A stretch of DNA of 64,000 nt from a virus. Lineage: Duplodnaviria > Caudoviricetes. Below, piece by piece: positions 1 to 64,000 of this stretch. A program made the position numbers and the translations under genes. The notes below the pieces were generated by a model. That model did not search any database. It was not told where the DNA came from and was given only the letters and a program-made list of their open reading frames with translations. Location of the stretch: IMG/VR virus record IMGVR_UViG_3300021254_000020, positions 64,001 through 128,000 of that record, one strand, 5' to 3'. Positions within the stretch are counted from its first letter, which is position 1, and the number at the start of each line of letters is the position of its first letter.

Positions 1-1430
1 TCCTTCGGCGTAATCTTGCGGATCAGTTCCGGACGTCCAAAGATGGAAACGGTTACGTTCTCATCATTGTATACCTGCAGCATGGTCGTTACAGCCGTGT
101 CCAGGTAGTCCATGAACGTCTCATAACGCCAGGTTACATGAGAACCAAGGAAGTTATCCGGCGGTACGAAGTCGAACGTACCGGATACTTTGCTCGTGCG
201 CGGCAGGTTCAGGAAGGAGCTGTCGAGATCTTCCAGAATCTTGTCGTCTTTATAGTTAACTAGCGTCAGTTTGATCATGCTCATCAGCTTGGTCAACTGA
301 TTTACGTTATACATAGCCTGAATGTCACGGGTTTCTTCCGGAGAGATCGTAACAGTGATGTGCGGTGCTTCCGGGATTTCGAAGTAATCCGTACGTGCGG
401 ACCATTTAACTTTCGGAGTCTCGTATGCAGCGCTGGAAACGTCAAGAGCAGCAGAGAGGATTACATGCGTAACCGTTGCACTCGTGCACTGGAAGGTGAA
501 CTTGTTGTTGTGCATGGAACCAGCGAACTGGAATTCTTCAGCACGTACACCACCAACACCATCAGTCGGAACAACCATATCAACACGTTTCTGGAACGTA
601 CGGTCATACTGACCAAATGCTGCTACGAAACGAATCGGTTCAATAGCAATAACTTTGCTCTGGAGAGAACCAGTAGCCTGATCATATACTTTGATATCAG
701 TTACGTTACCCTGAGCATCCAGAACAGCATATTCTTCGCCTTTTACAGTCCAAACATTTTTGATGATCAGTTTGGTTACTTTAGAAGCACGAGATACGTT
801 TGCCGTCGTGCGGTTTACAGCACCAAGCAGAGCCAATACGTCAGTAGTCTGATTTTCCGGCAGGGCAATAACAATGTCCTTACGCGGAACAGCACTCTCA
901 ACGATGCTCTTAATCTTGTTCTGTTCCAAGAACATATCGATCTGAGTACCGTCCGGAGCTACCAACGTACGGGTTTCCATGGTCAGCGTGAACTGCGGAC
1001 CAGCTGCTACATCCTTCGGAATGGCACCTTTATCCATGACCGTAGTCATGAGCAGGTTCTTATGCATCGGGAAGGTAATACCAACAACAGGGTTGAAAGA
1101 AGACAGCGGAGCAGCTTCGCAAATACCTTGAACGTCATTTGCATACAGAGCTGCCAAGCCATCATAAGCTTCTTTCAAAGCCTGCGGATCACCCTTATAC
1201 TTCGGATCTTCAACATCGAAACTGTTTTCCACAAAGAAGTTCTTCATCTGATTATTCAGATTGGACTTCATAAAGAATTTACGCGGTTCCTCAAAGAGAT
1301 CAACGTGCTCGGTGAGACCAGCGCGAGAGATTCCAGTAAATGCCTCCGCGAGATCATGCAGTTCATTGCGTTCATAAGACTGGAGAACGTTCTGCATGGC
1401 CTGGTTTTGGCGAGAGCCTACTACTGCCAT
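1..1430 (-). CDS. Major capsid protein precursor, 5' part (runs off the left edge of the window)
   Basis: Open minus-strand frame from ATG at 1430 (MAVVGSRQNQAMQNVLQSYERNELHDL...ICEAAPLSSFNPVVGITFPMHKNLL...) to the window edge. It has an AAAAGGAG RBS at ~1440-1448, a late promoter at 1556-1570 and the strongest high-expression codon bias in the window. A possible maturation site (ICE/AA) lies near residue 105. It is absent from the ORF track because it is truncated. The capsid call rests on resemblance to jumbo-phage capsid proteins and on context. Confidence 0.75.
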   Translation of the reverse strand, partial: MAVVGSRQNQAMQNVLQSYERNELHDLAEAFTGISRAGLTEHVDLFEEPRKFFMKSNLNNQMKNFFVENSFDVEDPKYKGDPQALKEAYDGLAALYANDVQGICEAAPLSSFNPVVGITFPMHKNLLMTTVMDKGAIPKDVAAGPQFTLTMETRTLVAPDGTQIDMFLEQNKIKSIVESAVPRKDIVIALPENQTTDVLALLGAVNRTTANVSRASKVTKLIIKNVWTVKGEEYAVLDAQGNVTDIKVYDQATGSLQSKVIAIEPIRFVAAFGQYDRTFQKRVDMVVPTDGVGGVRAEEFQFAGSMHNNKFTFQCTSATVTHVILSAALDVSSAAYETPKVKWSARTDYFEIPEAPHITVTISPEETRDIQAMYNVNQLTKLMSMIKLTLVNYKDDKILEDLDSSFLNLPRTSKVSGTFDFVPPDNFLGSHVTWRYETFMDYLDTAVTTMLQVYNDENVTVSIFGRPELIRKITPK

Positions 1431-1555
1431 AATATATTTCCTCCTTTTTCTCCCGCGCTGGAGCAGACTAAAACTTGCAAGTCGTCAACGCGGCTTTTTT
1501 AACTTAGATTAATCTATAAAACCTATAGATGTACACACTATAGGGCTTACTAGAC

Positions 1556-1570
1556 CATTACGTTTATGTT
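1556..1570 (-). promoter_or_regulatory. AR9-like late promoter AACA-N6-TAAT upstream of the capsid gene
   Basis: The minus strand reads AACA TAAACG TAATG. This matches the AR9 non-virion RNAP late consensus AACA-N6-TA, and the motif recurs upstream of more than 10 structural genes. Confidence 0.7.
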
Positions 1571-1595
1571 GCTCAAGTCAGATGCCAATTGCTAA

Positions 1596-2396
1596 TTACT
1601 GCACGTCATAACCCCTATTAAATATAGGGAACTCCTCAGGTTCATGTTCAGGCTTGATCTTACTATTCATCTTGGCAATAGCTTGTTGTCTTTTTATTCG
1701 AGACTCGTATATATTGGTTACCAACCTAGTTATATAATTGAACCCATAAGTGAATCTCTGCAGCTCAGTCTTATTCTCCAGATATGTTCTAGCAGGATAA
1801 GCATTAACCAAACTATCTGTAATCATAGTCTTCAGATTAGTTAGCTTCTTGATAATGAAATCGATCATTGTGTCATCATAAGAGGTTCTACTAACCTTAT
1901 TGATCTTAGTAAGAGTTTCAGTAACTGCCTTAAACAATTCCTGATACCTTTGCTTCAGTTCAGTATTCTTTAATAACATCTGTTCAGGCTTAAGATCAGA
2001 GAAGATAACTTCCTCGTCTTTCTCTATCTCAGTTTCTGGGGATTGTGTTGCTGGATCTTGCATTTGGTCCATCTGATCCATAGCCTGGTTAGGATCCATC
2101 TGTTGATTTGGATCTCCTTGAGCATTAGGATCACCAGCCATTTGTTGGTTGGGATCTACTCCAGGCTGCATTCCTGCATTTGGATCCATTGGTTGCTGGT
2201 TAGGATCTGGAGCTCCTCCCAACTCAGGTCCAGGTTGTCCACCAGTAAAATCAGGAGGTGGAGTTCCTGCTCCTAGATCTTGTTGTTGGGGTGGCATAAC
2301 AGGAGCACCAGCTTGAGGAGGAGCAGCAGGCATAGGCTCCTCAGTCAATGGCTGTCCCAATAGGACTTTCTCAAATAAACTATACACTACTATCAC
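1596..2396 (-). CDS. Putative head/scaffold-associated protein with Pro/Gln-rich DPN(Q/A)Q repeats
   Basis: 266-aa ORF with a low-complexity N-half and helical C-half, immediately upstream of the capsid gene. Confidence 0.55.
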   Translation of the reverse strand: MIVVYSLFEKVLLGQPLTEEPMPAAPPQAGAPVMPPQQQDLGAGTPPPDFTGGQPGPELGGAPDPNQQPMDPNAGMQPGVDPNQQMAGDPNAQGDPNQQMDPNQAMDQMDQMQDPATQSPETEIEKDEEVIFSDLKPEQMLLKNTELKQRYQELFKAVTETLTKINKVSRTSYDDTMIDFIIKKLTNLKTMITDSLVNAYPARTYLENKTELQRFTYGFNYITRLVTNIYESRIKRQQAIAKMNSKIKPEHEPEEFPIFNRGYDVQ

Positions 2397-2401
2397 TCCT
2401 A

Positions 2402-3850
2402 TTAATCATTATCATTTCTAGCAAAGTTGGAGCTAGGCGTGAATCGTCCATTCGGATCTACATCGGTTTTCCATATAGATGGATTAGTGATTTCTGGAGT
2501 ACCCTCTTTATCTTTGATCTCACCGATAGTTTTGTCTCTTACATTTTCCCATTCCGTTTCGAGGATATCTATATTTTTATCTAATTCATCTACATACGTT
2601 TGGAGGCGTCTTTTCTGATCTGCATCTTTAGTAGTATCTAATCGTCTCTCTACAGACCGTTTATGATCTCTCCATTCAGAGATAGAGGAACGAAGATATT
2701 CTTTATTAAGATGCTTACTAGTAAGATAGCTGGTTATAGCTGCTAATACTCCAGGAATTACTCCTAGAGCAAATCCGCCAACTGTAACACAAGCATAGAA
2801 AGCAATAGAAAGAGCATTGTGAGTACCATTAGCAATATCTTCTAATCTAGTAGTTACTAGTAGAGAATGTATAGCACTTTTAGCCATGCCAGCTGCATTA
2901 GCTGGTGCTAACTTGATTCTAGCTATGGCATCTTTAGCTTGGTCTAATAAACTAGCTTCTAGAAGAGCACTCTCACTTTTCTCAATATGAGAATAGTCGT
3001 CAAACTCTTTGATTAGTGTAAGTCTATCATCCTCATCATTAGAAGTAGTTAGTTTATTCTCATTCACTCTCTCTAGATAATCTATATAGTCGTATAAATA
3101 GTCTTCTTTAAAGAAGTAACTATTCTCCAATGCACCTTTAATCATATTAAGTGTTTCAGTAACACTATCATCTCCTCTATGTAAGAGAGTATAGTCTACT
3201 ACGTTTCTCATAATAGATTCACTACTAAAGTTATCACCAAGAGTCTCACCAATACTATACAATGTATTCTCAGTCATAACAATGAATCTAGCTTCCTTAG
3301 AACCGAAGTTATATGAGTCAGTCATCTCACATAACCTATATACCATTTCTGTAGATCCCCAGTTGGTATAAGATTCCATGATAGATTTGGTTGTATCGAA
3401 TCTCTTATCTAGATTACGATAATTCTTCAATACCCTATCAGAATTGGTTAACTCAATATACTTCTCCAAGATAGCTTGTTTACTATCCTCATTAATATTC
3501 ATCATTTTGAGATATTTGTAGAGGGGCCTTATATTAGTGATCTCTTCTAGAATCTTATTGAATATTTTAGTAGACTCATTGACTTCCAATTCTCTCTCAT
3601 GGTTCTTATCGATATATTCCAATAGAGTAGCAGCTTTCGTTAGATTGCTTATCTCATCTACTGAATACATGTCCCAATTGATCATAGACTCTTTCAGATT
3701 CTGATAGTTATAAATAGTTTGCCAAGACTCAAATAGAGGATAAGCCATCCTTCTATTTCTAGCAATCCTATAATTTTTAAGAGAGGATTCTCTTATCTTA
3801 ACCTTATTCATTGTTGATCTAGGAGTATATCTCATTCTATACTTTTTCAT
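2402..3850 (-). CDS. Putative virion (internal head) protein with a C-terminal hydrophobic hairpin
   Basis: 482 aa, GGAGG RBS. Multiple [LI]xE sites (IRES, LFES, LKES, VNES, LLEA) precede the hydrophobic segment LSIAFYACVTVGGFALGVIPGVLAAITSYL and a coiled coil. Confidence 0.55.
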   Translation of the reverse strand: MKKYRMRYTPRSTMNKVKIRESSLKNYRIARNRRMAYPLFESWQTIYNYQNLKESMINWDMYSVDEISNLTKAATLLEYIDKNHERELEVNESTKIFNKILEEITNIRPLYKYLKMMNINEDSKQAILEKYIELTNSDRVLKNYRNLDKRFDTTKSIMESYTNWGSTEMVYRLCEMTDSYNFGSKEARFIVMTENTLYSIGETLGDNFSSESIMRNVVDYTLLHRGDDSVTETLNMIKGALENSYFFKEDYLYDYIDYLERVNENKLTTSNDEDDRLTLIKEFDDYSHIEKSESALLEASLLDQAKDAIARIKLAPANAAGMAKSAIHSLLVTTRLEDIANGTHNALSIAFYACVTVGGFALGVIPGVLAAITSYLTSKHLNKEYLRSSISEWRDHKRSVERRLDTTKDADQKRRLQTYVDELDKNIDILETEWENVRDKTIGEIKDKEGTPEITNPSIWKTDVDPNGRFTPSSNFARNDND

Positions 3851-3863
3851 ATACTAAGGCCTC

Positions 3864-5576
3864 CTAAAATTCTGGTTTGGTGAGTTTATCCTTATCATCA
3901 GCTAATACCAGGGTTAGATTGTATAATGATTGGATACACTCCTTAGAGGTAAACATCAAGTTTTGTCCATCCAAACCGATAAAGTATTTCTTAGAGTTGA
4001 TAGTATTAAATATCTCGTCATTAGCTTCAATAGAATACAGAACCTTAGAAGATACTGTGTCACCATCGAAGTCACCACCGATTGAATCAAGACGCACGTT
4101 GTTCGGTAATGCTACATCCATAAAAATATTAGACGTATTCTTATTTACCATCTCTGGATCAATCTTTGGATAATCTGGATAGAAGGTATTATTAACCACC
4201 ATAGGAACTGTGTTAATAGTAGAGAGAACCTTTATTTTAGCAGGATACTGGTTCCAATAAGTATCTATTGGGAAACGTGTTATCAGCGTACTCTTATCTT
4301 TAGCTATTTCTTTAGCAGCCATAAAGATTAGATCACACCAAGTAAGTGGTCTTTCACTGATAGGAAGGTTAACTCCTTCTTCAGGAATACCGCCATTCTT
4401 AGTAAGAGTCTCTGCTACTTTCTCATCAGGAACGTTGAAACCCTTAAACATTAAGTAGCTCTTCTTACCTTTAATATCTTCTTCCTCAACTATTGGAGCT
4501 TCGATAGCCATGAATCTATTACTAACACCATGCATGAATCTATCTAGTTCTTCTTTGATCCGTTCATCAGAATACTGGTCTCTCCAGTCTCTAATATGAA
4601 CTCGTCTAGTAGTTTTAGCTTTAGGATCCCAAGCAAGAATTTCTCCTTCATCGCTTAAGTTATTGGCGAACCATTGTCTTATATGGAATATCATATAAGG
4701 GAAGAAGTTGGCACATAGAGCAGCTAGAGGTAACCCAATATGGTCTAAGTCAATCTCTAGATCTTCTAACTTTTCTTTTCTTAAGTCTTGTGTACAGATA
4801 ACCAAACGTGCACCCCAGTCGAATGAACGTCTCATACCAGCACGTCTAATAAGACCTAGCTTTCTAGACAAACCAGATGCTTGACTCTCTATACCAGTTT
4901 GAGGGTCTCTACCAAAAACAATGAAGTCATATACCTTAACTAGACTATCTTGAATACGTCCTCTTAATGAGCCATTCAATGATAACCCATAGTCATCGGA
5001 TTCTTTCAATGCTTTACAATCTCGAATAATAGAATTATAGATCTTATTAATAACACCTACACCTATATTCTTACCAGAAACGTCTGTATCAACGTCTCGA
5101 TACCCTGCAGGCAATACTACGAAATCATCTATAAATAGCTTATCCCTATATTTGGTTAAGAAGTCTATTCTGATATTGCGTTTACTACTAGCAGTCTTCT
5201 TGAAATCAATCGTCTTAATCAACTTCTTAAGAAAAGGTAATCCAGTCTCACCATTAGGATCAGGCTTCAGTTTACCAGTTTCTTTATCTAAAACAAACGT
5301 ATCCATCTCATAAGCACACAGCTTAACGTTACTATCTAACTTATTCCATATCTTATATGCCAGAGGATGCATAAATGTATTCCCAGCTAGATGAATATAT
5401 GCGAAAATGGTCGTTCTGTCTTCTTTAGAGACACCAAAGATTTCGTTAGATAATAACCCTTTACTTGTCGGAAGGTTAGTTCTAGCGAAAAACATTGGGT
5501 CATTTACCTCTTCTAATTCATTTACTTTAATAAAGTTATTGACGTCAAGAGGCTCTAACTCCAAGTGTTTAGTCAT
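3864..5576 (-). CDS. Phage multisubunit RNA polymerase beta'-like subunit carrying the catalytic DxDGD loop (probably the virion RNAP)
   Basis: GLLSNEIFG near the N-terminus, then GARLVI, LITRFP and GGDFDGD (the NADFDGD equivalent). It is a split beta' fragment, as in phiKZ/AR9. A late promoter upstream (5599-5613) points to the virion enzyme. Confidence 0.9.
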   Translation of the reverse strand: MTKHLELEPLDVNNFIKVNELEEVNDPMFFARTNLPTSKGLLSNEIFGVSKEDRTTIFAYIHLAGNTFMHPLAYKIWNKLDSNVKLCAYEMDTFVLDKETGKLKPDPNGETGLPFLKKLIKTIDFKKTASSKRNIRIDFLTKYRDKLFIDDFVVLPAGYRDVDTDVSGKNIGVGVINKIYNSIIRDCKALKESDDYGLSLNGSLRGRIQDSLVKVYDFIVFGRDPQTGIESQASGLSRKLGLIRRAGMRRSFDWGARLVICTQDLRKEKLEDLEIDLDHIGLPLAALCANFFPYMIFHIRQWFANNLSDEGEILAWDPKAKTTRRVHIRDWRDQYSDERIKEELDRFMHGVSNRFMAIEAPIVEEEDIKGKKSYLMFKGFNVPDEKVAETLTKNGGIPEEGVNLPISERPLTWCDLIFMAAKEIAKDKSTLITRFPIDTYWNQYPAKIKVLSTINTVPMVVNNTFYPDYPKIDPEMVNKNTSNIFMDVALPNNVRLDSIGGDFDGDTVSSKVLYSIEANDEIFNTINSKKYFIGLDGQNLMFTSKECIQSLYNLTLVLADDKDKLTKPEF

Positions 5577-5624
5577 ACTCTGACCTCCTTATTAGCCACA
5601 TTAGTTGAATGTCGCAGCTATGAA

Positions 5625-5654
5625 ATTCCCATGCCTCCAAAGAGACATGGGAAT
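5625..5654 (-). terminator. Stem-loop, likely terminator
   Basis: Inverted repeat TTCCCATG...CATGGGAA just downstream of the 5659..5994 gene. Confidence 0.5.
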
Positions 5655-5658
5655 CATA

Positions 5659-5994
5659 TTATACTTCATTCATATGAAAGGTCAACACGTTGCGGTTCCT
5701 AGAAACATTCAACTCATAAAGAGGTTTATATGCCCCAGGAACAATCATCTTATCTAGATTCTGTTCAGCACTCTCAGCTATAGCTTCTGTACGTAAAGTA
5801 ACATTGAATTTAGGATTAGTGTCCTCATCAATGATTTTAACGTTCAGTATATCATCATCAGGGAAGGTACCATTTAGTACGTTATACATAGTTACCTGTT
5901 CAGAGAAGTGCTTGGGTGGATACGCAACGTTTTCTTCACGAGATAGCTTCTCATTAAAAAACTGTAAGAGATTCATTGTATCCGCCTCGCTCAC
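5659..5994 (-). CDS. Hypothetical protein (111 aa)
   Basis: GTG start directly after the stop of the upstream frame, with a GGAG RBS. Confidence 0.7.
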   Translation of the reverse strand: MSEADTMNLLQFFNEKLSREENVAYPPKHFSEQVTMYNVLNGTFPDDDILNVKIIDEDTNPKFNVTLRTEAIAESAEQNLDKMIVPGAYKPLYELNVSRNRNVLTFHMNEV

Positions 5995-6210
5995 TTATAG
6001 ATCTCCCAATACGTCTAGCAAATTGGGGTTTTTGTTTTCAGCATCCTTTTTCCTCTTGTTCTCTTTCATAGCTCTAACCCATAGATAGTGGAATAATCCA
6101 TAATCCATGTTTATTAGTTCTTGAATAGAGGTTCTACCCTTATTGTAGTCTGCTATTAGAGCAGCGCGGGAGTAGAGGCTGCTTCGATCGACAAGCGAGC
6201 TCGCATAAAA
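5995..6210 (-). CDS. gp51-like / tail-assembly-chaperone 'T' segment, probably expressed by -1 frameshift from the 6156..8279 gene
   Basis: The -1 frame is open from the CTTTTT site (6207-6212) to TAA at 5995 and reads YASSLVDRSSLYSRAALIADYNKGRTSIQELINMDMDYFHYLWVRAMKENKRKK... It has no start codon or RBS near its 5' end and fills an otherwise empty gap. Confidence 0.55.
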   Translation of the reverse strand, partial: FYASSLVDRSSLYSRAALIADYNKGRTSIQELINMDYGLFHYLWVRAMKENKRKKDAENKNPNLLDVLGDL

Positions 6211-8279
6211 AGCGCACCAATAGGATCAGTAGCATACTGAGGAATATCAGATTTGCAAATCGGGCACTTGGTTGCAGGAATATAGTAGGATACATCGTCC
6301 TGATTCATATTCTTCAGTACTTTCAGATATTCGCCATAGATCTTGGATCTCTGGTCGATATTGAACTGAACCATGATCTTCATGATACCTTGTACCTTAC
6401 GAATAGTGGTCTTTTCAATATCATCCTTAATAGCACCAAAGTCAATCTTGTGAGTAGTATTATTACGACGATCGATTACATGAACACTATCAATCATCGG
6501 CAAGAATCCTACTACGCTACTATACTTCTTCTTGAATTCCTTAGTCAGACTAGCCGGTTCGAAGTTCATGCTATAGATAGACGGTACAGCGAAGCTGATA
6601 GCAAAGTATTCATTGATAGGTACTGGAGGAGTCTTATACAAACCGCTCAGTACTGACTCGCCCCGTTTAATCTTCTCGAATCTTTCTTTAGTCTTATCAT
6701 TCGGGAAGGAAATCATATCCATGATATTCTTCTTCTCGAGGAACAGACGGGAGCAACCCTTCTTTGGGCACTGATAAGACAGATAGTTATTAGACTCAAA
6801 CTGAGCTACATACTGAGAGAAGATTAGGTTATTAAAATCGGCTGAGGAGATGCTCTTCAACCAAGCATAGAACGAGGGACGACCACGACCTACATTATGG
6901 CTATATAGAGCACGGAAGATACTCATCAGCTGTTCTATAGTCGGTTCAGGATTCGGGTTATCCTCACTACCTACAAATCCTTCCTGAATATCATCAATGA
7001 ACTGAGTCAATTCTTGACCAGAGAATGCAGTAGTGATTACAGGAACACCAGTATGCATAAGAGGCCAAGTTATATGCAACGGTTGAGGAGTCTTTTCCTT
7101 CTTCTGTTGCATAAACATCTTGAGAGCAGTATTCAGATTAACTGCAGTAGATTGCTGCAAATCATTGAGATCTTCCTCTTCTTCGATATTCAATAACTTG
7201 GCAGCATCTTTCAGATAATTAACTCGCATCTTGTCATAAGCATCGCTAGTCATACCATATGCTTCTACAAACGGATCAGTATCTTCTTTGATCTCTTCGT
7301 TGATATCATCCATGATCTCGTCAGTCATACTGAGACCCGGATCAAGCATATCATTCATAATCTCAGAGCTGGTTACTTCTACATTTGGAGTTGTATCTTC
7401 TTCGAGATCTTCCATATCCTTATTTATTTCATCATAAACAGTTTCTTCAGGATTGGATAATACAGAAGCCTCTTCCTTCTCTTTGCTTATCTCTTCACTA
7501 GTAGCTACACGCATGACTGCATCTTCAGACCCAGTTCCTAATACAAACTGCTCTTCACTACCTTCATCACTCTGATTATCAGTCATATTATCTACAGTCT
7601 TTGTAGCTTCAGCAGAACTCATACGATTCTTACGAATAGATTCCTGTGCCAAACCGAACGACTTATCGGTAATGCCAATAGAATCATCATTGGCTACTTT
7701 ATATAGAATATATCCCTTACGCTCATAATCAGAAATACCATCGAAGGTAGGATCTGTTTCCATAGCATCTTCATAGAATTTGATCTTATTAGCAAGCTGC
7801 TTGCTTACTTTAGATCTCTTCATAAGAGAAGCATACCGATCTTCTACGTATTTCTGTTTAGCCTCATCAATACGACCACCAGGAGCCATCAGCTCATTCT
7901 TCTCTCGTTCAATACCCTTATCAGCCAGAGCATTTAGATCATTCAACATTTTTTGAGGACCAGTTATCTGATTCTTGGAGCTAGTTACAGGATTTTTGGC
8001 TATCTTATTGATATCAGTAATTACATTATAACGTTTCTCGTCATCATCATCTTCGACTGGCTTACCCTGTTTAGGACGAGGAACCCTCCTACTCTTCTTC
8101 GGTTTATCCTCGACCTCCTCTTTGATATCAACTTTCTTAACGGTAATCTCAGTACCACCATCAGTAATCAATTTATGTTCCTCATTCTTCTTAGCTGCTT
8201 CTGCTGGTGTTACTTCGTCTTCAAGACCCAAGTCTGCAAGACTCATAGTAGTTTCTTTTTTGTCATTTTCTTTTGCCAT
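6156..8279 (-). CDS. Baseplate hub assembly / tail assembly chaperone (T4 gp26-like C-terminal domain) with a long acidic N-terminal extension
   Basis: C-terminal YQCPKKGC and KCPICK Zn motifs ending in ...GALF, and it lies near a gp25-like gene. Start is taken as MAKEND (GGAGAG RBS). Confidence 0.6.
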   Translation of the reverse strand: MAKENDKKETTMSLADLGLEDEVTPAEAAKKNEEHKLITDGGTEITVKKVDIKEEVEDKPKKSRRVPRPKQGKPVEDDDDEKRYNVITDINKIAKNPVTSSKNQITGPQKMLNDLNALADKGIEREKNELMAPGGRIDEAKQKYVEDRYASLMKRSKVSKQLANKIKFYEDAMETDPTFDGISDYERKGYILYKVANDDSIGITDKSFGLAQESIRKNRMSSAEATKTVDNMTDNQSDEGSEEQFVLGTGSEDAVMRVATSEEISKEKEEASVLSNPEETVYDEINKDMEDLEEDTTPNVEVTSSEIMNDMLDPGLSMTDEIMDDINEEIKEDTDPFVEAYGMTSDAYDKMRVNYLKDAAKLLNIEEEEDLNDLQQSTAVNLNTALKMFMQQKKEKTPQPLHITWPLMHTGVPVITTAFSGQELTQFIDDIQEGFVGSEDNPNPEPTIEQLMSIFRALYSHNVGRGRPSFYAWLKSISSADFNNLIFSQYVAQFESNNYLSYQCPKKGCSRLFLEKKNIMDMISFPNDKTKERFEKIKRGESVLSGLYKTPPVPINEYFAISFAVPSIYSMNFEPASLTKEFKKKYSSVVGFLPMIDSVHVIDRRNNTTHKIDFGAIKDDIEKTTIRKVQGIMKIMVQFNIDQRSKIYGEYLKVLKNMNQDDVSYYIPATKCPICKSDIPQYATDPIGALFMRARLSIEAASTPALL

Positions 8280-8820
8280 TGCGAACTCTCCTCCCATAAG
8301 CACGTTTACTAAACGCTCTGCCTTTACCTAGTTTCTTCTCTCGGAATTCAGCTCTATGCTTAGCTCCTTCGAGACCCTTATCCAATAGATCCCCCATAGC
8401 TCCTTCATCTAGCTTATGGTTATGGAACATCGTACCTCGATCACCACTAGTACGAACAGAATTGGTATTAAAACCAGGAGCAGATTTGCTTTTGATCATA
8501 GTCTTACTATTCTCTTCTCTTTGTTTAAGAGAATCTACTGATTCATTTAGCATATGGATAGTAGGATTAAAGGTCTTCCTATTTACCATTTGCATTTTAG
8601 AATCATTGTCCTTAAGTTTAACCGTGAAGTAGGTTACTCCTCTTTTCTCAAACTCCCTGAACATGAGTACTATATTTTCATACTCATCTTCTGGTAGTTT
8701 ATATATTACTTTATTTGACCCATCCTCTTCCCACTCTTTAGCCGTGCACTGTCTTACTTGCTTCCTCCAGTCTCCATTCTTTATATAGAAAACTGGGTCA
8801 TTGTCTTTGAGAGAAAACAC
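8263..8820 (-). CDS. Hypothetical protein (185 aa)
   Basis: ORF coupled to both neighbours; GGAGG RBS. Confidence 0.7.
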   Translation of the reverse strand: MFSLKDNDPVFYIKNGDWRKQVRQCTAKEWEEDGSNKVIYKLPEDEYENIVLMFREFEKRGVTYFTVKLKDNDSKMQMVNRKTFNPTIHMLNESVDSLKQREENSKTMIKSKSAPGFNTNSVRTSGDRGTMFHNHKLDEGAMGDLLDKGLEGAKHRAEFREKKLGKGRAFSKRAYGRRVRNGKRK

Positions 8821-9254
8821 TATAAATCCTCCAATCCTACTAATTTATTTTCGTCTACATTATAAAGTATACGATAAGTAATCTGATCAATTTGTATATC
8901 TATCACGATGTAATGGACTAGCTGTCTTTCCTCGTGATACGCTATTACACTGACCAGATTAAAATCAGGAAGATATGTATGTATTTGATCGTCTAGCTCT
9001 TGGCTTAGCTGGTATAGCTCCTCCTCAAATGAAAACCTGTATCTTCCTTTTATATCAATACCCAGCTCCGGGTGGTCGGCATAAGTTCCCGGAACAATGA
9101 GTATTAATCTCGCAATCATAAGAATAGCCGAGTTCCACTCATTAGGTTTGATGATACTCATATCAATCATTCTAGGTTGCTGTAAGTCATCTAATCCTAA
9201 TAAGTGGTCTCGTATATTCTCACCACTATATAGATTATTATTAGTAGTAGGCAT
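8820..9254 (-). CDS. Baseplate wedge protein, T4 gp25-like
   Basis: 144 aa. LILIVPGTYADHPELGIDI matches the gp25/GPW pattern. A late promoter variant (TACA-N6-TAAG) lies at 9275-9289. Confidence 0.7.
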   Translation of the reverse strand: MPTTNNNLYSGENIRDHLLGLDDLQQPRMIDMSIIKPNEWNSAILMIARLILIVPGTYADHPELGIDIKGRYRFSFEEELYQLSQELDDQIHTYLPDFNLVSVIAYHEERQLVHYIVIDIQIDQITYRILYNVDENKLVGLEDL

Positions 9255-9355
9255 AGTAGTTTCACCTTCTTTCTACTTATGGGTTTGTATTTTAATTCAA
9301 TTTTTAAAGCATTTTTCACAATTTAATAAATTAATAATATAAGGGAGGAATTTCT

Positions 9356-9967
9356 ATGGCAATGGGTTTAGCTAGTATGAATCCAATTCCTGGAGCTACA
9401 AAACAACAACCAATTCATGGTGTGCTGTTAATCAGACCAGAAGATGAAGATAAACCGAAGTATGGGGTTACTGGTGACTTCAATTCTTCTAAATATATAG
9501 CCCTCGATTCTCGCAATAAACCACAGATTAGGGATATTAAAGAGTTGGATGAATGTAATGTGGAGGTATTTATAATTAAGGATCCTACTGCTGATTCTAT
9601 TTTTAACGCTTTGGTAGAACGGGCTCAAGATATAACCTCTGAACCTCTTCCTGGTAATCTATATGAGGTATTTACTAATCATACAGAATACACTGAAGAC
9701 CAGTATAAGTACGATACTCTTCTAGAAAAGGTCTATATGGATAAGACTGAAAAGACTTTTGAGGGTATTCAGAAAGAGGTAGATTCTATTAAACAGCATG
9801 ATAGGACTATGACTAGCCATAAGCTTAATCTAGATCCTATAGTTACAGATAAGGGAGATTTAGATGGAGAAGGATTATGCTTCCCTATATTGGCCTCTGC
9901 TGATATAGCTCGTCTAGATAAAGAGTATGAATCTATCATAAACGGGGAGGATGATTCCATTGGCTAA
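9356..9967 (+). CDS. Hypothetical protein (203 aa)
   Basis: GGGAGG RBS; first gene of the divergent plus-strand block. Confidence 0.75.
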   Translation: MAMGLASMNPIPGATKQQPIHGVLLIRPEDEDKPKYGVTGDFNSSKYIALDSRNKPQIRDIKELDECNVEVFIIKDPTADSIFNALVERAQDITSEPLPGNLYEVFTNHTEYTEDQYKYDTLLEKVYMDKTEKTFEGIQKEVDSIKQHDRTMTSHKLNLDPIVTDKGDLDGEGLCFPILASADIARLDKEYESIINGEDDSIG

Positions 9968-11618
9968 AGTAGCTACAGATCATCTTACAGAGATGAATAA
10001 TAAAGACAAGTATAAAGAGGATGAGATTGAAAGATTCGAATCAATGTATCCTGGTATTAAGATAATAAGAGACTATTATGAGACTGAAAAAGAATTAGAG
10101 AGTGACTGGAACGATTTCTGGGAATCTCCATATAGTATCCGAGTATTAGCAAATGATAGATCTATAGTTCTATTCGGTATGAGGAATGAAGAACAATATA
10201 AGATTCAAAAGAATAAGTTCTTGCTTAAGGATATAGACAATCATACTTATGCTGAATATGTTCCTGCTAATGAATCTGCTGAACCTGATCGCAGCAATGC
10301 AGCTAGAGATTATATGAATAATGGCGGATACCCTCTAGTTACTACTGACTGTGAAGATATGAAAGAGCTTAATAAGCAATGGAGACGTTATCTTGAACAA
10401 GGAGAGGATAAAAAGGCTAAGTCTAATTCACAAAGTATTTCCTTCTTTGGTTGTCCTGTAGAAGAGGTATACCAAAAGGCTATTAAGAAGTTCTTGATTC
10501 AAGATATCAAAGATAGTGATAACGAGATAGATGATTCTATTATTGGAGAAAGAACTGTGGCATTCTCAGATAAACTGGAGAAATTAGTTATATCTGAAAG
10601 GGCTAATGATATTAATGGAGTTGAGTCGTGCTTCCTAGAATACCAAGATAGATATCCAATAGGAAATGGATATGAGAATATGACCCCTTGGGAAGTTCTT
10701 GATATATTTGGTAGATCGGTATGTGAGAATAGTGAATTATTCAATAATCTATACGCTAAGTTCTTGGGAATTAAGCCCACCCGCTTACTTGGGGAGCATG
10801 TAGTTACTCTATTACTAGATGAGAATTGCGATCCTGATAAACTGTTAGAGTGTGGATTCAATCCTCATATGAATATCAGAGCTGATAGGGTGAATAGTAT
10901 TATAAAAGAAAACATGAATTATCAGTTCATCAATCTATCTGAAACTGAAGATAGTAGTCTAGATGATCTCAATACCGGTATTGCAGTAATGGTAATCAAT
11001 GAGTTAGATAAAGACAATAGAGAAGCTACTAGGGATCTCCCTAAGGTGCTAGTAACTACATCTTTTGATTCTCCAATATGGCATGGATTAAATTATGGTA
11101 ACTTATACTATACCCTCAATGTAGTAGATCACATAGCTAAATTCAATAAACCATCAGTATCAGTATTCTTTTTACCAGTATCTATAGATAACCTTCCTCC
11201 CAAACTCACAATGTTTTCAGATAATGAAATAGAGAGGGTAACTTCGGCTCTTAATAGAGGATGCCCAGATATAGCGAATAAACATCTATTCGTAGCCAAC
11301 CTTTTGAACTCTATTCTTTACTCACCAGAGAATGATAATGACATAACTCTTACTCTCAATAGACATTTTGATGGTTCTAAAGATACAGTGGTTCAAGTAT
11401 TAGATCATGTAGGAAATAAAATATCCTATAAGAGAATACGTCAAGCACTTAATAAGATTAATCTTGTTAAGGAATGTGTAGACAAGACACCTTCTATAAG
11501 TCAGTATTTTGTTGAGGGTATGAGCTATCCTACTTATCCTTCTGAGATTCTCAGTATTAGTGAGTCTGAGGATAAGACTACATGGAGACAGTTCAGAGAG
11601 CTATTTGGGGAAGATTAA
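9951..11618 (+). CDS. Hypothetical protein (555 aa) with an internally duplicated N-terminal unit
   Basis: GGAGG RBS. Two similar units: ELESDWNDF...RSIVLFGMRNEEQYKIQKNKFLLKDI and ELNKQWRRY...QSISFFGCPVEEVYQKAIKKFLIQDI. Confidence 0.7.
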   Translation: MIPLAKVATDHLTEMNNKDKYKEDEIERFESMYPGIKIIRDYYETEKELESDWNDFWESPYSIRVLANDRSIVLFGMRNEEQYKIQKNKFLLKDIDNHTYAEYVPANESAEPDRSNAARDYMNNGGYPLVTTDCEDMKELNKQWRRYLEQGEDKKAKSNSQSISFFGCPVEEVYQKAIKKFLIQDIKDSDNEIDDSIIGERTVAFSDKLEKLVISERANDINGVESCFLEYQDRYPIGNGYENMTPWEVLDIFGRSVCENSELFNNLYAKFLGIKPTRLLGEHVVTLLLDENCDPDKLLECGFNPHMNIRADRVNSIIKENMNYQFINLSETEDSSLDDLNTGIAVMVINELDKDNREATRDLPKVLVTTSFDSPIWHGLNYGNLYYTLNVVDHIAKFNKPSVSVFFLPVSIDNLPPKLTMFSDNEIERVTSALNRGCPDIANKHLFVANLLNSILYSPENDNDITLTLNRHFDGSKDTVVQVLDHVGNKISYKRIRQALNKINLVKECVDKTPSISQYFVEGMSYPTYPSEILSISESEDKTTWRQFRELFGED

Positions 11619-11635
11619 CAAAAAGCAAATGAATG

Positions 11636-11647
11636 ATATATTATAGT
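11636..11647 (+). promoter_or_regulatory. Early-type promoter motif ATATATTATAGT followed by a stem-loop
   Basis: The same 12-mer occurs on the minus strand at 21654-21665 and 57426-57437. It resembles the phiKZ/AR9 virion-RNAP early motif TATATTA(C/T). Confidence 0.55.
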
Positions 11648-11741
11648 AATGGTGAGTAGACAAAAGTCTACTCACCTAGTTTTATACCAATATGGATTAA
11701 AACCATTTTTGTCTATATACTATAGTAATGGAGGTGAGAAA

Positions 11742-12725
11742 ATGGAAGTACCAAGAGTTAAGAGATATGGAAAGAGGTTCTATTTATCTGATACTAGATT
11801 AGAGCTACCAAAGAAGATTAGACAATGGTCTAAGCACGAGTTCATTAAATCAAATAGTAGAAGAACTTCTAAAGCCTTGATAAATATCACTGAAGAGGAG
11901 TTACAGAACTATATAGCAATAGCTCCAATATTTCAGGCATCTTTAATTACTATGCCAGATACATATATAGATAATGCGTTCAAGATACTATTTGAACCAT
12001 ATAGGACTGGGGTGACTGATAATATCTTATTTGAACATGGAGTAGCTTTGAATGTATATAAAGCAGCGGTTCATGGTATTGATGATTTATGTATCAATAC
12101 ATATAGTTACCCAACGAATGTGGATTCAGAAGAGCTAAATGCGATATATAATCAAAATGGAGAACAATCTAATATATTGTACTTCTATTATGATGATTTG
12201 GCCCATGGGGTAATTAGTGCTATAAATATGGATAATGGATTTAGTCTAATAGACCATGTCTATAACACTATGTTTACCGATAATCAGAGAAAGAGGATTT
12301 CTATAACAGATGCTATAGATAATACACTTCATTGTGTAGATACAGCTATGAATATGATCATGGGTACACATACAATGGATAAATCAGATATAGATAATCT
12401 GATTAGCATAGTAACTCACAAGAGAATAGAAACTAAATCACAAGAGAACTCTTTAGATAATCTACTAAGATTCTCAAATAAGATACCTACTTATGTGATT
12501 GATCCGATGGTCATAAATACTCTGTTTGTACTAGAGTATAATGATAAAATAGATCTAGACCAATTAAAAAATGATAATAGGTTGTACACAATAGTGATAG
12601 TTAGAGTGAGAGAAAGTTTAGAGGGTAATGCGTATGTCGTTATGTATAGAGAATCACCCATTGAACTTAGACAAGAATCCAATACTGGATTTAGTAAAGA
12701 AGAACTATCCAAACTACTTAGGTAG
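11742..12725 (+). CDS. Hypothetical protein (~327 aa)
   Basis: Start moved to MEVPRVK, which has a GGAGGTG RBS. Confidence 0.7.
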   Translation: MEVPRVKRYGKRFYLSDTRLELPKKIRQWSKHEFIKSNSRRTSKALINITEEELQNYIAIAPIFQASLITMPDTYIDNAFKILFEPYRTGVTDNILFEHGVALNVYKAAVHGIDDLCINTYSYPTNVDSEELNAIYNQNGEQSNILYFYYDDLAHGVISAINMDNGFSLIDHVYNTMFTDNQRKRISITDAIDNTLHCVDTAMNMIMGTHTMDKSDIDNLISIVTHKRIETKSQENSLDNLLRFSNKIPTYVIDPMVINTLFVLEYNDKIDLDQLKNDNRLYTIVIVRVRESLEGNAYVVMYRESPIELRQESNTGFSKEELSKLLR

Positions 12726-12817
12726 TAACCCAATAGGGTTTACTATATATGCCGTGGGGTATCAAAAGAGCTCAATACCCCTTGTTAATTTCTATCTAGA
12801 TAGAGGAGGAAATCTCT

Positions 12818-13645
12818 ATGTCATTGATCAATGAAGGACTCAACCGTCCGGCAAACTTCGAAGGTTCTATTGGTGCTAGCCAAGAGGAGCGCCACAAACT
12901 GAACCAGAAAGAACGTAAAGATTTCGAGGAAAGTCGTCTTAAGTTCGAAATCGAACCGCAAGAGTTCCCCGATCTTGTTCGTGCTATGCACACTGACACT
13001 CAGCAGCTCAGCATCACTATTAACGCACTCATGCGTGCGATCTTCGCTGATTACTATGGTTGCAAAATTGAGATCACGAATAACCGTGCTCTTTTGGCCA
13101 GCATATATTTCTCCGAAGAGCCGTCTCACAAGAATACTGGCAAGTATAACGGCATTGAGCGTATTGTCAACAAGTCCACACTGAACAATGCTGAAGGCCG
13201 TATTGAAGCTCTCAATCAGTTCAGTGCTTTTGGCCGTCGCAATGTTTATAAGATCACCAAGGAAGCTGATCAGCTCCTCCGTGATGTGATTCCGAATCAG
13301 TTCATCAACAAGGAAACTCTGAAAGTTGATTGGTCTAAAGTTACAAACGAAGGGTCTGTACAGAGCAATGGTATTTATCAGTGCCGCATCTATGTGCAGG
13401 TAATGATTGATATCAATAAAGTTCTGAAGATCCTCTTCGGTGCTGGTGATGAGAACTATGAAGCTCAGTATGCAGTTCAGGTAGGTGCTCCGATCAATCC
13501 GTCCATGACTTCCATGGGTGAATTTAGGTCTGATAAATGGCACCTGCTGTTGTTCCGTAGCAATTCTTCTGCTGTTCGTCAGCTTGCTAGCGATCTCGGC
13601 TACAACTTCGGTTCCAGTGCAGATCTTGGTATCGTGACTGAGTGA
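12818..13645 (+). CDS. Abundant hypothetical protein (275 aa)
   Basis: GAGGAGG RBS, capsid-like optimised codon usage (CGT, ATC, AAC, GGT), followed by a strong terminator. Confidence 0.75.
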   Translation: MSLINEGLNRPANFEGSIGASQEERHKLNQKERKDFEESRLKFEIEPQEFPDLVRAMHTDTQQLSITINALMRAIFADYYGCKIEITNNRALLASIYFSEEPSHKNTGKYNGIERIVNKSTLNNAEGRIEALNQFSAFGRRNVYKITKEADQLLRDVIPNQFINKETLKVDWSKVTNEGSVQSNGIYQCRIYVQVMIDINKVLKILFGAGDENYEAQYAVQVGAPINPSMTSMGEFRSDKWHLLLFRSNSSAVRQLASDLGYNFGSSADLGIVTE

Positions 13646-13673
13646 TAGAATAGCATCAGAGATGCTATAGGAG

Positions 13674-13706
13674 AGACAGGAGGTTTCTATACCTCCTGTC
13701 TTTTTT
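13674..13706 (+). terminator. Rho-independent terminator
   Basis: GACAGGAGGT-TTCTAT-ACCTCCTGTC followed by TTTTTT. Confidence 0.85.
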
Positions 13707-13738
13707 ATTATATTGATATATAATTGGAGGAATTTCTC

Positions 13739-14149
13739 ATGGCTTTCAAGAACGATGGTCCTATTTCCTTTGAACTAAAAGAGAACGGAATAAATGAACT
13801 CATTGACGAACGAAATAATACTGTAATGATGCTGAGAGAAGTATCTTGGAATGGTCGAGATGCTCATCTAGAACTTCGTAAATGGGTAGTAGCTGAGGAT
13901 GGTGAACGTCCCAATAAAGGAGCAGTCTTTATGACTGAAGAGGGCCCAAACAATCTGGTCAATATTATGACTAAGCATGGCTTTGGTGATACTAAAACCA
14001 TTCTTGGTAATATCAAAGATCGGCCTGACTTTGAGACCTCTTTGGTAGAAACTATCGGTATGCAAAAAGTAATCCAGACTAAGAATACTGAGGTAGAAAT
14101 CTCTGAAGATGACTACTTCGATCCTCGTAGCATCACGACTATGGCATAA
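13739..14149 (+). CDS. PC4/YdbC-family ssDNA-binding protein
   Basis: LREVSWNGRDAHLELRKW...KGAVF is the YdbC/PC4 signature. Acidic C-tail; GGAGG RBS before MAFKND. Confidence 0.8.
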   Translation: MAFKNDGPISFELKENGINELIDERNNTVMMLREVSWNGRDAHLELRKWVVAEDGERPNKGAVFMTEEGPNNLVNIMTKHGFGDTKTILGNIKDRPDFETSLVETIGMQKVIQTKNTEVEISEDDYFDPRSITTMA

Positions 14150-14219
14150 ATAAATTGATAATCTTGACTGCACTGTAAAAGTGCAGTCAATTATTTTTTC
14201 TATAAATGGAGGTATTAGT

Positions 14220-14702
14220 ATGATTACTACTACAACTGATGATGAACTCCAAGGAGACAATCAAAATACACGACTAGAATCGTTTAGTATGTGTAAACAT
14301 GCTAGCGAGAATGAGAAGAGTAGATATGCATATGTTGAGCATAGATGCAGATTTGCTGATTGTTATAATCGCTGTACTAGAGACACATGTGTATTTGATA
14401 AGGACGAATCTCCTGATGTATGTAATAAGCATTGGGTAAAATGTATTTTTTGTCAAGATTTATTTTCTATAGATCCGAAGCAGATGAATGTGCCAATTTG
14501 TGATAGATGTATTTCGATCATTGCACAACACCTGCATCTACCAGCAACCTGCGCTAAATGTGGCGCTAGCATAGGAGAATATACTAGTATGCCATTCACT
14601 AGATTATGTGAAGATTGTATTTCTAAATATCTCTTTAACGATACGTGTTGGCACTGGGAGCTGCATCATGAAGTAAGTACAACTCCTCTTGATCTTCCAT
14701 AA
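14220..14702 (+). CDS. Cys-rich multi-zinc-finger protein
   Basis: Several CxxC pairs (CIFC, CDRC, CAKC, CEDC); GGAGGT RBS before MITTTT. Confidence 0.7.
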   Translation: MITTTTDDELQGDNQNTRLESFSMCKHASENEKSRYAYVEHRCRFADCYNRCTRDTCVFDKDESPDVCNKHWVKCIFCQDLFSIDPKQMNVPICDRCISIIAQHLHLPATCAKCGASIGEYTSMPFTRLCEDCISKYLFNDTCWHWELHHEVSTTPLDLP

Positions 14703-14728
14703 TAATTATATACTATAATAGTGAGGAG

Positions 14729-15850
14729 GTGAATGATATGGCAGAATATCAGAAATTACAGCCAGACGATATGATAGAAACGCTAAACTATCATAGAAGT
14801 GAAGCCAATGTATATAGTAGATTCATTAAGTATGAGAAGTTGGATACTCTCTTATTTCCAATAATTGCTGGTCACAAAGAGGTTAATATCTATATTGATC
14901 TTACTCAGATGCTGGCTATACTCTATAGGTTTGAGGATATAGCAAACCCTTTAGGTGTACTTGCATCTAATCTCAATATGCCTCTGCATTATAGATCATA
15001 TTGTAATCGTAAGAAAATCAAATCCAATATATTCTTAATATATTCATCCAATAATAGTGTTAATAATTATAGATTCATTGCTTCGTATGATCATAAGCAT
15101 AAGATGCAAAAGGAGAGTAATTCTAACGTCCATTCTGTTATAGAGAACAATATTAATCTATTATCTACTGTAGTACAGTACATGCCAGGTATATATCTCA
15201 GACTAGGAACTGTAGAACCAACAGTAATGATAGCAGATTTGGTTGATAAGTTCACTAGGCAAGGGATGAATGTACCTCATGTAGTTATTACTTCTACCGA
15301 TTATGCTTTTCAGTTACCATCTATAATGGGAAATGTATTGCTTCTCTACAAAGCATCTGAGATGCTAGATAAGAAGTTAGTAGATGCATCATTCTCGGTA
15401 GCTCATTCAAATGCTCTCTATGCATATATACAGAAAACAAAAAATAAACAGCTAGAGGGATTGTATAGAGATACACCATTAAATCAAACATGGGTTTCAC
15501 CATTTATGGTACTGGCTGGATTAGCTTGTAGAAATGTAAAGGCTTTATGCAGTTATAAAGAGGCTATATCAGTACTAAAATATATCGAAGATAATTATAG
15601 TGTAATATCACCAGATTCTTTGTATAATGCTTTAGTAGATACAGCAAAGAAACCAGTAATATTCCAAAGAGAAGAATTACATAGTCGTTTCTGTGCTATA
15701 GACCTAGACTATCAACTGAAGTTATATAGAGAAATGCCAGAGAGTTTGGAGTTCTCATTCTTAACAGATTTGAATAATCCTCAAGCTCTCAATGATATTA
15801 TGAATCAATACTTCCATCGAAGTAATCAGGTAGATATATGGAAATTATAA
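14729..15850 (+). CDS. Hypothetical protein, possibly a divergent PIN/FEN-like 5' nuclease fold
   Basis: 373 aa. VNIYIDL, VEPTV and ITSTDY resemble FEN/PIN strand motifs, but the acidic set looks incomplete. Confidence 0.35.
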   Translation: MNDMAEYQKLQPDDMIETLNYHRSEANVYSRFIKYEKLDTLLFPIIAGHKEVNIYIDLTQMLAILYRFEDIANPLGVLASNLNMPLHYRSYCNRKKIKSNIFLIYSSNNSVNNYRFIASYDHKHKMQKESNSNVHSVIENNINLLSTVVQYMPGIYLRLGTVEPTVMIADLVDKFTRQGMNVPHVVITSTDYAFQLPSIMGNVLLLYKASEMLDKKLVDASFSVAHSNALYAYIQKTKNKQLEGLYRDTPLNQTWVSPFMVLAGLACRNVKALCSYKEAISVLKYIEDNYSVISPDSLYNALVDTAKKPVIFQREELHSRFCAIDLDYQLKLYREMPESLEFSFLTDLNNPQALNDIMNQYFHRSNQVDIWKL

Positions 15851-15899
15851 GGGATTATTTCTATGATCCCTTTTATTTTTTACAATATATAACATAATA

Positions 15900-16016
15900 G
15901 TGAGGATGAAATTTGACTTTCTGCTAGGAGAGGGCGAATACTCATACCTCACTAACCATCATAACGTCAAATATTTCCAACCTGAGTCCCTAGGCCAGCA
16001 ATGGCCTAGGGCTCTT
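15900..16016 (+). ncRNA. Candidate small structured RNA (long hairpin plus GCAA-tetraloop hairpin)
   Basis: A GTGAGG-ATGA...TCAT-A-CCTCAC long stem followed by a perfect CCCTAGGCCA-GCAA-TGGCCTAGGG hairpin, preceded by an AT-rich promoter-like stretch. Confidence 0.35.
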
Positions 16017-16106
16017 GGTGCGTGATTTTATTTTTCAATCATCAAGAATACAACCATGGCTATTACTAATAACCAAAAGCTTTTCCCCATCTAAGTTCAC
16101 CTCTAT

Positions 16107-18593
16107 TTATTTTTTATTTGCAGATTGAGGATCGGGCTTATTAGTAGCAGTTGCTTTCTCTGTTTCATTATTAGCCTCGCTTCCCTGTACTGCTTTAACA
16201 AAGGTCAGTTTAGTATCAGCAGAGAAGAGATCGTCTTCTCTAGCAAATATAACTACCTTTTCTTTTAATAAGAAGTCTCCGTCTGTATGATTATAGCCAA
16301 CGAAGTTATTTATATGATATCTCTTATTGGGAGTGAATGCACTCACGTCTAATCCTTCTTTATGGAATATCAATTCATTCTTATTAATTTCCATCTCGGA
16401 CTTGATATTCTTTAATTGGTTAGGATTATCATTCCTTACCTTGAGTAGTTTAGTTCCTACTGCTTTCTTATTAGGATCAGTACCAATATTGAGATCAAAA
16501 GAGATATTGTTTAGACCTAGTTTAGATATCCCACTCAGATCAAACTTCTCTATATTCTTAGAAAGATTCTTCAGATCAGCTACCTTTACTATACCTCCAA
16601 CGCAGTTAGAAAGTAGTGTTTTCTGCAAACCAGGAAGACCTCCATTAATAGCATTAGTAACTGCTGTTATCTTAGTTAGATTAGACGATAGAACAGTAGT
16701 AGCTTTGCCAACATACTTAGTTAGAGAATCATTAATACCATTACTCATAAAGGTATTAAGACTCTTTGCTCCAAATATTCTAGCAGCCTCTTGAGATATT
16801 ATTTTACCCTTCAGATTAATATTCTGGGACATGCTAAACATTCCTATCGCCTTTTGGAAACTATCTGAGAATCCTTTTAATAAAGACTGAGAAGCAGATG
16901 CTGTTACGTGAGCACCAATTCCTATATTTCCGAACTTAGTAGTTTCAGATTGCATACCACCAAAGCATCCACTTAGTTTAGTAAGTTCTGCTATAGATTC
17001 TGAAGCTGAAGAAGATGCTAGGTCTGGATCTGGGCCTTGAGTCTGTCTTAATAATGCGATTATAGGATCTATTGTACTCTTCATTGACCCTAATGTATTA
17101 GGAAGAGAAGAGAATGATCCCATGAATGGTGTTACAGTACTTGCCATTGCTTTTATAGCAGCCGCTGTACCAGTATTCATACTTCTAATAGAATTATCCA
17201 TTAGTTTGGTCACATCTTGAAGATTAATATAGGTTACTGCCCTAATATTATTATCCAGAAAATCAGAGTTATAATATTGATTATTAGTTTGACCTATTAC
17301 ATCACCAAAGCACCCTTGTACCTGATTCTGTAGATTCTTGCTGTCTTGACAACTAATGAACTTATTATTCATATTAGTTTTCAAGATACTCTTAGCCATA
17401 TCATCCATAAAAGGTATAGTGGTAGTTTTTCCAGTGATAGGATCTCTTTTAGTTATTTCTTTAGGAATATTCTCTATAGCAGTCATTGTATCAGACTTTA
17501 CTGTAGTATCTAAATCTCTAGTAACCCTCATATTAGATATAACTGAATGGTCCATATGATGCATAGATTCACATAGCTTAGTAGCCATACCAATAGCTTC
17601 TTGAGACTTAGACTTCACATTAGTTAGGAACGAATCCATACTCTTCTTAAATGCATCTTTGATATTCTTAAATGTATCTTCTAATAATTTAGAATTATCT
17701 AGAGATGGATTCAGTATAGCCGCTATAGAATCGAATATCTTATTGGTAGTATTATCCATTGTGAACGTAGATGATGTACCAATAACGTCAATTATATACG
17801 AAGTGGTCCAACCATCTACCTGCATACCTATCTGTACATTCTTAGGATCTGATGTACTATGGACGTTGATGATAACATCATCCCATCTATCTATTTTACA
17901 AGGAACCCCTTTGCCATTCTTAGACAGTAGATATGTTATTCTAGGCTCCTCAAAAAACAAAATATATCTAGTATTATAGAAGGTACTCAGATTATTCAAA
18001 TACTCCATAAGAGAAAAGGTAGTGTCCATTGGAGGTAGAATTAGCTGTTTGAAATACTTATTGTGATGAAATGGTTCTATTAACAAATGCAAACCTTTCT
18101 GATCACAATAGTTCAGTACCAGATCTTGCATATAGCTATCTATGATATTAATATTTTCTACTATCTTCATAGCATCCAAACACTCAGATGGAACCAACCC
18201 AATATAAGTGCTTCTGAATAAAGATTCATCTGGTTTAGAACTAAACTTATCCTTAACATAGTCTAGTGCATCATTATAGTTAAGGTCACTGGATACTATT
18301 ACAGACATATCACTATCAATAATAACCTCAGGAGTACCATGTGACTTATCTTCCTTATTACTCATTTCTACAGAAGCTACAGTTATATGTATTCTAAGAC
18401 TATCAGCATTAGTAATAACGTAGTCAAACAACCGTTTATCTATTTCTAATCTAGCCAGATAAGTAGGGAATAATCTATCAAAATATCTCCATACGCCAAT
18501 AAAGTTAGTAAAATTTTCAGGATGCAAATATACCGTTTGACCATCCTTTTCAAATTTACCGTTAATTTGATACTTATAGTTCCATGATGGCAT
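16107..18593 (-). CDS. Large virion structural protein, possibly baseplate hub/tail component, with a central helical insert
   Basis: 828 aa; late promoter AACA-N6-TAAT at 18618-18632. Beta-rich N and C termini flank a Met/Ser/Ala-rich helical region. Confidence 0.45.
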   Translation of the reverse strand: MPSWNYKYQINGKFEKDGQTVYLHPENFTNFIGVWRYFDRLFPTYLARLEIDKRLFDYVITNADSLRIHITVASVEMSNKEDKSHGTPEVIIDSDMSVIVSSDLNYNDALDYVKDKFSSKPDESLFRSTYIGLVPSECLDAMKIVENINIIDSYMQDLVLNYCDQKGLHLLIEPFHHNKYFKQLILPPMDTTFSLMEYLNNLSTFYNTRYILFFEEPRITYLLSKNGKGVPCKIDRWDDVIINVHSTSDPKNVQIGMQVDGWTTSYIIDVIGTSSTFTMDNTTNKIFDSIAAILNPSLDNSKLLEDTFKNIKDAFKKSMDSFLTNVKSKSQEAIGMATKLCESMHHMDHSVISNMRVTRDLDTTVKSDTMTAIENIPKEITKRDPITGKTTTIPFMDDMAKSILKTNMNNKFISCQDSKNLQNQVQGCFGDVIGQTNNQYYNSDFLDNNIRAVTYINLQDVTKLMDNSIRSMNTGTAAAIKAMASTVTPFMGSFSSLPNTLGSMKSTIDPIIALLRQTQGPDPDLASSSASESIAELTKLSGCFGGMQSETTKFGNIGIGAHVTASASQSLLKGFSDSFQKAIGMFSMSQNINLKGKIISQEAARIFGAKSLNTFMSNGINDSLTKYVGKATTVLSSNLTKITAVTNAINGGLPGLQKTLLSNCVGGIVKVADLKNLSKNIEKFDLSGISKLGLNNISFDLNIGTDPNKKAVGTKLLKVRNDNPNQLKNIKSEMEINKNELIFHKEGLDVSAFTPNKRYHINNFVGYNHTDGDFLLKEKVVIFAREDDLFSADTKLTFVKAVQGSEANNETEKATATNKPDPQSANKK

Positions 18594-18651
18594 TAGGTAC
18601 CAACTCCTTCCGTATTCAATTATGAAAGTGTTGATGAGAGTATAAAATAAG

Positions 18652-18681
18652 AAGAGGGGTAGGCCTTAATGACCTACCCCT
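18652..18681 (-). terminator. Terminator hairpin, copy 1 of the repeat flanking the HNH gene
   Basis: AGGGGTAGG-CCTTAATGA-CCTACCCCT; near-identical copy at 19724-19748. Confidence 0.65.
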
Positions 18682-18685
18682 ACTA

Positions 18686-19654
18686 TTATTCTCTATATGC
18701 AACAAACGGATTTATTCTCAAAGCATGCCAAAATCCTATTGGGTATCTCTCATATGGGTATTTTGGATTTAACTCTCCATTAGGAAGTACTAGTTTCTCT
18801 ACTTCTATAGGATGATATACATGATATTTTCTCTCTAATTCTTCTCTATATTTTACTGCTTCTTCCAATTTTTTAAATGTTTTTGAATAAAACTTACCTT
18901 TATAGGTTATAGCGGCCAGATAATTTCCATGAGCATTATAATACACTCCTAATGGCAAGTCATTACTTTTAGTTATACGAGTACTGCAATTCATAGGATT
19001 TTCTGATTTTGGTATTACTCTAAGATTATTATATCTCGCATCAAAAGTATCTCTGCTTATATGATCTACTACATAGCCAACTGGTGCTGGTAGTATTAAT
19101 ATATGTAATGGTACATCAAATCTTTTATAATTTACTCCAACACTTATACAAGGGTACGTTATACATTTTTTATTTTCTGAAGATCTATGGGAATACCTAA
19201 ATCCTATGCTAACATATCTAAGATAATTAAACACAATTGTATCCAAAATAATTTTTATGTTTTTATAATATACTATGGTATAATCTCCATGTATTTCGTA
19301 TTGATTTAATTTTCTAGCTAAACACCCACAACTTAAAAGTGTATTAGTAAATAACTTGCAAGCTGGTATTTGTCTTTCATTCCCGCACTCACATATGCAG
19401 TCTGCTACCCATGTAATTTGGCCTGTATTGCGATATTCTTTTCTACTGATATTCAGTATAGTATATCTACCATGTTTGGTTCCGATTAACCCTTTATATT
19501 TATCTGGTAATATTCCATGATAATTTCCATAGTATGATGGTATATGAATCTGACTGTTGTTCCAAGGTATAGTATCCATATCCGCTATTGTTTTTGCATT
19601 AAGACCATTAACCATTATATTTTTCTTGAATTTCCATTCATCAAACGAATCCAA
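18686..19654 (-). mobile_element. Free-standing HNH-AP2 homing endonuclease
   Basis: N-terminal CICECG...SCGC module; VVDHISRDTFDARYNNLR...ENPMN (HNH); GVYY...YLAAITYKGK...TFKKLEEAVKYREELE (AP2). More AT-rich than its neighbours. TTG start with AGGAGG. Confidence 0.85.
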
Positions 19655-19723
19655 ATTAGCTCACCTCCTTTCAATTACTTGGCTGTTAGGCTGTATTTAA
19701 AAAATAAATTAGGCATAAGAAGG

Positions 19724-19748
19724 AAGAGTAGGCCTTTATGACCTACTC
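19724..19748 (-). terminator. Terminator hairpin, copy 2 of the repeat flanking the HNH gene
   Basis: GAGTAGG-CCTTTATGA-CCTACTC. Confidence 0.6.
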
Positions 19749-19811
19749 CATATTTTACTTTTACTTCTAGAAACTCCGGACTCTCTAGAGAGAATGCACA
19801 CTAGGACGAGA

Positions 19812-20321
19812 TCATTCGTTGTCTTCAGAATCTACAATGTCATCACCACTGCCAGTGACCACGGTTGGTTTATCGTCCTCATCATCTAGCACAGGATCTC
19901 CTCCGCCTTCAGTTCCCCCTTCATCTTCTTGAGTAGGAACCACTGTCTGCTTCTCATCTTGCTCAGCCTTGATCTCCTGACCAATTTTAGCAAGATGAGC
20001 TTCCCATTCAGCAGCATGCTTTGCTATAGTCTCATCCTCAATATCAGGAACTACTACTGCATCTTCAGGAACAGGAATACCACCAAGATCCGTACCTGCA
20101 GTCTCTTCGGTAAGAAGGATATCTTCGTAACCAATTACTTTTTTATCAGCATCTTTGATTTCTTTTACTTCAAATACTTGTGCTCCCTGAGAAATGAGTT
20201 TCTTAATAATGGAAACAGGGAGAGCAGTCAACTTACGCTGAGTACCATTTGAAGCTGCGTAGTTAGTTACATTCGGTGCCGGAGCAACGAAATGAACGTA
20301 CTTTTCTTTTATATCAGCCAT
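19812..20321 (-). CDS. Acidic hypothetical (probably virion) protein
   Basis: 169 aa, AAGGAG RBS, very acidic C-terminal tail. Confidence 0.7.
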   Translation of the reverse strand: MADIKEKYVHFVAPAPNVTNYAASNGTQRKLTALPVSIIKKLISQGAQVFEVKEIKDADKKVIGYEDILLTEETAGTDLGGIPVPEDAVVVPDIEDETIAKHAAEWEAHLAKIGQEIKAEQDEKQTVVPTQEDEGGTEGGGDPVLDDEDDKPTVVTGSGDDIVDSEDNE

Positions 20322-20361
20322 TTACATTCATCTCCTTCATATAATAGATGATTTGTCTAAC

Positions 20362-29695: not shown

Positions 29696-32182
29696 TTACT
29701 TCTTATCTTCTACAAGACAGTTGATATCCATATCCAAGAAGGATCTATCTATTTCAGGAATAAATTCCTCTTTCATGAATTGGATCCGTCTATAATCTTT
29801 TAGATACTTCTTGAATAAGGACTTGTGTTCTTTAGATAATATCCCTTCTACCTGCTCATACGTATAGAAATGGCCTTTAGTCATCTCGTCTTGTTGATCC
29901 ATCTTCTTAACGTATGACTTGTATTCCTGCTTGTATTCTCCAGTACAGATAAAGGTCATTGATCCATCATAATATATCCCTTCTGGATGAAGAATAACCT
30001 TATGCCATTCTGGGATCTTATCATAGATATGCTGCACCTCTACTCCAGTATATACTACGTTGGTAGGAATAATACGAGCCTCTTCTTTACATTCTCTAGA
30101 AGCAGTCTCTTCTATTCCCTCTTGAGGATCATCAATACCTCCTCCAGGAAGTTTGTAAGTAACTCCATATTGGTTAACCTTATTCTGTTTAACCAGATAC
30201 AGTTTACCTTCTTTGAATAACAGCATCTCCGCTCTTACTCTCCAGTTCTTACCATCCTTATGGAGTATAAGCTGAGGAGTTGATTTAGCATTCCTCTTAG
30301 GTTCACCATTATTATAAGTATAATGGCATTGTTTAATCTCACACTTATACGGTAACTTAGAGGAGGTTATTTCATTAGAAGTAATTGAGGTGGATTCTCT
30401 CATAGGTTGAATCTTACAAGGTATAGGAAACTCAGGAGATACTTTCATTAATCTAGAAGTATTGCATTTATAAATATGCTTCATAAACTCTAATGGTTCT
30501 AATCCATATCTTCTTACAGGAAGATACTTAATGACTATACCTCCACGTAGTTTATTACCTTTCCTAGATTCGTTCTCTCTTTGGGCCTTATCATAGAATT
30601 CTATTATTTCCATTTCAGAATTGAATTCTCTTATACCTTGATACTTGAACCAAGATGATTCGAATAGATATACCTTATCATTCTCCATATAAGCTAGCCA
30701 AGTGTGAGTAGGAGACATTCCTTTGGAATCATCATGCTCCATATAGTATAGAGAATAGGTTCCGTTCTTTAAGGATTTATTGGTTATCTTATATTTACCT
30801 CTGAATAGCTTATCGAATAGATAAGCCTCAGTTTCAGCAAAGTCCCAGCACACTCCAAGACAAATCCTGATAGTATCACGTGGATCCATAGTGGTATATT
30901 CATTGAAATCACTAGGATCTATGTATACTTCTCCTTCTTTTGAGAAGTAACCATATCTAAACCCATTCATGATATTATTAAGATCTTTAGGAGAATGAAC
31001 GTTGTTCTTCAGATAATACATGTTCTTAGCATAATTATCAATATACAACCCATTAGATAATCGTGATTCTGCTATTAGCATATTCGTTTCCTCTTTAACT
31101 ACATTTCTATTTACTATTACTTGATACTTATCTTTATAGACGATATCTTTATTATATATCTTGGTTTTAGATACTTTGATATATCTATCGTCTAATATAT
31201 TACAGAATATCTTTCTAGTCTTATCCCAAAAATGAGAGAATCCATCTTTAGTAAAATACGACTCATATCCTTTAGCGTATTCTGGAGGTTTGGGTAACCA
31301 ATTAATATTCGGATTAGTTAGTATCTCTTTCCATTCCTCTTTAGATACTGCCTTTTTAACAGCTTGGTATATTCCCTCTCCTTTGTAAGTTATCCGATAG
31401 TATACATTACTATCTTTTATATTACAATCTTCGAATATAGAACCTATCTTATCATACAATAATCCAAACTTTTTCTTTATAGTGTTCTTCATCGAATCTA
31501 TAAACGTATAATTAGTGACTTTATTATCGTATGGTAATTTTAGTGTGTTTAAGAAAGGCTCGTCATCTTGATGAATATCATGTCTTCCATAATACTTGTC
31601 ATAAGCCTTATACTGTTCTGCACTGGTACAATAATATGCATCGGTCACGTGAGAGAAGAACCCAGTAGAATATTTTTGCTTTATGTTTACCTTGATTCTA
31701 AATAAAAACATTTTCTTGTACGATTCCATTACTTCTTTTTCAGATTTAAATGGACCAAATAGTCCCATGTTTGGTCCTTCTCCATAGTCGCACACATACC
31801 ATCCAGTACCTGATTTACACACATTAACTATATGACCCATGCACCACCATCTAAGACCATCATTATCTGTAGCTGGTTCTGCAAATACAGCTATACGATA
31901 AATATTGGCTGGAATGTTTTTCTTTTTGCAGAAATAGTAGAAGAATATGGCATGATCCCAACAATTACCTTCAAATGTTTTCAAGATATCATCAGGCCAA
32001 CTAAAAGGTCTATCGTTTGTCTTTCCTTCTGGCCACTTAACTCTATGAAACTTATAGTAAGCCATGGCCTCTTCTGGAGTATCGAAATCTTTGCAGAAAT
32101 CGTCTAGATTCTTATACATCTTTTTGTAATTCTTAGTTTTTGAAGATTCATCTATCGGTTCTTTTGGTATAGTTATTATCAT
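29696..32182 (-). CDS. Multi-domain (polyvalent) protein: two transglutaminase/papain-like domains, a small unknown domain and a C-terminal Nudix hydrolase
   Basis: Triads GNCWDH...GHIVNV...CD and GVCWDF...THTWL...FE. Middle domain YYRITYKGEGIY...LPKPP...SYFT...YQV. Nudix box GGGIDDPQEGIEETASRECKEEARI. Confidence 0.8.
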   Translation of the reverse strand: MIITIPKEPIDESSKTKNYKKMYKNLDDFCKDFDTPEEAMAYYKFHRVKWPEGKTNDRPFSWPDDILKTFEGNCWDHAIFFYYFCKKKNIPANIYRIAVFAEPATDNDGLRWWCMGHIVNVCKSGTGWYVCDYGEGPNMGLFGPFKSEKEVMESYKKMFLFRIKVNIKQKYSTGFFSHVTDAYYCTSAEQYKAYDKYYGRHDIHQDDEPFLNTLKLPYDNKVTNYTFIDSMKNTIKKKFGLLYDKIGSIFEDCNIKDSNVYYRITYKGEGIYQAVKKAVSKEEWKEILTNPNINWLPKPPEYAKGYESYFTKDGFSHFWDKTRKIFCNILDDRYIKVSKTKIYNKDIVYKDKYQVIVNRNVVKEETNMLIAESRLSNGLYIDNYAKNMYYLKNNVHSPKDLNNIMNGFRYGYFSKEGEVYIDPSDFNEYTTMDPRDTIRICLGVCWDFAETEAYLFDKLFRGKYKITNKSLKNGTYSLYYMEHDDSKGMSPTHTWLAYMENDKVYLFESSWFKYQGIREFNSEMEIIEFYDKAQRENESRKGNKLRGGIVIKYLPVRRYGLEPLEFMKHIYKCNTSRLMKVSPEFPIPCKIQPMRESTSITSNEITSSKLPYKCEIKQCHYTYNNGEPKRNAKSTPQLILHKDGKNWRVRAEMLLFKEGKLYLVKQNKVNQYGVTYKLPGGGIDDPQEGIEETASRECKEEARIIPTNVVYTGVEVQHIYDKIPEWHKVILHPEGIYYDGSMTFICTGEYKQEYKSYVKKMDQQDEMTKGHFYTYEQVEGILSKEHKSLFKKYLKDYRRIQFMKEEFIPEIDRSFLDMDINCLVEDKK

Positions 32183-32187
32183 CTATA

Positions 32188-34155
32188 TCACCTCTCTTTA
32201 TTCCTCATCAAACAAGAGAGATCCATTTCTAAGAACGTACGATCTATATGAGGACCAAAGGTCTCATGCACAGTATCGTACTTCTTACCATCTAATACCT
32301 TATCTCTCACTTGGTTATTTAAGTCTCTCATCTCATCATATTTATGGATAAACTTCCACCACCATTTGAGGAATGCAGTATCTACTTTACATTCTGGTCT
32401 CTCAAACAGTTGTCTCTTCGTCATCCGGAACATAGACTTTATCATGCTAGTATTCTTAAATACCATCGGATAATCATTATATTCTGGATGCTCTATCAGG
32501 AACTCTTCTACTGCTCCCTCGATAACTTTTCTCTCTTTTTGGTTAAGAATCCAAGAGACACAACGATTCCATTCCTTCTTCCTAACATCTTTAGGAAGAT
32601 CATTGAATCCATTTCTATCTCCTTTATACTGAGTAGTAAACCATTTGTAAATCAGACTATGGGTCTTTTTCATCTCCTCATCAGAGTAATGGGAATTTCC
32701 TCTAATCTTATCAGTCTCTACGTATTGAGCATTATACTTCTTAGCCAACTTCTTACCAAGTGTACTCTTACCAGATCCTGATAATCCTAGAACAAAGATG
32801 GTTTTACATTCACCTTTATCCCATTTATCGAAGTTATAGTAGATATCATTACCACTTATTAGCAATGGGATATGAAGATCTCCAGTATTAGTTCCTATAA
32901 TATCCTCATATTCCATCTCTTTGGCCCCAGCCTTTTTCATGTCTTGATAGAACTGTTCCATCTTGGGACCTATCTTTTTAAGATTAGCATGCAATCTATT
33001 AGCTCCTTGGGCCATCTTAAATTTGAATTTCCCCAATGGAGTTTTATCCGGACTCCATCTTTCTGCATTCTCATCATCTATCCAAGCTCGTTTCCATGCT
33101 CTCATAGAAGAAGTAATAGCTGAAGTTCCTTTAAAGATAACAGCATAATCTTTGAGCGAATCAAATCCAGCTCCGCATAATTGACCCCCTTCAATGATAT
33201 GCTTGTCTCTATTACCATACCTTTCAATATATTTTCTAACGAAGAACTTTCCTTTATTAGGATTCTCTATTGTACCACCTGGACCTAGTTTGGAAAATTC
33301 ATCTTTATATGTTTCCTTCATCTCTTGATTTTCCATATCCATTTCACTAAGAGTACAATTATATTTCTTAGCTAATATTTTAGATAAAGTAGATTTACCA
33401 CTACCAGAGTATCCGCAGATGAACAGAAGATTTATATCTCCTCTTTTCCATTTATCTAGATTCCATACCAGATCCTTATCAGATATTAGTATAGATTCGT
33501 TTAATCCAATACTTTTATCTAATCCATTCTCTTTCTTATATAATCTTATAGCCTCTTCGTGAGCTGGGGTTAGATTGACCTCTTCTATCTTAACCCATTT
33601 AGCATCTCTAGCCATATCTTCATCTTTATCTTGGTCATCTATCTCTCCGGTATATAGACTATCACATATACCACAGCAGATCTGACTATAATCTCCCCAA
33701 GTAGTCCACTCTTGTTCTGTACCATCCGGAGATTGATTAATGTAATAGATGTGAGAATCCCACGAATCTCTTACATTCATTCTCACTTCCTGTTTTACTT
33801 CTATGATGGCAGTCTCTAGGAAGCTCTTCCCTTCCATTAATCCACCACCTGGTAATTCAAAGGGTACATTACTATTCTTATAGGAGGGATTATCTCTAAC
33901 CAGTATCTCTCCAGTCTTGTCGTTGAATACAATCATTTCTGCTCTAGGACGTAATCGTTTCCCATTCCAAACTAGGATTGGTTGTGGACCATGATCCTCA
34001 TGTCCCTTAATAACTTCGAACTTAATGTCTCTTTCTGGAACTACGTGTCCTACATTGTAATGCGGTCTAGTATCATTCCATAGAGCAGTATCCTTATTGA
34101 TAGTAGGATCCTTGAATTTATCCTCAGCCATTGACTCATTTATCTTAACTAACAT
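32188..34155 (-). CDS. Multi-domain protein: Nudix hydrolase plus two P-loop (NMP/adenylate kinase-like) domains
   Basis: LPGGGLMEGKSFLETAIIEVKQEVRM (Nudix); Walker A motifs GYSGSGKST and GLSGSGKST, each followed by IIEG/VIEG. Late promoter variant at 34177-34191. Confidence 0.85.
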   Translation of the reverse strand: MLVKINESMAEDKFKDPTINKDTALWNDTRPHYNVGHVVPERDIKFEVIKGHEDHGPQPILVWNGKRLRPRAEMIVFNDKTGEILVRDNPSYKNSNVPFELPGGGLMEGKSFLETAIIEVKQEVRMNVRDSWDSHIYYINQSPDGTEQEWTTWGDYSQICCGICDSLYTGEIDDQDKDEDMARDAKWVKIEEVNLTPAHEEAIRLYKKENGLDKSIGLNESILISDKDLVWNLDKWKRGDINLLFICGYSGSGKSTLSKILAKKYNCTLSEMDMENQEMKETYKDEFSKLGPGGTIENPNKGKFFVRKYIERYGNRDKHIIEGGQLCGAGFDSLKDYAVIFKGTSAITSSMRAWKRAWIDDENAERWSPDKTPLGKFKFKMAQGANRLHANLKKIGPKMEQFYQDMKKAGAKEMEYEDIIGTNTGDLHIPLLISGNDIYYNFDKWDKGECKTIFVLGLSGSGKSTLGKKLAKKYNAQYVETDKIRGNSHYSDEEMKKTHSLIYKWFTTQYKGDRNGFNDLPKDVRKKEWNRCVSWILNQKERKVIEGAVEEFLIEHPEYNDYPMVFKNTSMIKSMFRMTKRQLFERPECKVDTAFLKWWWKFIHKYDEMRDLNNQVRDKVLDGKKYDTVHETFGPHIDRTFLEMDLSCLMRNKER

Positions 34156-34203
34156 ATTTTATTCAACTCCTCTCTCAATTACTTAGAAGTCAATCTAACG
34201 GTA

Positions 34204-34236
34204 AAAAGAAGGGGATAGGGATTGCTCCCTATCCCC
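34204..34236 (-). terminator. Terminator
   Basis: GGGGATAGGGA-loop-TCCCTATCCCC with a T tail on the minus strand. Confidence 0.8.
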
Positions 34237-34241
34237 ATTAA

Positions 34242-34601
34242 TTACTTAGTTTCATGAGCTTCATCTATGAAGTCTCGCATTATACTGCATATTACTTTAC
34301 TCATCTCAAACCAGTTATCATCTATTTGTTTAAATAACTCTTCTGCTTTATTTATTCTTGGTTCATATTTCTCTAATTTACCCATAGAATGTGCTTTAAA
34401 CATGAGCAACATAAACAGTGCTCTTGTATCTCTAGACAATTGTCTCATTTCTTCTGATATTCTCATACCAGCTTCTGGACCATCTCCGTATTCATTTTTG
34501 AATACTTTTACGTAATCTATTATTTCATCTTCTAATAGTTCTCTTTTCATTTTTCTTCTTTCTTCGAGAACCTTGTATAATTCTATTATCTTATCAGCCA
34601 T
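34242..34601 (-). CDS. Hypothetical helical protein
   Basis: 119-aa ORF in an operon. Confidence 0.7.
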   Translation of the reverse strand: MADKIIELYKVLEERRKMKRELLEDEIIDYVKVFKNEYGDGPEAGMRISEEMRQLSRDTRALFMLLMFKAHSMGKLEKYEPRINKAEELFKQIDDNWFEMSKVICSIMRDFIDEAHETK

Positions 34602-34613
34602 TGTATCTTCCCC

Positions 34614-35255
34614 CTATATAGCCTTAATAGTATTATATCTACGTATTATTGTATCCATCTCTGGAGTATCAATCTGATATACATAGAATTTAGTATATTT
34701 CTGTTTATGATAGTTAACAGTAAATATCTTCAAACCATATTCCTTAGCAATAGCCTCTATATCTTCTGCTATATCATTCGCAATTGCTGGATCGGAACTT
34801 ACCCAATGGACTACTAACTCAACATATGGCTCTTTACACAATCCAGTACCCATATTAAACATAGCATCATATATACCGCTAATCATCTTATTAGATGGAC
34901 TATCTGGATCTAATATACCGGTTGCTGCTATTGGACACATTGCGATATAACGTAAGGGTAGATATGGTTTGTATAAATCAGCTCTAGTCTTTCTAAATAT
35001 ATTTATCACAACACCATATAGATTCATATAATCTACGATAGTTACCCTAGGACAGATAAAATCAAATACCAAATCATTTGGCAGAATTTCATTTACTCTA
35101 TTCATAACCTCCTTTTTAAACTGATTCTTATCGTGAGCATAATCAAACACTATCCCGAAACTAATAGAGTGTATCGGTTTCATATCAGACGTGTTGATAG
35201 CTCTTCTTGTAAATGTGAGTATCTCCTCTATTGCTTCCTCGTACGGTCCTTCCAT
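34614..35255 (-). CDS. Hypothetical protein, paralog of the 35267..35962 product
   Basis: Shares P..aTGI.D..SP.N and the C-terminal IRR.N pattern with the next ORF. Confidence 0.65.
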   Translation of the reverse strand: MEGPYEEAIEEILTFTRRAINTSDMKPIHSISFGIVFDYAHDKNQFKKEVMNRVNEILPNDLVFDFICPRVTIVDYMNLYGVVINIFRKTRADLYKPYLPLRYIAMCPIAATGILDPDSPSNKMISGIYDAMFNMGTGLCKEPYVELVVHWVSSDPAIANDIAEDIEAIAKEYGLKIFTVNYHKQKYTKFYVYQIDTPEMDTIIRRYNTIKAI

Positions 35256-35266
35256 TAATATACCTC

Positions 35267-35962
35267 CTATTTAACTACATGAAATAGATTTAATCGACGT
35301 ATTTCTTTTTCAACATCTTTATTCATATCTTTATATATTAGGATATGAGTCTCGTTACCGATAGTCTTAATATAACACTGTAATTCGACTCCAGATTTCT
35401 TAATCCACGATAACACACAATTTTCCATCTCCTTTTCTGTATAAGTAATCTTTGGAGATGGGATATTTCTAATTACACAGAATGGCCTATTGTATACCAA
35501 CAACTGATATCCCGCTCTACCAATAGCTTTAACGAATTCATTAACTGGGGATTCTAGGATATCAAAGATACCAGTAAATAATTGTGGAGCTGCAAACATA
35601 TGTGCAAAGGTAGTGGCTCCATCATAGTAATCAGGATTATCTGGACTCTTAGCAAATAATATTAATGATGATTTATTTGAGCTGGTATCCTTATATGTAG
35701 ATAAAAATATTTCGATTTTATCTAGATCTATATTATCTTTTACTATCTTCGCTATTTCTTTACTAAAATCATCTACATCGATTGTTGGACCATTATCAAT
35801 AGCAGTTATTACTTCTATTGGTACTTTTAGAATATCATCAACATTGATTTTTAATATGTCTTCTTTGATATCCTCCAATATATCCTCATCATATTCCATT
35901 ATATTCCTCCTAACAAAATAACACACTAAATGGGCTAGGGAGAAGATCCCTAGCCCTCTCAC
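35267..35962 (-). CDS. Hypothetical protein, paralog of the 34614..35255 product
   Basis: Likely true start is MEYDED (AGGAGG RBS); APQLFTGIFDILESPVN. Confidence 0.65.
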   Translation of the reverse strand: MRGLGIFSLAHLVCYFVRRNIMEYDEDILEDIKEDILKINVDDILKVPIEVITAIDNGPTIDVDDFSKEIAKIVKDNIDLDKIEIFLSTYKDTSSNKSSLILFAKSPDNPDYYDGATTFAHMFAAPQLFTGIFDILESPVNEFVKAIGRAGYQLLVYNRPFCVIRNIPSPKITYTEKEMENCVLSWIKKSGVELQCYIKTIGNETHILIYKDMNKDVEKEIRRLNLFHVVK

Positions 35963-35989
35963 TATAATAGTATATTACTATTTAGATTT

Positions 35990-37300
35990 TTAACCCCACT
36001 TAACAATTATACCAATAGCATTGGTAATATCATTGTCACCATAGAATTCCTTAATCTGATAACCAAGGACTCTCAGCGCATCGATTACGTCAGTCTTATA
36101 TTCCATATTCCAAGGAATGCTATAAGAGTGATACATAATCTGACACAGATAGAGACCCTTGCCGGCTGATACTTTGGCACGGTTGGTAATTGCACTTACA
36201 ATAGCTGCTACAGCCTCTTCTTTAGGAACAGTATGAGAATTGTACTCATCAGCAATTACCTTACATTCGCTTGCACTGTATTCGTCTTCAGTATCCGGAT
36301 CTTCAATCTCCTTTACATCTACGGCAGTTTCTTCAGCTACCGGAGTAAATGGTTTACCAGCTGCAGCTGCTGCTTCAGCAATCTCAGCATGACCATAGAT
36401 CTTAACAGCCTGAGTACCAGGGTTAGCATTGGTAATATTCTCAGGATGGGCAATACCAATAGTGACTTCATCAGCCTGTTTAGTATCAAGCAAATAAGCA
36501 CCGATAGCAGGTTTGAAATCACTACTAGTAACTGTAGCATCACCAGTGATAGTAATCTCAGTATTAGTACCTTTAGGATCACTATAAGTACCGCTCAGTA
36601 CGCAGATGGTATCACCAAGCCAGATACAACCAGAGGTAGTAATATTAGCACCAATTTCGTCACAGGATTCTGCGGTGATCGTAGTAGCGATGATTTTAGC
36701 ATCACCAGATACAAACAACTGACCCATACGCATCTGAACGCCCTGTACAGTACCACCAGAAATATTGATAATACCCTGAGCAGGGAAATAGATGGCATAA
36801 GCACGGTCTGCTAGCAGCTCACCACCAGTTATATTGAAAGTAGCACCACCGGTAGTGTTATTAGTGGACAGAGCAGATCCCTGGCTAACAATAATCTTAC
36901 CAGAGTTGAAGTTTACTTCGGCACCATTCTTGGCATAAACACCATAGCAATAATTGGCATCATTACCACCATATTTAATAGTGTCAATAGTGATACCATC
37001 GATATTGAGTACGGAACCACCATCAGCAGTGTAAACAGCAGCATTTGTATATTTGGTTGTAGTAGCAATAGTACCTTTACCATTAAGAGTAAGTGTACCA
37101 ATGGTTTGATTAATAATCCCACTTACACCCTTAATTTCTACACCTTCATTAAGTGTAATCGTTACGTCACGAGATACTACAAACTGCTTAATATCACCTG
37201 AAGTAATATCAATAGAATTCGTAACTACAATATTAGTAGCTTCTACATTTGCAAGAGCATCTTTGAGCTCCAATGCAGTTGATACATTTACAATAGACAT
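35990..37300 (-). CDS. Beta-helix (pectin-lyase-like repeat) virion surface protein
   Basis: Gly/Thr/Asn-rich repeats (TLTLNGKGTI, FNITGGEL, INISGGTV). Start MSIVN with AAGGAGG RBS, late promoter at 37331-37345, optimised codons. Confidence 0.65.
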   Translation of the reverse strand: MSIVNVSTALELKDALANVEATNIVVTNSIDITSGDIKQFVVSRDVTITLNEGVEIKGVSGIINQTIGTLTLNGKGTIATTTKYTNAAVYTADGGSVLNIDGITIDTIKYGGNDANYCYGVYAKNGAEVNFNSGKIIVSQGSALSTNNTTGGATFNITGGELLADRAYAIYFPAQGIINISGGTVQGVQMRMGQLFVSGDAKIIATTITAESCDEIGANITTSGCIWLGDTICVLSGTYSDPKGTNTEITITGDATVTSSDFKPAIGAYLLDTKQADEVTIGIAHPENITNANPGTQAVKIYGHAEIAEAAAAAGKPFTPVAEETAVDVKEIEDPDTEDEYSASECKVIADEYNSHTVPKEEAVAAIVSAITNRAKVSAGKGLYLCQIMYHSYSIPWNMEYKTDVIDALRVLGYQIKEFYGDNDITNAIGIIVKWG

Positions 37301-37360
37301 TTTATTTCCTCCTTTATTATAGAGCAGGTTCATTATGGAGATGTCGTTGATATCAATTAA

Positions 37361-38023
37361 TTATATATTTCGCATCTCTGTATCTTTGGTTAATATATGG
37401 GATCTAAGACTATTTATATGATCTTCCCAATTATCATAGGCTGGTAATAATTCTATTATATCTTGAACTAGATATTTTACATCATATCCATCTCTTTTGA
37501 ATCGTCTAAATAATGATTTATATTTAGAAGTGCCAACAAATATAATTGGTTCTTCAAATAGCCCATGGCTCATCATGAAAATAGGTATGTCTACGCCTTC
37601 TATTATCTTTCTAGATTTGTGTTTAATACACCATGAAAGGAATTTGTCTATTTTTTTAATAGCTATTGCATTTTGTTTTTTAGAATCAAAATCATAATTT
37701 TTAGCCCAATTTTTATCCTCATGGCCTTGGCTAATGTATTCGTATAATAACGGAATATCCTTAGCTAACTTATTTTCATCCATCTTATACATATTAAACA
37801 AATCGTCAGTACTTACAATCGTGCATTTATATTTTTTGGCAAGTTTCTTACATAGAGTGGACTTACCAGATCCAGACATTCCTGTCACAAACAATGTACT
37901 GGATTTCCCAGATTCAAATTTACTTAAATTACATGCAATATGATCCTCAGAGATAAATTTATTCATTCTAGTAGATATCCAATTATTAGATTCAGACAAG
38001 TTATTCCAGTTAATATATTGCAT
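37361..38023 (-). CDS. P-loop kinase, paralog of the kinase domains of 32188..34155
   Basis: GMSGSGKST and KIIEG; leader MQYINWNNLSES; start moved to 38023. Confidence 0.8.
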   Translation of the reverse strand: MQYINWNNLSESNNWISTRMNKFISEDHIACNLSKFESGKSSTLFVTGMSGSGKSTLCKKLAKKYKCTIVSTDDLFNMYKMDENKLAKDIPLLYEYISQGHEDKNWAKNYDFDSKKQNAIAIKKIDKFLSWCIKHKSRKIIEGVDIPIFMMSHGLFEEPIIFVGTSKYKSLFRRFKRDGYDVKYLVQDIIELLPAYDNWEDHINSLRSHILTKDTEMRNI

Positions 38024-38092
38024 AGTACCACCTCTTATAGTACTCTTAAATAAATCCCTAGACCTAATTGGTCTAGGGACCATTAGTTAGTA

Positions 38093-39220
38093 TTAACCAG
38101 CCTTATTCTGCAGATAGCCCATCAGCTTATCGATAACTGAGAGAATCTTAGCTGCTACTCTCTTAAGTTTTGCAGCTATACCAGAATCTTGAGATGCTTG
38201 AGCTTTCTTCATAAACTTAGCATAGATGCTGCGTAAAGAAGCAATCTTCTTACCAATCACAGACTTAGGCTTATTTTGATAACTCTTGTATGCAGCCAAT
38301 GCAGCACCAGCTCCAGCCAATCCAATAGCTCCTGCAGCCAGCTTTCCTTTATTCTCTGAAGCAAAGTCTTTTACTTTTTCAAAAGTACCCTTTTCAGGAG
38401 CTGCTTTTGCAGGTTCAACCTTAGCAGGAAGATTGTTTACTTCCCCTTTGCTATCAGGTTTGCTGGTAGGAGCATTATCTGGTTCATCTTTAATCTGCAT
38501 TTGGGGAGCAGCTTGAGACTGTGTTTCTTTTTCTTCATTAGCCTTCTTTTCTGCTTCTTCCCTCTTAGACTGATTCAGTTTCATTTTATAGAGACGATCA
38601 GTAGCTGCATCAATATTCTTCAGCTTCTTCTCTTTCTTAGCATTTGCTGCTTGGATCTCATTATGAGCATCTGCTGCACTCTTATCACCAAAATAGAATG
38701 ACTTGTTAGCTGCGTATCTTTCATCAGCATTCTTTTGTTCTGCTTTCTCTATATGGCGCTTACGCATCTCTACCATTTTCTTCATCTGATCTGCGGTTAC
38801 CTCTTCAGATAGGCACAGATCAACGAACTCTTCTTCACTGATATCTTCATTGAAGAAATCAATGCAAGCTTCTTCCATAATGGAGTAGATTAGAGAGTCT
38901 TCATTTACAGGACGGATGAGAAGATTAGAGAAATTGATATCATTACCATATACTTCCGATTCATCCATTACTATACTCATTGAAGACGAATCAATGTTAT
39001 TAGCATTAGCTAACTCAGATACTATCTGCATTACCGGAGTATTGGTCTGCTCTGATAGATTATTAAGATAATAGTAATCTACCAAATAGTTACCATCTTC
39101 TTTTGCTACAACTGGAATCTCATTACAGTTAATACTAGCTTCTTCTTGAGTTAGATAAACTGCCTCATCTAGTTTATCAAAGATACTAGGTTTATACAGC
39201 TGTGATTCTTTGATTAACAT
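38093..39220 (-). CDS. Paralog array member 1 (pro-domain + variable region + Gly/Ala helix + cationic amphipathic hairpin)
   Basis: MLIKESQL...LDEAVYLTQEE; LAAGAIGLAGAGAALAAY; KPKSVIGKKIASLR...KILSVIDKL. Confidence 0.85.
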   Translation of the reverse strand: MLIKESQLYKPSIFDKLDEAVYLTQEEASINCNEIPVVAKEDGNYLVDYYYLNNLSEQTNTPVMQIVSELANANNIDSSSMSIVMDESEVYGNDINFSNLLIRPVNEDSLIYSIMEEACIDFFNEDISEEEFVDLCLSEEVTADQMKKMVEMRKRHIEKAEQKNADERYAANKSFYFGDKSAADAHNEIQAANAKKEKKLKNIDAATDRLYKMKLNQSKREEAEKKANEEKETQSQAAPQMQIKDEPDNAPTSKPDSKGEVNNLPAKVEPAKAAPEKGTFEKVKDFASENKGKLAAGAIGLAGAGAALAAYKSYQNKPKSVIGKKIASLRSIYAKFMKKAQASQDSGIAAKLKRVAAKILSVIDKLMGYLQNKAG

Positions 39221-39235
39221 TTATATCACCTACCA

Positions 39236-39880
39236 TTACTTACGGGCAAACTCTCTACTAAAGTTACTACTAGCCTTTTGAGCAAACTTGAGAAGTTTAT
39301 CAATAGCTTCAGTAACCTTAGTGGCTACTTTTTGAAGAACATTCTTTTCTTTAGGAAGAATACCTCCACCATTGATTTTCTTTTTGAGTTTTGCTAATAC
39401 TTTTCTAAGAGAGGCAATCTTCTTTGCGATTACACCTACCGGTTTGTTTTCATAATCGTATATCTTCTTTAACCCAGTAGCTGCAGTAAGAGCTGCTGCG
39501 GCAGGCATAGACCATTTCATTACTTTTTCTGTAGTAGGATGAGCCCAGAATGCCATTGCTGCCAGTTTCTTTTTCTGAGGTTGATGCACTCCAATAGCTC
39601 TAGCACGACTCTCCATATCTCCAGGCATATCCATTATGAATTTTCTTACTTTAAACGGATTACTAGATATATTTTTAGCATCGTCTTTGATCTGTGAATA
39701 TTGATCCATTCCAAGGCTCATATTGCCCTTATGCTTATATAGAATATCCATATCGTCGTCATCTTTATCTTCACAGAACGAGATAAGATAAGATTCATCC
39801 AACGTCTCTATATATTTACCAACAGCTTCTTCGCACAGCTGATAAATAGGATCGTTTTCATTTACAGTAGTTAATAGCAT
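39236..39880 (-). CDS. Paralog array member 2 (shortened pro-domain)
   Basis: MLLTTVNENDPIYQLCEE; KPVGVIAKKIASLR...AIDKLL. Confidence 0.8.
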   Translation of the reverse strand: MLLTTVNENDPIYQLCEEAVGKYIETLDESYLISFCEDKDDDDMDILYKHKGNMSLGMDQYSQIKDDAKNISSNPFKVRKFIMDMPGDMESRARAIGVHQPQKKKLAAMAFWAHPTTEKVMKWSMPAAAALTAATGLKKIYDYENKPVGVIAKKIASLRKVLAKLKKKINGGGILPKEKNVLQKVATKVTEAIDKLLKFAQKASSNFSREFARK

Positions 39881-39894
39881 CTCTATTCCTCCTT

Positions 39895-40797
39895 TCAAGA
39901 AGAGAATGAATTAGCAGTAGTCTGCATAGCTCTCATCAGTTTATCTATTACTTGCAAGATCTTAGCCCCTACTTTCTTTAGAGTAGCTACTGCTTTAGAA
40001 TCCTTTTTCAATATACCAGGTTTCTTCTCCAGTTTATCCTTAATTCCAGAATACATCTTCCTCAGTTTAGCTATTACTTTAGCAACTACGTTTTTCGGTT
40101 TGTTCTTATAGTTGTCGTATACTTGCTCAATCTTATCTGCAGCTTTGGATCCTATTTTTAATCCTACGCCTGTAGTAAACATTAGTCTCGATGTATTAGC
40201 ACTATCCAAATAATCTGCACTCTTGTTTATTGCTTCCGGATCTTTAAACATACCGAGTTTAGCCCCATATTTTTTACCACCCAGTTTATCCAATTTTTCC
40301 TTATATTTGTTGGCTGTATATGCGTCTTTTACTGAGTTAGCAATACTACCAGCTATGAGTGCATTACCTAATGAGTTAGCAACTCCCTCTAAGAGCGACT
40401 CATCATCCTGTTCTATGGCTTCATTTACCACAGTCTCTACCCATACTCCTACAGGGTCCTTATCAGATATTGGAGATATAACTACTTGATACATCTCATC
40501 TACTACTTCTGGATAGAGAATAGCCATATCTTCTTTGAGATCTACTGCCAACAAGCAAGACGGAACATCGTTAGCTTCAGCAATCTTTTCGATGGCTTCA
40601 TTAAGAGAACATTCGTATTGGTTACTAATTGCTAATACGTCTTCAAACATGACTGTATTGCAATCAATGCTACTATTCTCTCTAACAGTAATTTCTGTAG
40701 GGTATATAGTGCTCTCTTCTTGAGTTAGATAAACAGCCTCATTCAATTTTTCTAAGATATTATTCTTAGATTGAAATTGTTCTTCTTTTATCAGCAT
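39895..40797 (-). CDS. Paralog array member 3
   Basis: MLIKEEQF...LNEAVYLTQEE; KPKNVVAKVIAKLR...KILQVIDKL. Confidence 0.85.
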   Translation of the reverse strand: MLIKEEQFQSKNNILEKLNEAVYLTQEESTIYPTEITVRENSSIDCNTVMFEDVLAISNQYECSLNEAIEKIAEANDVPSCLLAVDLKEDMAILYPEVVDEMYQVVISPISDKDPVGVWVETVVNEAIEQDDESLLEGVANSLGNALIAGSIANSVKDAYTANKYKEKLDKLGGKKYGAKLGMFKDPEAINKSADYLDSANTSRLMFTTGVGLKIGSKAADKIEQVYDNYKNKPKNVVAKVIAKLRKMYSGIKDKLEKKPGILKKDSKAVATLKKVGAKILQVIDKLMRAMQTTANSFSS

Positions 40798-40810
40798 TTA
40801 TATCACTCCC

Positions 40811-41830
40811 TTAACCACCCAGTTTATTCTGAGCATAATTCATCAGTTTGTTTATAGCCCCCGGTGCTTCAGCTGATGCATACTGCCTCAATTGGTCAAT
40901 AAAGAAGTCTGCGTCAACACCTTTACTCTGAGCTTTATTGCTCAGCCAAGCTGCGAATCTATTTATACCATCTTTGGCTTGATCTGTACCAAAGCCAGCA
41001 GCAGCTTGGGCATATTTATTAGTAGGAGTAGCAGGATTTGCCTTTCCATTCCCGAAGTTATTACCCCACCAGTTCTTAATACTTGACCACATACGGGAAA
41101 GCCATCCCTGTTGTTGTTGAGTCGGAGGAGCACTTTTTGGAGGTGTCGTATTTCCCTGTTGTTGATTACCAGTAGCTCCTTCCTTTTGCTTTTTCAGTTC
41201 CATAAATTTCTGAACTGTAGGATTGTTTTCAGCTGCGGTACCAGTCATTAATTTCTTTTGAGGTTGAGTAGGCTGTGGAGTATTATTAGCCGCTTTTTGT
41301 TGTTTCAAAGCCTGCATCTTGGCCAACTCAGTATTATATTCTGGGTCTGTCATGTCAGCTGCAGCACCAGCATTGCCTTCCAGTATACTCATGGCAAACT
41401 CTTCATTAAAACAGGCTTCTTCTAATATATCTAGCCAGATCTGGTTTTCTCCAGAACTAATGTAATTCTCAAGAATATGATCACATATTCTATATGGGGC
41501 ACTATTAGTACTTTCTTTAAATAGAACCACATCAGAAAACTGAGTAAGAATCTCAGGATTGCATAAGGGTCGCCATTCCTCAATAGCTACTACCAATCCT
41601 TTTCTAGGAATACAGTTTTCTTTGATAGTCATGTCTAGTGCTTCGTCTATTGAGATACAATTATCCTCAGATAAAGACAAAAGATCTTTATAATAAACCA
41701 TGTTTCTATGATCTTTGGTCTCTTGAACCGGAACCATACATCCGCATAATCTATCATCAATCATTTCCATATTCTCTAAAAGATATAATGGAGATCTTTC
41801 TTTCTCTTGCATATTATTCGCCTCCGTCAT
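40811..41830 (-). CDS. Paralog array member 4 (conserved pro-domain, divergent Gln-rich C-terminus)
   Basis: VPVQE...VYYKDLLSLSEDN pro-domain; amphipathic GWLSRMWSSIKNWW. Confidence 0.7.
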   Translation of the reverse strand: MTEANNMQEKERSPLYLLENMEMIDDRLCGCMVPVQETKDHRNMVYYKDLLSLSEDNCISIDEALDMTIKENCIPRKGLVVAIEEWRPLCNPEILTQFSDVVLFKESTNSAPYRICDHILENYISSGENQIWLDILEEACFNEEFAMSILEGNAGAAADMTDPEYNTELAKMQALKQQKAANNTPQPTQPQKKLMTGTAAENNPTVQKFMELKKQKEGATGNQQQGNTTPPKSAPPTQQQQGWLSRMWSSIKNWWGNNFGNGKANPATPTNKYAQAAAGFGTDQAKDGINRFAAWLSNKAQSKGVDADFFIDQLRQYASAEAPGAINKLMNYAQNKLGG

Positions 41831-42786
41831 CCAGCATTCTTTTGTAATATGGCCAACAGTTTATCAATAACTGTAAGTATCTTATGAGCGGCATTCTTAA
41901 TAAGACTAGAGTTAGTTTTATCAGAGGTTTTCTCAGCAGCGCTCATCCATTTGGTGTAGATCTTTCTAAGAGAAGCAATCTTTTTACCAATCCATGATTT
42001 TGGTCTGTCTTTGGCCATTTGGACTAGCTTCTGAACTCCTTTGTATCCACCATATGCTGCTAACGCAGTACCACCTAGTTTGAGCTCACCTTTTGCATAA
42101 TTTTTTAATGCATCCTTTTCATGACCACGAAGAATATCAGCATTCATTTTTCTTTCGTCATTTATACTGTTTATTTCATCTTGTGCCATCTTTTTAGCAG
42201 CATCAGTAGCATTCTCATCTCTGAGTAAACGATTATTAGAATTAATAGTTCTATTAGTTGATCTAATATAGTCCGCATTATGCTTTGCTCTAGCTACAGC
42301 ATATCTAGCAGATTGTCCTGCCTTAGCGAAGTCACCAAGATAGAAGTCTTTAATCTTATCTACGAACTCATTTAGATAAGTATCTTCAACAATAGCATCT
42401 AGGTATTTATCATCGCTACTAGTAGACCATTTATCAATACACTCAGAAACATATTGATACTCCAAGCTAGACTCTTTGATAGGAGCTACTACTGAGCACT
42501 CAAATAACATCAATGGATTAATAATCACATCTTCTTCTTTTACTACATTAAGCATCTTACCCATATCAATGTCATTAGCTTTTGCTATATCCTGAAAAAG
42601 ACATTCGACTCCACTTTCAGACAATCTCTCTAAGTAATAGTTATCTACTAAGTAAGAGCCATTATTCTCAACTACTGGGACTTCTTCTACTTTTATCTCA
42701 GCCTCTTCCTGTGTTAAATAAACTGCTTGATCTAGTTGCTCTAATATATTAAATTGAGGCTGTAGATGTTCTTCCTTTATTAGCAT
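41827..42786 (-). CDS. Paralog array member 5
   Basis: MLIKEEHL...AVYLTQEE; RPKSWIGKKIASLR...KILTVIDKL. Confidence 0.85.
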   Translation of the reverse strand: MLIKEEHLQPQFNILEQLDQAVYLTQEEAEIKVEEVPVVENNGSYLVDNYYLERLSESGVECLFQDIAKANDIDMGKMLNVVKEEDVIINPLMLFECSVVAPIKESSLEYQYVSECIDKWSTSSDDKYLDAIVEDTYLNEFVDKIKDFYLGDFAKAGQSARYAVARAKHNADYIRSTNRTINSNNRLLRDENATDAAKKMAQDEINSINDERKMNADILRGHEKDALKNYAKGELKLGGTALAAYGGYKGVQKLVQMAKDRPKSWIGKKIASLRKIYTKWMSAAEKTSDKTNSSLIKNAAHKILTVIDKLLAILQKNAG

Positions 42787-42804
42787 TCTTATCACATCCT
42801 TCAA

Positions 42805-42853
42805 AAATAAATAGGGAGGGAAACTAATCCCTCCCTTATATCTATGTGTGAAT
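42805..42853 (-). terminator. Intergenic terminator element, type A (repeated at 45160-45203)
   Basis: AGGGAGGGAAACTAAYCCCTCCCTTATATCTATGTGTGAAT occurs twice. Confidence 0.75.
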
Positions 42854-42884
42854 TTGAATGAATGAAGAAACTTATGTAATGTGA

Positions 42885-43835
42885 TTAACCGGCTTTCTTT
42901 TGGAGGAATTCCATCAGCTTATCAATAACTGATAGAATCTTGGCAGCGACTTTCTTGAGCTTTGCTGCAATACCATTATCTTTTGCAGACTGGGCTTTCT
43001 TCATGAACTTAGCGTATACCTTTCTTAGAGCAGCAATACGCTTGCCTATCACTGACTTAGGTTTATCCTTATACTGCTTATATGCATATATACCTGCACC
43101 TACAAGAGCTGTTCCTGCTACTGCAGTAGCGATTTTCTTATTTCTTTTCTCATTATGAATTCGACGAATATTTTGCAAACGATTCCAAGCTACGTCAGTT
43201 CTATCGAATCCATCACCAAGCCTTTTATGAGCCTCATTATCTCTTTTTGTTCTCTCACTAGCAGCATCTGCCATTTTCTTATAGTACTCTTTATCATTCC
43301 TATCTATGTTTTTAATATCGTTATAATATTTGTCATAGGATGACAATAACTCTTTGTTTTTACGAGTCTCTAGTTTGTCTAAGTGTCTGTTGACCATAGC
43401 AAGATCTTTTGAATTATCTACCATAATAGCCTCGGTGAATACATCTTCATCTATCTCATCATTGAGATAAGCTTCAGAAACGAAATCGCACCAGAATACT
43501 TCATCGCTATCCTCACTAAGAGGTCTGACTACCATATGTTCTGGATCGAATGATTCTTGCATAGCGATGGCATTTCCCTCATCTACTAATAGAGTGAGGT
43601 TATCAATACCATTAGATTCTTTTATGGCCTCAATGGATTCGAACAACGAATATCCGTTATCTTCTGACAATTTGACCACATATCCGTAGTCTACCATATT
43701 GTTTCCATTTTCTTTTACTACTACCGGAACCTCAGATAGATTTAAACTCGCCTCTTCCTGAGTAATATATACTGCTTCATTAAGCTGATTCAGTATATCA
43801 GTTTTCTGAATGAGTTGGGATTCTTTGATTAACAT
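42885..43835 (-). CDS. Paralog array member 6
   Basis: MLIKESQL...LNEAVYITQEE; IATAVAGTALVGAGIYAY; KPKSVIGKRIAALR...IDKL. Confidence 0.85.
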   Translation of the reverse strand: MLIKESQLIQKTDILNQLNEAVYITQEEASLNLSEVPVVVKENGNNMVDYGYVVKLSEDNGYSLFESIEAIKESNGIDNLTLLVDEGNAIAMQESFDPEHMVVRPLSEDSDEVFWCDFVSEAYLNDEIDEDVFTEAIMVDNSKDLAMVNRHLDKLETRKNKELLSSYDKYYNDIKNIDRNDKEYYKKMADAASERTKRDNEAHKRLGDGFDRTDVAWNRLQNIRRIHNEKRNKKIATAVAGTALVGAGIYAYKQYKDKPKSVIGKRIAALRKVYAKFMKKAQSAKDNGIAAKLKKVAAKILSVIDKLMEFLQKKAG

Positions 43836-43861
43836 AATATCACCTCAATAAATAAATATAA

Positions 43862-43900
43862 AGGGGGATGAACTTAATCACCCCCCCCCCACGTCTATTT
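43862..43900 (-). terminator. Intergenic hairpin element, type B, with poly-C (repeated at 47035-47075)
   Basis: GGATGAACYTAATCA-(C)n-AYGTCTATTT occurs twice. Confidence 0.65.
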
Positions 43901-43911
43901 ATCTCTATTTA

Positions 43912-45132
43912 TCAACCTGCTTTATTTTGCAGATAACCAAGCAGTTTATCAATAACCTTGAGCACATGTGCAGCAACCTTCTTTAGTTTAGCTGCAATAC
44001 CATTATCTTTTGCGGATTGAGCTCTCTTCATGAATTTAGCATAGATCTGACGAAGAGCAGCAATGCGCTTACCGATTACCGACTTAGGTTGGTTCTTATA
44101 CTTCTTATAAGCATACCAAGCACCACCAGCCAAAGCAGCACCACCAACAGCAGCTGCACCATATTTGAGATACTTACCTTTATCAGATCCCGAACTACCA
44201 CCACCAAGCAAGCTGTTAGATGGGCGAGCAATCAATGCTCCGCCATTACCAGATGACGTAGATGGTGAACTTACTGTAGCAGAGACATTGCTTTTCTTCT
44301 CATCAGGAATATCAGCATTGTTTGTTCCATTTGCCGTGTTATTAACTGTATTGCCATTACTATCCGGCTTAGAGATATTTGCTGCTCGTGAGAGTAATCT
44401 CTCATCATCATCTGCGGCTCTATCTTCTTCTGATTTGCGCTCTTTAGCAATCTGACGAAGGCTATCTAATTTATTTTCCGCAGTTTTGCTATTGTCAAAT
44501 AATCGATTACTCCTATTATCAAATGCTTTCCTATGATTAGCCCTTAATTCACCGAATTTTGGTTCGTATTCATCTATTACATCTTTTACTTTTCCGTTTT
44601 TAAACGCTTTGTCTCTATCATCTAAGAGTTTATCCCATTTTTTGTTATATACGTCCCTCTCTCTGTCAAAGTGCTTATCTACTAAGTCTGCATAGTCTTC
44701 AGCTTCGGCAAAAGACATCATCATCTCATAGAATGACTCTTCATTTAGTTCTTCGTTATAGAAGCTTTCACAGATAGCCATTGCTCTAGTATATTCATAG
44801 CTATTCTCAGATACTGGACGAACTACCATTAGTTCTGGATTGAACTGTTCTCCAATAGTAATAGCATCTCCTTCATCAATAGAGATATTGAGAGAGTCTA
44901 ATCCATTAGACTGACTGATCGTAGATAATGCTTCGAACAGACCAATTCCATTCTGTTCAGAAATGCTATTAATATATTCATAGTCTACCAAGTTAGTTCC
45001 ATTTTCTTTTACCACTACTGGAACCTCTGAAGCATGAATCTGAGATTCTTCTTGAGTCAGATATACTGCTTCATTGAGCTGACTCAATATATCATTAGTA
45101 TTCTTAATCAGCTCTGATTCTTTAATAAGCAT
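43912..45132 (-). CDS. Paralog array member 7
   Basis: MLIKESEL...LNEAVYLTQEE; YGAAAVGGAALAGGAWYAY; QPKSVIGKRIAALR...IDKL. Confidence 0.85.
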   Translation of the reverse strand: MLIKESELIKNTNDILSQLNEAVYLTQEESQIHASEVPVVVKENGTNLVDYEYINSISEQNGIGLFEALSTISQSNGLDSLNISIDEGDAITIGEQFNPELMVVRPVSENSYEYTRAMAICESFYNEELNEESFYEMMMSFAEAEDYADLVDKHFDRERDVYNKKWDKLLDDRDKAFKNGKVKDVIDEYEPKFGELRANHRKAFDNRSNRLFDNSKTAENKLDSLRQIAKERKSEEDRAADDDERLLSRAANISKPDSNGNTVNNTANGTNNADIPDEKKSNVSATVSSPSTSSGNGGALIARPSNSLLGGGSSGSDKGKYLKYGAAAVGGAALAGGAWYAYKKYKNQPKSVIGKRIAALRQIYAKFMKRAQSAKDNGIAAKLKKVAAHVLKVIDKLLGYLQNKAG

Positions 45133-45205
45133 ATTCATTCATTCCTTTCGTTAAATATTATAAGGGAGGGAAACTAACCCCTCCCTTATATCTATGTGTG
45201 AATAT

Positions 45206-46144
45206 TTACTTACTAAGATCATTTGCAGCCTTCTGCATTTTAAACATAAGCTTATCTATTGTGGTAAGAATCTTACCAGCAAACTTCTTAAGCTTATTTT
45301 TGATACCTTTATCTCCAGCACTATTCATCTTGTCCATAATCTTAGAATACATCTTACGAAGTTTTGCGATAGCTTTAGCTATTACATTACGAGGCCTATT
45401 TTTATACTTCAGATAAAGGCTGTCCAGGGTTGCTGCTGTTTGTCCAACAGCGGCAGATTTGAGTCCTTTGGCCCCAAAACTAAGACCAGCAACTCCCCAG
45501 TTACGATATCTATCAGCCTTTTTCTGCTCATCTGGTGATAACGGTACAACATCTGAATTATCGGTAGCTTGTTTATATTTATGACCAGCATATCCAGCTA
45601 ATGCAGCCCCAGCTCCAGCTTTCATCAAGCCTAATCTTCTTGTATGTTTACCGAATGCCTGAATGTACCCATGTAAGCCACTATCAGCATCATAATCTTT
45701 TAGCTCAGTTAATGAGATCAGATTGGATTCCATTAGTTCTACATCATCTTTTTCGTAGGCATCTTCTACAATAGATTCTACTAGAATGCCGATAGGATCA
45801 TTGCTACTCATTTCAGATACTACTATATTATTCAATCCATATACGATATCAGGATCTTCTACAATAGTATCTTCGCTTACTGCTACAACTAGTTTATCTA
45901 GTTCTACATCATTAGCTTCAGCAATAATACTCATTGCCTCTGCATAAGAGATACCATATTCTTCTGATAGAAGATCAACATCTTCGAATCTAACCATAGC
46001 AACCCCTTCACCAAGACGGCTCATTTCACGAACCGGAATGGTTACAGGATGAACTTTGGATTCTTCTTCGCTGATATAAATAGCTTCGTCTAGTATTTTC
46101 AAACCACTCAGGCTGTTCTTTAATTCACTTTCCTTTATAAGCAT
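45206..46144 (-). CDS. Paralog array member 8
   Basis: Start moved to MLIKESEL; RPRNVIAKAIAKLR...KILTTIDKL. Confidence 0.85.
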   Translation of the reverse strand: MLIKESELKNSLSGLKILDEAIYISEEESKVHPVTIPVREMSRLGEGVAMVRFEDVDLLSEEYGISYAEAMSIIAEANDVELDKLVVAVSEDTIVEDPDIVYGLNNIVVSEMSSNDPIGILVESIVEDAYEKDDVELMESNLISLTELKDYDADSGLHGYIQAFGKHTRRLGLMKAGAGAALAGYAGHKYKQATDNSDVVPLSPDEQKKADRYRNWGVAGLSFGAKGLKSAAVGQTAATLDSLYLKYKNRPRNVIAKAIAKLRKMYSKIMDKMNSAGDKGIKNKLKKFAGKILTTIDKLMFKMQKAANDLSK

Positions 46145-46231
46145 TGATATCATCCTTTCAAAAAAAGAGGTGGGGAGGGGACGATTCCCCTCCCCATTTA
46201 TGTATGTGAATGAATGAATGAAACCCATGAA

Positions 46232-47008
46232 TCAACCGAGTTTGTTAGCTCCACGCTGCATAGCCTGCAACAGTTTATCAATTACAGTCATAAGAGCATG
46301 GCCAGCTTTCTTGAAAACAGAAGCAATCTTAGCATCTTTTTCAATCTTGGCTTTTTCCATCCATTTAGAATAAATCTTACGAAGTGATGCGATCTTTTTA
46401 GCAATTACATTGCGCGGACGATCTTTGAATTTATTGTATAAACCCTTAATCGTTCTAATGTCAGTTTTCGCATTAGTTTTAAAGTTGTAATACGGGGCTT
46501 TGATCCCATGAGTTTGCCAGGATTTTTTCGTAGCCTTAGCACTCCACTTAACATCATCTTTTAGATCCCCGAGAATTCCTTCATCAAGAACTGCTTCGAG
46601 AACGCTTTCATCACCAGATTCCAGATAAGCATCAGTAACTGCTTCGCAGAACTGATAAATTACATCATTGTCGCTGATCGGAGCTACAACAACGTTAGCC
46701 AATTCATCAAGAACTTCCGGAGATTCGATGATAGTAGCTTCATCAACAGCAATAGTCATTTTAGATGCATCTACTTCACTAGCTTCAGCAATAGCAGCTA
46801 CTGCATCCATATAAGAAACCTGACTATCTTCAGCCAGACGTTCTACATCTGCAAAGCGAACCATTGTTACACCTTCACCAAGACGACTCATTTCACGAAC
46901 CGGAATGGTTACAGGCTGAACTTTGGATTCAGATTCGTCTATATATACAGCTTCATTGAGCTGATTGATTACATTGGTCTTATTAATACATGATTCTTTA
47001 ATAAGCAT
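46232..47008 (-). CDS. Paralog array member 9
   Basis: MLIKESCI...LNEAVY; RPRNVIAKKIASLR...VIDKL. Confidence 0.85.
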   Translation of the reverse strand: MLIKESCINKTNVINQLNEAVYIDESESKVQPVTIPVREMSRLGEGVTMVRFADVERLAEDSQVSYMDAVAAIAEASEVDASKMTIAVDEATIIESPEVLDELANVVVAPISDNDVIYQFCEAVTDAYLESGDESVLEAVLDEGILGDLKDDVKWSAKATKKSWQTHGIKAPYYNFKTNAKTDIRTIKGLYNKFKDRPRNVIAKKIASLRKIYSKWMEKAKIEKDAKIASVFKKAGHALMTVIDKLLQAMQRGANKLG

Positions 47009-47085
47009 TTATATCACCTCGTAACAAATATATTGGAGGAGGATGAACCTAATCACCCCCCCCCATGTCTATTTGAATGTAGTTA

Positions 47086-47961
47086 TCAGCCAGCAGCTTT
47101 CTGCAGTTTGGCCATCAATTTATCGATGATAGCCATCAATTTACCGGCCGCAGCTTTCAGTCGACCAGCCACAGAAGCATCGGAGTTCTGAGCCTTCTTC
47201 ATCCATTTAGCATAGATATTGCGAAGAGCAGCGATCTTTTGACCAATCCAAGATTTGGGTTTACCATCAGCAGATTTCAAAATTTTGTAGCCGAGACCAA
47301 GTCCAGCAGTAGCAAGAGCTGCACCGCCTAGTGCCTTAGGATTGTCTTTTGCAAACTGAACAGCTTTACCAGCAGCACCTTTTACTGCATCAGCAGCTTT
47401 GCCAAAGGTACCTTTTTCTTTGGGTTGATCTACTGCAACCGGAGGATTCTTATCTTCTTTTGGAGCAGGAAGGGCCTTAATCTCTTCTGCTTCAATAAAT
47501 GCCTCAAGATCAGAATCCTCTACAAGAGCTGCTTCGAGCATAGTATCTACTTCATCTGTGTCATCCATACCGGCCCAAGCATCAATGCATTCTGCCACAT
47601 ACTTATATGCCAGACTGTTTTCGCTCAGCGGAGCTACAACGATGTTGGTCATTTCGTCCAACAGTGACGGATCAACAATCAGATCAGCTTCATCAACAGC
47701 GATAGTCATTTTAGATGCATCTACTTCACTAGCTTCAGCAATAGCAGCTACTGCATCCATATAAGAAACCTGGCTGTCTTCAGCCAGACGTTCTACATCT
47801 GCAAAACGAACCATCGTTACACCTTCACCAAGACGGCTCATTTCACGAACCGGAATGGTTACAGGCTGAACTTTTGATTCTTCTTCACTAAGAAACGTTG
47901 CTTCAGCAAGCATGGACATCGGGTCCAGCCGACTTTGCAACTGTGATTCTTTAATCAACAT
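47086..47961 (-). CDS. Paralog array member 10
   Basis: MLIKESQL; ALGGAALATAGLGLGY; KPKSWIGQKIAALR...IIDKL. Confidence 0.85.
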   Translation of the reverse strand: MLIKESQLQSRLDPMSMLAEATFLSEEESKVQPVTIPVREMSRLGEGVTMVRFADVERLAEDSQVSYMDAVAAIAEASEVDASKMTIAVDEADLIVDPSLLDEMTNIVVAPLSENSLAYKYVAECIDAWAGMDDTDEVDTMLEAALVEDSDLEAFIEAEEIKALPAPKEDKNPPVAVDQPKEKGTFGKAADAVKGAAGKAVQFAKDNPKALGGAALATAGLGLGYKILKSADGKPKSWIGQKIAALRNIYAKWMKKAQNSDASVAGRLKAAAGKLMAIIDKLMAKLQKAAG

Positions 47962-47990
47962 GATTAGTTCCTCCATTCATTCATTATTTA

Positions 47991-48788
47991 TTAAGCAAAC
48001 TTGGATTGAATCGTCTTACTAGCCTTCTTCAGCTGTTTAGATAGGAATTCAATAGCCTGTTTGATCTTAGCAATAACTTTATTGAATACCTTTTTATAGG
48101 CAGGTTCGCCTTTGATACGACTAGACAGCTTGTCAGCCAAGCTACGAAAAGCACTGATCTTCTTAGAGATCCAGTTAGCAGATTTGCTACCAGCCTGCTT
48201 CATTACATTAGCAATCCGGTTACCAATCTCTTCTGCTTTCTTACCAGCTTTGCCAGCTTTTTCTTTTACGACTTTAGTGACTTCAGCTTCGTTAAAGAAA
48301 GTATCGAAGTCATCATTTACGAATGCTTCCAACAGTGCATCCGTACCTGCCGTATCCCCAGCAGATTCTCCCATGATCATATAATCAGTCACGGTTTCTG
48401 CCATAATGCTAGCCATGTCGTTCTCGCTAACCGGAACTGCATATACAGTAGCACCTGCTTCAATGAGACCACGAACAGTGTCCTCCATATTCACATCTTC
48501 TAGTACATGAACCTCATCTACTGAGAAGACTACAGAGCTCGGCTGGATATCACTAGCTTCACAGATCTGTCTCAGAGCGTAGCCACCATCACTAATACCA
48601 TTAGCCATAGAGTATTCCAGAAGATCTTCCAGACGTACTACATTCTTACCTAGACGAGCATTCTCCCGTACCGGAACCAGTTCAGGATAATAACGGGATT
48701 CAGACTCACTCAGATAGCTACTATTTTCCAGCAATTGCAGAGCTTCATCAATTGCGTTAGATTTCATTTGTTCTGCTTTGATCAGCAT
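47991..48788 (-). CDS. Paralog array member 11
   Basis: MLIKAEQM...YLSESES...VPVRE; NWISKKISAFR...KVIAKIKQAIEFL. Late promoter at 48829-48843. Confidence 0.8.
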   Translation of the reverse strand: MLIKAEQMKSNAIDEALQLLENSSYLSESESRYYPELVPVRENARLGKNVVRLEDLLEYSMANGISDGGYALRQICEASDIQPSSVVFSVDEVHVLEDVNMEDTVRGLIEAGATVYAVPVSENDMASIMAETVTDYMIMGESAGDTAGTDALLEAFVNDDFDTFFNEAEVTKVVKEKAGKAGKKAEEIGNRIANVMKQAGSKSANWISKKISAFRSLADKLSSRIKGEPAYKKVFNKVIAKIKQAIEFLSKQLKKASKTIQSKFA

Positions 48789-48847
48789 GACCTACTCCTC
48801 CTTCTTTAAAGCATTAACAGCACTTAGCCATTATTTAGATGTATCTC

Positions 48848-49513
48848 TTAACCCTCATCAGCTACCGGTTTTACTTTGAATACATCGGCATTAGAATCAT
48901 GCTTGTTAATACCATTGTGGACGGTCTTAGGATCTGGGTCACCACCTGCAGTCTTAGCTGCAAGAATAGAAGGAACATTAACTTTGCTGGTTTCAGGATC
49001 TTCACCATCACCTACAAAGTTACTATCACTCTTTTGGAACTGGTTTACCGGAATCTTGTGCAGCAAACCATCTGCTTTTGCTACTCCAGTGGATACACCC
49101 TGACCACAATTGCAGTTGTCTTTACCACAAGCACATTCCTCACCCAGCTTGAAGATGGATTTATCAATTGCATCTTCTTTTACTGCTTTCTTTTTATCTT
49201 TCTCACCATTGCATTCAGGGCAGCTTTTAGATCCGCAGTTGCATGCTTCATTCAATTTAAAGAAAGGCATCTTTGCTTCCTCCTTTATGTTTTCTTCTTC
49301 ATTAGAATTGTTATTTCCGCGACTTAATTTTTGACGATAGCTTTCCGGTATTTCACCATTCTTTATGAAGTCTCTAGCTACCCTATCCATATTGGATTTA
49401 GGTCCTTGGTCTTCATGCCTCTTATCGTACAGTAAACTGGCTATGGTGAACTTACCGTTAGTAGCGCGGTCAATAACGTCCTCCGATAAAGAGAATAAGT
49501 TTGGGTGTCTCAT
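48848..49513 (-). CDS. Hypothetical protein with two metallothionein-like Cys clusters
   Basis: FFKLNEACNCGSKSCPEC and IFKLGEECACGKDNCNC. Confidence 0.65.
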   Translation of the reverse strand: MRHPNLFSLSEDVIDRATNGKFTIASLLYDKRHEDQGPKSNMDRVARDFIKNGEIPESYRQKLSRGNNNSNEEENIKEEAKMPFFKLNEACNCGSKSCPECNGEKDKKKAVKEDAIDKSIFKLGEECACGKDNCNCGQGVSTGVAKADGLLHKIPVNQFQKSDSNFVGDGEDPETSKVNVPSILAAKTAGGDPDPKTVHNGINKHDSNADVFKVKPVADEG

Positions 49514-49524
49514 ATTATACTACC

Positions 49525-49830
49525 TCATTTCTTAATTAAAGAACCAGTAGTATTGGTAGGACTATTCGGGATTTGTCTTTTTATAAGAGAAGTTTGCATC
49601 TGTTTCTGACCAGCACTAGTGGGATTACCAGCAAACCCTTTAGCTCCTACAGCCTTAGCAAAGTTGTTAACTTTGGTCTGTGCTCTATTAGCTGCATTGG
49701 TTACTGATCTACCAGCATCTCGTACTCTATTAACGATTCCGCTTACAGCACTAGATGCATTTCCTAGATTGGTCTGAACACGATTCTTCACATCATCAAG
49801 AAATCCCTCTTGAAAGGTAACGTATCTCAT
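49525..49830 (-). CDS. Small basic amphipathic protein with a short E-terminated leader
   Basis: MRYVTFQE/GFLDDVKNRV...; start moved to 49830. Confidence 0.6.
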   Translation of the reverse strand: MRYVTFQEGFLDDVKNRVQTNLGNASSAVSGIVNRVRDAGRSVTNAANRAQTKVNNFAKAVGAKGFAGNPTSAGQKQMQTSLIKRQIPNSPTNTTGSLIKK

Positions 49831-49843
49831 GATGGTACCCTCA

Positions 49844-50689
49844 TTACATGTAATCGTATTTACCGGCAATGATATCTTTGATACGCTGTACACCAGCCTG
49901 ATAAGGATCGAGATTAGCAGATTCTTCTACTGCTTCATCTTCGTCTTCTTCCTCATCATCATCGTCATCCTTTTCTTTGGACTTCTTGGATTTCTTCTCA
50001 TCTTTATCGTCGTCCTTATCTTCGCATTCCTTGCATTTCTTATCTTTCTTTTCGGGTTCTTCTTCATGGATTACATCCTGATCTGCACCCTTCTTCAGCT
50101 CTACATCTTCTTCAGATGCTTGCTTTGCTGCTTCCAGGAACCCTTCCTGCTTGTAGTTCTTCTTTACAAGAGGTAGGCCATATCGACCAGTGATAAGATC
50201 CAAGAGTTGTTTGGTGTTAGCTACACGACGAATCTTAGCGAAATCTTTCTGATCATTACCGAAAATAGGTTTACCCAAACCAGGTTCAGGATTAGCAACA
50301 CTACCATCAGTATTATGACCTAAGTCTTCCATCTCATCTAAGATTGATGCTTCGTCTACTACTATAGCAACGTCATAGAAACGATCAGCAACATCGTTAG
50401 CTTCTAGTATATTACTAATAGCCGTCTTTACATTGACGACACCATTAGTCAACATATAACGACTGAGATCTTCCATCTCAATCAAAAGACGACCCAATCG
50501 GTCGCTCTGACGAACAACAACCATGTCAGGACTAAAACGCATTTCCTGCTCGTTAAGAGAAGGCATATTCGTCAGCATCTGAGCTACATCTTCCAAGAGA
50601 GTACGATCAGCTGTCTCTGGTAGAGTAAGACCAGACTCATTAATAGCCATTTCGGAAAGGGTCTGTATAGCTGATTTAAACAGTGACAT
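49844..50689 (-). CDS. Paralog array member 12 (pro-domain plus acidic tail; possible scaffold)
   Basis: SLNEQEMRFSPDMVVVRQSDRLGRLLIEMEDL matches the pro-domain of members 11 and 13. D/E-rich C-terminus. Confidence 0.7.
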   Translation of the reverse strand: MSLFKSAIQTLSEMAINESGLTLPETADRTLLEDVAQMLTNMPSLNEQEMRFSPDMVVVRQSDRLGRLLIEMEDLSRYMLTNGVVNVKTAISNILEANDVADRFYDVAIVVDEASILDEMEDLGHNTDGSVANPEPGLGKPIFGNDQKDFAKIRRVANTKQLLDLITGRYGLPLVKKNYKQEGFLEAAKQASEEDVELKKGADQDVIHEEEPEKKDKKCKECEDKDDDKDEKKSKKSKEKDDDDDEEEDEDEAVEESANLDPYQAGVQRIKDIIAGKYDYM

Positions 50690-50691
50690 TA

Positions 50692-51603
50692 TTACCCCTC
50701 CTTAGAGAATTTGCTCTTGATTTTGTCAATACCACTAGTAATACCATTCTTCACTTTAGAAGCCTGGTTGCTAACAGCATCTGCAGCTTTGCCACCCATC
50801 TCCTTAGCACTCTTAGCAGCACCAGAGATCTTCTTACCAGCACTATCCTTCAAATCGAACAGTTTGGATTTTAGTGATTTAGCCATAGCTTTCAGCTTAT
50901 CCATTTGACGAACAATCAGAGCTTTTGCACTAGCCGGAGCTTTCTTGGCTTCAGCCGCCTTAGCAGCAAGTGCCTTACGAACACTAGCCAGTTTCTTTGA
51001 TACTACAGATACAGCTCCTGACACTTTGTTTTTGGCCACACCATATGCGCCAGATACTTTATCCTTAGCATAGTCATAACCAGAGGATACCTTTCCTTTA
51101 GCGGTATTAAATCCACTAGAGAGTTTATCCTTAGCATCAGTGATGATGGACTCGTTCAAATAGTTCAAGCAATTTACACTCTCATCAAGAGTAGCATATT
51201 CCTGATCCATTTCAAGAGCTTCCATCAAAGAGCTGTAATACAAACTATCACTAGAAATACGAGCAACGTGACAGGGAAATCCAGCTTCGGCCAATTGAGT
51301 AAATGTATCAGCCAATTCATCATCAGCAATGATATTTTCTTCATTAGCTACAAAGCCCAAGTTATCCCGAGGAACACTATTAGCCTCACATACTCTATGG
51401 ATAGCAAGTCCAGCATCTTCGATGCCATAACACTGAGCAAAACCTAAGAATGATTCCAGCTGAATGAGATCTTGACCAAGACGAGAATTATGGCGTACAT
51501 TTACCATACTCGGGTCAAAAGCACTCTCACTCAGACTAAGATGGTCTATGCTGTCGAGGAGAGCAGTTGCTTCTCCCAACAGCTGATTCTGCTTAATCAG
51601 CAT
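50692..51603 (-). CDS. Paralog array member 13 (apolipoprotein/LEA-like 11-mer repeats)
   Basis: MLIKQNQL; LNE/SII followed by AKDKLSSGFNT-AKGKVSSGYDY-AKDKVSGAYGV repeats; VVSKKLASVR. Late promoter at 51653-51667. Confidence 0.8.
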   Translation of the reverse strand: MLIKQNQLLGEATALLDSIDHLSLSESAFDPSMVNVRHNSRLGQDLIQLESFLGFAQCYGIEDAGLAIHRVCEANSVPRDNLGFVANEENIIADDELADTFTQLAEAGFPCHVARISSDSLYYSSLMEALEMDQEYATLDESVNCLNYLNESIITDAKDKLSSGFNTAKGKVSSGYDYAKDKVSGAYGVAKNKVSGAVSVVSKKLASVRKALAAKAAEAKKAPASAKALIVRQMDKLKAMAKSLKSKLFDLKDSAGKKISGAAKSAKEMGGKAADAVSNQASKVKNGITSGIDKIKSKFSKEG

Positions 51604-51687
51604 TTTTCATAACTCCTTCCATTATGGTATTAGCTGAACACAGTAGTTCAGCCATTATAGGTTTGTCAAGTAAGTTAATTAATTCCA

Positions 51688-51894
51688 TTAAGATCTAGAT
51701 TGATTTATTGCCCTTTGCCGTTCATCAACTAGTTTAGCGATATGGGGAGGAACGTCCTTCTCATTCACTTCCGTAGTTGTTTTGTATATATTCATTTTCG
51801 GCTTACCAAGAAGCTTGTTAGTGGAATTAGTAACAGTAGATTTCAGTTTATCCATGAATCCCTCATTGAGATTTTGTGGTTTAAAGAACGGCAT
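51688..51894 (-). CDS. Small protein with an LNE-terminated leader
   Basis: MPFFKPQNLNE/GFMDKLKS... Confidence 0.6.
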   Translation of the reverse strand: MPFFKPQNLNEGFMDKLKSTVTNSTNKLLGKPKMNIYKTTTEVNEKDVPPHIAKLVDERQRAINQSRS

Positions 51895-51899
51895 ATCAT

Positions 51900-52466
51900 T
51901 CACCACCATTTACTATTATTGGCTACATAATCTACATTCTTATTCATCAACCAAATATAATCTCTCTTGGCTTGAGAAGAACCAGCCTCTCTATCATTCC
52001 AAGCGTCGACTACAGTATCTCTCAGGTCTTTGAATTTCTTCACTAACCAAGCAATGGCTTGTTTAATAGTATAAATAACAGTGGCAATGAATCCACCCTC
52101 TTCAGCCCTAGCTCTTGCCCTCCTACTTTCCATCTCCTCTAATTTATCTCTTAGAGCACGGAATAATACTTTAGCAGATCTAGGTTCTTTAACGAGTTTC
52201 CCAGCAGTATATTTGGTGATACCTAATGCAGCACCAATAGCAGTAATTCCCTCATCATCAGCAGATTCATTCAAGTTATTTAATGGGAACGTGGTGTTCT
52301 TAATATCATTAGCAATAATTTGGATATCATCTAGAGTACCACATTCTCCAAGAATAAACTCAGCCATCTTATATTGGAAAATACCACTTTCTACATATGC
52401 TTCTAAATTATTGGAAAACTCATTAGCCATTTCATTTTCTTGAGGGGTATTATCATTAATCAGCAT
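51900..52466 (-). CDS. Paralog array member 14 (short)
   Basis: MLIND...LNES; GITAIGAALGI; EPRSAKVLFRALR...GFIATVIYTIKQAIAWL. Confidence 0.7.
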   Translation of the reverse strand: MLINDNTPQENEMANEFSNNLEAYVESGIFQYKMAEFILGECGTLDDIQIIANDIKNTTFPLNNLNESADDEGITAIGAALGITKYTAGKLVKEPRSAKVLFRALRDKLEEMESRRARARAEEGGFIATVIYTIKQAIAWLVKKFKDLRDTVVDAWNDREAGSSQAKRDYIWLMNKNVDYVANNSKWW

Positions 52467-52479
52467 GATTATCCCTCCA

Positions 52480-53406
52480 TTATTTCTTGATACCTCTTAT
52501 CTTATTCATGATGGCATCTTTAAGTCTAATAAGCGCATCTATTCCCTTTTGAACTAAGCTTTTCTTATTCTGATCATATTCACCACTGGCCAGCTTTCTG
52601 CTAAAGAAGCTAATCTTCTGAGTAACCTGATCAAACATATCTCTTAGTTTATCTGCAACAGCTCCAGCTCCACCATTAGCCATATCACCAACAGTACTAG
52701 CAAGAGATCTCTTCATACCATTAACAAAGTCACCAACTGCTTCCAAACCCTCACCACTAACACCATGTGCTTGAGCAATGTTTTGAATAGCTTGAGTAGG
52801 AGCAAAGCTATCCAGTCTACGTCTAGCAGCACCTTCACCAGCAGATTTTACACCACTGCTTACTGCATTTTTAGCAGCATTGAGTCCTACAGATACTGCA
52901 CCCATAGCAGTATCTTTTGCACCTTGACTGATTCCTCTTTTAACCCCTGAGAAAAAGTCTCCAAGACCTTCATTAACAATAGCATCAATGGCTTCGCTAT
53001 TATCAGTTTCTACAGCTTCTTGTAGCTTATCTCCAAATGCTTTTGCAAGAGGATTTTGGTTTACTCTAGCGTATACTTCCTTACCCTCTTTAATGAGAGA
53101 TTTGTATAAATTATTAGCTTCTTCATTCATACAGATAGTGCTAGGACGAATGGAGTAGCAAATATCTGATTCACAAATTCTATTCATCTCAGATACTTTC
53201 TCAATCAATTCGTTAAAACCAATATTATTCTCATGACAGAATCGATATCCTTCTTCTACACTGATCATATACTGATCACAATTAGGTCTCTCATAAATCT
53301 TAAATAAGCTAAGTTGTTCAGTTTCAGAATCTGCCTCTTCATCAATAGGAAGATAGCTCATCTCTTCTAGAACAGACTTAGTATTCTCTCTAGTATTAAA
53401 TAGCAT
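52480..53406 (-). CDS. Paralog array member 15
   Basis: MLFNTRE...VLEE; IVNE/GLGDFFSGVKRG; SLVQKGIDALIRLKDAI. Late promoter at 53427-53441. Confidence 0.7.
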   Translation of the reverse strand: MLFNTRENTKSVLEEMSYLPIDEEADSETEQLSLFKIYERPNCDQYMISVEEGYRFCHENNIGFNELIEKVSEMNRICESDICYSIRPSTICMNEEANNLYKSLIKEGKEVYARVNQNPLAKAFGDKLQEAVETDNSEAIDAIVNEGLGDFFSGVKRGISQGAKDTAMGAVSVGLNAAKNAVSSGVKSAGEGAARRRLDSFAPTQAIQNIAQAHGVSGEGLEAVGDFVNGMKRSLASTVGDMANGGAGAVADKLRDMFDQVTQKISFFSRKLASGEYDQNKKSLVQKGIDALIRLKDAIMNKIRGIKK

Positions 53407-53446
53407 ATTGATTCAACCTCCTTTATAATTACTCTCATGTCTTCCA

Positions 53447-54238
53447 TCATCTATTTAGCATACTATGTAATTTATCAGTCAACTTTCTTATAGCAGCCTT
53501 TATCTTCCATAGTATCTTACCAATTATTCCCTTATTCTCCCAGTGCTCTCTTTCAGCCCGTTCATACTTTGATTCATACTCTGCTTTTTTGCCAGCTAGT
53601 ACTCTTAGCTTCTTAATTAACTCTGATCTCTGCCATCTTGGTTTTCTAGCATCATTATCAGCAACATGATCAGCTATCTTTTTCCCTACATAAAGAGTTC
53701 CTAATAGAGCAGCACCTTGCTTAGCTGTTCTTTTTAGATTATCCTTTGCTTCTCTTTTTGCTTGGTTAATCTGTTTAGGAACCTCACTTCTAATAGCACT
53801 GGTTATTCCATGAACAAAACCATTCTTCAAATCTTCTATATCACTTTCGTTTATGAATTGATCAAAGAGAGTAAAGTCTTGGTATTGCTCATAAAATGAT
53901 ATAGCATCCTCTATAAGTTTAGTATGATGCTTAGTATTTAGTGGACGTATAGACACCTTGGTGTTCTTAATATACTTCTTTTTATTTCTTAGATAATGAG
54001 GATTATTTATTAGCCTAACCTCATCAACTATAACTCCTAGTTTAGATGGATCTACATGATAATGGCTATATATTAGGCCCTCTTTACCAGACTCTACTAA
54101 AGAGATATAATCATCTAAAAAAATATAGACGGTACCATCAAGGGATTCTATTAATCTAGCTTCTTCGATAGTCATATCTCTATATTGTATTCTGGGAAGA
54201 GAATCTAATACGCTGGGCTGATCTACAAACTTAATCAT
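53447..54238 (-). CDS. Paralog array member 16
   Basis: VIVDE...RPL pro-domain remnants; INES; GAALLGTLYVG; LIKKLRVL...GIIGKILWKIKAAIRKL. Confidence 0.7.
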   Translation of the reverse strand: MIKFVDQPSVLDSLPRIQYRDMTIEEARLIESLDGTVYIFLDDYISLVESGKEGLIYSHYHVDPSKLGVIVDEVRLINNPHYLRNKKKYIKNTKVSIRPLNTKHHTKLIEDAISFYEQYQDFTLFDQFINESDIEDLKNGFVHGITSAIRSEVPKQINQAKREAKDNLKRTAKQGAALLGTLYVGKKIADHVADNDARKPRWQRSELIKKLRVLAGKKAEYESKYERAEREHWENKGIIGKILWKIKAAIRKLTDKLHSMLNR

Positions 54239-55170
54239 TTTACCAACCCCACTTTACGCCCTAGGGCTTGTATAGCCCATTTAATCTTAGCAATAATCTT
54301 AGAGATTATGCCCTGCTGCTGAGGAGGAGCTGTCTGCGCTTTACCAGTAAGAATATTTAGCATCTTATTCAGACTATTAATCATTCTAGTAGCTACTCCT
54401 GGATTAGCATTATTTATATTATCCTGACTAGTGAGACTATTAAACATAGCACCCATACCACCAAGTACTGCTACTACTCCAGCACCAAATTTAGCTCCTC
54501 GAACATATGGTTTCAATTTATCTTTAGTGGTACCAGCAGCTTTGTCTATAGTGTTACCAACTACCTTATTAGCTGTATCAGACATGTTGCTGATAAACTT
54601 CTTTTTTCTTTCAGGATCGCTTAGATAATCTTGAGCACCTTTCATCAAACCACTAGTTAGTTTAGAACCTATATAGCCCAAAACATCATTCTTGGCTTGA
54701 TTATAACTATCCTTAGCATCGTTTCCTAGTTTATTCAATCCCTGAAGTTGGCTACTAGTCCAAGATAATACACCCTCAGTCAACATCTCAGTCATATAGG
54801 TATCTTCAGCAGCTAGATCCATTTCTACTACATCTTCTAATACCTTATCCAATTGGAAATCAGTACCAGCATCAACATACTGCATCTTGATATTATTTAT
54901 AGACTCTAATACAGCATCTCTATATTCTGTATTCTCATAAAACATAGCTTGATGAACTACAGCTATACACTCATTCACTTTATGCTCTTTAGCAATATCC
55001 TTCATAGCTTTAGTAAGAGTAATCTCTTTTCTATTAGCCGTCTCAATAATAGAGGAAAAGTTAACAATACATTCTTCTCTATTCTTTGGTCTAGCTATAA
55101 TCATACTCTCATTAGTGATTCTAGGTAATACCAATGGGATTGGTTTCGTTTGTGACCGTGATATTAACAT
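54235..55170 (-). CDS. Paralog array member 17
   Basis: MLISRSQ; LTE/GVL; FGAGVVAVLGGMGAMF; GIISKIIAKIKWAIQAL. Confidence 0.7.
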   Translation of the reverse strand: MLISRSQTKPIPLVLPRITNESMIIARPKNREECIVNFSSIIETANRKEITLTKAMKDIAKEHKVNECIAVVHQAMFYENTEYRDAVLESINNIKMQYVDAGTDFQLDKVLEDVVEMDLAAEDTYMTEMLTEGVLSWTSSQLQGLNKLGNDAKDSYNQAKNDVLGYIGSKLTSGLMKGAQDYLSDPERKKKFISNMSDTANKVVGNTIDKAAGTTKDKLKPYVRGAKFGAGVVAVLGGMGAMFNSLTSQDNINNANPGVATRMINSLNKMLNILTGKAQTAPPQQQGIISKIIAKIKWAIQALGRKVGLVK

Positions 55171-55933
55171 TACCAATCACCCCTCCTTCTTGCTGTTCTC
55201 TTATAGCCAATGCGTTCTCTTGTTGCTCTCTTAGAGCGTTATTATATCTATCGATTCTAGTCTGTAAAGTTTTGATTATATCTTCAGTTTTAGGGAACTC
55301 ATAACTACCAGTAGGATCTATATAAACAGACGATACATTCAGTATCTTGGTTTCTTTAGCAAACTCATATTGAGCAGAATAGTGCTCATTGGTTGCTAGT
55401 ATACGTTTCAGTTCAGGGTCGATCCAAGGATCGTACTCTTTGAAGAAAACTTTGTAATACCCGAAAGGTGCAAATGTAGGAACGAATAGGAACCCATTAT
55501 GAACCAACTCATGCACTGTCTCAGATAATGGTATTAAACCTATAACCATCCTATAGTGGTTCCACATAACCTCTTGAGCTATGTCATTCTCTTCTATAGA
55601 TTCATGCAAAGCTAATCTCTTTTGGTATACAGTGGCCACTATATCAAATAAAGTCGGAATGGCATGATGAATATGTATGTGAATTGATGGAGTATCTAGA
55701 TTACTCACATTCTTATAGAAAGCACATTTATTCATATCAGAGTGTTGTCTCAGGAACTGGATCATTCTCTGATAGCACCATGACTGTCTACAAATACGTT
55801 CTACAGCAAAAAAGAATTTAGTAAGATTCTTAGACTTAGTAAGATCATAATCCTCAATATCAAATTCGGGAAGATGATCGATTTTAATCACTTCCTTTGG
55901 TTCAGGAAGTGGGACTTGACAATATTGCATCAT
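55121..55933 (-). CDS. Conserved-looking jumbo-phage protein with an HNH-like His cluster
   Basis: KCAF...IHIHHA...GLIPLSETVHELVHNG; late promoter AACA-N6-TAAT at 55964-55978. Confidence 0.5.
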   Translation of the reverse strand: MMQYCQVPLPEPKEVIKIDHLPEFDIEDYDLTKSKNLTKFFFAVERICRQSWCYQRMIQFLRQHSDMNKCAFYKNVSNLDTPSIHIHIHHAIPTLFDIVATVYQKRLALHESIEENDIAQEVMWNHYRMVIGLIPLSETVHELVHNGFLFVPTFAPFGYYKVFFKEYDPWIDPELKRILATNEHYSAQYEFAKETKILNVSSVYIDPTGSYEFPKTEDIIKTLQTRIDRYNNALREQQENALAIREQQEGGVIGNVNITVTNETNPIGIT

Positions 55934-56047
55934 TTTAACTCACCCCTTTCAATTAGGTGTCGTAATTACCTAAATGTTGCGCATGGGGCATTTTAGGCAA
56001 AAAAGAAGGGCCCACTAGGGGCCAAGTAGATGTGAGGATATGTGCTG

Positions 56048-56365
56048 TTAGAGCTGGAGCTCTAACAATTTCCCCAATTGATGGCCATTGGTTAGGTCCA
56101 TCGATTCAGGAACACATGCATATGCAAAGATATACTGGTCAGGATTATTTACAGGAGAGACCTCTGTGGTGATAGCCACGAGATCCTGTTTGTCTGCAGC
56201 ATCATTCCAGATCTTTGCAGACGCTACAGTCTTACCCTTGAATTCCAGAATTTGCATTACTTCAGCAATAATATCGCCAGGTTCTCCGTCCTTAGTGGCG
56301 ATGGTTTTCACATGGATCTGATCATTTTCTAACAATTGGGTCAGTTTAACAACCTTGTACTTCAT
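56048..56365 (-). CDS. Hypothetical protein, paralog of 57505..57828
   Basis: Shared pattern MxYK...FKxK...YAxxPxxM...Q...LLEL. Confidence 0.65.
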   Translation of the reverse strand: MKYKVVKLTQLLENDQIHVKTIATKDGEPGDIIAEVMQILEFKGKTVASAKIWNDAADKQDLVAITTEVSPVNNPDQYIFAYACVPESMDLTNGHQLGKLLELQL

Positions 56366-56613
56366 TTTAATCCCTCCATATATTCTCCAAGTCTTTTAAT
56401 ATCAGACTTGATTCTATCTTTGAATTTCTCATCCATGGGAGTGGTTCTACCAGTCATCAACTGATAAGCGCAATGTTTCTCCCATCCTTGCAGCGTTTCG
56501 AAAATTGGTTCTGCTAACTCTTTTAGTTTCTGTAGTTCCTCATCCCTCCCTTGAACTTGTAGATTGTTATACATATTATCCAATTCAATTCTTAATGCCT
56601 CTATTATAGTCAT
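56362..56613 (-). CDS. Hypothetical protein
   Basis: 83 aa, GGAGG RBS. Confidence 0.7.
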   Translation of the reverse strand: MTIIEALRIELDNMYNNLQVQGRDEELQKLKELAEPIFETLQGWEKHCAYQLMTGRTTPMDEKFKDRIKSDIKRLGEYMEGLK

Positions 56614-56633
56614 TCTACCTCCCTCCTAATAAC

Positions 56634-56933
56634 CTATGAATCAGACTTCCTAGTCTTCTTGCGAGTCTTATTCTTTTCTTCATTGTACTCAGCCTCCTCC
56701 TGGTACTTATCCAGCCACTCAAGACGCATTTTGCTCGCCTTTTTAATGTTAAAGGTATACTCACATCTTATTTCCTCTGCTTCTTCTTCCATGCAGAGTA
56801 ATACATTGTAAAGAGCGATCACCATCCCATAATCAGCCTTGTCTTGGTAAGTGCGGATACGTAATTTCATACGGCTCCGCATCACCTTCACCAGTTCGAT
56901 AAAATCCTCTTTTGCCATGCTATCAATTTCCAT
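56634..56933 (-). CDS. Hypothetical protein
   Basis: 99 aa, AAGGAGG RBS. Confidence 0.7.
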   Translation of the reverse strand: MEIDSMAKEDFIELVKVMRSRMKLRIRTYQDKADYGMVIALYNVLLCMEEEAEEIRCEYTFNIKKASKMRLEWLDKYQEEAEYNEEKNKTRKKTRKSDS

Positions 56934-56954
56934 GATATATCCTCCTTCATTAAT

Positions 56955-57404
56955 CTACATATGCGGAATCCATTTCTTCAGGCATTCAATAAAATCGTAA
57001 TTCCTTTCTACTTCGATTTTGTCTAAATTAAGATCCTTGCATAAATCTAATAATTCTTCATCACTAGCTCCTCCTTTTGTAGCAAATGCTACTACTTCGA
57101 TTAACTTACACTTCTCCTTATAATCTTCATCCTTATAATTTAAAATGATATAAGAGACTAATGGATCAAAAACTGGAGAGGTATTATGAGTCATTTCTCT
57201 CCCGATACGCTCTATTATTCCATAGAATGATAACCATCTTATTCCTCCCTTCTCCCAATTTGACACTGTTTGCGGAGATACGCTGAATACTTCGGCAAAT
57301 TCCCTAAGAGAATATCTGCCAAGATAGCGGATATTCCTTATATTTGCTGATAGTGCATTGAGCTTCATCAGATCATATTTATCTGCTGGATATTGCATCC
57401 CCAT
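56955..57404 (-). CDS. XRE-family helix-turn-helix protein
   Basis: NIRNIRYLGRYSLREFAEVFSVSPQTVSNWEKG; early promoter motif at 57426-57437. Confidence 0.85.
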   Translation of the reverse strand: MGMQYPADKYDLMKLNALSANIRNIRYLGRYSLREFAEVFSVSPQTVSNWEKGGIRWLSFYGIIERIGREMTHNTSPVFDPLVSYIILNYKDEDYKEKCKLIEVVAFATKGGASDEELLDLCKDLNLDKIEVERNYDFIECLKKWIPHM

Positions 57405-57504
57405 GATATATCATCTCCTTTCACTACTATAATATATCATCATATTTGGTTCAATTTACAGACAAACAATGGAGTCTCAATTAAGAGACTCCACTATAGT
57501 TGTA

Positions 57505-57828
57505 TTACAATTCTAATAATGCTTCAATCTGATCTATGTATTCAATCTGCATATCACTAGGAATTACTGCATATGTAAGAAGAGGATCTTTAGCCTTATC
57601 ATCTACCTCTTCAATAGTTCTAGCACAGTAGAGAGTCATAACCCCACCTTGAGACCTATCTTGTACAAACCCAATATGGATTTTCTTATCCTTAAATAGA
57701 TCTACCATAGTAGCCCAAGCCATAGCCTGTTCTTGGTTAATTCCCTTACGTTCTTCGATATGAGAGATGAAATATCCTCCTTCTTTGTTACTAGAATCCT
57801 TCTTAATACCAATCAGTTTGTAGTTCAT
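57505..57828 (-). CDS. Hypothetical protein, paralog of 56048..56365
   Basis: 107 aa, GGAGG RBS. Confidence 0.65.
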   Translation of the reverse strand: MNYKLIGIKKDSSNKEGGYFISHIEERKGINQEQAMAWATMVDLFKDKKIHIGFVQDRSQGGVMTLYCARTIEEVDDKAKDPLLTYAVIPSDMQIEYIDQIEALLEL

Positions 57829-57879
57829 ATTATCAACCTCCTATATATCTATACTTAATGGTTATTGAAAAAATCAAAA

Positions 57880-57909
57880 TAGAAAAGGGTAGGCATGGAA
57901 GCCTACCCT
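57880..57909 (-). terminator. Terminator of the ncRNA cluster
   Basis: AGGGTAGGC-loop-GCCTACCCT with a T tail on the minus strand. Confidence 0.75.
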
Positions 57910-57941
57910 AAACTATTTTTTAGAAGTTTTATGATGCCAAG

Positions 57942-58023
57942 TGACGGAACTACTCAGACTCGCACTGAGATTCTCAGGGAAAAATTGGCAAAACCTGAGC
58001 TTCTACTATTGAATTATAGTTCC
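57942..58023 (-). tRNA. tRNA-like element / pseudo-tRNA with a 15-nt anticodon loop
   Basis: Cloverleaf: acceptor GGAACTA/TAGTTCC, D arm ATTC-AATAGTA-GAAG, anticodon stem TCAGG/CCTGA around TTTTGCCAATTTTTC, T arm CTCAG-TGCGAGT-CTGAG, 3' end GTCA. Confidence 0.55.
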
Positions 58024-58194
58024 ATGAATCTAGGACTCGAACCTAGATTAGTTTATATCAATGGGAGCTTCCAACCCATTTGATATCGGAGGTGGGAGAG
58101 GTAGAAAAACATATAAAAAGCCCTCTCCCATAGCAATAGGATTCTACTGCTACATGTAATATATATTGACTCTCGAAAATGAGGGGAATATCAA

Positions 58195-58650
58195 AAAAGA
58201 AGAAGAATAGGTGATCAGACTATCTTCTTCTCATTCTCGGACGTCCCAAATATGACCATGTATCCCAAGCCTACCCGACACAACAGAGTTATCTCTGTCT
58301 GTTGCCGGCTTAATTTATAGACAAAAGAACATCCGAACTAGTTAAGGAATTGTAACCAGGTGACTAATTTGTTTTAATCAATCCCTTCATACTTCCAGTA
58401 CTACTGTATAGCATGGCCCGCACCATTCGCGGTTCACGGAATCAAACTAGTGCACCAGTCTTGGGTTCCTGGCACTTTGTCTTTTGGACTCATCTCTGCA
58501 CCTACAAGAAGGTCTCTGGTAATTATAAAATAATACTCGAGGATAGACTACTTGAAACCGCATCCTCATGAACGCATATTCATCTCTCCGTATGAATATA
58601 TCAAGAATTACATCAATCTCCCCGAGTACTATATTGTCACTAGTATATTT
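58195..58650 (-). ncRNA. Candidate large structured ncRNA downstream of tRNA-Leu
   Basis: ~450 nt with no credible ORF, higher GC than its flanks and many hairpins. It ends in a terminator (58193-58231). Confidence 0.55.
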
Positions 58651-58662
58651 ATTTTTTAAATA

Positions 58663-58747
58663 TGGTGCGCCCGGAGGGGGTCGAACCCTCACTCACTTAA
58701 GAATACGCTCCTAAGGCGTACGTGTATACCTATTTCACCACGGGCGC
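58663..58747 (-). tRNA. trnL: tRNA-Leu (anticodon TAG)
   Basis: GCGCCCG acceptor stem, TGGTGAAATAGGTA D loop, TACGC-CTTAGGA-GCGTA anticodon arm, long variable arm, GAGGG-TTCGACC-CCCTC T arm and encoded CCA. Confidence 0.95.
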
Positions 58748-58777
58748 AACTACTAGTACTATAGTGTTATATCCGTA

Positions 58778-58969
58778 TTATTTTTTAATATCATCTAAAA
58801 CGGAGAAGATAGTAGACAAGATATTCTCCATAGAATCTAACAGCATATCTACCTTGAAGCTAGCGCCTTTATCATCCTTGCCGGGGATAAGCTTCATGAT
58901 ATCTTGCCTTAGTTTATCGAAATCATCATTGATTTTCTTATATTTACCATTCATATTTTCACCTCCCAT
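58778..58969 (-). CDS. Small hypothetical protein
   Basis: Likely starts at MNGKYK (GGAGGTG RBS). Confidence 0.6.
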   Translation of the reverse strand: MGGENMNGKYKKINDDFDKLRQDIMKLIPGKDDKGASFKVDMLLDSMENILSTIFSVLDDIKK

Positions 58970-59046
58970 TAACTGCTTCCACAGTAATAATATGCAATCG
59001 AAATTAAAATTACCCTACTCGTAATTGAGTAGGGTAATGGATTATT

Positions 59047-59679
59047 TTAATTTTTGTATTCATTTGGATTAACAGTGCGGAACTGGCGTACTTCTTCTAT
59101 ATCTAATCCTTCACCATTTCCACCTTTGGAGTACTTATTCTTACATACTACCTGAACTCGTTTGATTTCATCAGAGTCAAAAGTGATATATAACAAATAG
59201 CCTTTATTATTACCAGCATCTAGTATATAAGAGCAAGTGGCATTAGTTACACTATTAACACCATTACTACTTCTAGCCTTTCTCTGAAGAGTAAGTTCTT
59301 TAGTCTGACTAGTCTCATAGTCATAAGAATGAGCATAACCCATTCCATGACCATAATTAGCATATGTATAACCAGTATGCTTCTCAGTATCCATAGCATT
59401 AGTCAGCTGATAGATCTCAGTCTTATTCATACACATAGCACCAGGAACCTGGGAACACCAAGTCAACATCTTCTTCTTTAGCTGAGGAGTAATAGTAAAT
59501 AACTCATTAAAGTATTTACGTTTACTATTCAGATATTTTTGAGAAGCATGTTTATCAGAAGCCCAAGATTCGGTATCAAAAGAATTCTTAATTGAATCCC
59601 ATAATTGCCTACCCATTGTAGATATAGACTCGTTTACTGTAGTGGATTCATTCAAAGAGTCCCATTTAATCAGTTCCAT
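59047..59679 (-). CDS. Putative capsid-packaged protein
   Basis: Leader MELIKWDSLNES...VNES; late promoter variant at 59706-59720. Confidence 0.65.
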   Translation of the reverse strand: MELIKWDSLNESTTVNESISTMGRQLWDSIKNSFDTESWASDKHASQKYLNSKRKYFNELFTITPQLKKKMLTWCSQVPGAMCMNKTEIYQLTNAMDTEKHTGYTYANYGHGMGYAHSYDYETSQTKELTLQRKARSSNGVNSVTNATCSYILDAGNNKGYLLYITFDSDEIKRVQVVCKNKYSKGGNGEGLDIEEVRQFRTVNPNEYKN

Positions 59680-59718
59680 AATATAGCCTCCTTATCAAAT
59701 AAAAATATTACTAAAAAG

Positions 59719-60231
59719 TCATGATGATTTAGGAGGGGTATTATTAGGAACTAGAGTAGGACTAGAAGAAGTTGGTTTAGGAGCACTACTACTAGGAGTA
59801 GATGGCTTAGGAGGAGCAATATCGGTAATCTTTGGAGGAGTAGAACCACCTGCTCCTTTAGAAGCCAATTGTGTCTGTACCTCACTCTTAACCATATCAT
59901 GTACTGGTTGTTTAATCTGATTGAAATCGAATTTTGGAGCATCTGTCCCCAGGAATTGCTTAGTAGTATTGATAGAGTTGTCAGACATTCCTAGTTTGCC
60001 ACCAACCTTATCAACTACCTTGTTTACACCTTTATCAAATACACCATACGCTTTTGTGAGCAACTTATTATTCTTACTATTAAGATACCCACTTCCGATT
60101 GTAGCAGCTGCTACTGGGGCAGCTGCAGCAATATAATTTGCTATATCTGGTAGCATACCCAATTCGAACTCATTCAATGGCTTGAACATACCATCTTCTT
60201 TAATCGAGTCAAATTTTATATATTGCGCCAT
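59719..60231 (-). CDS. Putative capsid-packaged protein with an Ala-rich helix and Pro/Ser tail
   Basis: Leader MAQYIKFDSIKE...PLNE; IAAAAPVAAATIGSGYL; late promoter variant at 60255-60269. Confidence 0.65.
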   Translation of the reverse strand: MAQYIKFDSIKEDGMFKPLNEFELGMLPDIANYIAAAAPVAAATIGSGYLNSKNNKLLTKAYGVFDKGVNKVVDKVGGKLGMSDNSINTTKQFLGTDAPKFDFNQIKQPVHDMVKSEVQTQLASKGAGGSTPPKITDIAPPKPSTPSSSAPKPTSSSPTLVPNNTPPKSS

Positions 60232-60277
60232 TATTATAACCTCCTTATATATTTCATTACTAAGAGGTCACGATGAT

Positions 60278-60589
60278 TTATTCGAATTTCTTCAGTTTTT
60301 CTTTATCGTAATTAATTAATAATTTCCTCTCCTCTTCGGTGAGATCCTTATAATACCTCTTAGGGAATCTATCATGCCACTCACCATTCCATTCATGTAA
60401 TCCATTATATCCTACTGGTTCTCCATCAATAAACTTAGTAGGGGCGCATTCACTACAAAGAGCCTTTCCTTCGGCCCACTCTGGCCACATGTTTTTCATA
60501 TCCTTAGACCAATAGAATCCAATAGCGGTATTATCAATACCACCACATTTCTCACAACAAAACATAGACATAGTATACCCTCCAATCAA
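60278..60589 (-). CDS. Small Zn-binding phage protein
   Basis: MSMFCCEKCGGIDNTA...LCSEC...GEWHDRF. Confidence 0.7.
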   Translation of the reverse strand: MIGGYTMSMFCCEKCGGIDNTAIGFYWSKDMKNMWPEWAEGKALCSECAPTKFIDGEPVGYNGLHEWNGEWHDRFPKRYYKDLTEEERKLLINYDKEKLKKFE

Positions 60590-60635
60590 AAAAGAAACGG
60601 TAATCCGTAGATTACCGTTTGTGTTAGTGGATTAT

Positions 60636-60905
60636 TTAGAACAGACGATCGTTAGCCCGTTCTCTTCTAATCTCCAATAAGATATCTTTGATAACACTAC
60701 CAAGAGCAGCAAGAATTTCAGCATTGATAGGAATTCTAGCCGGTAGTTTACCAAAGTGAACCACACCAGCTCTATTACCAGCAAATAGTAATAGAGACAT
60801 GGCTAGTACAGTCAGACCGACTGTTTTGAGCTGATCTTTAAATCTCTGATCCTCTTTAATCTGCTCAAACTCTTCTTTAGTTAACGTAAACTCTTTCTCT
60901 TCCAT
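60636..60905 (-). CDS. Small membrane protein
   Basis: Hydrophobic segment VGLTVLAMSLLLFAG. Confidence 0.65.
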   Translation of the reverse strand: MEEKEFTLTKEEFEQIKEDQRFKDQLKTVGLTVLAMSLLLFAGNRAGVVHFGKLPARIPINAEILAALGSVIKDILLEIRRERANDRLF

Positions 60906-61064
60906 TTAGTATCCCTCCTACTAAAAAACAAATAGAAATTCCGATACATCCTTTTAGTATAAATAGACTTTCGTCTATTTCACAGCTATAGTATATTATT
61001 GATTTTATATTTGGTTTATTATAAAAAAAAACAATACCCATTTAGGGTATTGTCATTGTATTAA

Positions 61065-61463
61065 TCAATCTTCGTCATCCATATTATTTTGATCGATGAT
61101 CTGTCTAGCCTCATACTGGTATTCAGGAGGTAGGGAATAAACGTCACTATAATTGGTACTTCCTGATATTCTTAGATAATTTAGTTGAGACGTAGCCTGT
61201 ACTTGCTTTTGAACGAATTCATCATGTTCCTTTCTCCATCTCTCCCTAGTCTCCTCATCTACCTCTCCACTGTTACTATGAGTAGTGGTTATTATAGTTA
61301 TGGTAGTTCTAGAATTAGGAATCCCTTGGCTTGATTTAGTAACTACTGGTTTGCTATCAATGTAGTTATCAATAGCCCAACTGATAGTAGAGTCTACTAC
61401 TGAATGAGGATCTACCATCGTTTGGAATAATACTAACTCCTTTTCTACGATATTATGCTCCAT
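61065..61463 (-). CDS. Hypothetical protein
   Basis: 132 aa, AAGGAGG RBS, flanked by hairpins. Confidence 0.65.
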   Translation of the reverse strand: MEHNIVEKELVLFQTMVDPHSVVDSTISWAIDNYIDSKPVVTKSSQGIPNSRTTITIITTTHSNSGEVDEETRERWRKEHDEFVQKQVQATSQLNYLRISGSTNYSDVYSLPPEYQYEARQIIDQNNMDDED

Positions 61464-61523
61464 ACTATACCTCCTTATACAGATAAATGGATCACCTAGA
61501 ATTAACTAGGTGATCCACATGTA

Positions 61524-61850
61524 TTACTTAGTTAGCTTATGCATTTCGATATATACCTTATTATGCTCGAAGAGTTCTTGCTCGATACGATCATATATAT
61601 CAGAGATATTACCGGCAGTGATAGAGCTAAACTTAGCGCCATACGATTTCGTAACACTGATCTGATATTCTTTGAGAGTAGTATTATCTATATAGAGACC
61701 TGATTTATCCTCATAGTCATCATATACCCATGGATCATAATCTGTACTACCCTCATCTATCCAGATGCAATCATATTCCTTATCGTAGACAACACGATTA
61801 GCTTCGATCAGGTGCCTAGAACCATTGGAAACATGAACACATAACAACAT
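61524..61850 (-). CDS. Hypothetical protein
   Basis: 108 aa, AGGAGG RBS. Confidence 0.65.
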   Translation of the reverse strand: MLLCVHVSNGSRHLIEANRVVYDKEYDCIWIDEGSTDYDPWVYDDYEDKSGLYIDNTTLKEYQISVTKSYGAKFSSITAGNISDIYDRIEQELFEHNKVYIEMHKLTK

Positions 61851-61897
61851 AACTTATTCCTCCTATAGATACAAATTCATATCAATATAGTATAACC

Positions 61898-62200
61898 TCA
61901 AATATGAGTCTTATACTTTACTACCTTTTTAGACTTTGGGACGACCTTTGAGAGTATATTTTTAATTTTATTAATAGTCTCCCTACCATCTTTAGAAATT
62001 ACCAGTGCTTTGGCTCTATTGATTCCAACCAACCTACGATGACCTCTAGAACTAAGAGACTGTGCCCTTGGTAAACTATCAATCACAACTACACCGATAT
62101 CTTTTTTACCAACTCCTGTCATGGTTTTATCTCCTCCATATAGATACATAACCATTATTTTGAATTTCATTCTCCATAGCAATGAAGAACTCATTAACAC
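61898..62200 (-). CDS. Small basic hypothetical protein
   Basis: Likely starts at MTGVGKK (GGAGGAG RBS). Confidence 0.5.
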   Translation of the reverse strand: MLMSSSLLWRMKFKIMVMYLYGGDKTMTGVGKKDIGVVVIDSLPRAQSLSSRGHRRLVGINRAKALVISKDGRETINKIKNILSKVVPKSKKVVKYKTHI

Positions 62201-62393
62201 TGCTAAACTTCACAGGAATGGTGCTAAGACCTTTCTTATAGATAACAGCATTGCCGGATACGACATCAGATCCGCTCACCTCTTCAGTATCAGTAGGAAT
62301 ACCATTAGAAAAGTAGATAACCTTTCTTTCATTGTTCCAACCTATCTTTATACATTCCATCATCAGGTTCTTATCTTCGAAGATTACTCGCAT
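62127..62393 (-). CDS. Hypothetical protein
   Basis: 88 aa in an operon. Confidence 0.6.
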   Translation of the reverse strand: MRVIFEDKNLMMECIKIGWNNERKVIYFSNGIPTDTEEVSGSDVVSGNAVIYKKGLSTIPVKFSSVNEFFIAMENEIQNNGYVSIWRR

Positions 62394-62399
62394 ATTTAC

Positions 62400-62708
62400 T
62401 TACTTCTCCTTATCGTGTTCTACGAATACAATCTTGCCCTCTAATGCTCCTAAGTTAGAGGATTCTCTAAACTCATAGGACTTTGGTTTATATCCAGGCT
62501 CTGCATCTTCAGTAAGATACCAGAGATTACTCTCCTTGGGTTCCCACTGTACTGTATAGGGAACTAACTTCTTACCAGCAGGGATATCTATGGTAGTAGT
62601 ACCGCCAAATCTCTTAGTTACATATTGAGCATTTAGCATATAGAATGTTCCTACTATTACCACTACCAAGAAGACAATGAATCCTAAACATCCTTTTCTT
62701 TGGTTCAT
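62400..62708 (-). CDS. Small membrane-anchored phage protein
   Basis: N-terminal TM helix, then QYVTKRFGGTTTIDIPAGKKL...LWYLT...YEFRESS. Confidence 0.7.
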   Translation of the reverse strand: MNQRKGCLGFIVFLVVVIVGTFYMLNAQYVTKRFGGTTTIDIPAGKKLVPYTVQWEPKESNLWYLTEDAEPGYKPKSYEFRESSNLGALEGKIVFVEHDKEK

Positions 62709-63130
62709 TCTATACCCTCCTTCTCCTTTTCCTCTTTCTCCAATTTTTCTATTCTTAGTTTCAGACTATTAGACGCTTCTACATAAGCGTTTCTCAACTG
62801 TTCTGATGCCTCTAGATTATCCTTATACAACTTTAATGCTTGTGCATAATGATCATCTAGCTCTTTGGTGTTATCTATAACCTCTCTTAATTCCTTAGCC
62901 TCTTTAGCTACTATGCACAACTTAATATAGCTTATAGTGTAAAAGGCTAAAACCATGAGGATTAGAAATCTAACTAACTCATAGTTCTCTCCGGCAATAT
63001 TTTTAAATTCATCTCCAAAGATCACTGTAATAGTGAATGAGACTAGTATGATATACATTAAGTCGTCTTTATCATAGACCTTACGTAATATCTCAATCAG
63101 ACCCTTAGACTTCTTTTTCTCATTATCCAT
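62705..63130 (-). CDS. Two-TM membrane protein with a coiled-coil tail
   Basis: Two hydrophobic segments followed by a heptad-rich C-terminus. Confidence 0.65.
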   Translation of the reverse strand: MDNEKKKSKGLIEILRKVYDKDDLMYIILVSFTITVIFGDEFKNIAGENYELVRFLILMVLAFYTISYIKLCIVAKEAKELREVIDNTKELDDHYAQALKLYKDNLEASEQLRNAYVEASNSLKLRIEKLEKEEKEKEGIE

Positions 63131-63704
63131 TGTTTACCTCCAATTTAGAACGATTTATCTTTCTTCTACAATACAGCGGAGCATGCTCAATCATTTTGAT
63201 AACGATTTTATTCAACTTAGTGTTGGGATCGTTCATAACCTCCTCTAAGAAGAATCGGATTTCAGCATTCATAACTTTATCATATTTGGTCTTAGAGGTA
63301 TACCCTTTGTTAATATGGCCAGCCAGACCATTTATGATTAGAAGATATTCAGCAAAAGACACTAGGTCCTCACTAAATATATTAGTCAGTTTATTATCGA
63401 AACCATCTACCTCCAAAGCAACTTGCTCCATCTCATCCCCAATGAACATATCGATCAGCTCTTTTATGATCTGATCTTTGTACTTATTATCTTTTATATC
63501 TAAGCCAGTGAGCTGTCTTTTAGTCTTGCCCATATACTCTGCCAGCTTATCTATATATAGATAAGTTATACCTCTTGTGATCTGATCATCAAACTTCTCA
63601 TCACACTTTCTGAGATATTCAGATTTAGAGGTCACTTCCTCTAATACAATTTTACGTACTCCAAAGAATACACTTTCATTGATTCCATCTGTTGTCCATT
63701 CCAT
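63123..63704 (-). CDS. Hypothetical protein
   Basis: 193 aa, AGGAGG RBS. Confidence 0.7.
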   Translation of the reverse strand: MEWTTDGINESVFFGVRKIVLEEVTSKSEYLRKCDEKFDDQITRGITYLYIDKLAEYMGKTKRQLTGLDIKDNKYKDQIIKELIDMFIGDEMEQVALEVDGFDNKLTNIFSEDLVSFAEYLLIINGLAGHINKGYTSKTKYDKVMNAEIRFFLEEVMNDPNTKLNKIVIKMIEHAPLYCRRKINRSKLEVNNG

Positions 63705-63779
63705 TTCTTTTTCCTCCTAATATATGTATATAGAATATAATATAGGCTAGGGAATTAACCCTAGCCTACAATTACCCAC

Positions 63780-63986
63780 TTAATTACCGACAATAACTTG
63801 TTCTATCAAGTCATGATGGTTCAGAGCCATGAACTTCATATCCTCAGCAGAATTGCTCAGATACATAATTAATAGTTCAGAACCAATCAATTCACCAATA
63901 GAACACTTATGTGCCTTTGCCAAGATCTTAAGAGCCTCGGCCTGATTTTCGGTCAATGTGATACTAATGCGCTTCTTCTCAGACAC
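63780..63986 (-). CDS. Ribbon-helix-helix (CopG-like) DNA-binding protein; the start may lie beyond the window edge
   Basis: KKRISITLTENQAEALKILAKAHKCSIGELI. Confidence 0.65.
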   Translation of the reverse strand: MSEKKRISITLTENQAEALKILAKAHKCSIGELIGSELLIMYLSNSAEDMKFMALNHHDLIEQVIVGN

Positions 63987-64000
63987 AACAGATTTCTTCT

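Follow-up and report, generated by a model that had tools for sequence, protein, structure and literature searches.

Seventeen tandem open reading frames (ORFs) on the minus strand, at positions 38093 to 55176 of the 64,000-nucleotide window (the whole stretch of DNA that was analysed), constitute one paralog family that takes up about 6% of the 266-kb genome. Its three-part layout consists of an acidic folded N-domain (∼145 aa), an Ala/Lys-rich centre (40 to 202 aa), and a basic C-terminal helical hairpin. The gene family is previously undescribed and has no Pfam, PHROG, NCBIfam, PDB, or cultured-phage match. We tentatively interpret the array as coding for lineage-specific, late, head-internal pro-proteins in which the prohead protease would cut up the acidic domain, so that basic products remain. 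Judging from the sequences, the family is probably the lineage's own version of packaged internal head proteins of the T4, phiKZ, and SPN3US kind.

In jumbo phages, the packaged cargo of paralogous internal proteins amounts to tens of megadaltons. How these proteins protect the genome, take over the host, and contribute to the assembly of the head is, to our knowledge, beginning to emerge solely for phiKZ-like phages of Gram-negative hosts. If the proposed reading is correct, the array would represent a non-homologous counterpart of packaged head paralogs in an AR9-related gut/rumen lineage that has not been cultured, with hundreds of diverged relatives, and would offer a cleavage motif open to testing, [LIVMF]-x-E with a small residue after it.

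Family membership, module layout, and predicted structure

By HMM, 17 ORFs carry at least one of the two conserved modules, the N-domain and the C-terminal hairpin (Table 1), and 13 of them (38093..51603) were joined directly by BLASTP. In a search of all 634 ORFs of the genome, the N-domain HMM matched 16 array ORFs and the C-hairpin HMM 14 to 15, and neither matched an ORF outside the array. A preliminary description, made from the DNA letters alone, had reported about 17 same-strand paralogs with an acidic N-domain, a very basic C-terminal hairpin, and a hypervariable centre, had not recognised the family, and had proposed HMMs of both modules as a check; all of these claims held up.

Net charge was −15 to −26 in N140 (pI about 4.1), +2 to +9 in the centre, and +10 to +16 in C70 (pI about 10.4). 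With the centre and C70 both basic, the predicted product would resemble the basic mature internal proteins of T4. The centre is the fastest-evolving part, with orthologue identity of 25 to 69% compared to 81 to 87% for the N-domain and 78 to 97% for the C-terminal module, and its Ala/Lys-rich, disorder-type composition fits relaxed constraint no less than the putative host-driven diversification.

The Gly/Ala hydrophobic helix of the preliminary description was recovered as a segment but not as a canonical transmembrane helix. Half of the canonical window members (5 of 10) and 75% of the homologues (78 of 104) have an uncharged Gly/Ala segment just N-terminal to the hairpin, but no canonical hydrophobic transmembrane helix was found in any of the 17 members, because the best 19-residue Kyte-Doolittle mean was 0.63 to 1.51. 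These values also rule against an integral membrane or holin-like protein. The hydrophobic residues of the hairpin lie on a 3-4 heptad seam, typical of coiled-coil packing.

The full-length AF2 model of the 258-aa product of 46232-47008 (pLDDT, 84.9; pTM, 0.78) superposed on four-helix bundles over residues 112 to 258. In this model the C-terminal hairpin packs on the final helices of the N-part, an arrangement consistent with masking by the acidic part. Confidence for residues 1 to 20 was 82 to 87 in the full-length model versus 64 to 72 in the N-domain alone. Foldseek found no match in the PDB for the full-length model or the N-domain, and VIA-align wide returned only unspecific helical-hairpin or bundle matches (Z ≤8.8 for the full-length model and ≤4.0 for the N-domain); hairpin matches to PspA/ESCRT-III (Z, 7.8) are within the unspecific range for helical hairpins. 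A BFVD search matched only uncharacterised proteins of 'Myoviridae sp. ctIty1', ESM Atlas gave no usable match, and the sole match in a sequence search of solved structures was a designed helical repeat (E, 0.029).

Scans of the members against PHROGs, Pfam, and NCBIfam assigned no family. The product of 50692-51603, alone among the members, matched phrog_167 (TMP; E, 1.6e-6), limited to its repeat-rich C-part. An exchangeable apolipoprotein family was rejected, as ApoLp-III (24.2 bits versus 36.3), Apolipoprotein (21.7 versus 90), and Perilipin (20.5 versus 33) matched two divergent members only and below cut-off. Searches of 50,697 phage records by tblastn and megablast gave no match. The family profile found at most one low-complexity match in Listeria LPJP1, Staphylococcus S6, Bacillus BpSp and Goe21, and Fusobacterium JD-Fnp4, and no family match in SPN3US or phiKZ; the seven cultured-phage genomes gave one low-complexity match in total. 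The phage that carries the array is a 266-kb gut/rumen jumbo phage of an uncultured lineage related to AR9.

Table 1. Array members, in order of transcription, with associated signals and the protease gene (window positions unless marked genome)
Feature	Position	Strand	Evidence
Member 1, first transcribed, MLISRS start; divergent N-domain and C-hairpin	54235..55170	-	HMM N E 3.2e-11, C E 3.7e-12
Member 2, divergent N and C	53447..54238	-	HMM N 1e-7, C 7e-5
Member 3: N-domain, Gly/Ala/Ser 11-mer-like centre, divergent C-terminus	52480..53406	-	HMM N 6.7e-10; alignment
Short member, 188 aa, MLIND start, weak hairpin only	51900..52466	-	HMM C 1.3e-3
N-domain and long amphipathic-repeat C-part, divergent C-terminus	50692..51603	-	HMM N 1.1e-28; sub-threshold Apolipoprotein/Perilipin and TMP-like matches
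N-domain only; acidic D/E/K tail replaces hairpin	49844..50689	-	HMM N 4.9e-13
N and C, without Gly/Ala segment	47991..48788	-	HMM N 4.6e-37, C 7.3e-13
Canonical member	47086..47961	-	HMM N 1e-55, C 1.2e-23
Canonical member, 258 aa, structure modelled	46232..47008	-	HMM N 3.6e-61, C 2.2e-26; AF2 model
Canonical member, MLIKE start at 46144	45206..46144	-	HMM N 1e-50, C 4.6e-25
Canonical member, longest centre (about 200 aa)	43912..45132	-	HMM N 7.9e-38, C 3.4e-26
Canonical member; 30 metagenome homologues	42885..43835	-	HMM N 2.9e-42, C 1.1e-27
Canonical member	41827..42786	-	HMM N 6.2e-42, C 3.1e-25
Divergent member: Q/N/P-rich centre, weak hairpin	40811..41830	-	HMM N 1e-30, C 5.7e-4
Canonical member	39895..40797	-	HMM N 7.8e-50, C 4.8e-20
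N-truncated member: last third of N-domain and hairpin	39236..39898	-	HMM N positions 105-160 only, C 6e-19
Canonical member, last of array	38093..39220	-	HMM N 2.5e-35, C 2.3e-28
Late-type promoter upstream of 55121-55933, head of first transcription unit of array	55965..55977	-	ACA-N6-TAAT
Late-type promoter upstream of 52480-53406	53428..53440	-	ACA-N6-TAAT
Late-type promoter upstream of 50692-51603	51654..51666	-	ACA-N6-TAAT
Late-type promoter upstream of 47991-48788	48830..48842	-	ACA-N6-TAAT
Intrinsic-terminator-like G-rich hairpin and T-run, 3' of 47086-47961	47034..47065	-	Repeat family D9
Similar terminator-like hairpin	46171-46196	-
Similar terminator-like hairpin	45153-45203	-
Similar terminator-like hairpin	43860-43889	-
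Similar terminator-like hairpin	42813-42836	-
T4 gp21-type (S77) prohead protease gene	genome 37138-38019		Peptidase_S77

Transcription signals and a putative protease motif

Upstream intergenic regions, 17,978 nt in all, contained 26 copies of the late-type motif ACA-N6-TAAT (1.8 expected). Copies lie ahead of the gene for the major head protein, five genes annotated by PHROG as 'virion structural protein', and RNAP subunit genes. The late promoter consensus of AR9 is AACA-(6N)-TA/G (PMC5312081, which gives the AR9 consensus sequences). All four late promoters listed in the preliminary description were located as AR9-type ACA-N6-TAAT sites (Table 1), and exact matches in the array were confined to its upstream half. 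Within 38 to 55.2 kb there were no early-type TATATTAT/TATACTAT motifs, and sigma-70-like promoters were not enriched (62 versus 64.7 expected). From these motifs, the array genes are predicted to belong to the late/virion promoter class. The candidate promoter motif 'ATAATGGCT' did not recur and was dropped.

RNA-library contigs from two studies terminate at 47035 and 47062, at the terminator-like hairpin 3' of 47086-47961. Animal-gut metatranscriptome contigs (two studies) span much of 38 to 52 kb; the RNA contigs cannot rank expression or exclude DNA carry-over because they were assembled and chosen with this stretch, and parts of the array that they leave uncovered are uninformative.

The genome encodes a Peptidase_S77 domain (genome 37483-37959; 51.7 bits, cut-off 27) in a gene that also matches the head maturation protease families phrog_207/3014. 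The motif [LIVMF]-x-E-[SGA] occurred 74 times in the N150 region of 15 paralogs, compared to 15.9 expected (4.7-fold; z, 15.6, a score that overstates the evidence because paralogs are not independent samples), and 707 times versus 160 expected in 145 homologues. This enrichment was confined to the acidic half of the members. Control motifs were flat or depleted (h..E z, 0.2; [SAG]-x-E z, −3.3), and the Asp version, h-x-D, was not enriched (z, 1.4). The ORFs most enriched proteome-wide were family members, the protease itself, the major head protein, and virion structural genes. The sites of the protease sit in its C-tail and those of the major head protein (29, 87, 105, and 178) lie ahead of the conserved fold; the motif thus clusters where these two proteins should be cut. 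It is possible that amphipathic-helix periodicity contributes part of the h-x-E-small pattern. The earlier proposal that the acidic domain is a packaging and neutralising propeptide finds indirect support in the late promoter class, the S77 protease, the motif enrichment, and the hairpin packing in the AF2 model.

Proposed maturation and alternative readings

In the head-internal reading, each precursor is near charge balance, the end helices of the acidic alpha/beta N-domain masking the basic hairpin. Precursors would be made alongside virion proteins and built into the prohead core. The many [LIVMF]-x-E-[SGA] sites of the N-domain would there be cleaved C-terminal to Glu by the S77 protease, and this domain would leave the head as small acidic peptides. 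The remaining strongly basic products, comprising the disordered centre, often the Gly/Ala segment, and the hairpin, would stay with the packaged DNA, might neutralise or organise it much as the phiKZ inner body or the internal proteins of T4 do, and would probably accompany it on ejection. All steps from packaging and cleavage to what the basic products become and do are our inference. For this basic, Ala/Lys-rich remainder, DNA binding is no worse a fit than membrane activity. An acidic-mask/basic-payload design could help in mapping head-protease substrates and, like the T4 capsid targeting sequence, could possibly be used to load foreign proteins into capsids.

Several observations count against this reading. 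The acidic position at the boundary between N-domain and centre is Glu in just 38 to 46% of sequences; the N-domain was modelled as a well-folded 145-aa domain (pLDDT, 86.8), not obviously a disposable peptide; cleavage need not part the N-part and hairpin if they form a single bundle; distances of 37 kb and 64 kb separate the array from the genes for the major head protein and the protease, respectively, and array synteny varies among relatives; and the exact late-promoter matches are limited to half of the array. The proteins might instead be virion-associated and unprocessed, with the N-domain and hairpin as a globular base and the disordered centre as a displayed or space-filling loop, in which case they might act inside the head in the manner of SPN3US paralog family B, decorate the capsid, or serve as 'hairy' surface proteins. 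The whole-chain pTM of 0.78 with the hairpin packed on the N-part helices, the joint conservation of both ends in almost all of the 727 relatives, and the late promoter class agree with this arrangement, and most SPN3US head proteins (42) are uncleaved, with no cleavage reported for the 20-member family B either (PMC10052503, PMC5694885). We nevertheless consider it rather unlikely, as it leaves unexplained both the Glu-specific [LIVMF]-x-E-[SGA] enrichment of the acidic half and the extreme charge segregation.

Late promoters drive non-structural late functions too, and the array could encode proteins that never enter the particle, whether as scaffolds or chaperones of assembly, in association with lysis, or in organising the infected cell. 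The scaffolding protein of P22-type phages binds coat protein by a basic C-terminal helix-turn-helix, and the most conserved module of the array family is likewise a basic helical hairpin at the C-terminus, as would be fitting if it bound a conserved partner, e.g., the inner face of the coat protein. In addition, the acidic core protein gp22 of T4 is diced by the protease (PMC5694885). However, 17 diverged paralogs with hypervariable centres would be unusual in a scaffold or lysis role, scaffolds are not 17-member families, no homology to them was detected, and a scaffold would still be present in the prohead, all of which makes a non-virion role improbable.

The preliminary description had instead emphasised membrane-active, bacteriocin- or apolipoprotein-like cargo, activated by the protease, that could reshape the membrane of the host during entry, for example into a vesicle round the injected genome. 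In this reading, the cationic Gly/Ala and hairpin products would insert into that membrane or remodel it, for instance as a channel or such a vesicle. There is a precedent in the inner body of phiKZ: its injected paralogs co-localise with a lipid vesicle, and membrane/lipid proteins co-purify with them (bioRxiv 10.1101/2024.03.24.586471). The Gly/Ala uncharged segment adjoins the hairpin in 75% of homologues, and some members have 11-mer amphipathic repeats and weak Apolipoprotein, ApoLp-III, Perilipin, and TMP-like matches. However, hydropathy does not exceed 1.51, the Pfam matches are far under their cut-offs, the heptad seam is typical of coiled-coil packing, several members have no Gly/Ala segment, and the PspA/ESCRT-III matches are unspecific; we regard this activity as very unlikely. 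It also appears highly doubtful that charge-masked pro-proteins, in which the acidic domain keeps the cationic module inert in the producing cell until dicing by the head protease arms it inside the capsid, yield 17 different products that, once ejected, create a channel or protective compartment by acting on the membrane of the Gram-positive host, by coating the DNA as it enters, or both. We know of no chimallin-type nucleus shell in this jumbo-phage lineage.

Comparison with known systems and distribution

The SPN3US E-protein paralogs gp53 and gp54 have N-propeptides of 125 to 137 aa that are removed at multiple sites and an identical N-terminus with an early site (PMC10052503, PMC5694885). 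The array family resembles these proteins and the phiKZ inner body in being a set of multi-copy jumbo-phage paralogs accompanied by a Glu-specific prohead protease, with long N-terminal regions, putative pro-regions in the array, that contain several cleavage motifs, a conserved extreme N-terminus bearing a possible early site, and a copy number that varies between phages. In the array family this N-terminus is M-L-[FI]-[TK]-E, with E5 in 63% of sequences and an aliphatic residue at −2 in 93%, and may or may not act as a targeting or cleavage leader ending in [L/I]-x-E, as in T4-type internal proteins. However, there is no sequence relationship, and PF12699 (phiKZ_IP) had no match at E ≤0.1 in 10 members or in a six-frame search of the whole genome. 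Furthermore, the lineage of the array phage is AR9-like, its motif is aliphatic at P3, as in T4, with [SAG]-x-E depleted, and its processing and packaging are putative.

The SPN3US virion also contains a 20-member head paralog family that includes the tandem gp138-154 (PMC10052503, PMC5694885). These head proteins of unknown function resemble the array family in that about 17 jumbo-phage genes, for products of 280 to 480 aa, follow one another on the same strand, but they do not have the acidic-N/basic-C layout, and cleavage of members is not reported in PMC5694885 or PMC10052503. Homology was rejected (hhalign probability, 0.3%; E, 0.22), and a profile search of the SPN3US genome was empty. 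The T4 internal proteins IPI, IPII, and IPIII and their polymorphic locus provide a likeness in that these proteins are basic, DNA-binding, packaged, and ejected, vary greatly from one related phage to another, and have precursors that lose a conserved N-terminal targeting sequence to an S77 protease that cuts after Glu (PMC9026906). However, the T4 pro-piece is about 10 residues rather than a folded 145-aa acidic domain, and the T4 proteins have no sequence similarity to the array family and no conserved C-terminal hairpin.

A search for MLIKE-like leaders on other proteins of the genome gave no sufficient case, the nearest being MLVKINES on the 655-aa Nudix-kinase protein encoded next to the family. 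Scans of IMG/VR that used single proteins or alignments as queries found one relative, L001, and metagenome relatives comprised 727 cluster representatives. In agreement with the head-internal reading, related metagenome contigs contain tandem arrays (e.g., one of 5 members within 5.4 kb), and in one relative, L025, the gene of a family member comes immediately after that of a homologue of the major head protein (84.5% identity).

Array membership and transcription signals

The 266,420-bp IMG/VR virus record, of which the window is bases 64001-128000, was judged complete. The nearest relatives of its multisubunit RNA polymerase subunit are in AR9/PBS1-like Bacillus, Staphylococcus, and Listeria jumbo phages (~30% identity). 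Among the genome's other products are a head maturation protease, a major head protein, several "virion structural protein" PHROGs, a large terminase, and GroEL. HMMs of the acidic N-domain and the basic C-terminal hairpin, run separately against all genome ORFs of at least 60 aa, had matches only within 38093-55176 (N-domain, 16; hairpin, 14 to 15; total, 17 ORFs). The array genes all lie on the minus strand, and 13 were joined directly by BLASTP, confirming the paralog array proposed in the preliminary description. DNA-level repeats confirm tandem duplication. A 263-nt N-domain block at 46668-46930 is 88% identical to one at 47618-47880 (also 45801-46063), and the neighboring paralogs that share it have unrelated centers, which suggests recent gene conversion or module exchange within the array.

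Features in and around the array (window coordinates unless marked genome)
Feature	Coordinates	Remarks
Imperfect member	39236-39898	N-truncated
Imperfect member	49844-50689	N-domain with acidic tail
Imperfect member	51900-52466	Short, hairpin weak
Imperfect members	50692-51603, 52480-53406	C-parts divergent, repeat-rich
Small non-family ORFs	48848-49513, 49525-49893, 51688-51909	Amid array
G-rich hairpin plus T-run	42813-42836, 43860-43889, 45153-45203, 46171-46196, 47034-47065	Between consecutive array genes
Large Nudix/P-loop-kinase multidomain proteins and solo kinase	29696-32182, 32188-34155, 37361-38083	Just downstream of array
Major head protein gene (phrog_20655)	genome 63406-65430; window 3-1430	Crosses window start
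S77 prohead protease gene	genome 37138-38019	26 kb upstream of window, behind 246-aa ORF with late promoter

Three motif classes were prominent in upstream intergenic DNA. TATATTAT-(6N)-G and its TATACTATA variant fit the AR9 early consensus, AAATATATATTAT-(6N)-G, and ACA-N6-TAAT fits the AR9 late consensus, AACA-(6N)-TA/G (PMC5312081). Upstream intergenic sequence (17,978 nt) contains 26 copies of the late-type motif versus 1.8 expected, mostly 27 to 63 nt ahead of start codons. Genes with the motif upstream include those for the major head protein and two RNA polymerase subunits, five "virion structural protein" genes, and a 5,640-aa ORF. Four late-type motifs were recovered in the array region, at the positions previously read as late promoters (48829, 51653, 53427, and 55964), and no array gene has an early-type motif upstream. 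No exact late motif was seen from 47976 down to 38093, the array's downstream half. Strong G-rich hairpin-plus-T-run elements stand between the genes of this half, which would therefore presumably depend on read-through or on weaker promoter variants. Animal-gut RNA-library contigs from two studies span much of the array, and two stop at the 47034-47065 hairpin, hinting weakly at real transcripts.

In three of the five hairpin spacers, a late-like ACA-N6-TA is immediately upstream of the hairpin, which would place the hairpin at the 5' end of any transcript initiated there; the elements may act as leaky terminators, attenuators, or 5' stabilizers. Genome-wide, the early-type classes, AR9-early-like TGTAAA...TATATTAT-(6N)-G(TGA) and the variant TTATATACTATA..AGTGA, are each ~8-fold enriched in upstream intergenic DNA, before small genes (e.g., window 57436, 35974, and 14709). 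The small ORFs interspersed in the array have leader-like starts in common (MPFFK..NE, MRYVTFQE), followed by GF[LM]D, and may be further protease-processed small head proteins; the 221-aa ORF has two Cys-rich repeats (F-x-L-x-E-x-C-x-C-G...C..C).

Protein architecture and modeled structure

Full-length members are mildly acidic overall, with a net charge of -15 to -26 in residues 1-140 (pI, ~4.1) and +10 to +16 in the last 70 residues (pI, ~10.4). The Ala/Lys-rich center (40 to 202 aa; net charge, +2 to +9) contains 69 to 84% disorder-promoting residues, and its identity between orthologues is 25 to 69%, versus 81 to 87% for the N-domain and 78 to 97% for the hairpin. Of 10 canonical window members, 5 have a Gly/Ala-rich uncharged 15-mer just ahead of the hairpin, as do 78 of 104 homologues. 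Conserved hydrophobic residues recur in the hairpin at 3-4 spacing (202, 206, 209, 213, 216/217, and 220; then 232, 235/236, 239, 243, 246, and 250).

The AlphaFold2 model of the canonical member at 46232-47008, built from a 136-sequence alignment, was confident (pLDDT, 84.9; pTM, 0.78). In it, a small alpha/beta N-domain is followed by helices (116-167), a disordered stretch (169-182), and the hairpin (198-257). Residues 112-258 superpose on four-helix bundles (e.g., rmsd of 2.5 Å over 82 residues), so the model places the basic hairpin against the final helices of the acidic part. The N-domain modeled alone was also confident (pLDDT, 86.8). Residues 1-20 had lower confidence there than in the full-length model, suggesting that these residues, too, contact the hairpin. 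Foldseek found no solved-fold match for the full-length model or the N-domain, and the best VIA-align Z was 4.0 for the N-domain and ≤8.8, within the unspecific range, for the helical part.

Putative prohead protease motifs and a proposed role of the array

The phage carries a gene for a prohead protease of the T4 gp21 type (Peptidase_S77, 51.7 bits; phrog_207/3014), the characterized relatives of which all cut after Glu (PMC5694885). Over residues 1-150 of 15 paralogs, 163 [LIVMF]-x-E motifs were counted, compared with 86.5 expected when those residues were shuffled (z, 10.7), and 74 [LIVMF]-x-E-[SGA] motifs, compared with 15.9 expected (z, 15.6), while the control motifs [LIVMF]-x-D (z, 1.4) and [LIVMF]-x-x-E (z, 0.2) were flat and the phiKZ/SPN3US-type [SAG]-x-E was depleted (z, -3.3); these z-scores overstate independence because the paralogs share ancestry. 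The pattern was repeated in 145 homologues. An aliphatic residue occupies position -2 at 10 of the 13 conserved N-domain Glu columns (5, 19, 25, 39, 60, 75, 90, 102, 113, and 122), and the basic C-part has almost no such motifs. Judged from sequence, the pattern is that expected of a T4-like site, with aliphatic P3, Glu P1, and small P1', and it could come partly from amphipathic helices. T4 gp21 prefers Leu/Ile at P3. Proteome-wide, family members rank highest in enrichment, followed by the protease and then by virion structural genes and the major head protein. The protease's own sites (195, 206, 236, and 252) are past the catalytic domain, where relatives auto-cleave, and those in the major head protein (29, 87, 105, and 178) are before the conserved fold.

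We tentatively prefer the reading that the array encodes lineage-specific head-internal pro-proteins. After late expression, the precursors would be incorporated into the prohead, where the S77 protease would dice the acidic domain, leaving basic Ala/Lys-rich products with the conserved hairpin. Composition and the predicted coiled-coil hairpin favor DNA association or self-assembly of these products. It is doubtful that the proteins are instead unprocessed virion components displaying a variable loop, and a late non-virion function in assembly or lysis is unlikely. The capsid-packaged, protease-activated, membrane-active cargo of the preliminary description is less likely still: late promoters, the S77 protease, and Glu motif enrichment lend support to part of that proposal, but little points to membrane activity. 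No member has a canonical transmembrane helix, because none reached a 19-residue hydropathy of 1.6, and the hairpin's hydrophobic pattern is predicted to be a coiled-coil seam, not a broad lipid-binding face.

Head-internal pro-proteins would mirror several known systems. The SPN3US ejection-protein paralogs gp53/gp54 lose 125- to 137-aa N-propeptides at several sites and have an identical N-terminus with an early site, and SPN3US has a 20-member head paralog family, including tandem gp138-154 (PMC10052503, PMC5694885). The phiKZ inner-body paralogs, with PF12699 in common, are proteolysed and injected (bioRxiv 10.1101/2024.03.24.586471). In T4, the internal proteins are basic and polymorphic, bind DNA, and have a targeting leader that is cleaved off (PMC9026906). 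No homology to any of these proteins was found. The family is new, large, and uncharacterized and most likely serves, without homology, a function already known from jumbo phages; the late-promoter assignment and the protease motif open this proposal to direct testing.

The Nudix/kinase proteins start with MIITIPKEPIDES and MLVKINES. They contain [LIVMF]-x-E-[SG] close to the N-terminus and at sites such as 220 (LNES) and are candidate packaged enzymes cut by the S77 protease. A 371-aa ORF of no known family at genome 214420-215535 (+), adjoining virion structural genes, has the third-highest enrichment in the proteome ([LIVMF]-x-E-[SGA], 8 versus 1.5 expected) and is a candidate scaffold or core protein.

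Distribution and gene context in relatives

When 1.84 billion cluster representatives were searched with a profile, 727 relatives were detected (530 of them at E<1e-10), almost all with the full architecture and a conserved M-L-[FI]-[TK]-E start. The family was not found in any cultured phage searched; named database copies are without exception annotated "hypothetical protein," and the several copies in BFVD are all from one uncultured gut "Myoviridae sp. ctIty1." Related contigs have tandem same-strand arrays of 5 members in 5.4 kb, 4 in 5.2 kb, and 3 each in three others. Synteny differs among relatives: the array adjoins homologues of window genes 16107-25689 in an IMG/VR relative and recombination genes in other contigs. 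In L025, a metagenome contig of a relative, a family member (MLFTE start) is downstream of, and on the same strand as, the homologue of the major head protein (84.5% identity), with only a hairpin and a ribosome-binding site between them. The gene-hairpin-gene layout of the array spacers recurs there.
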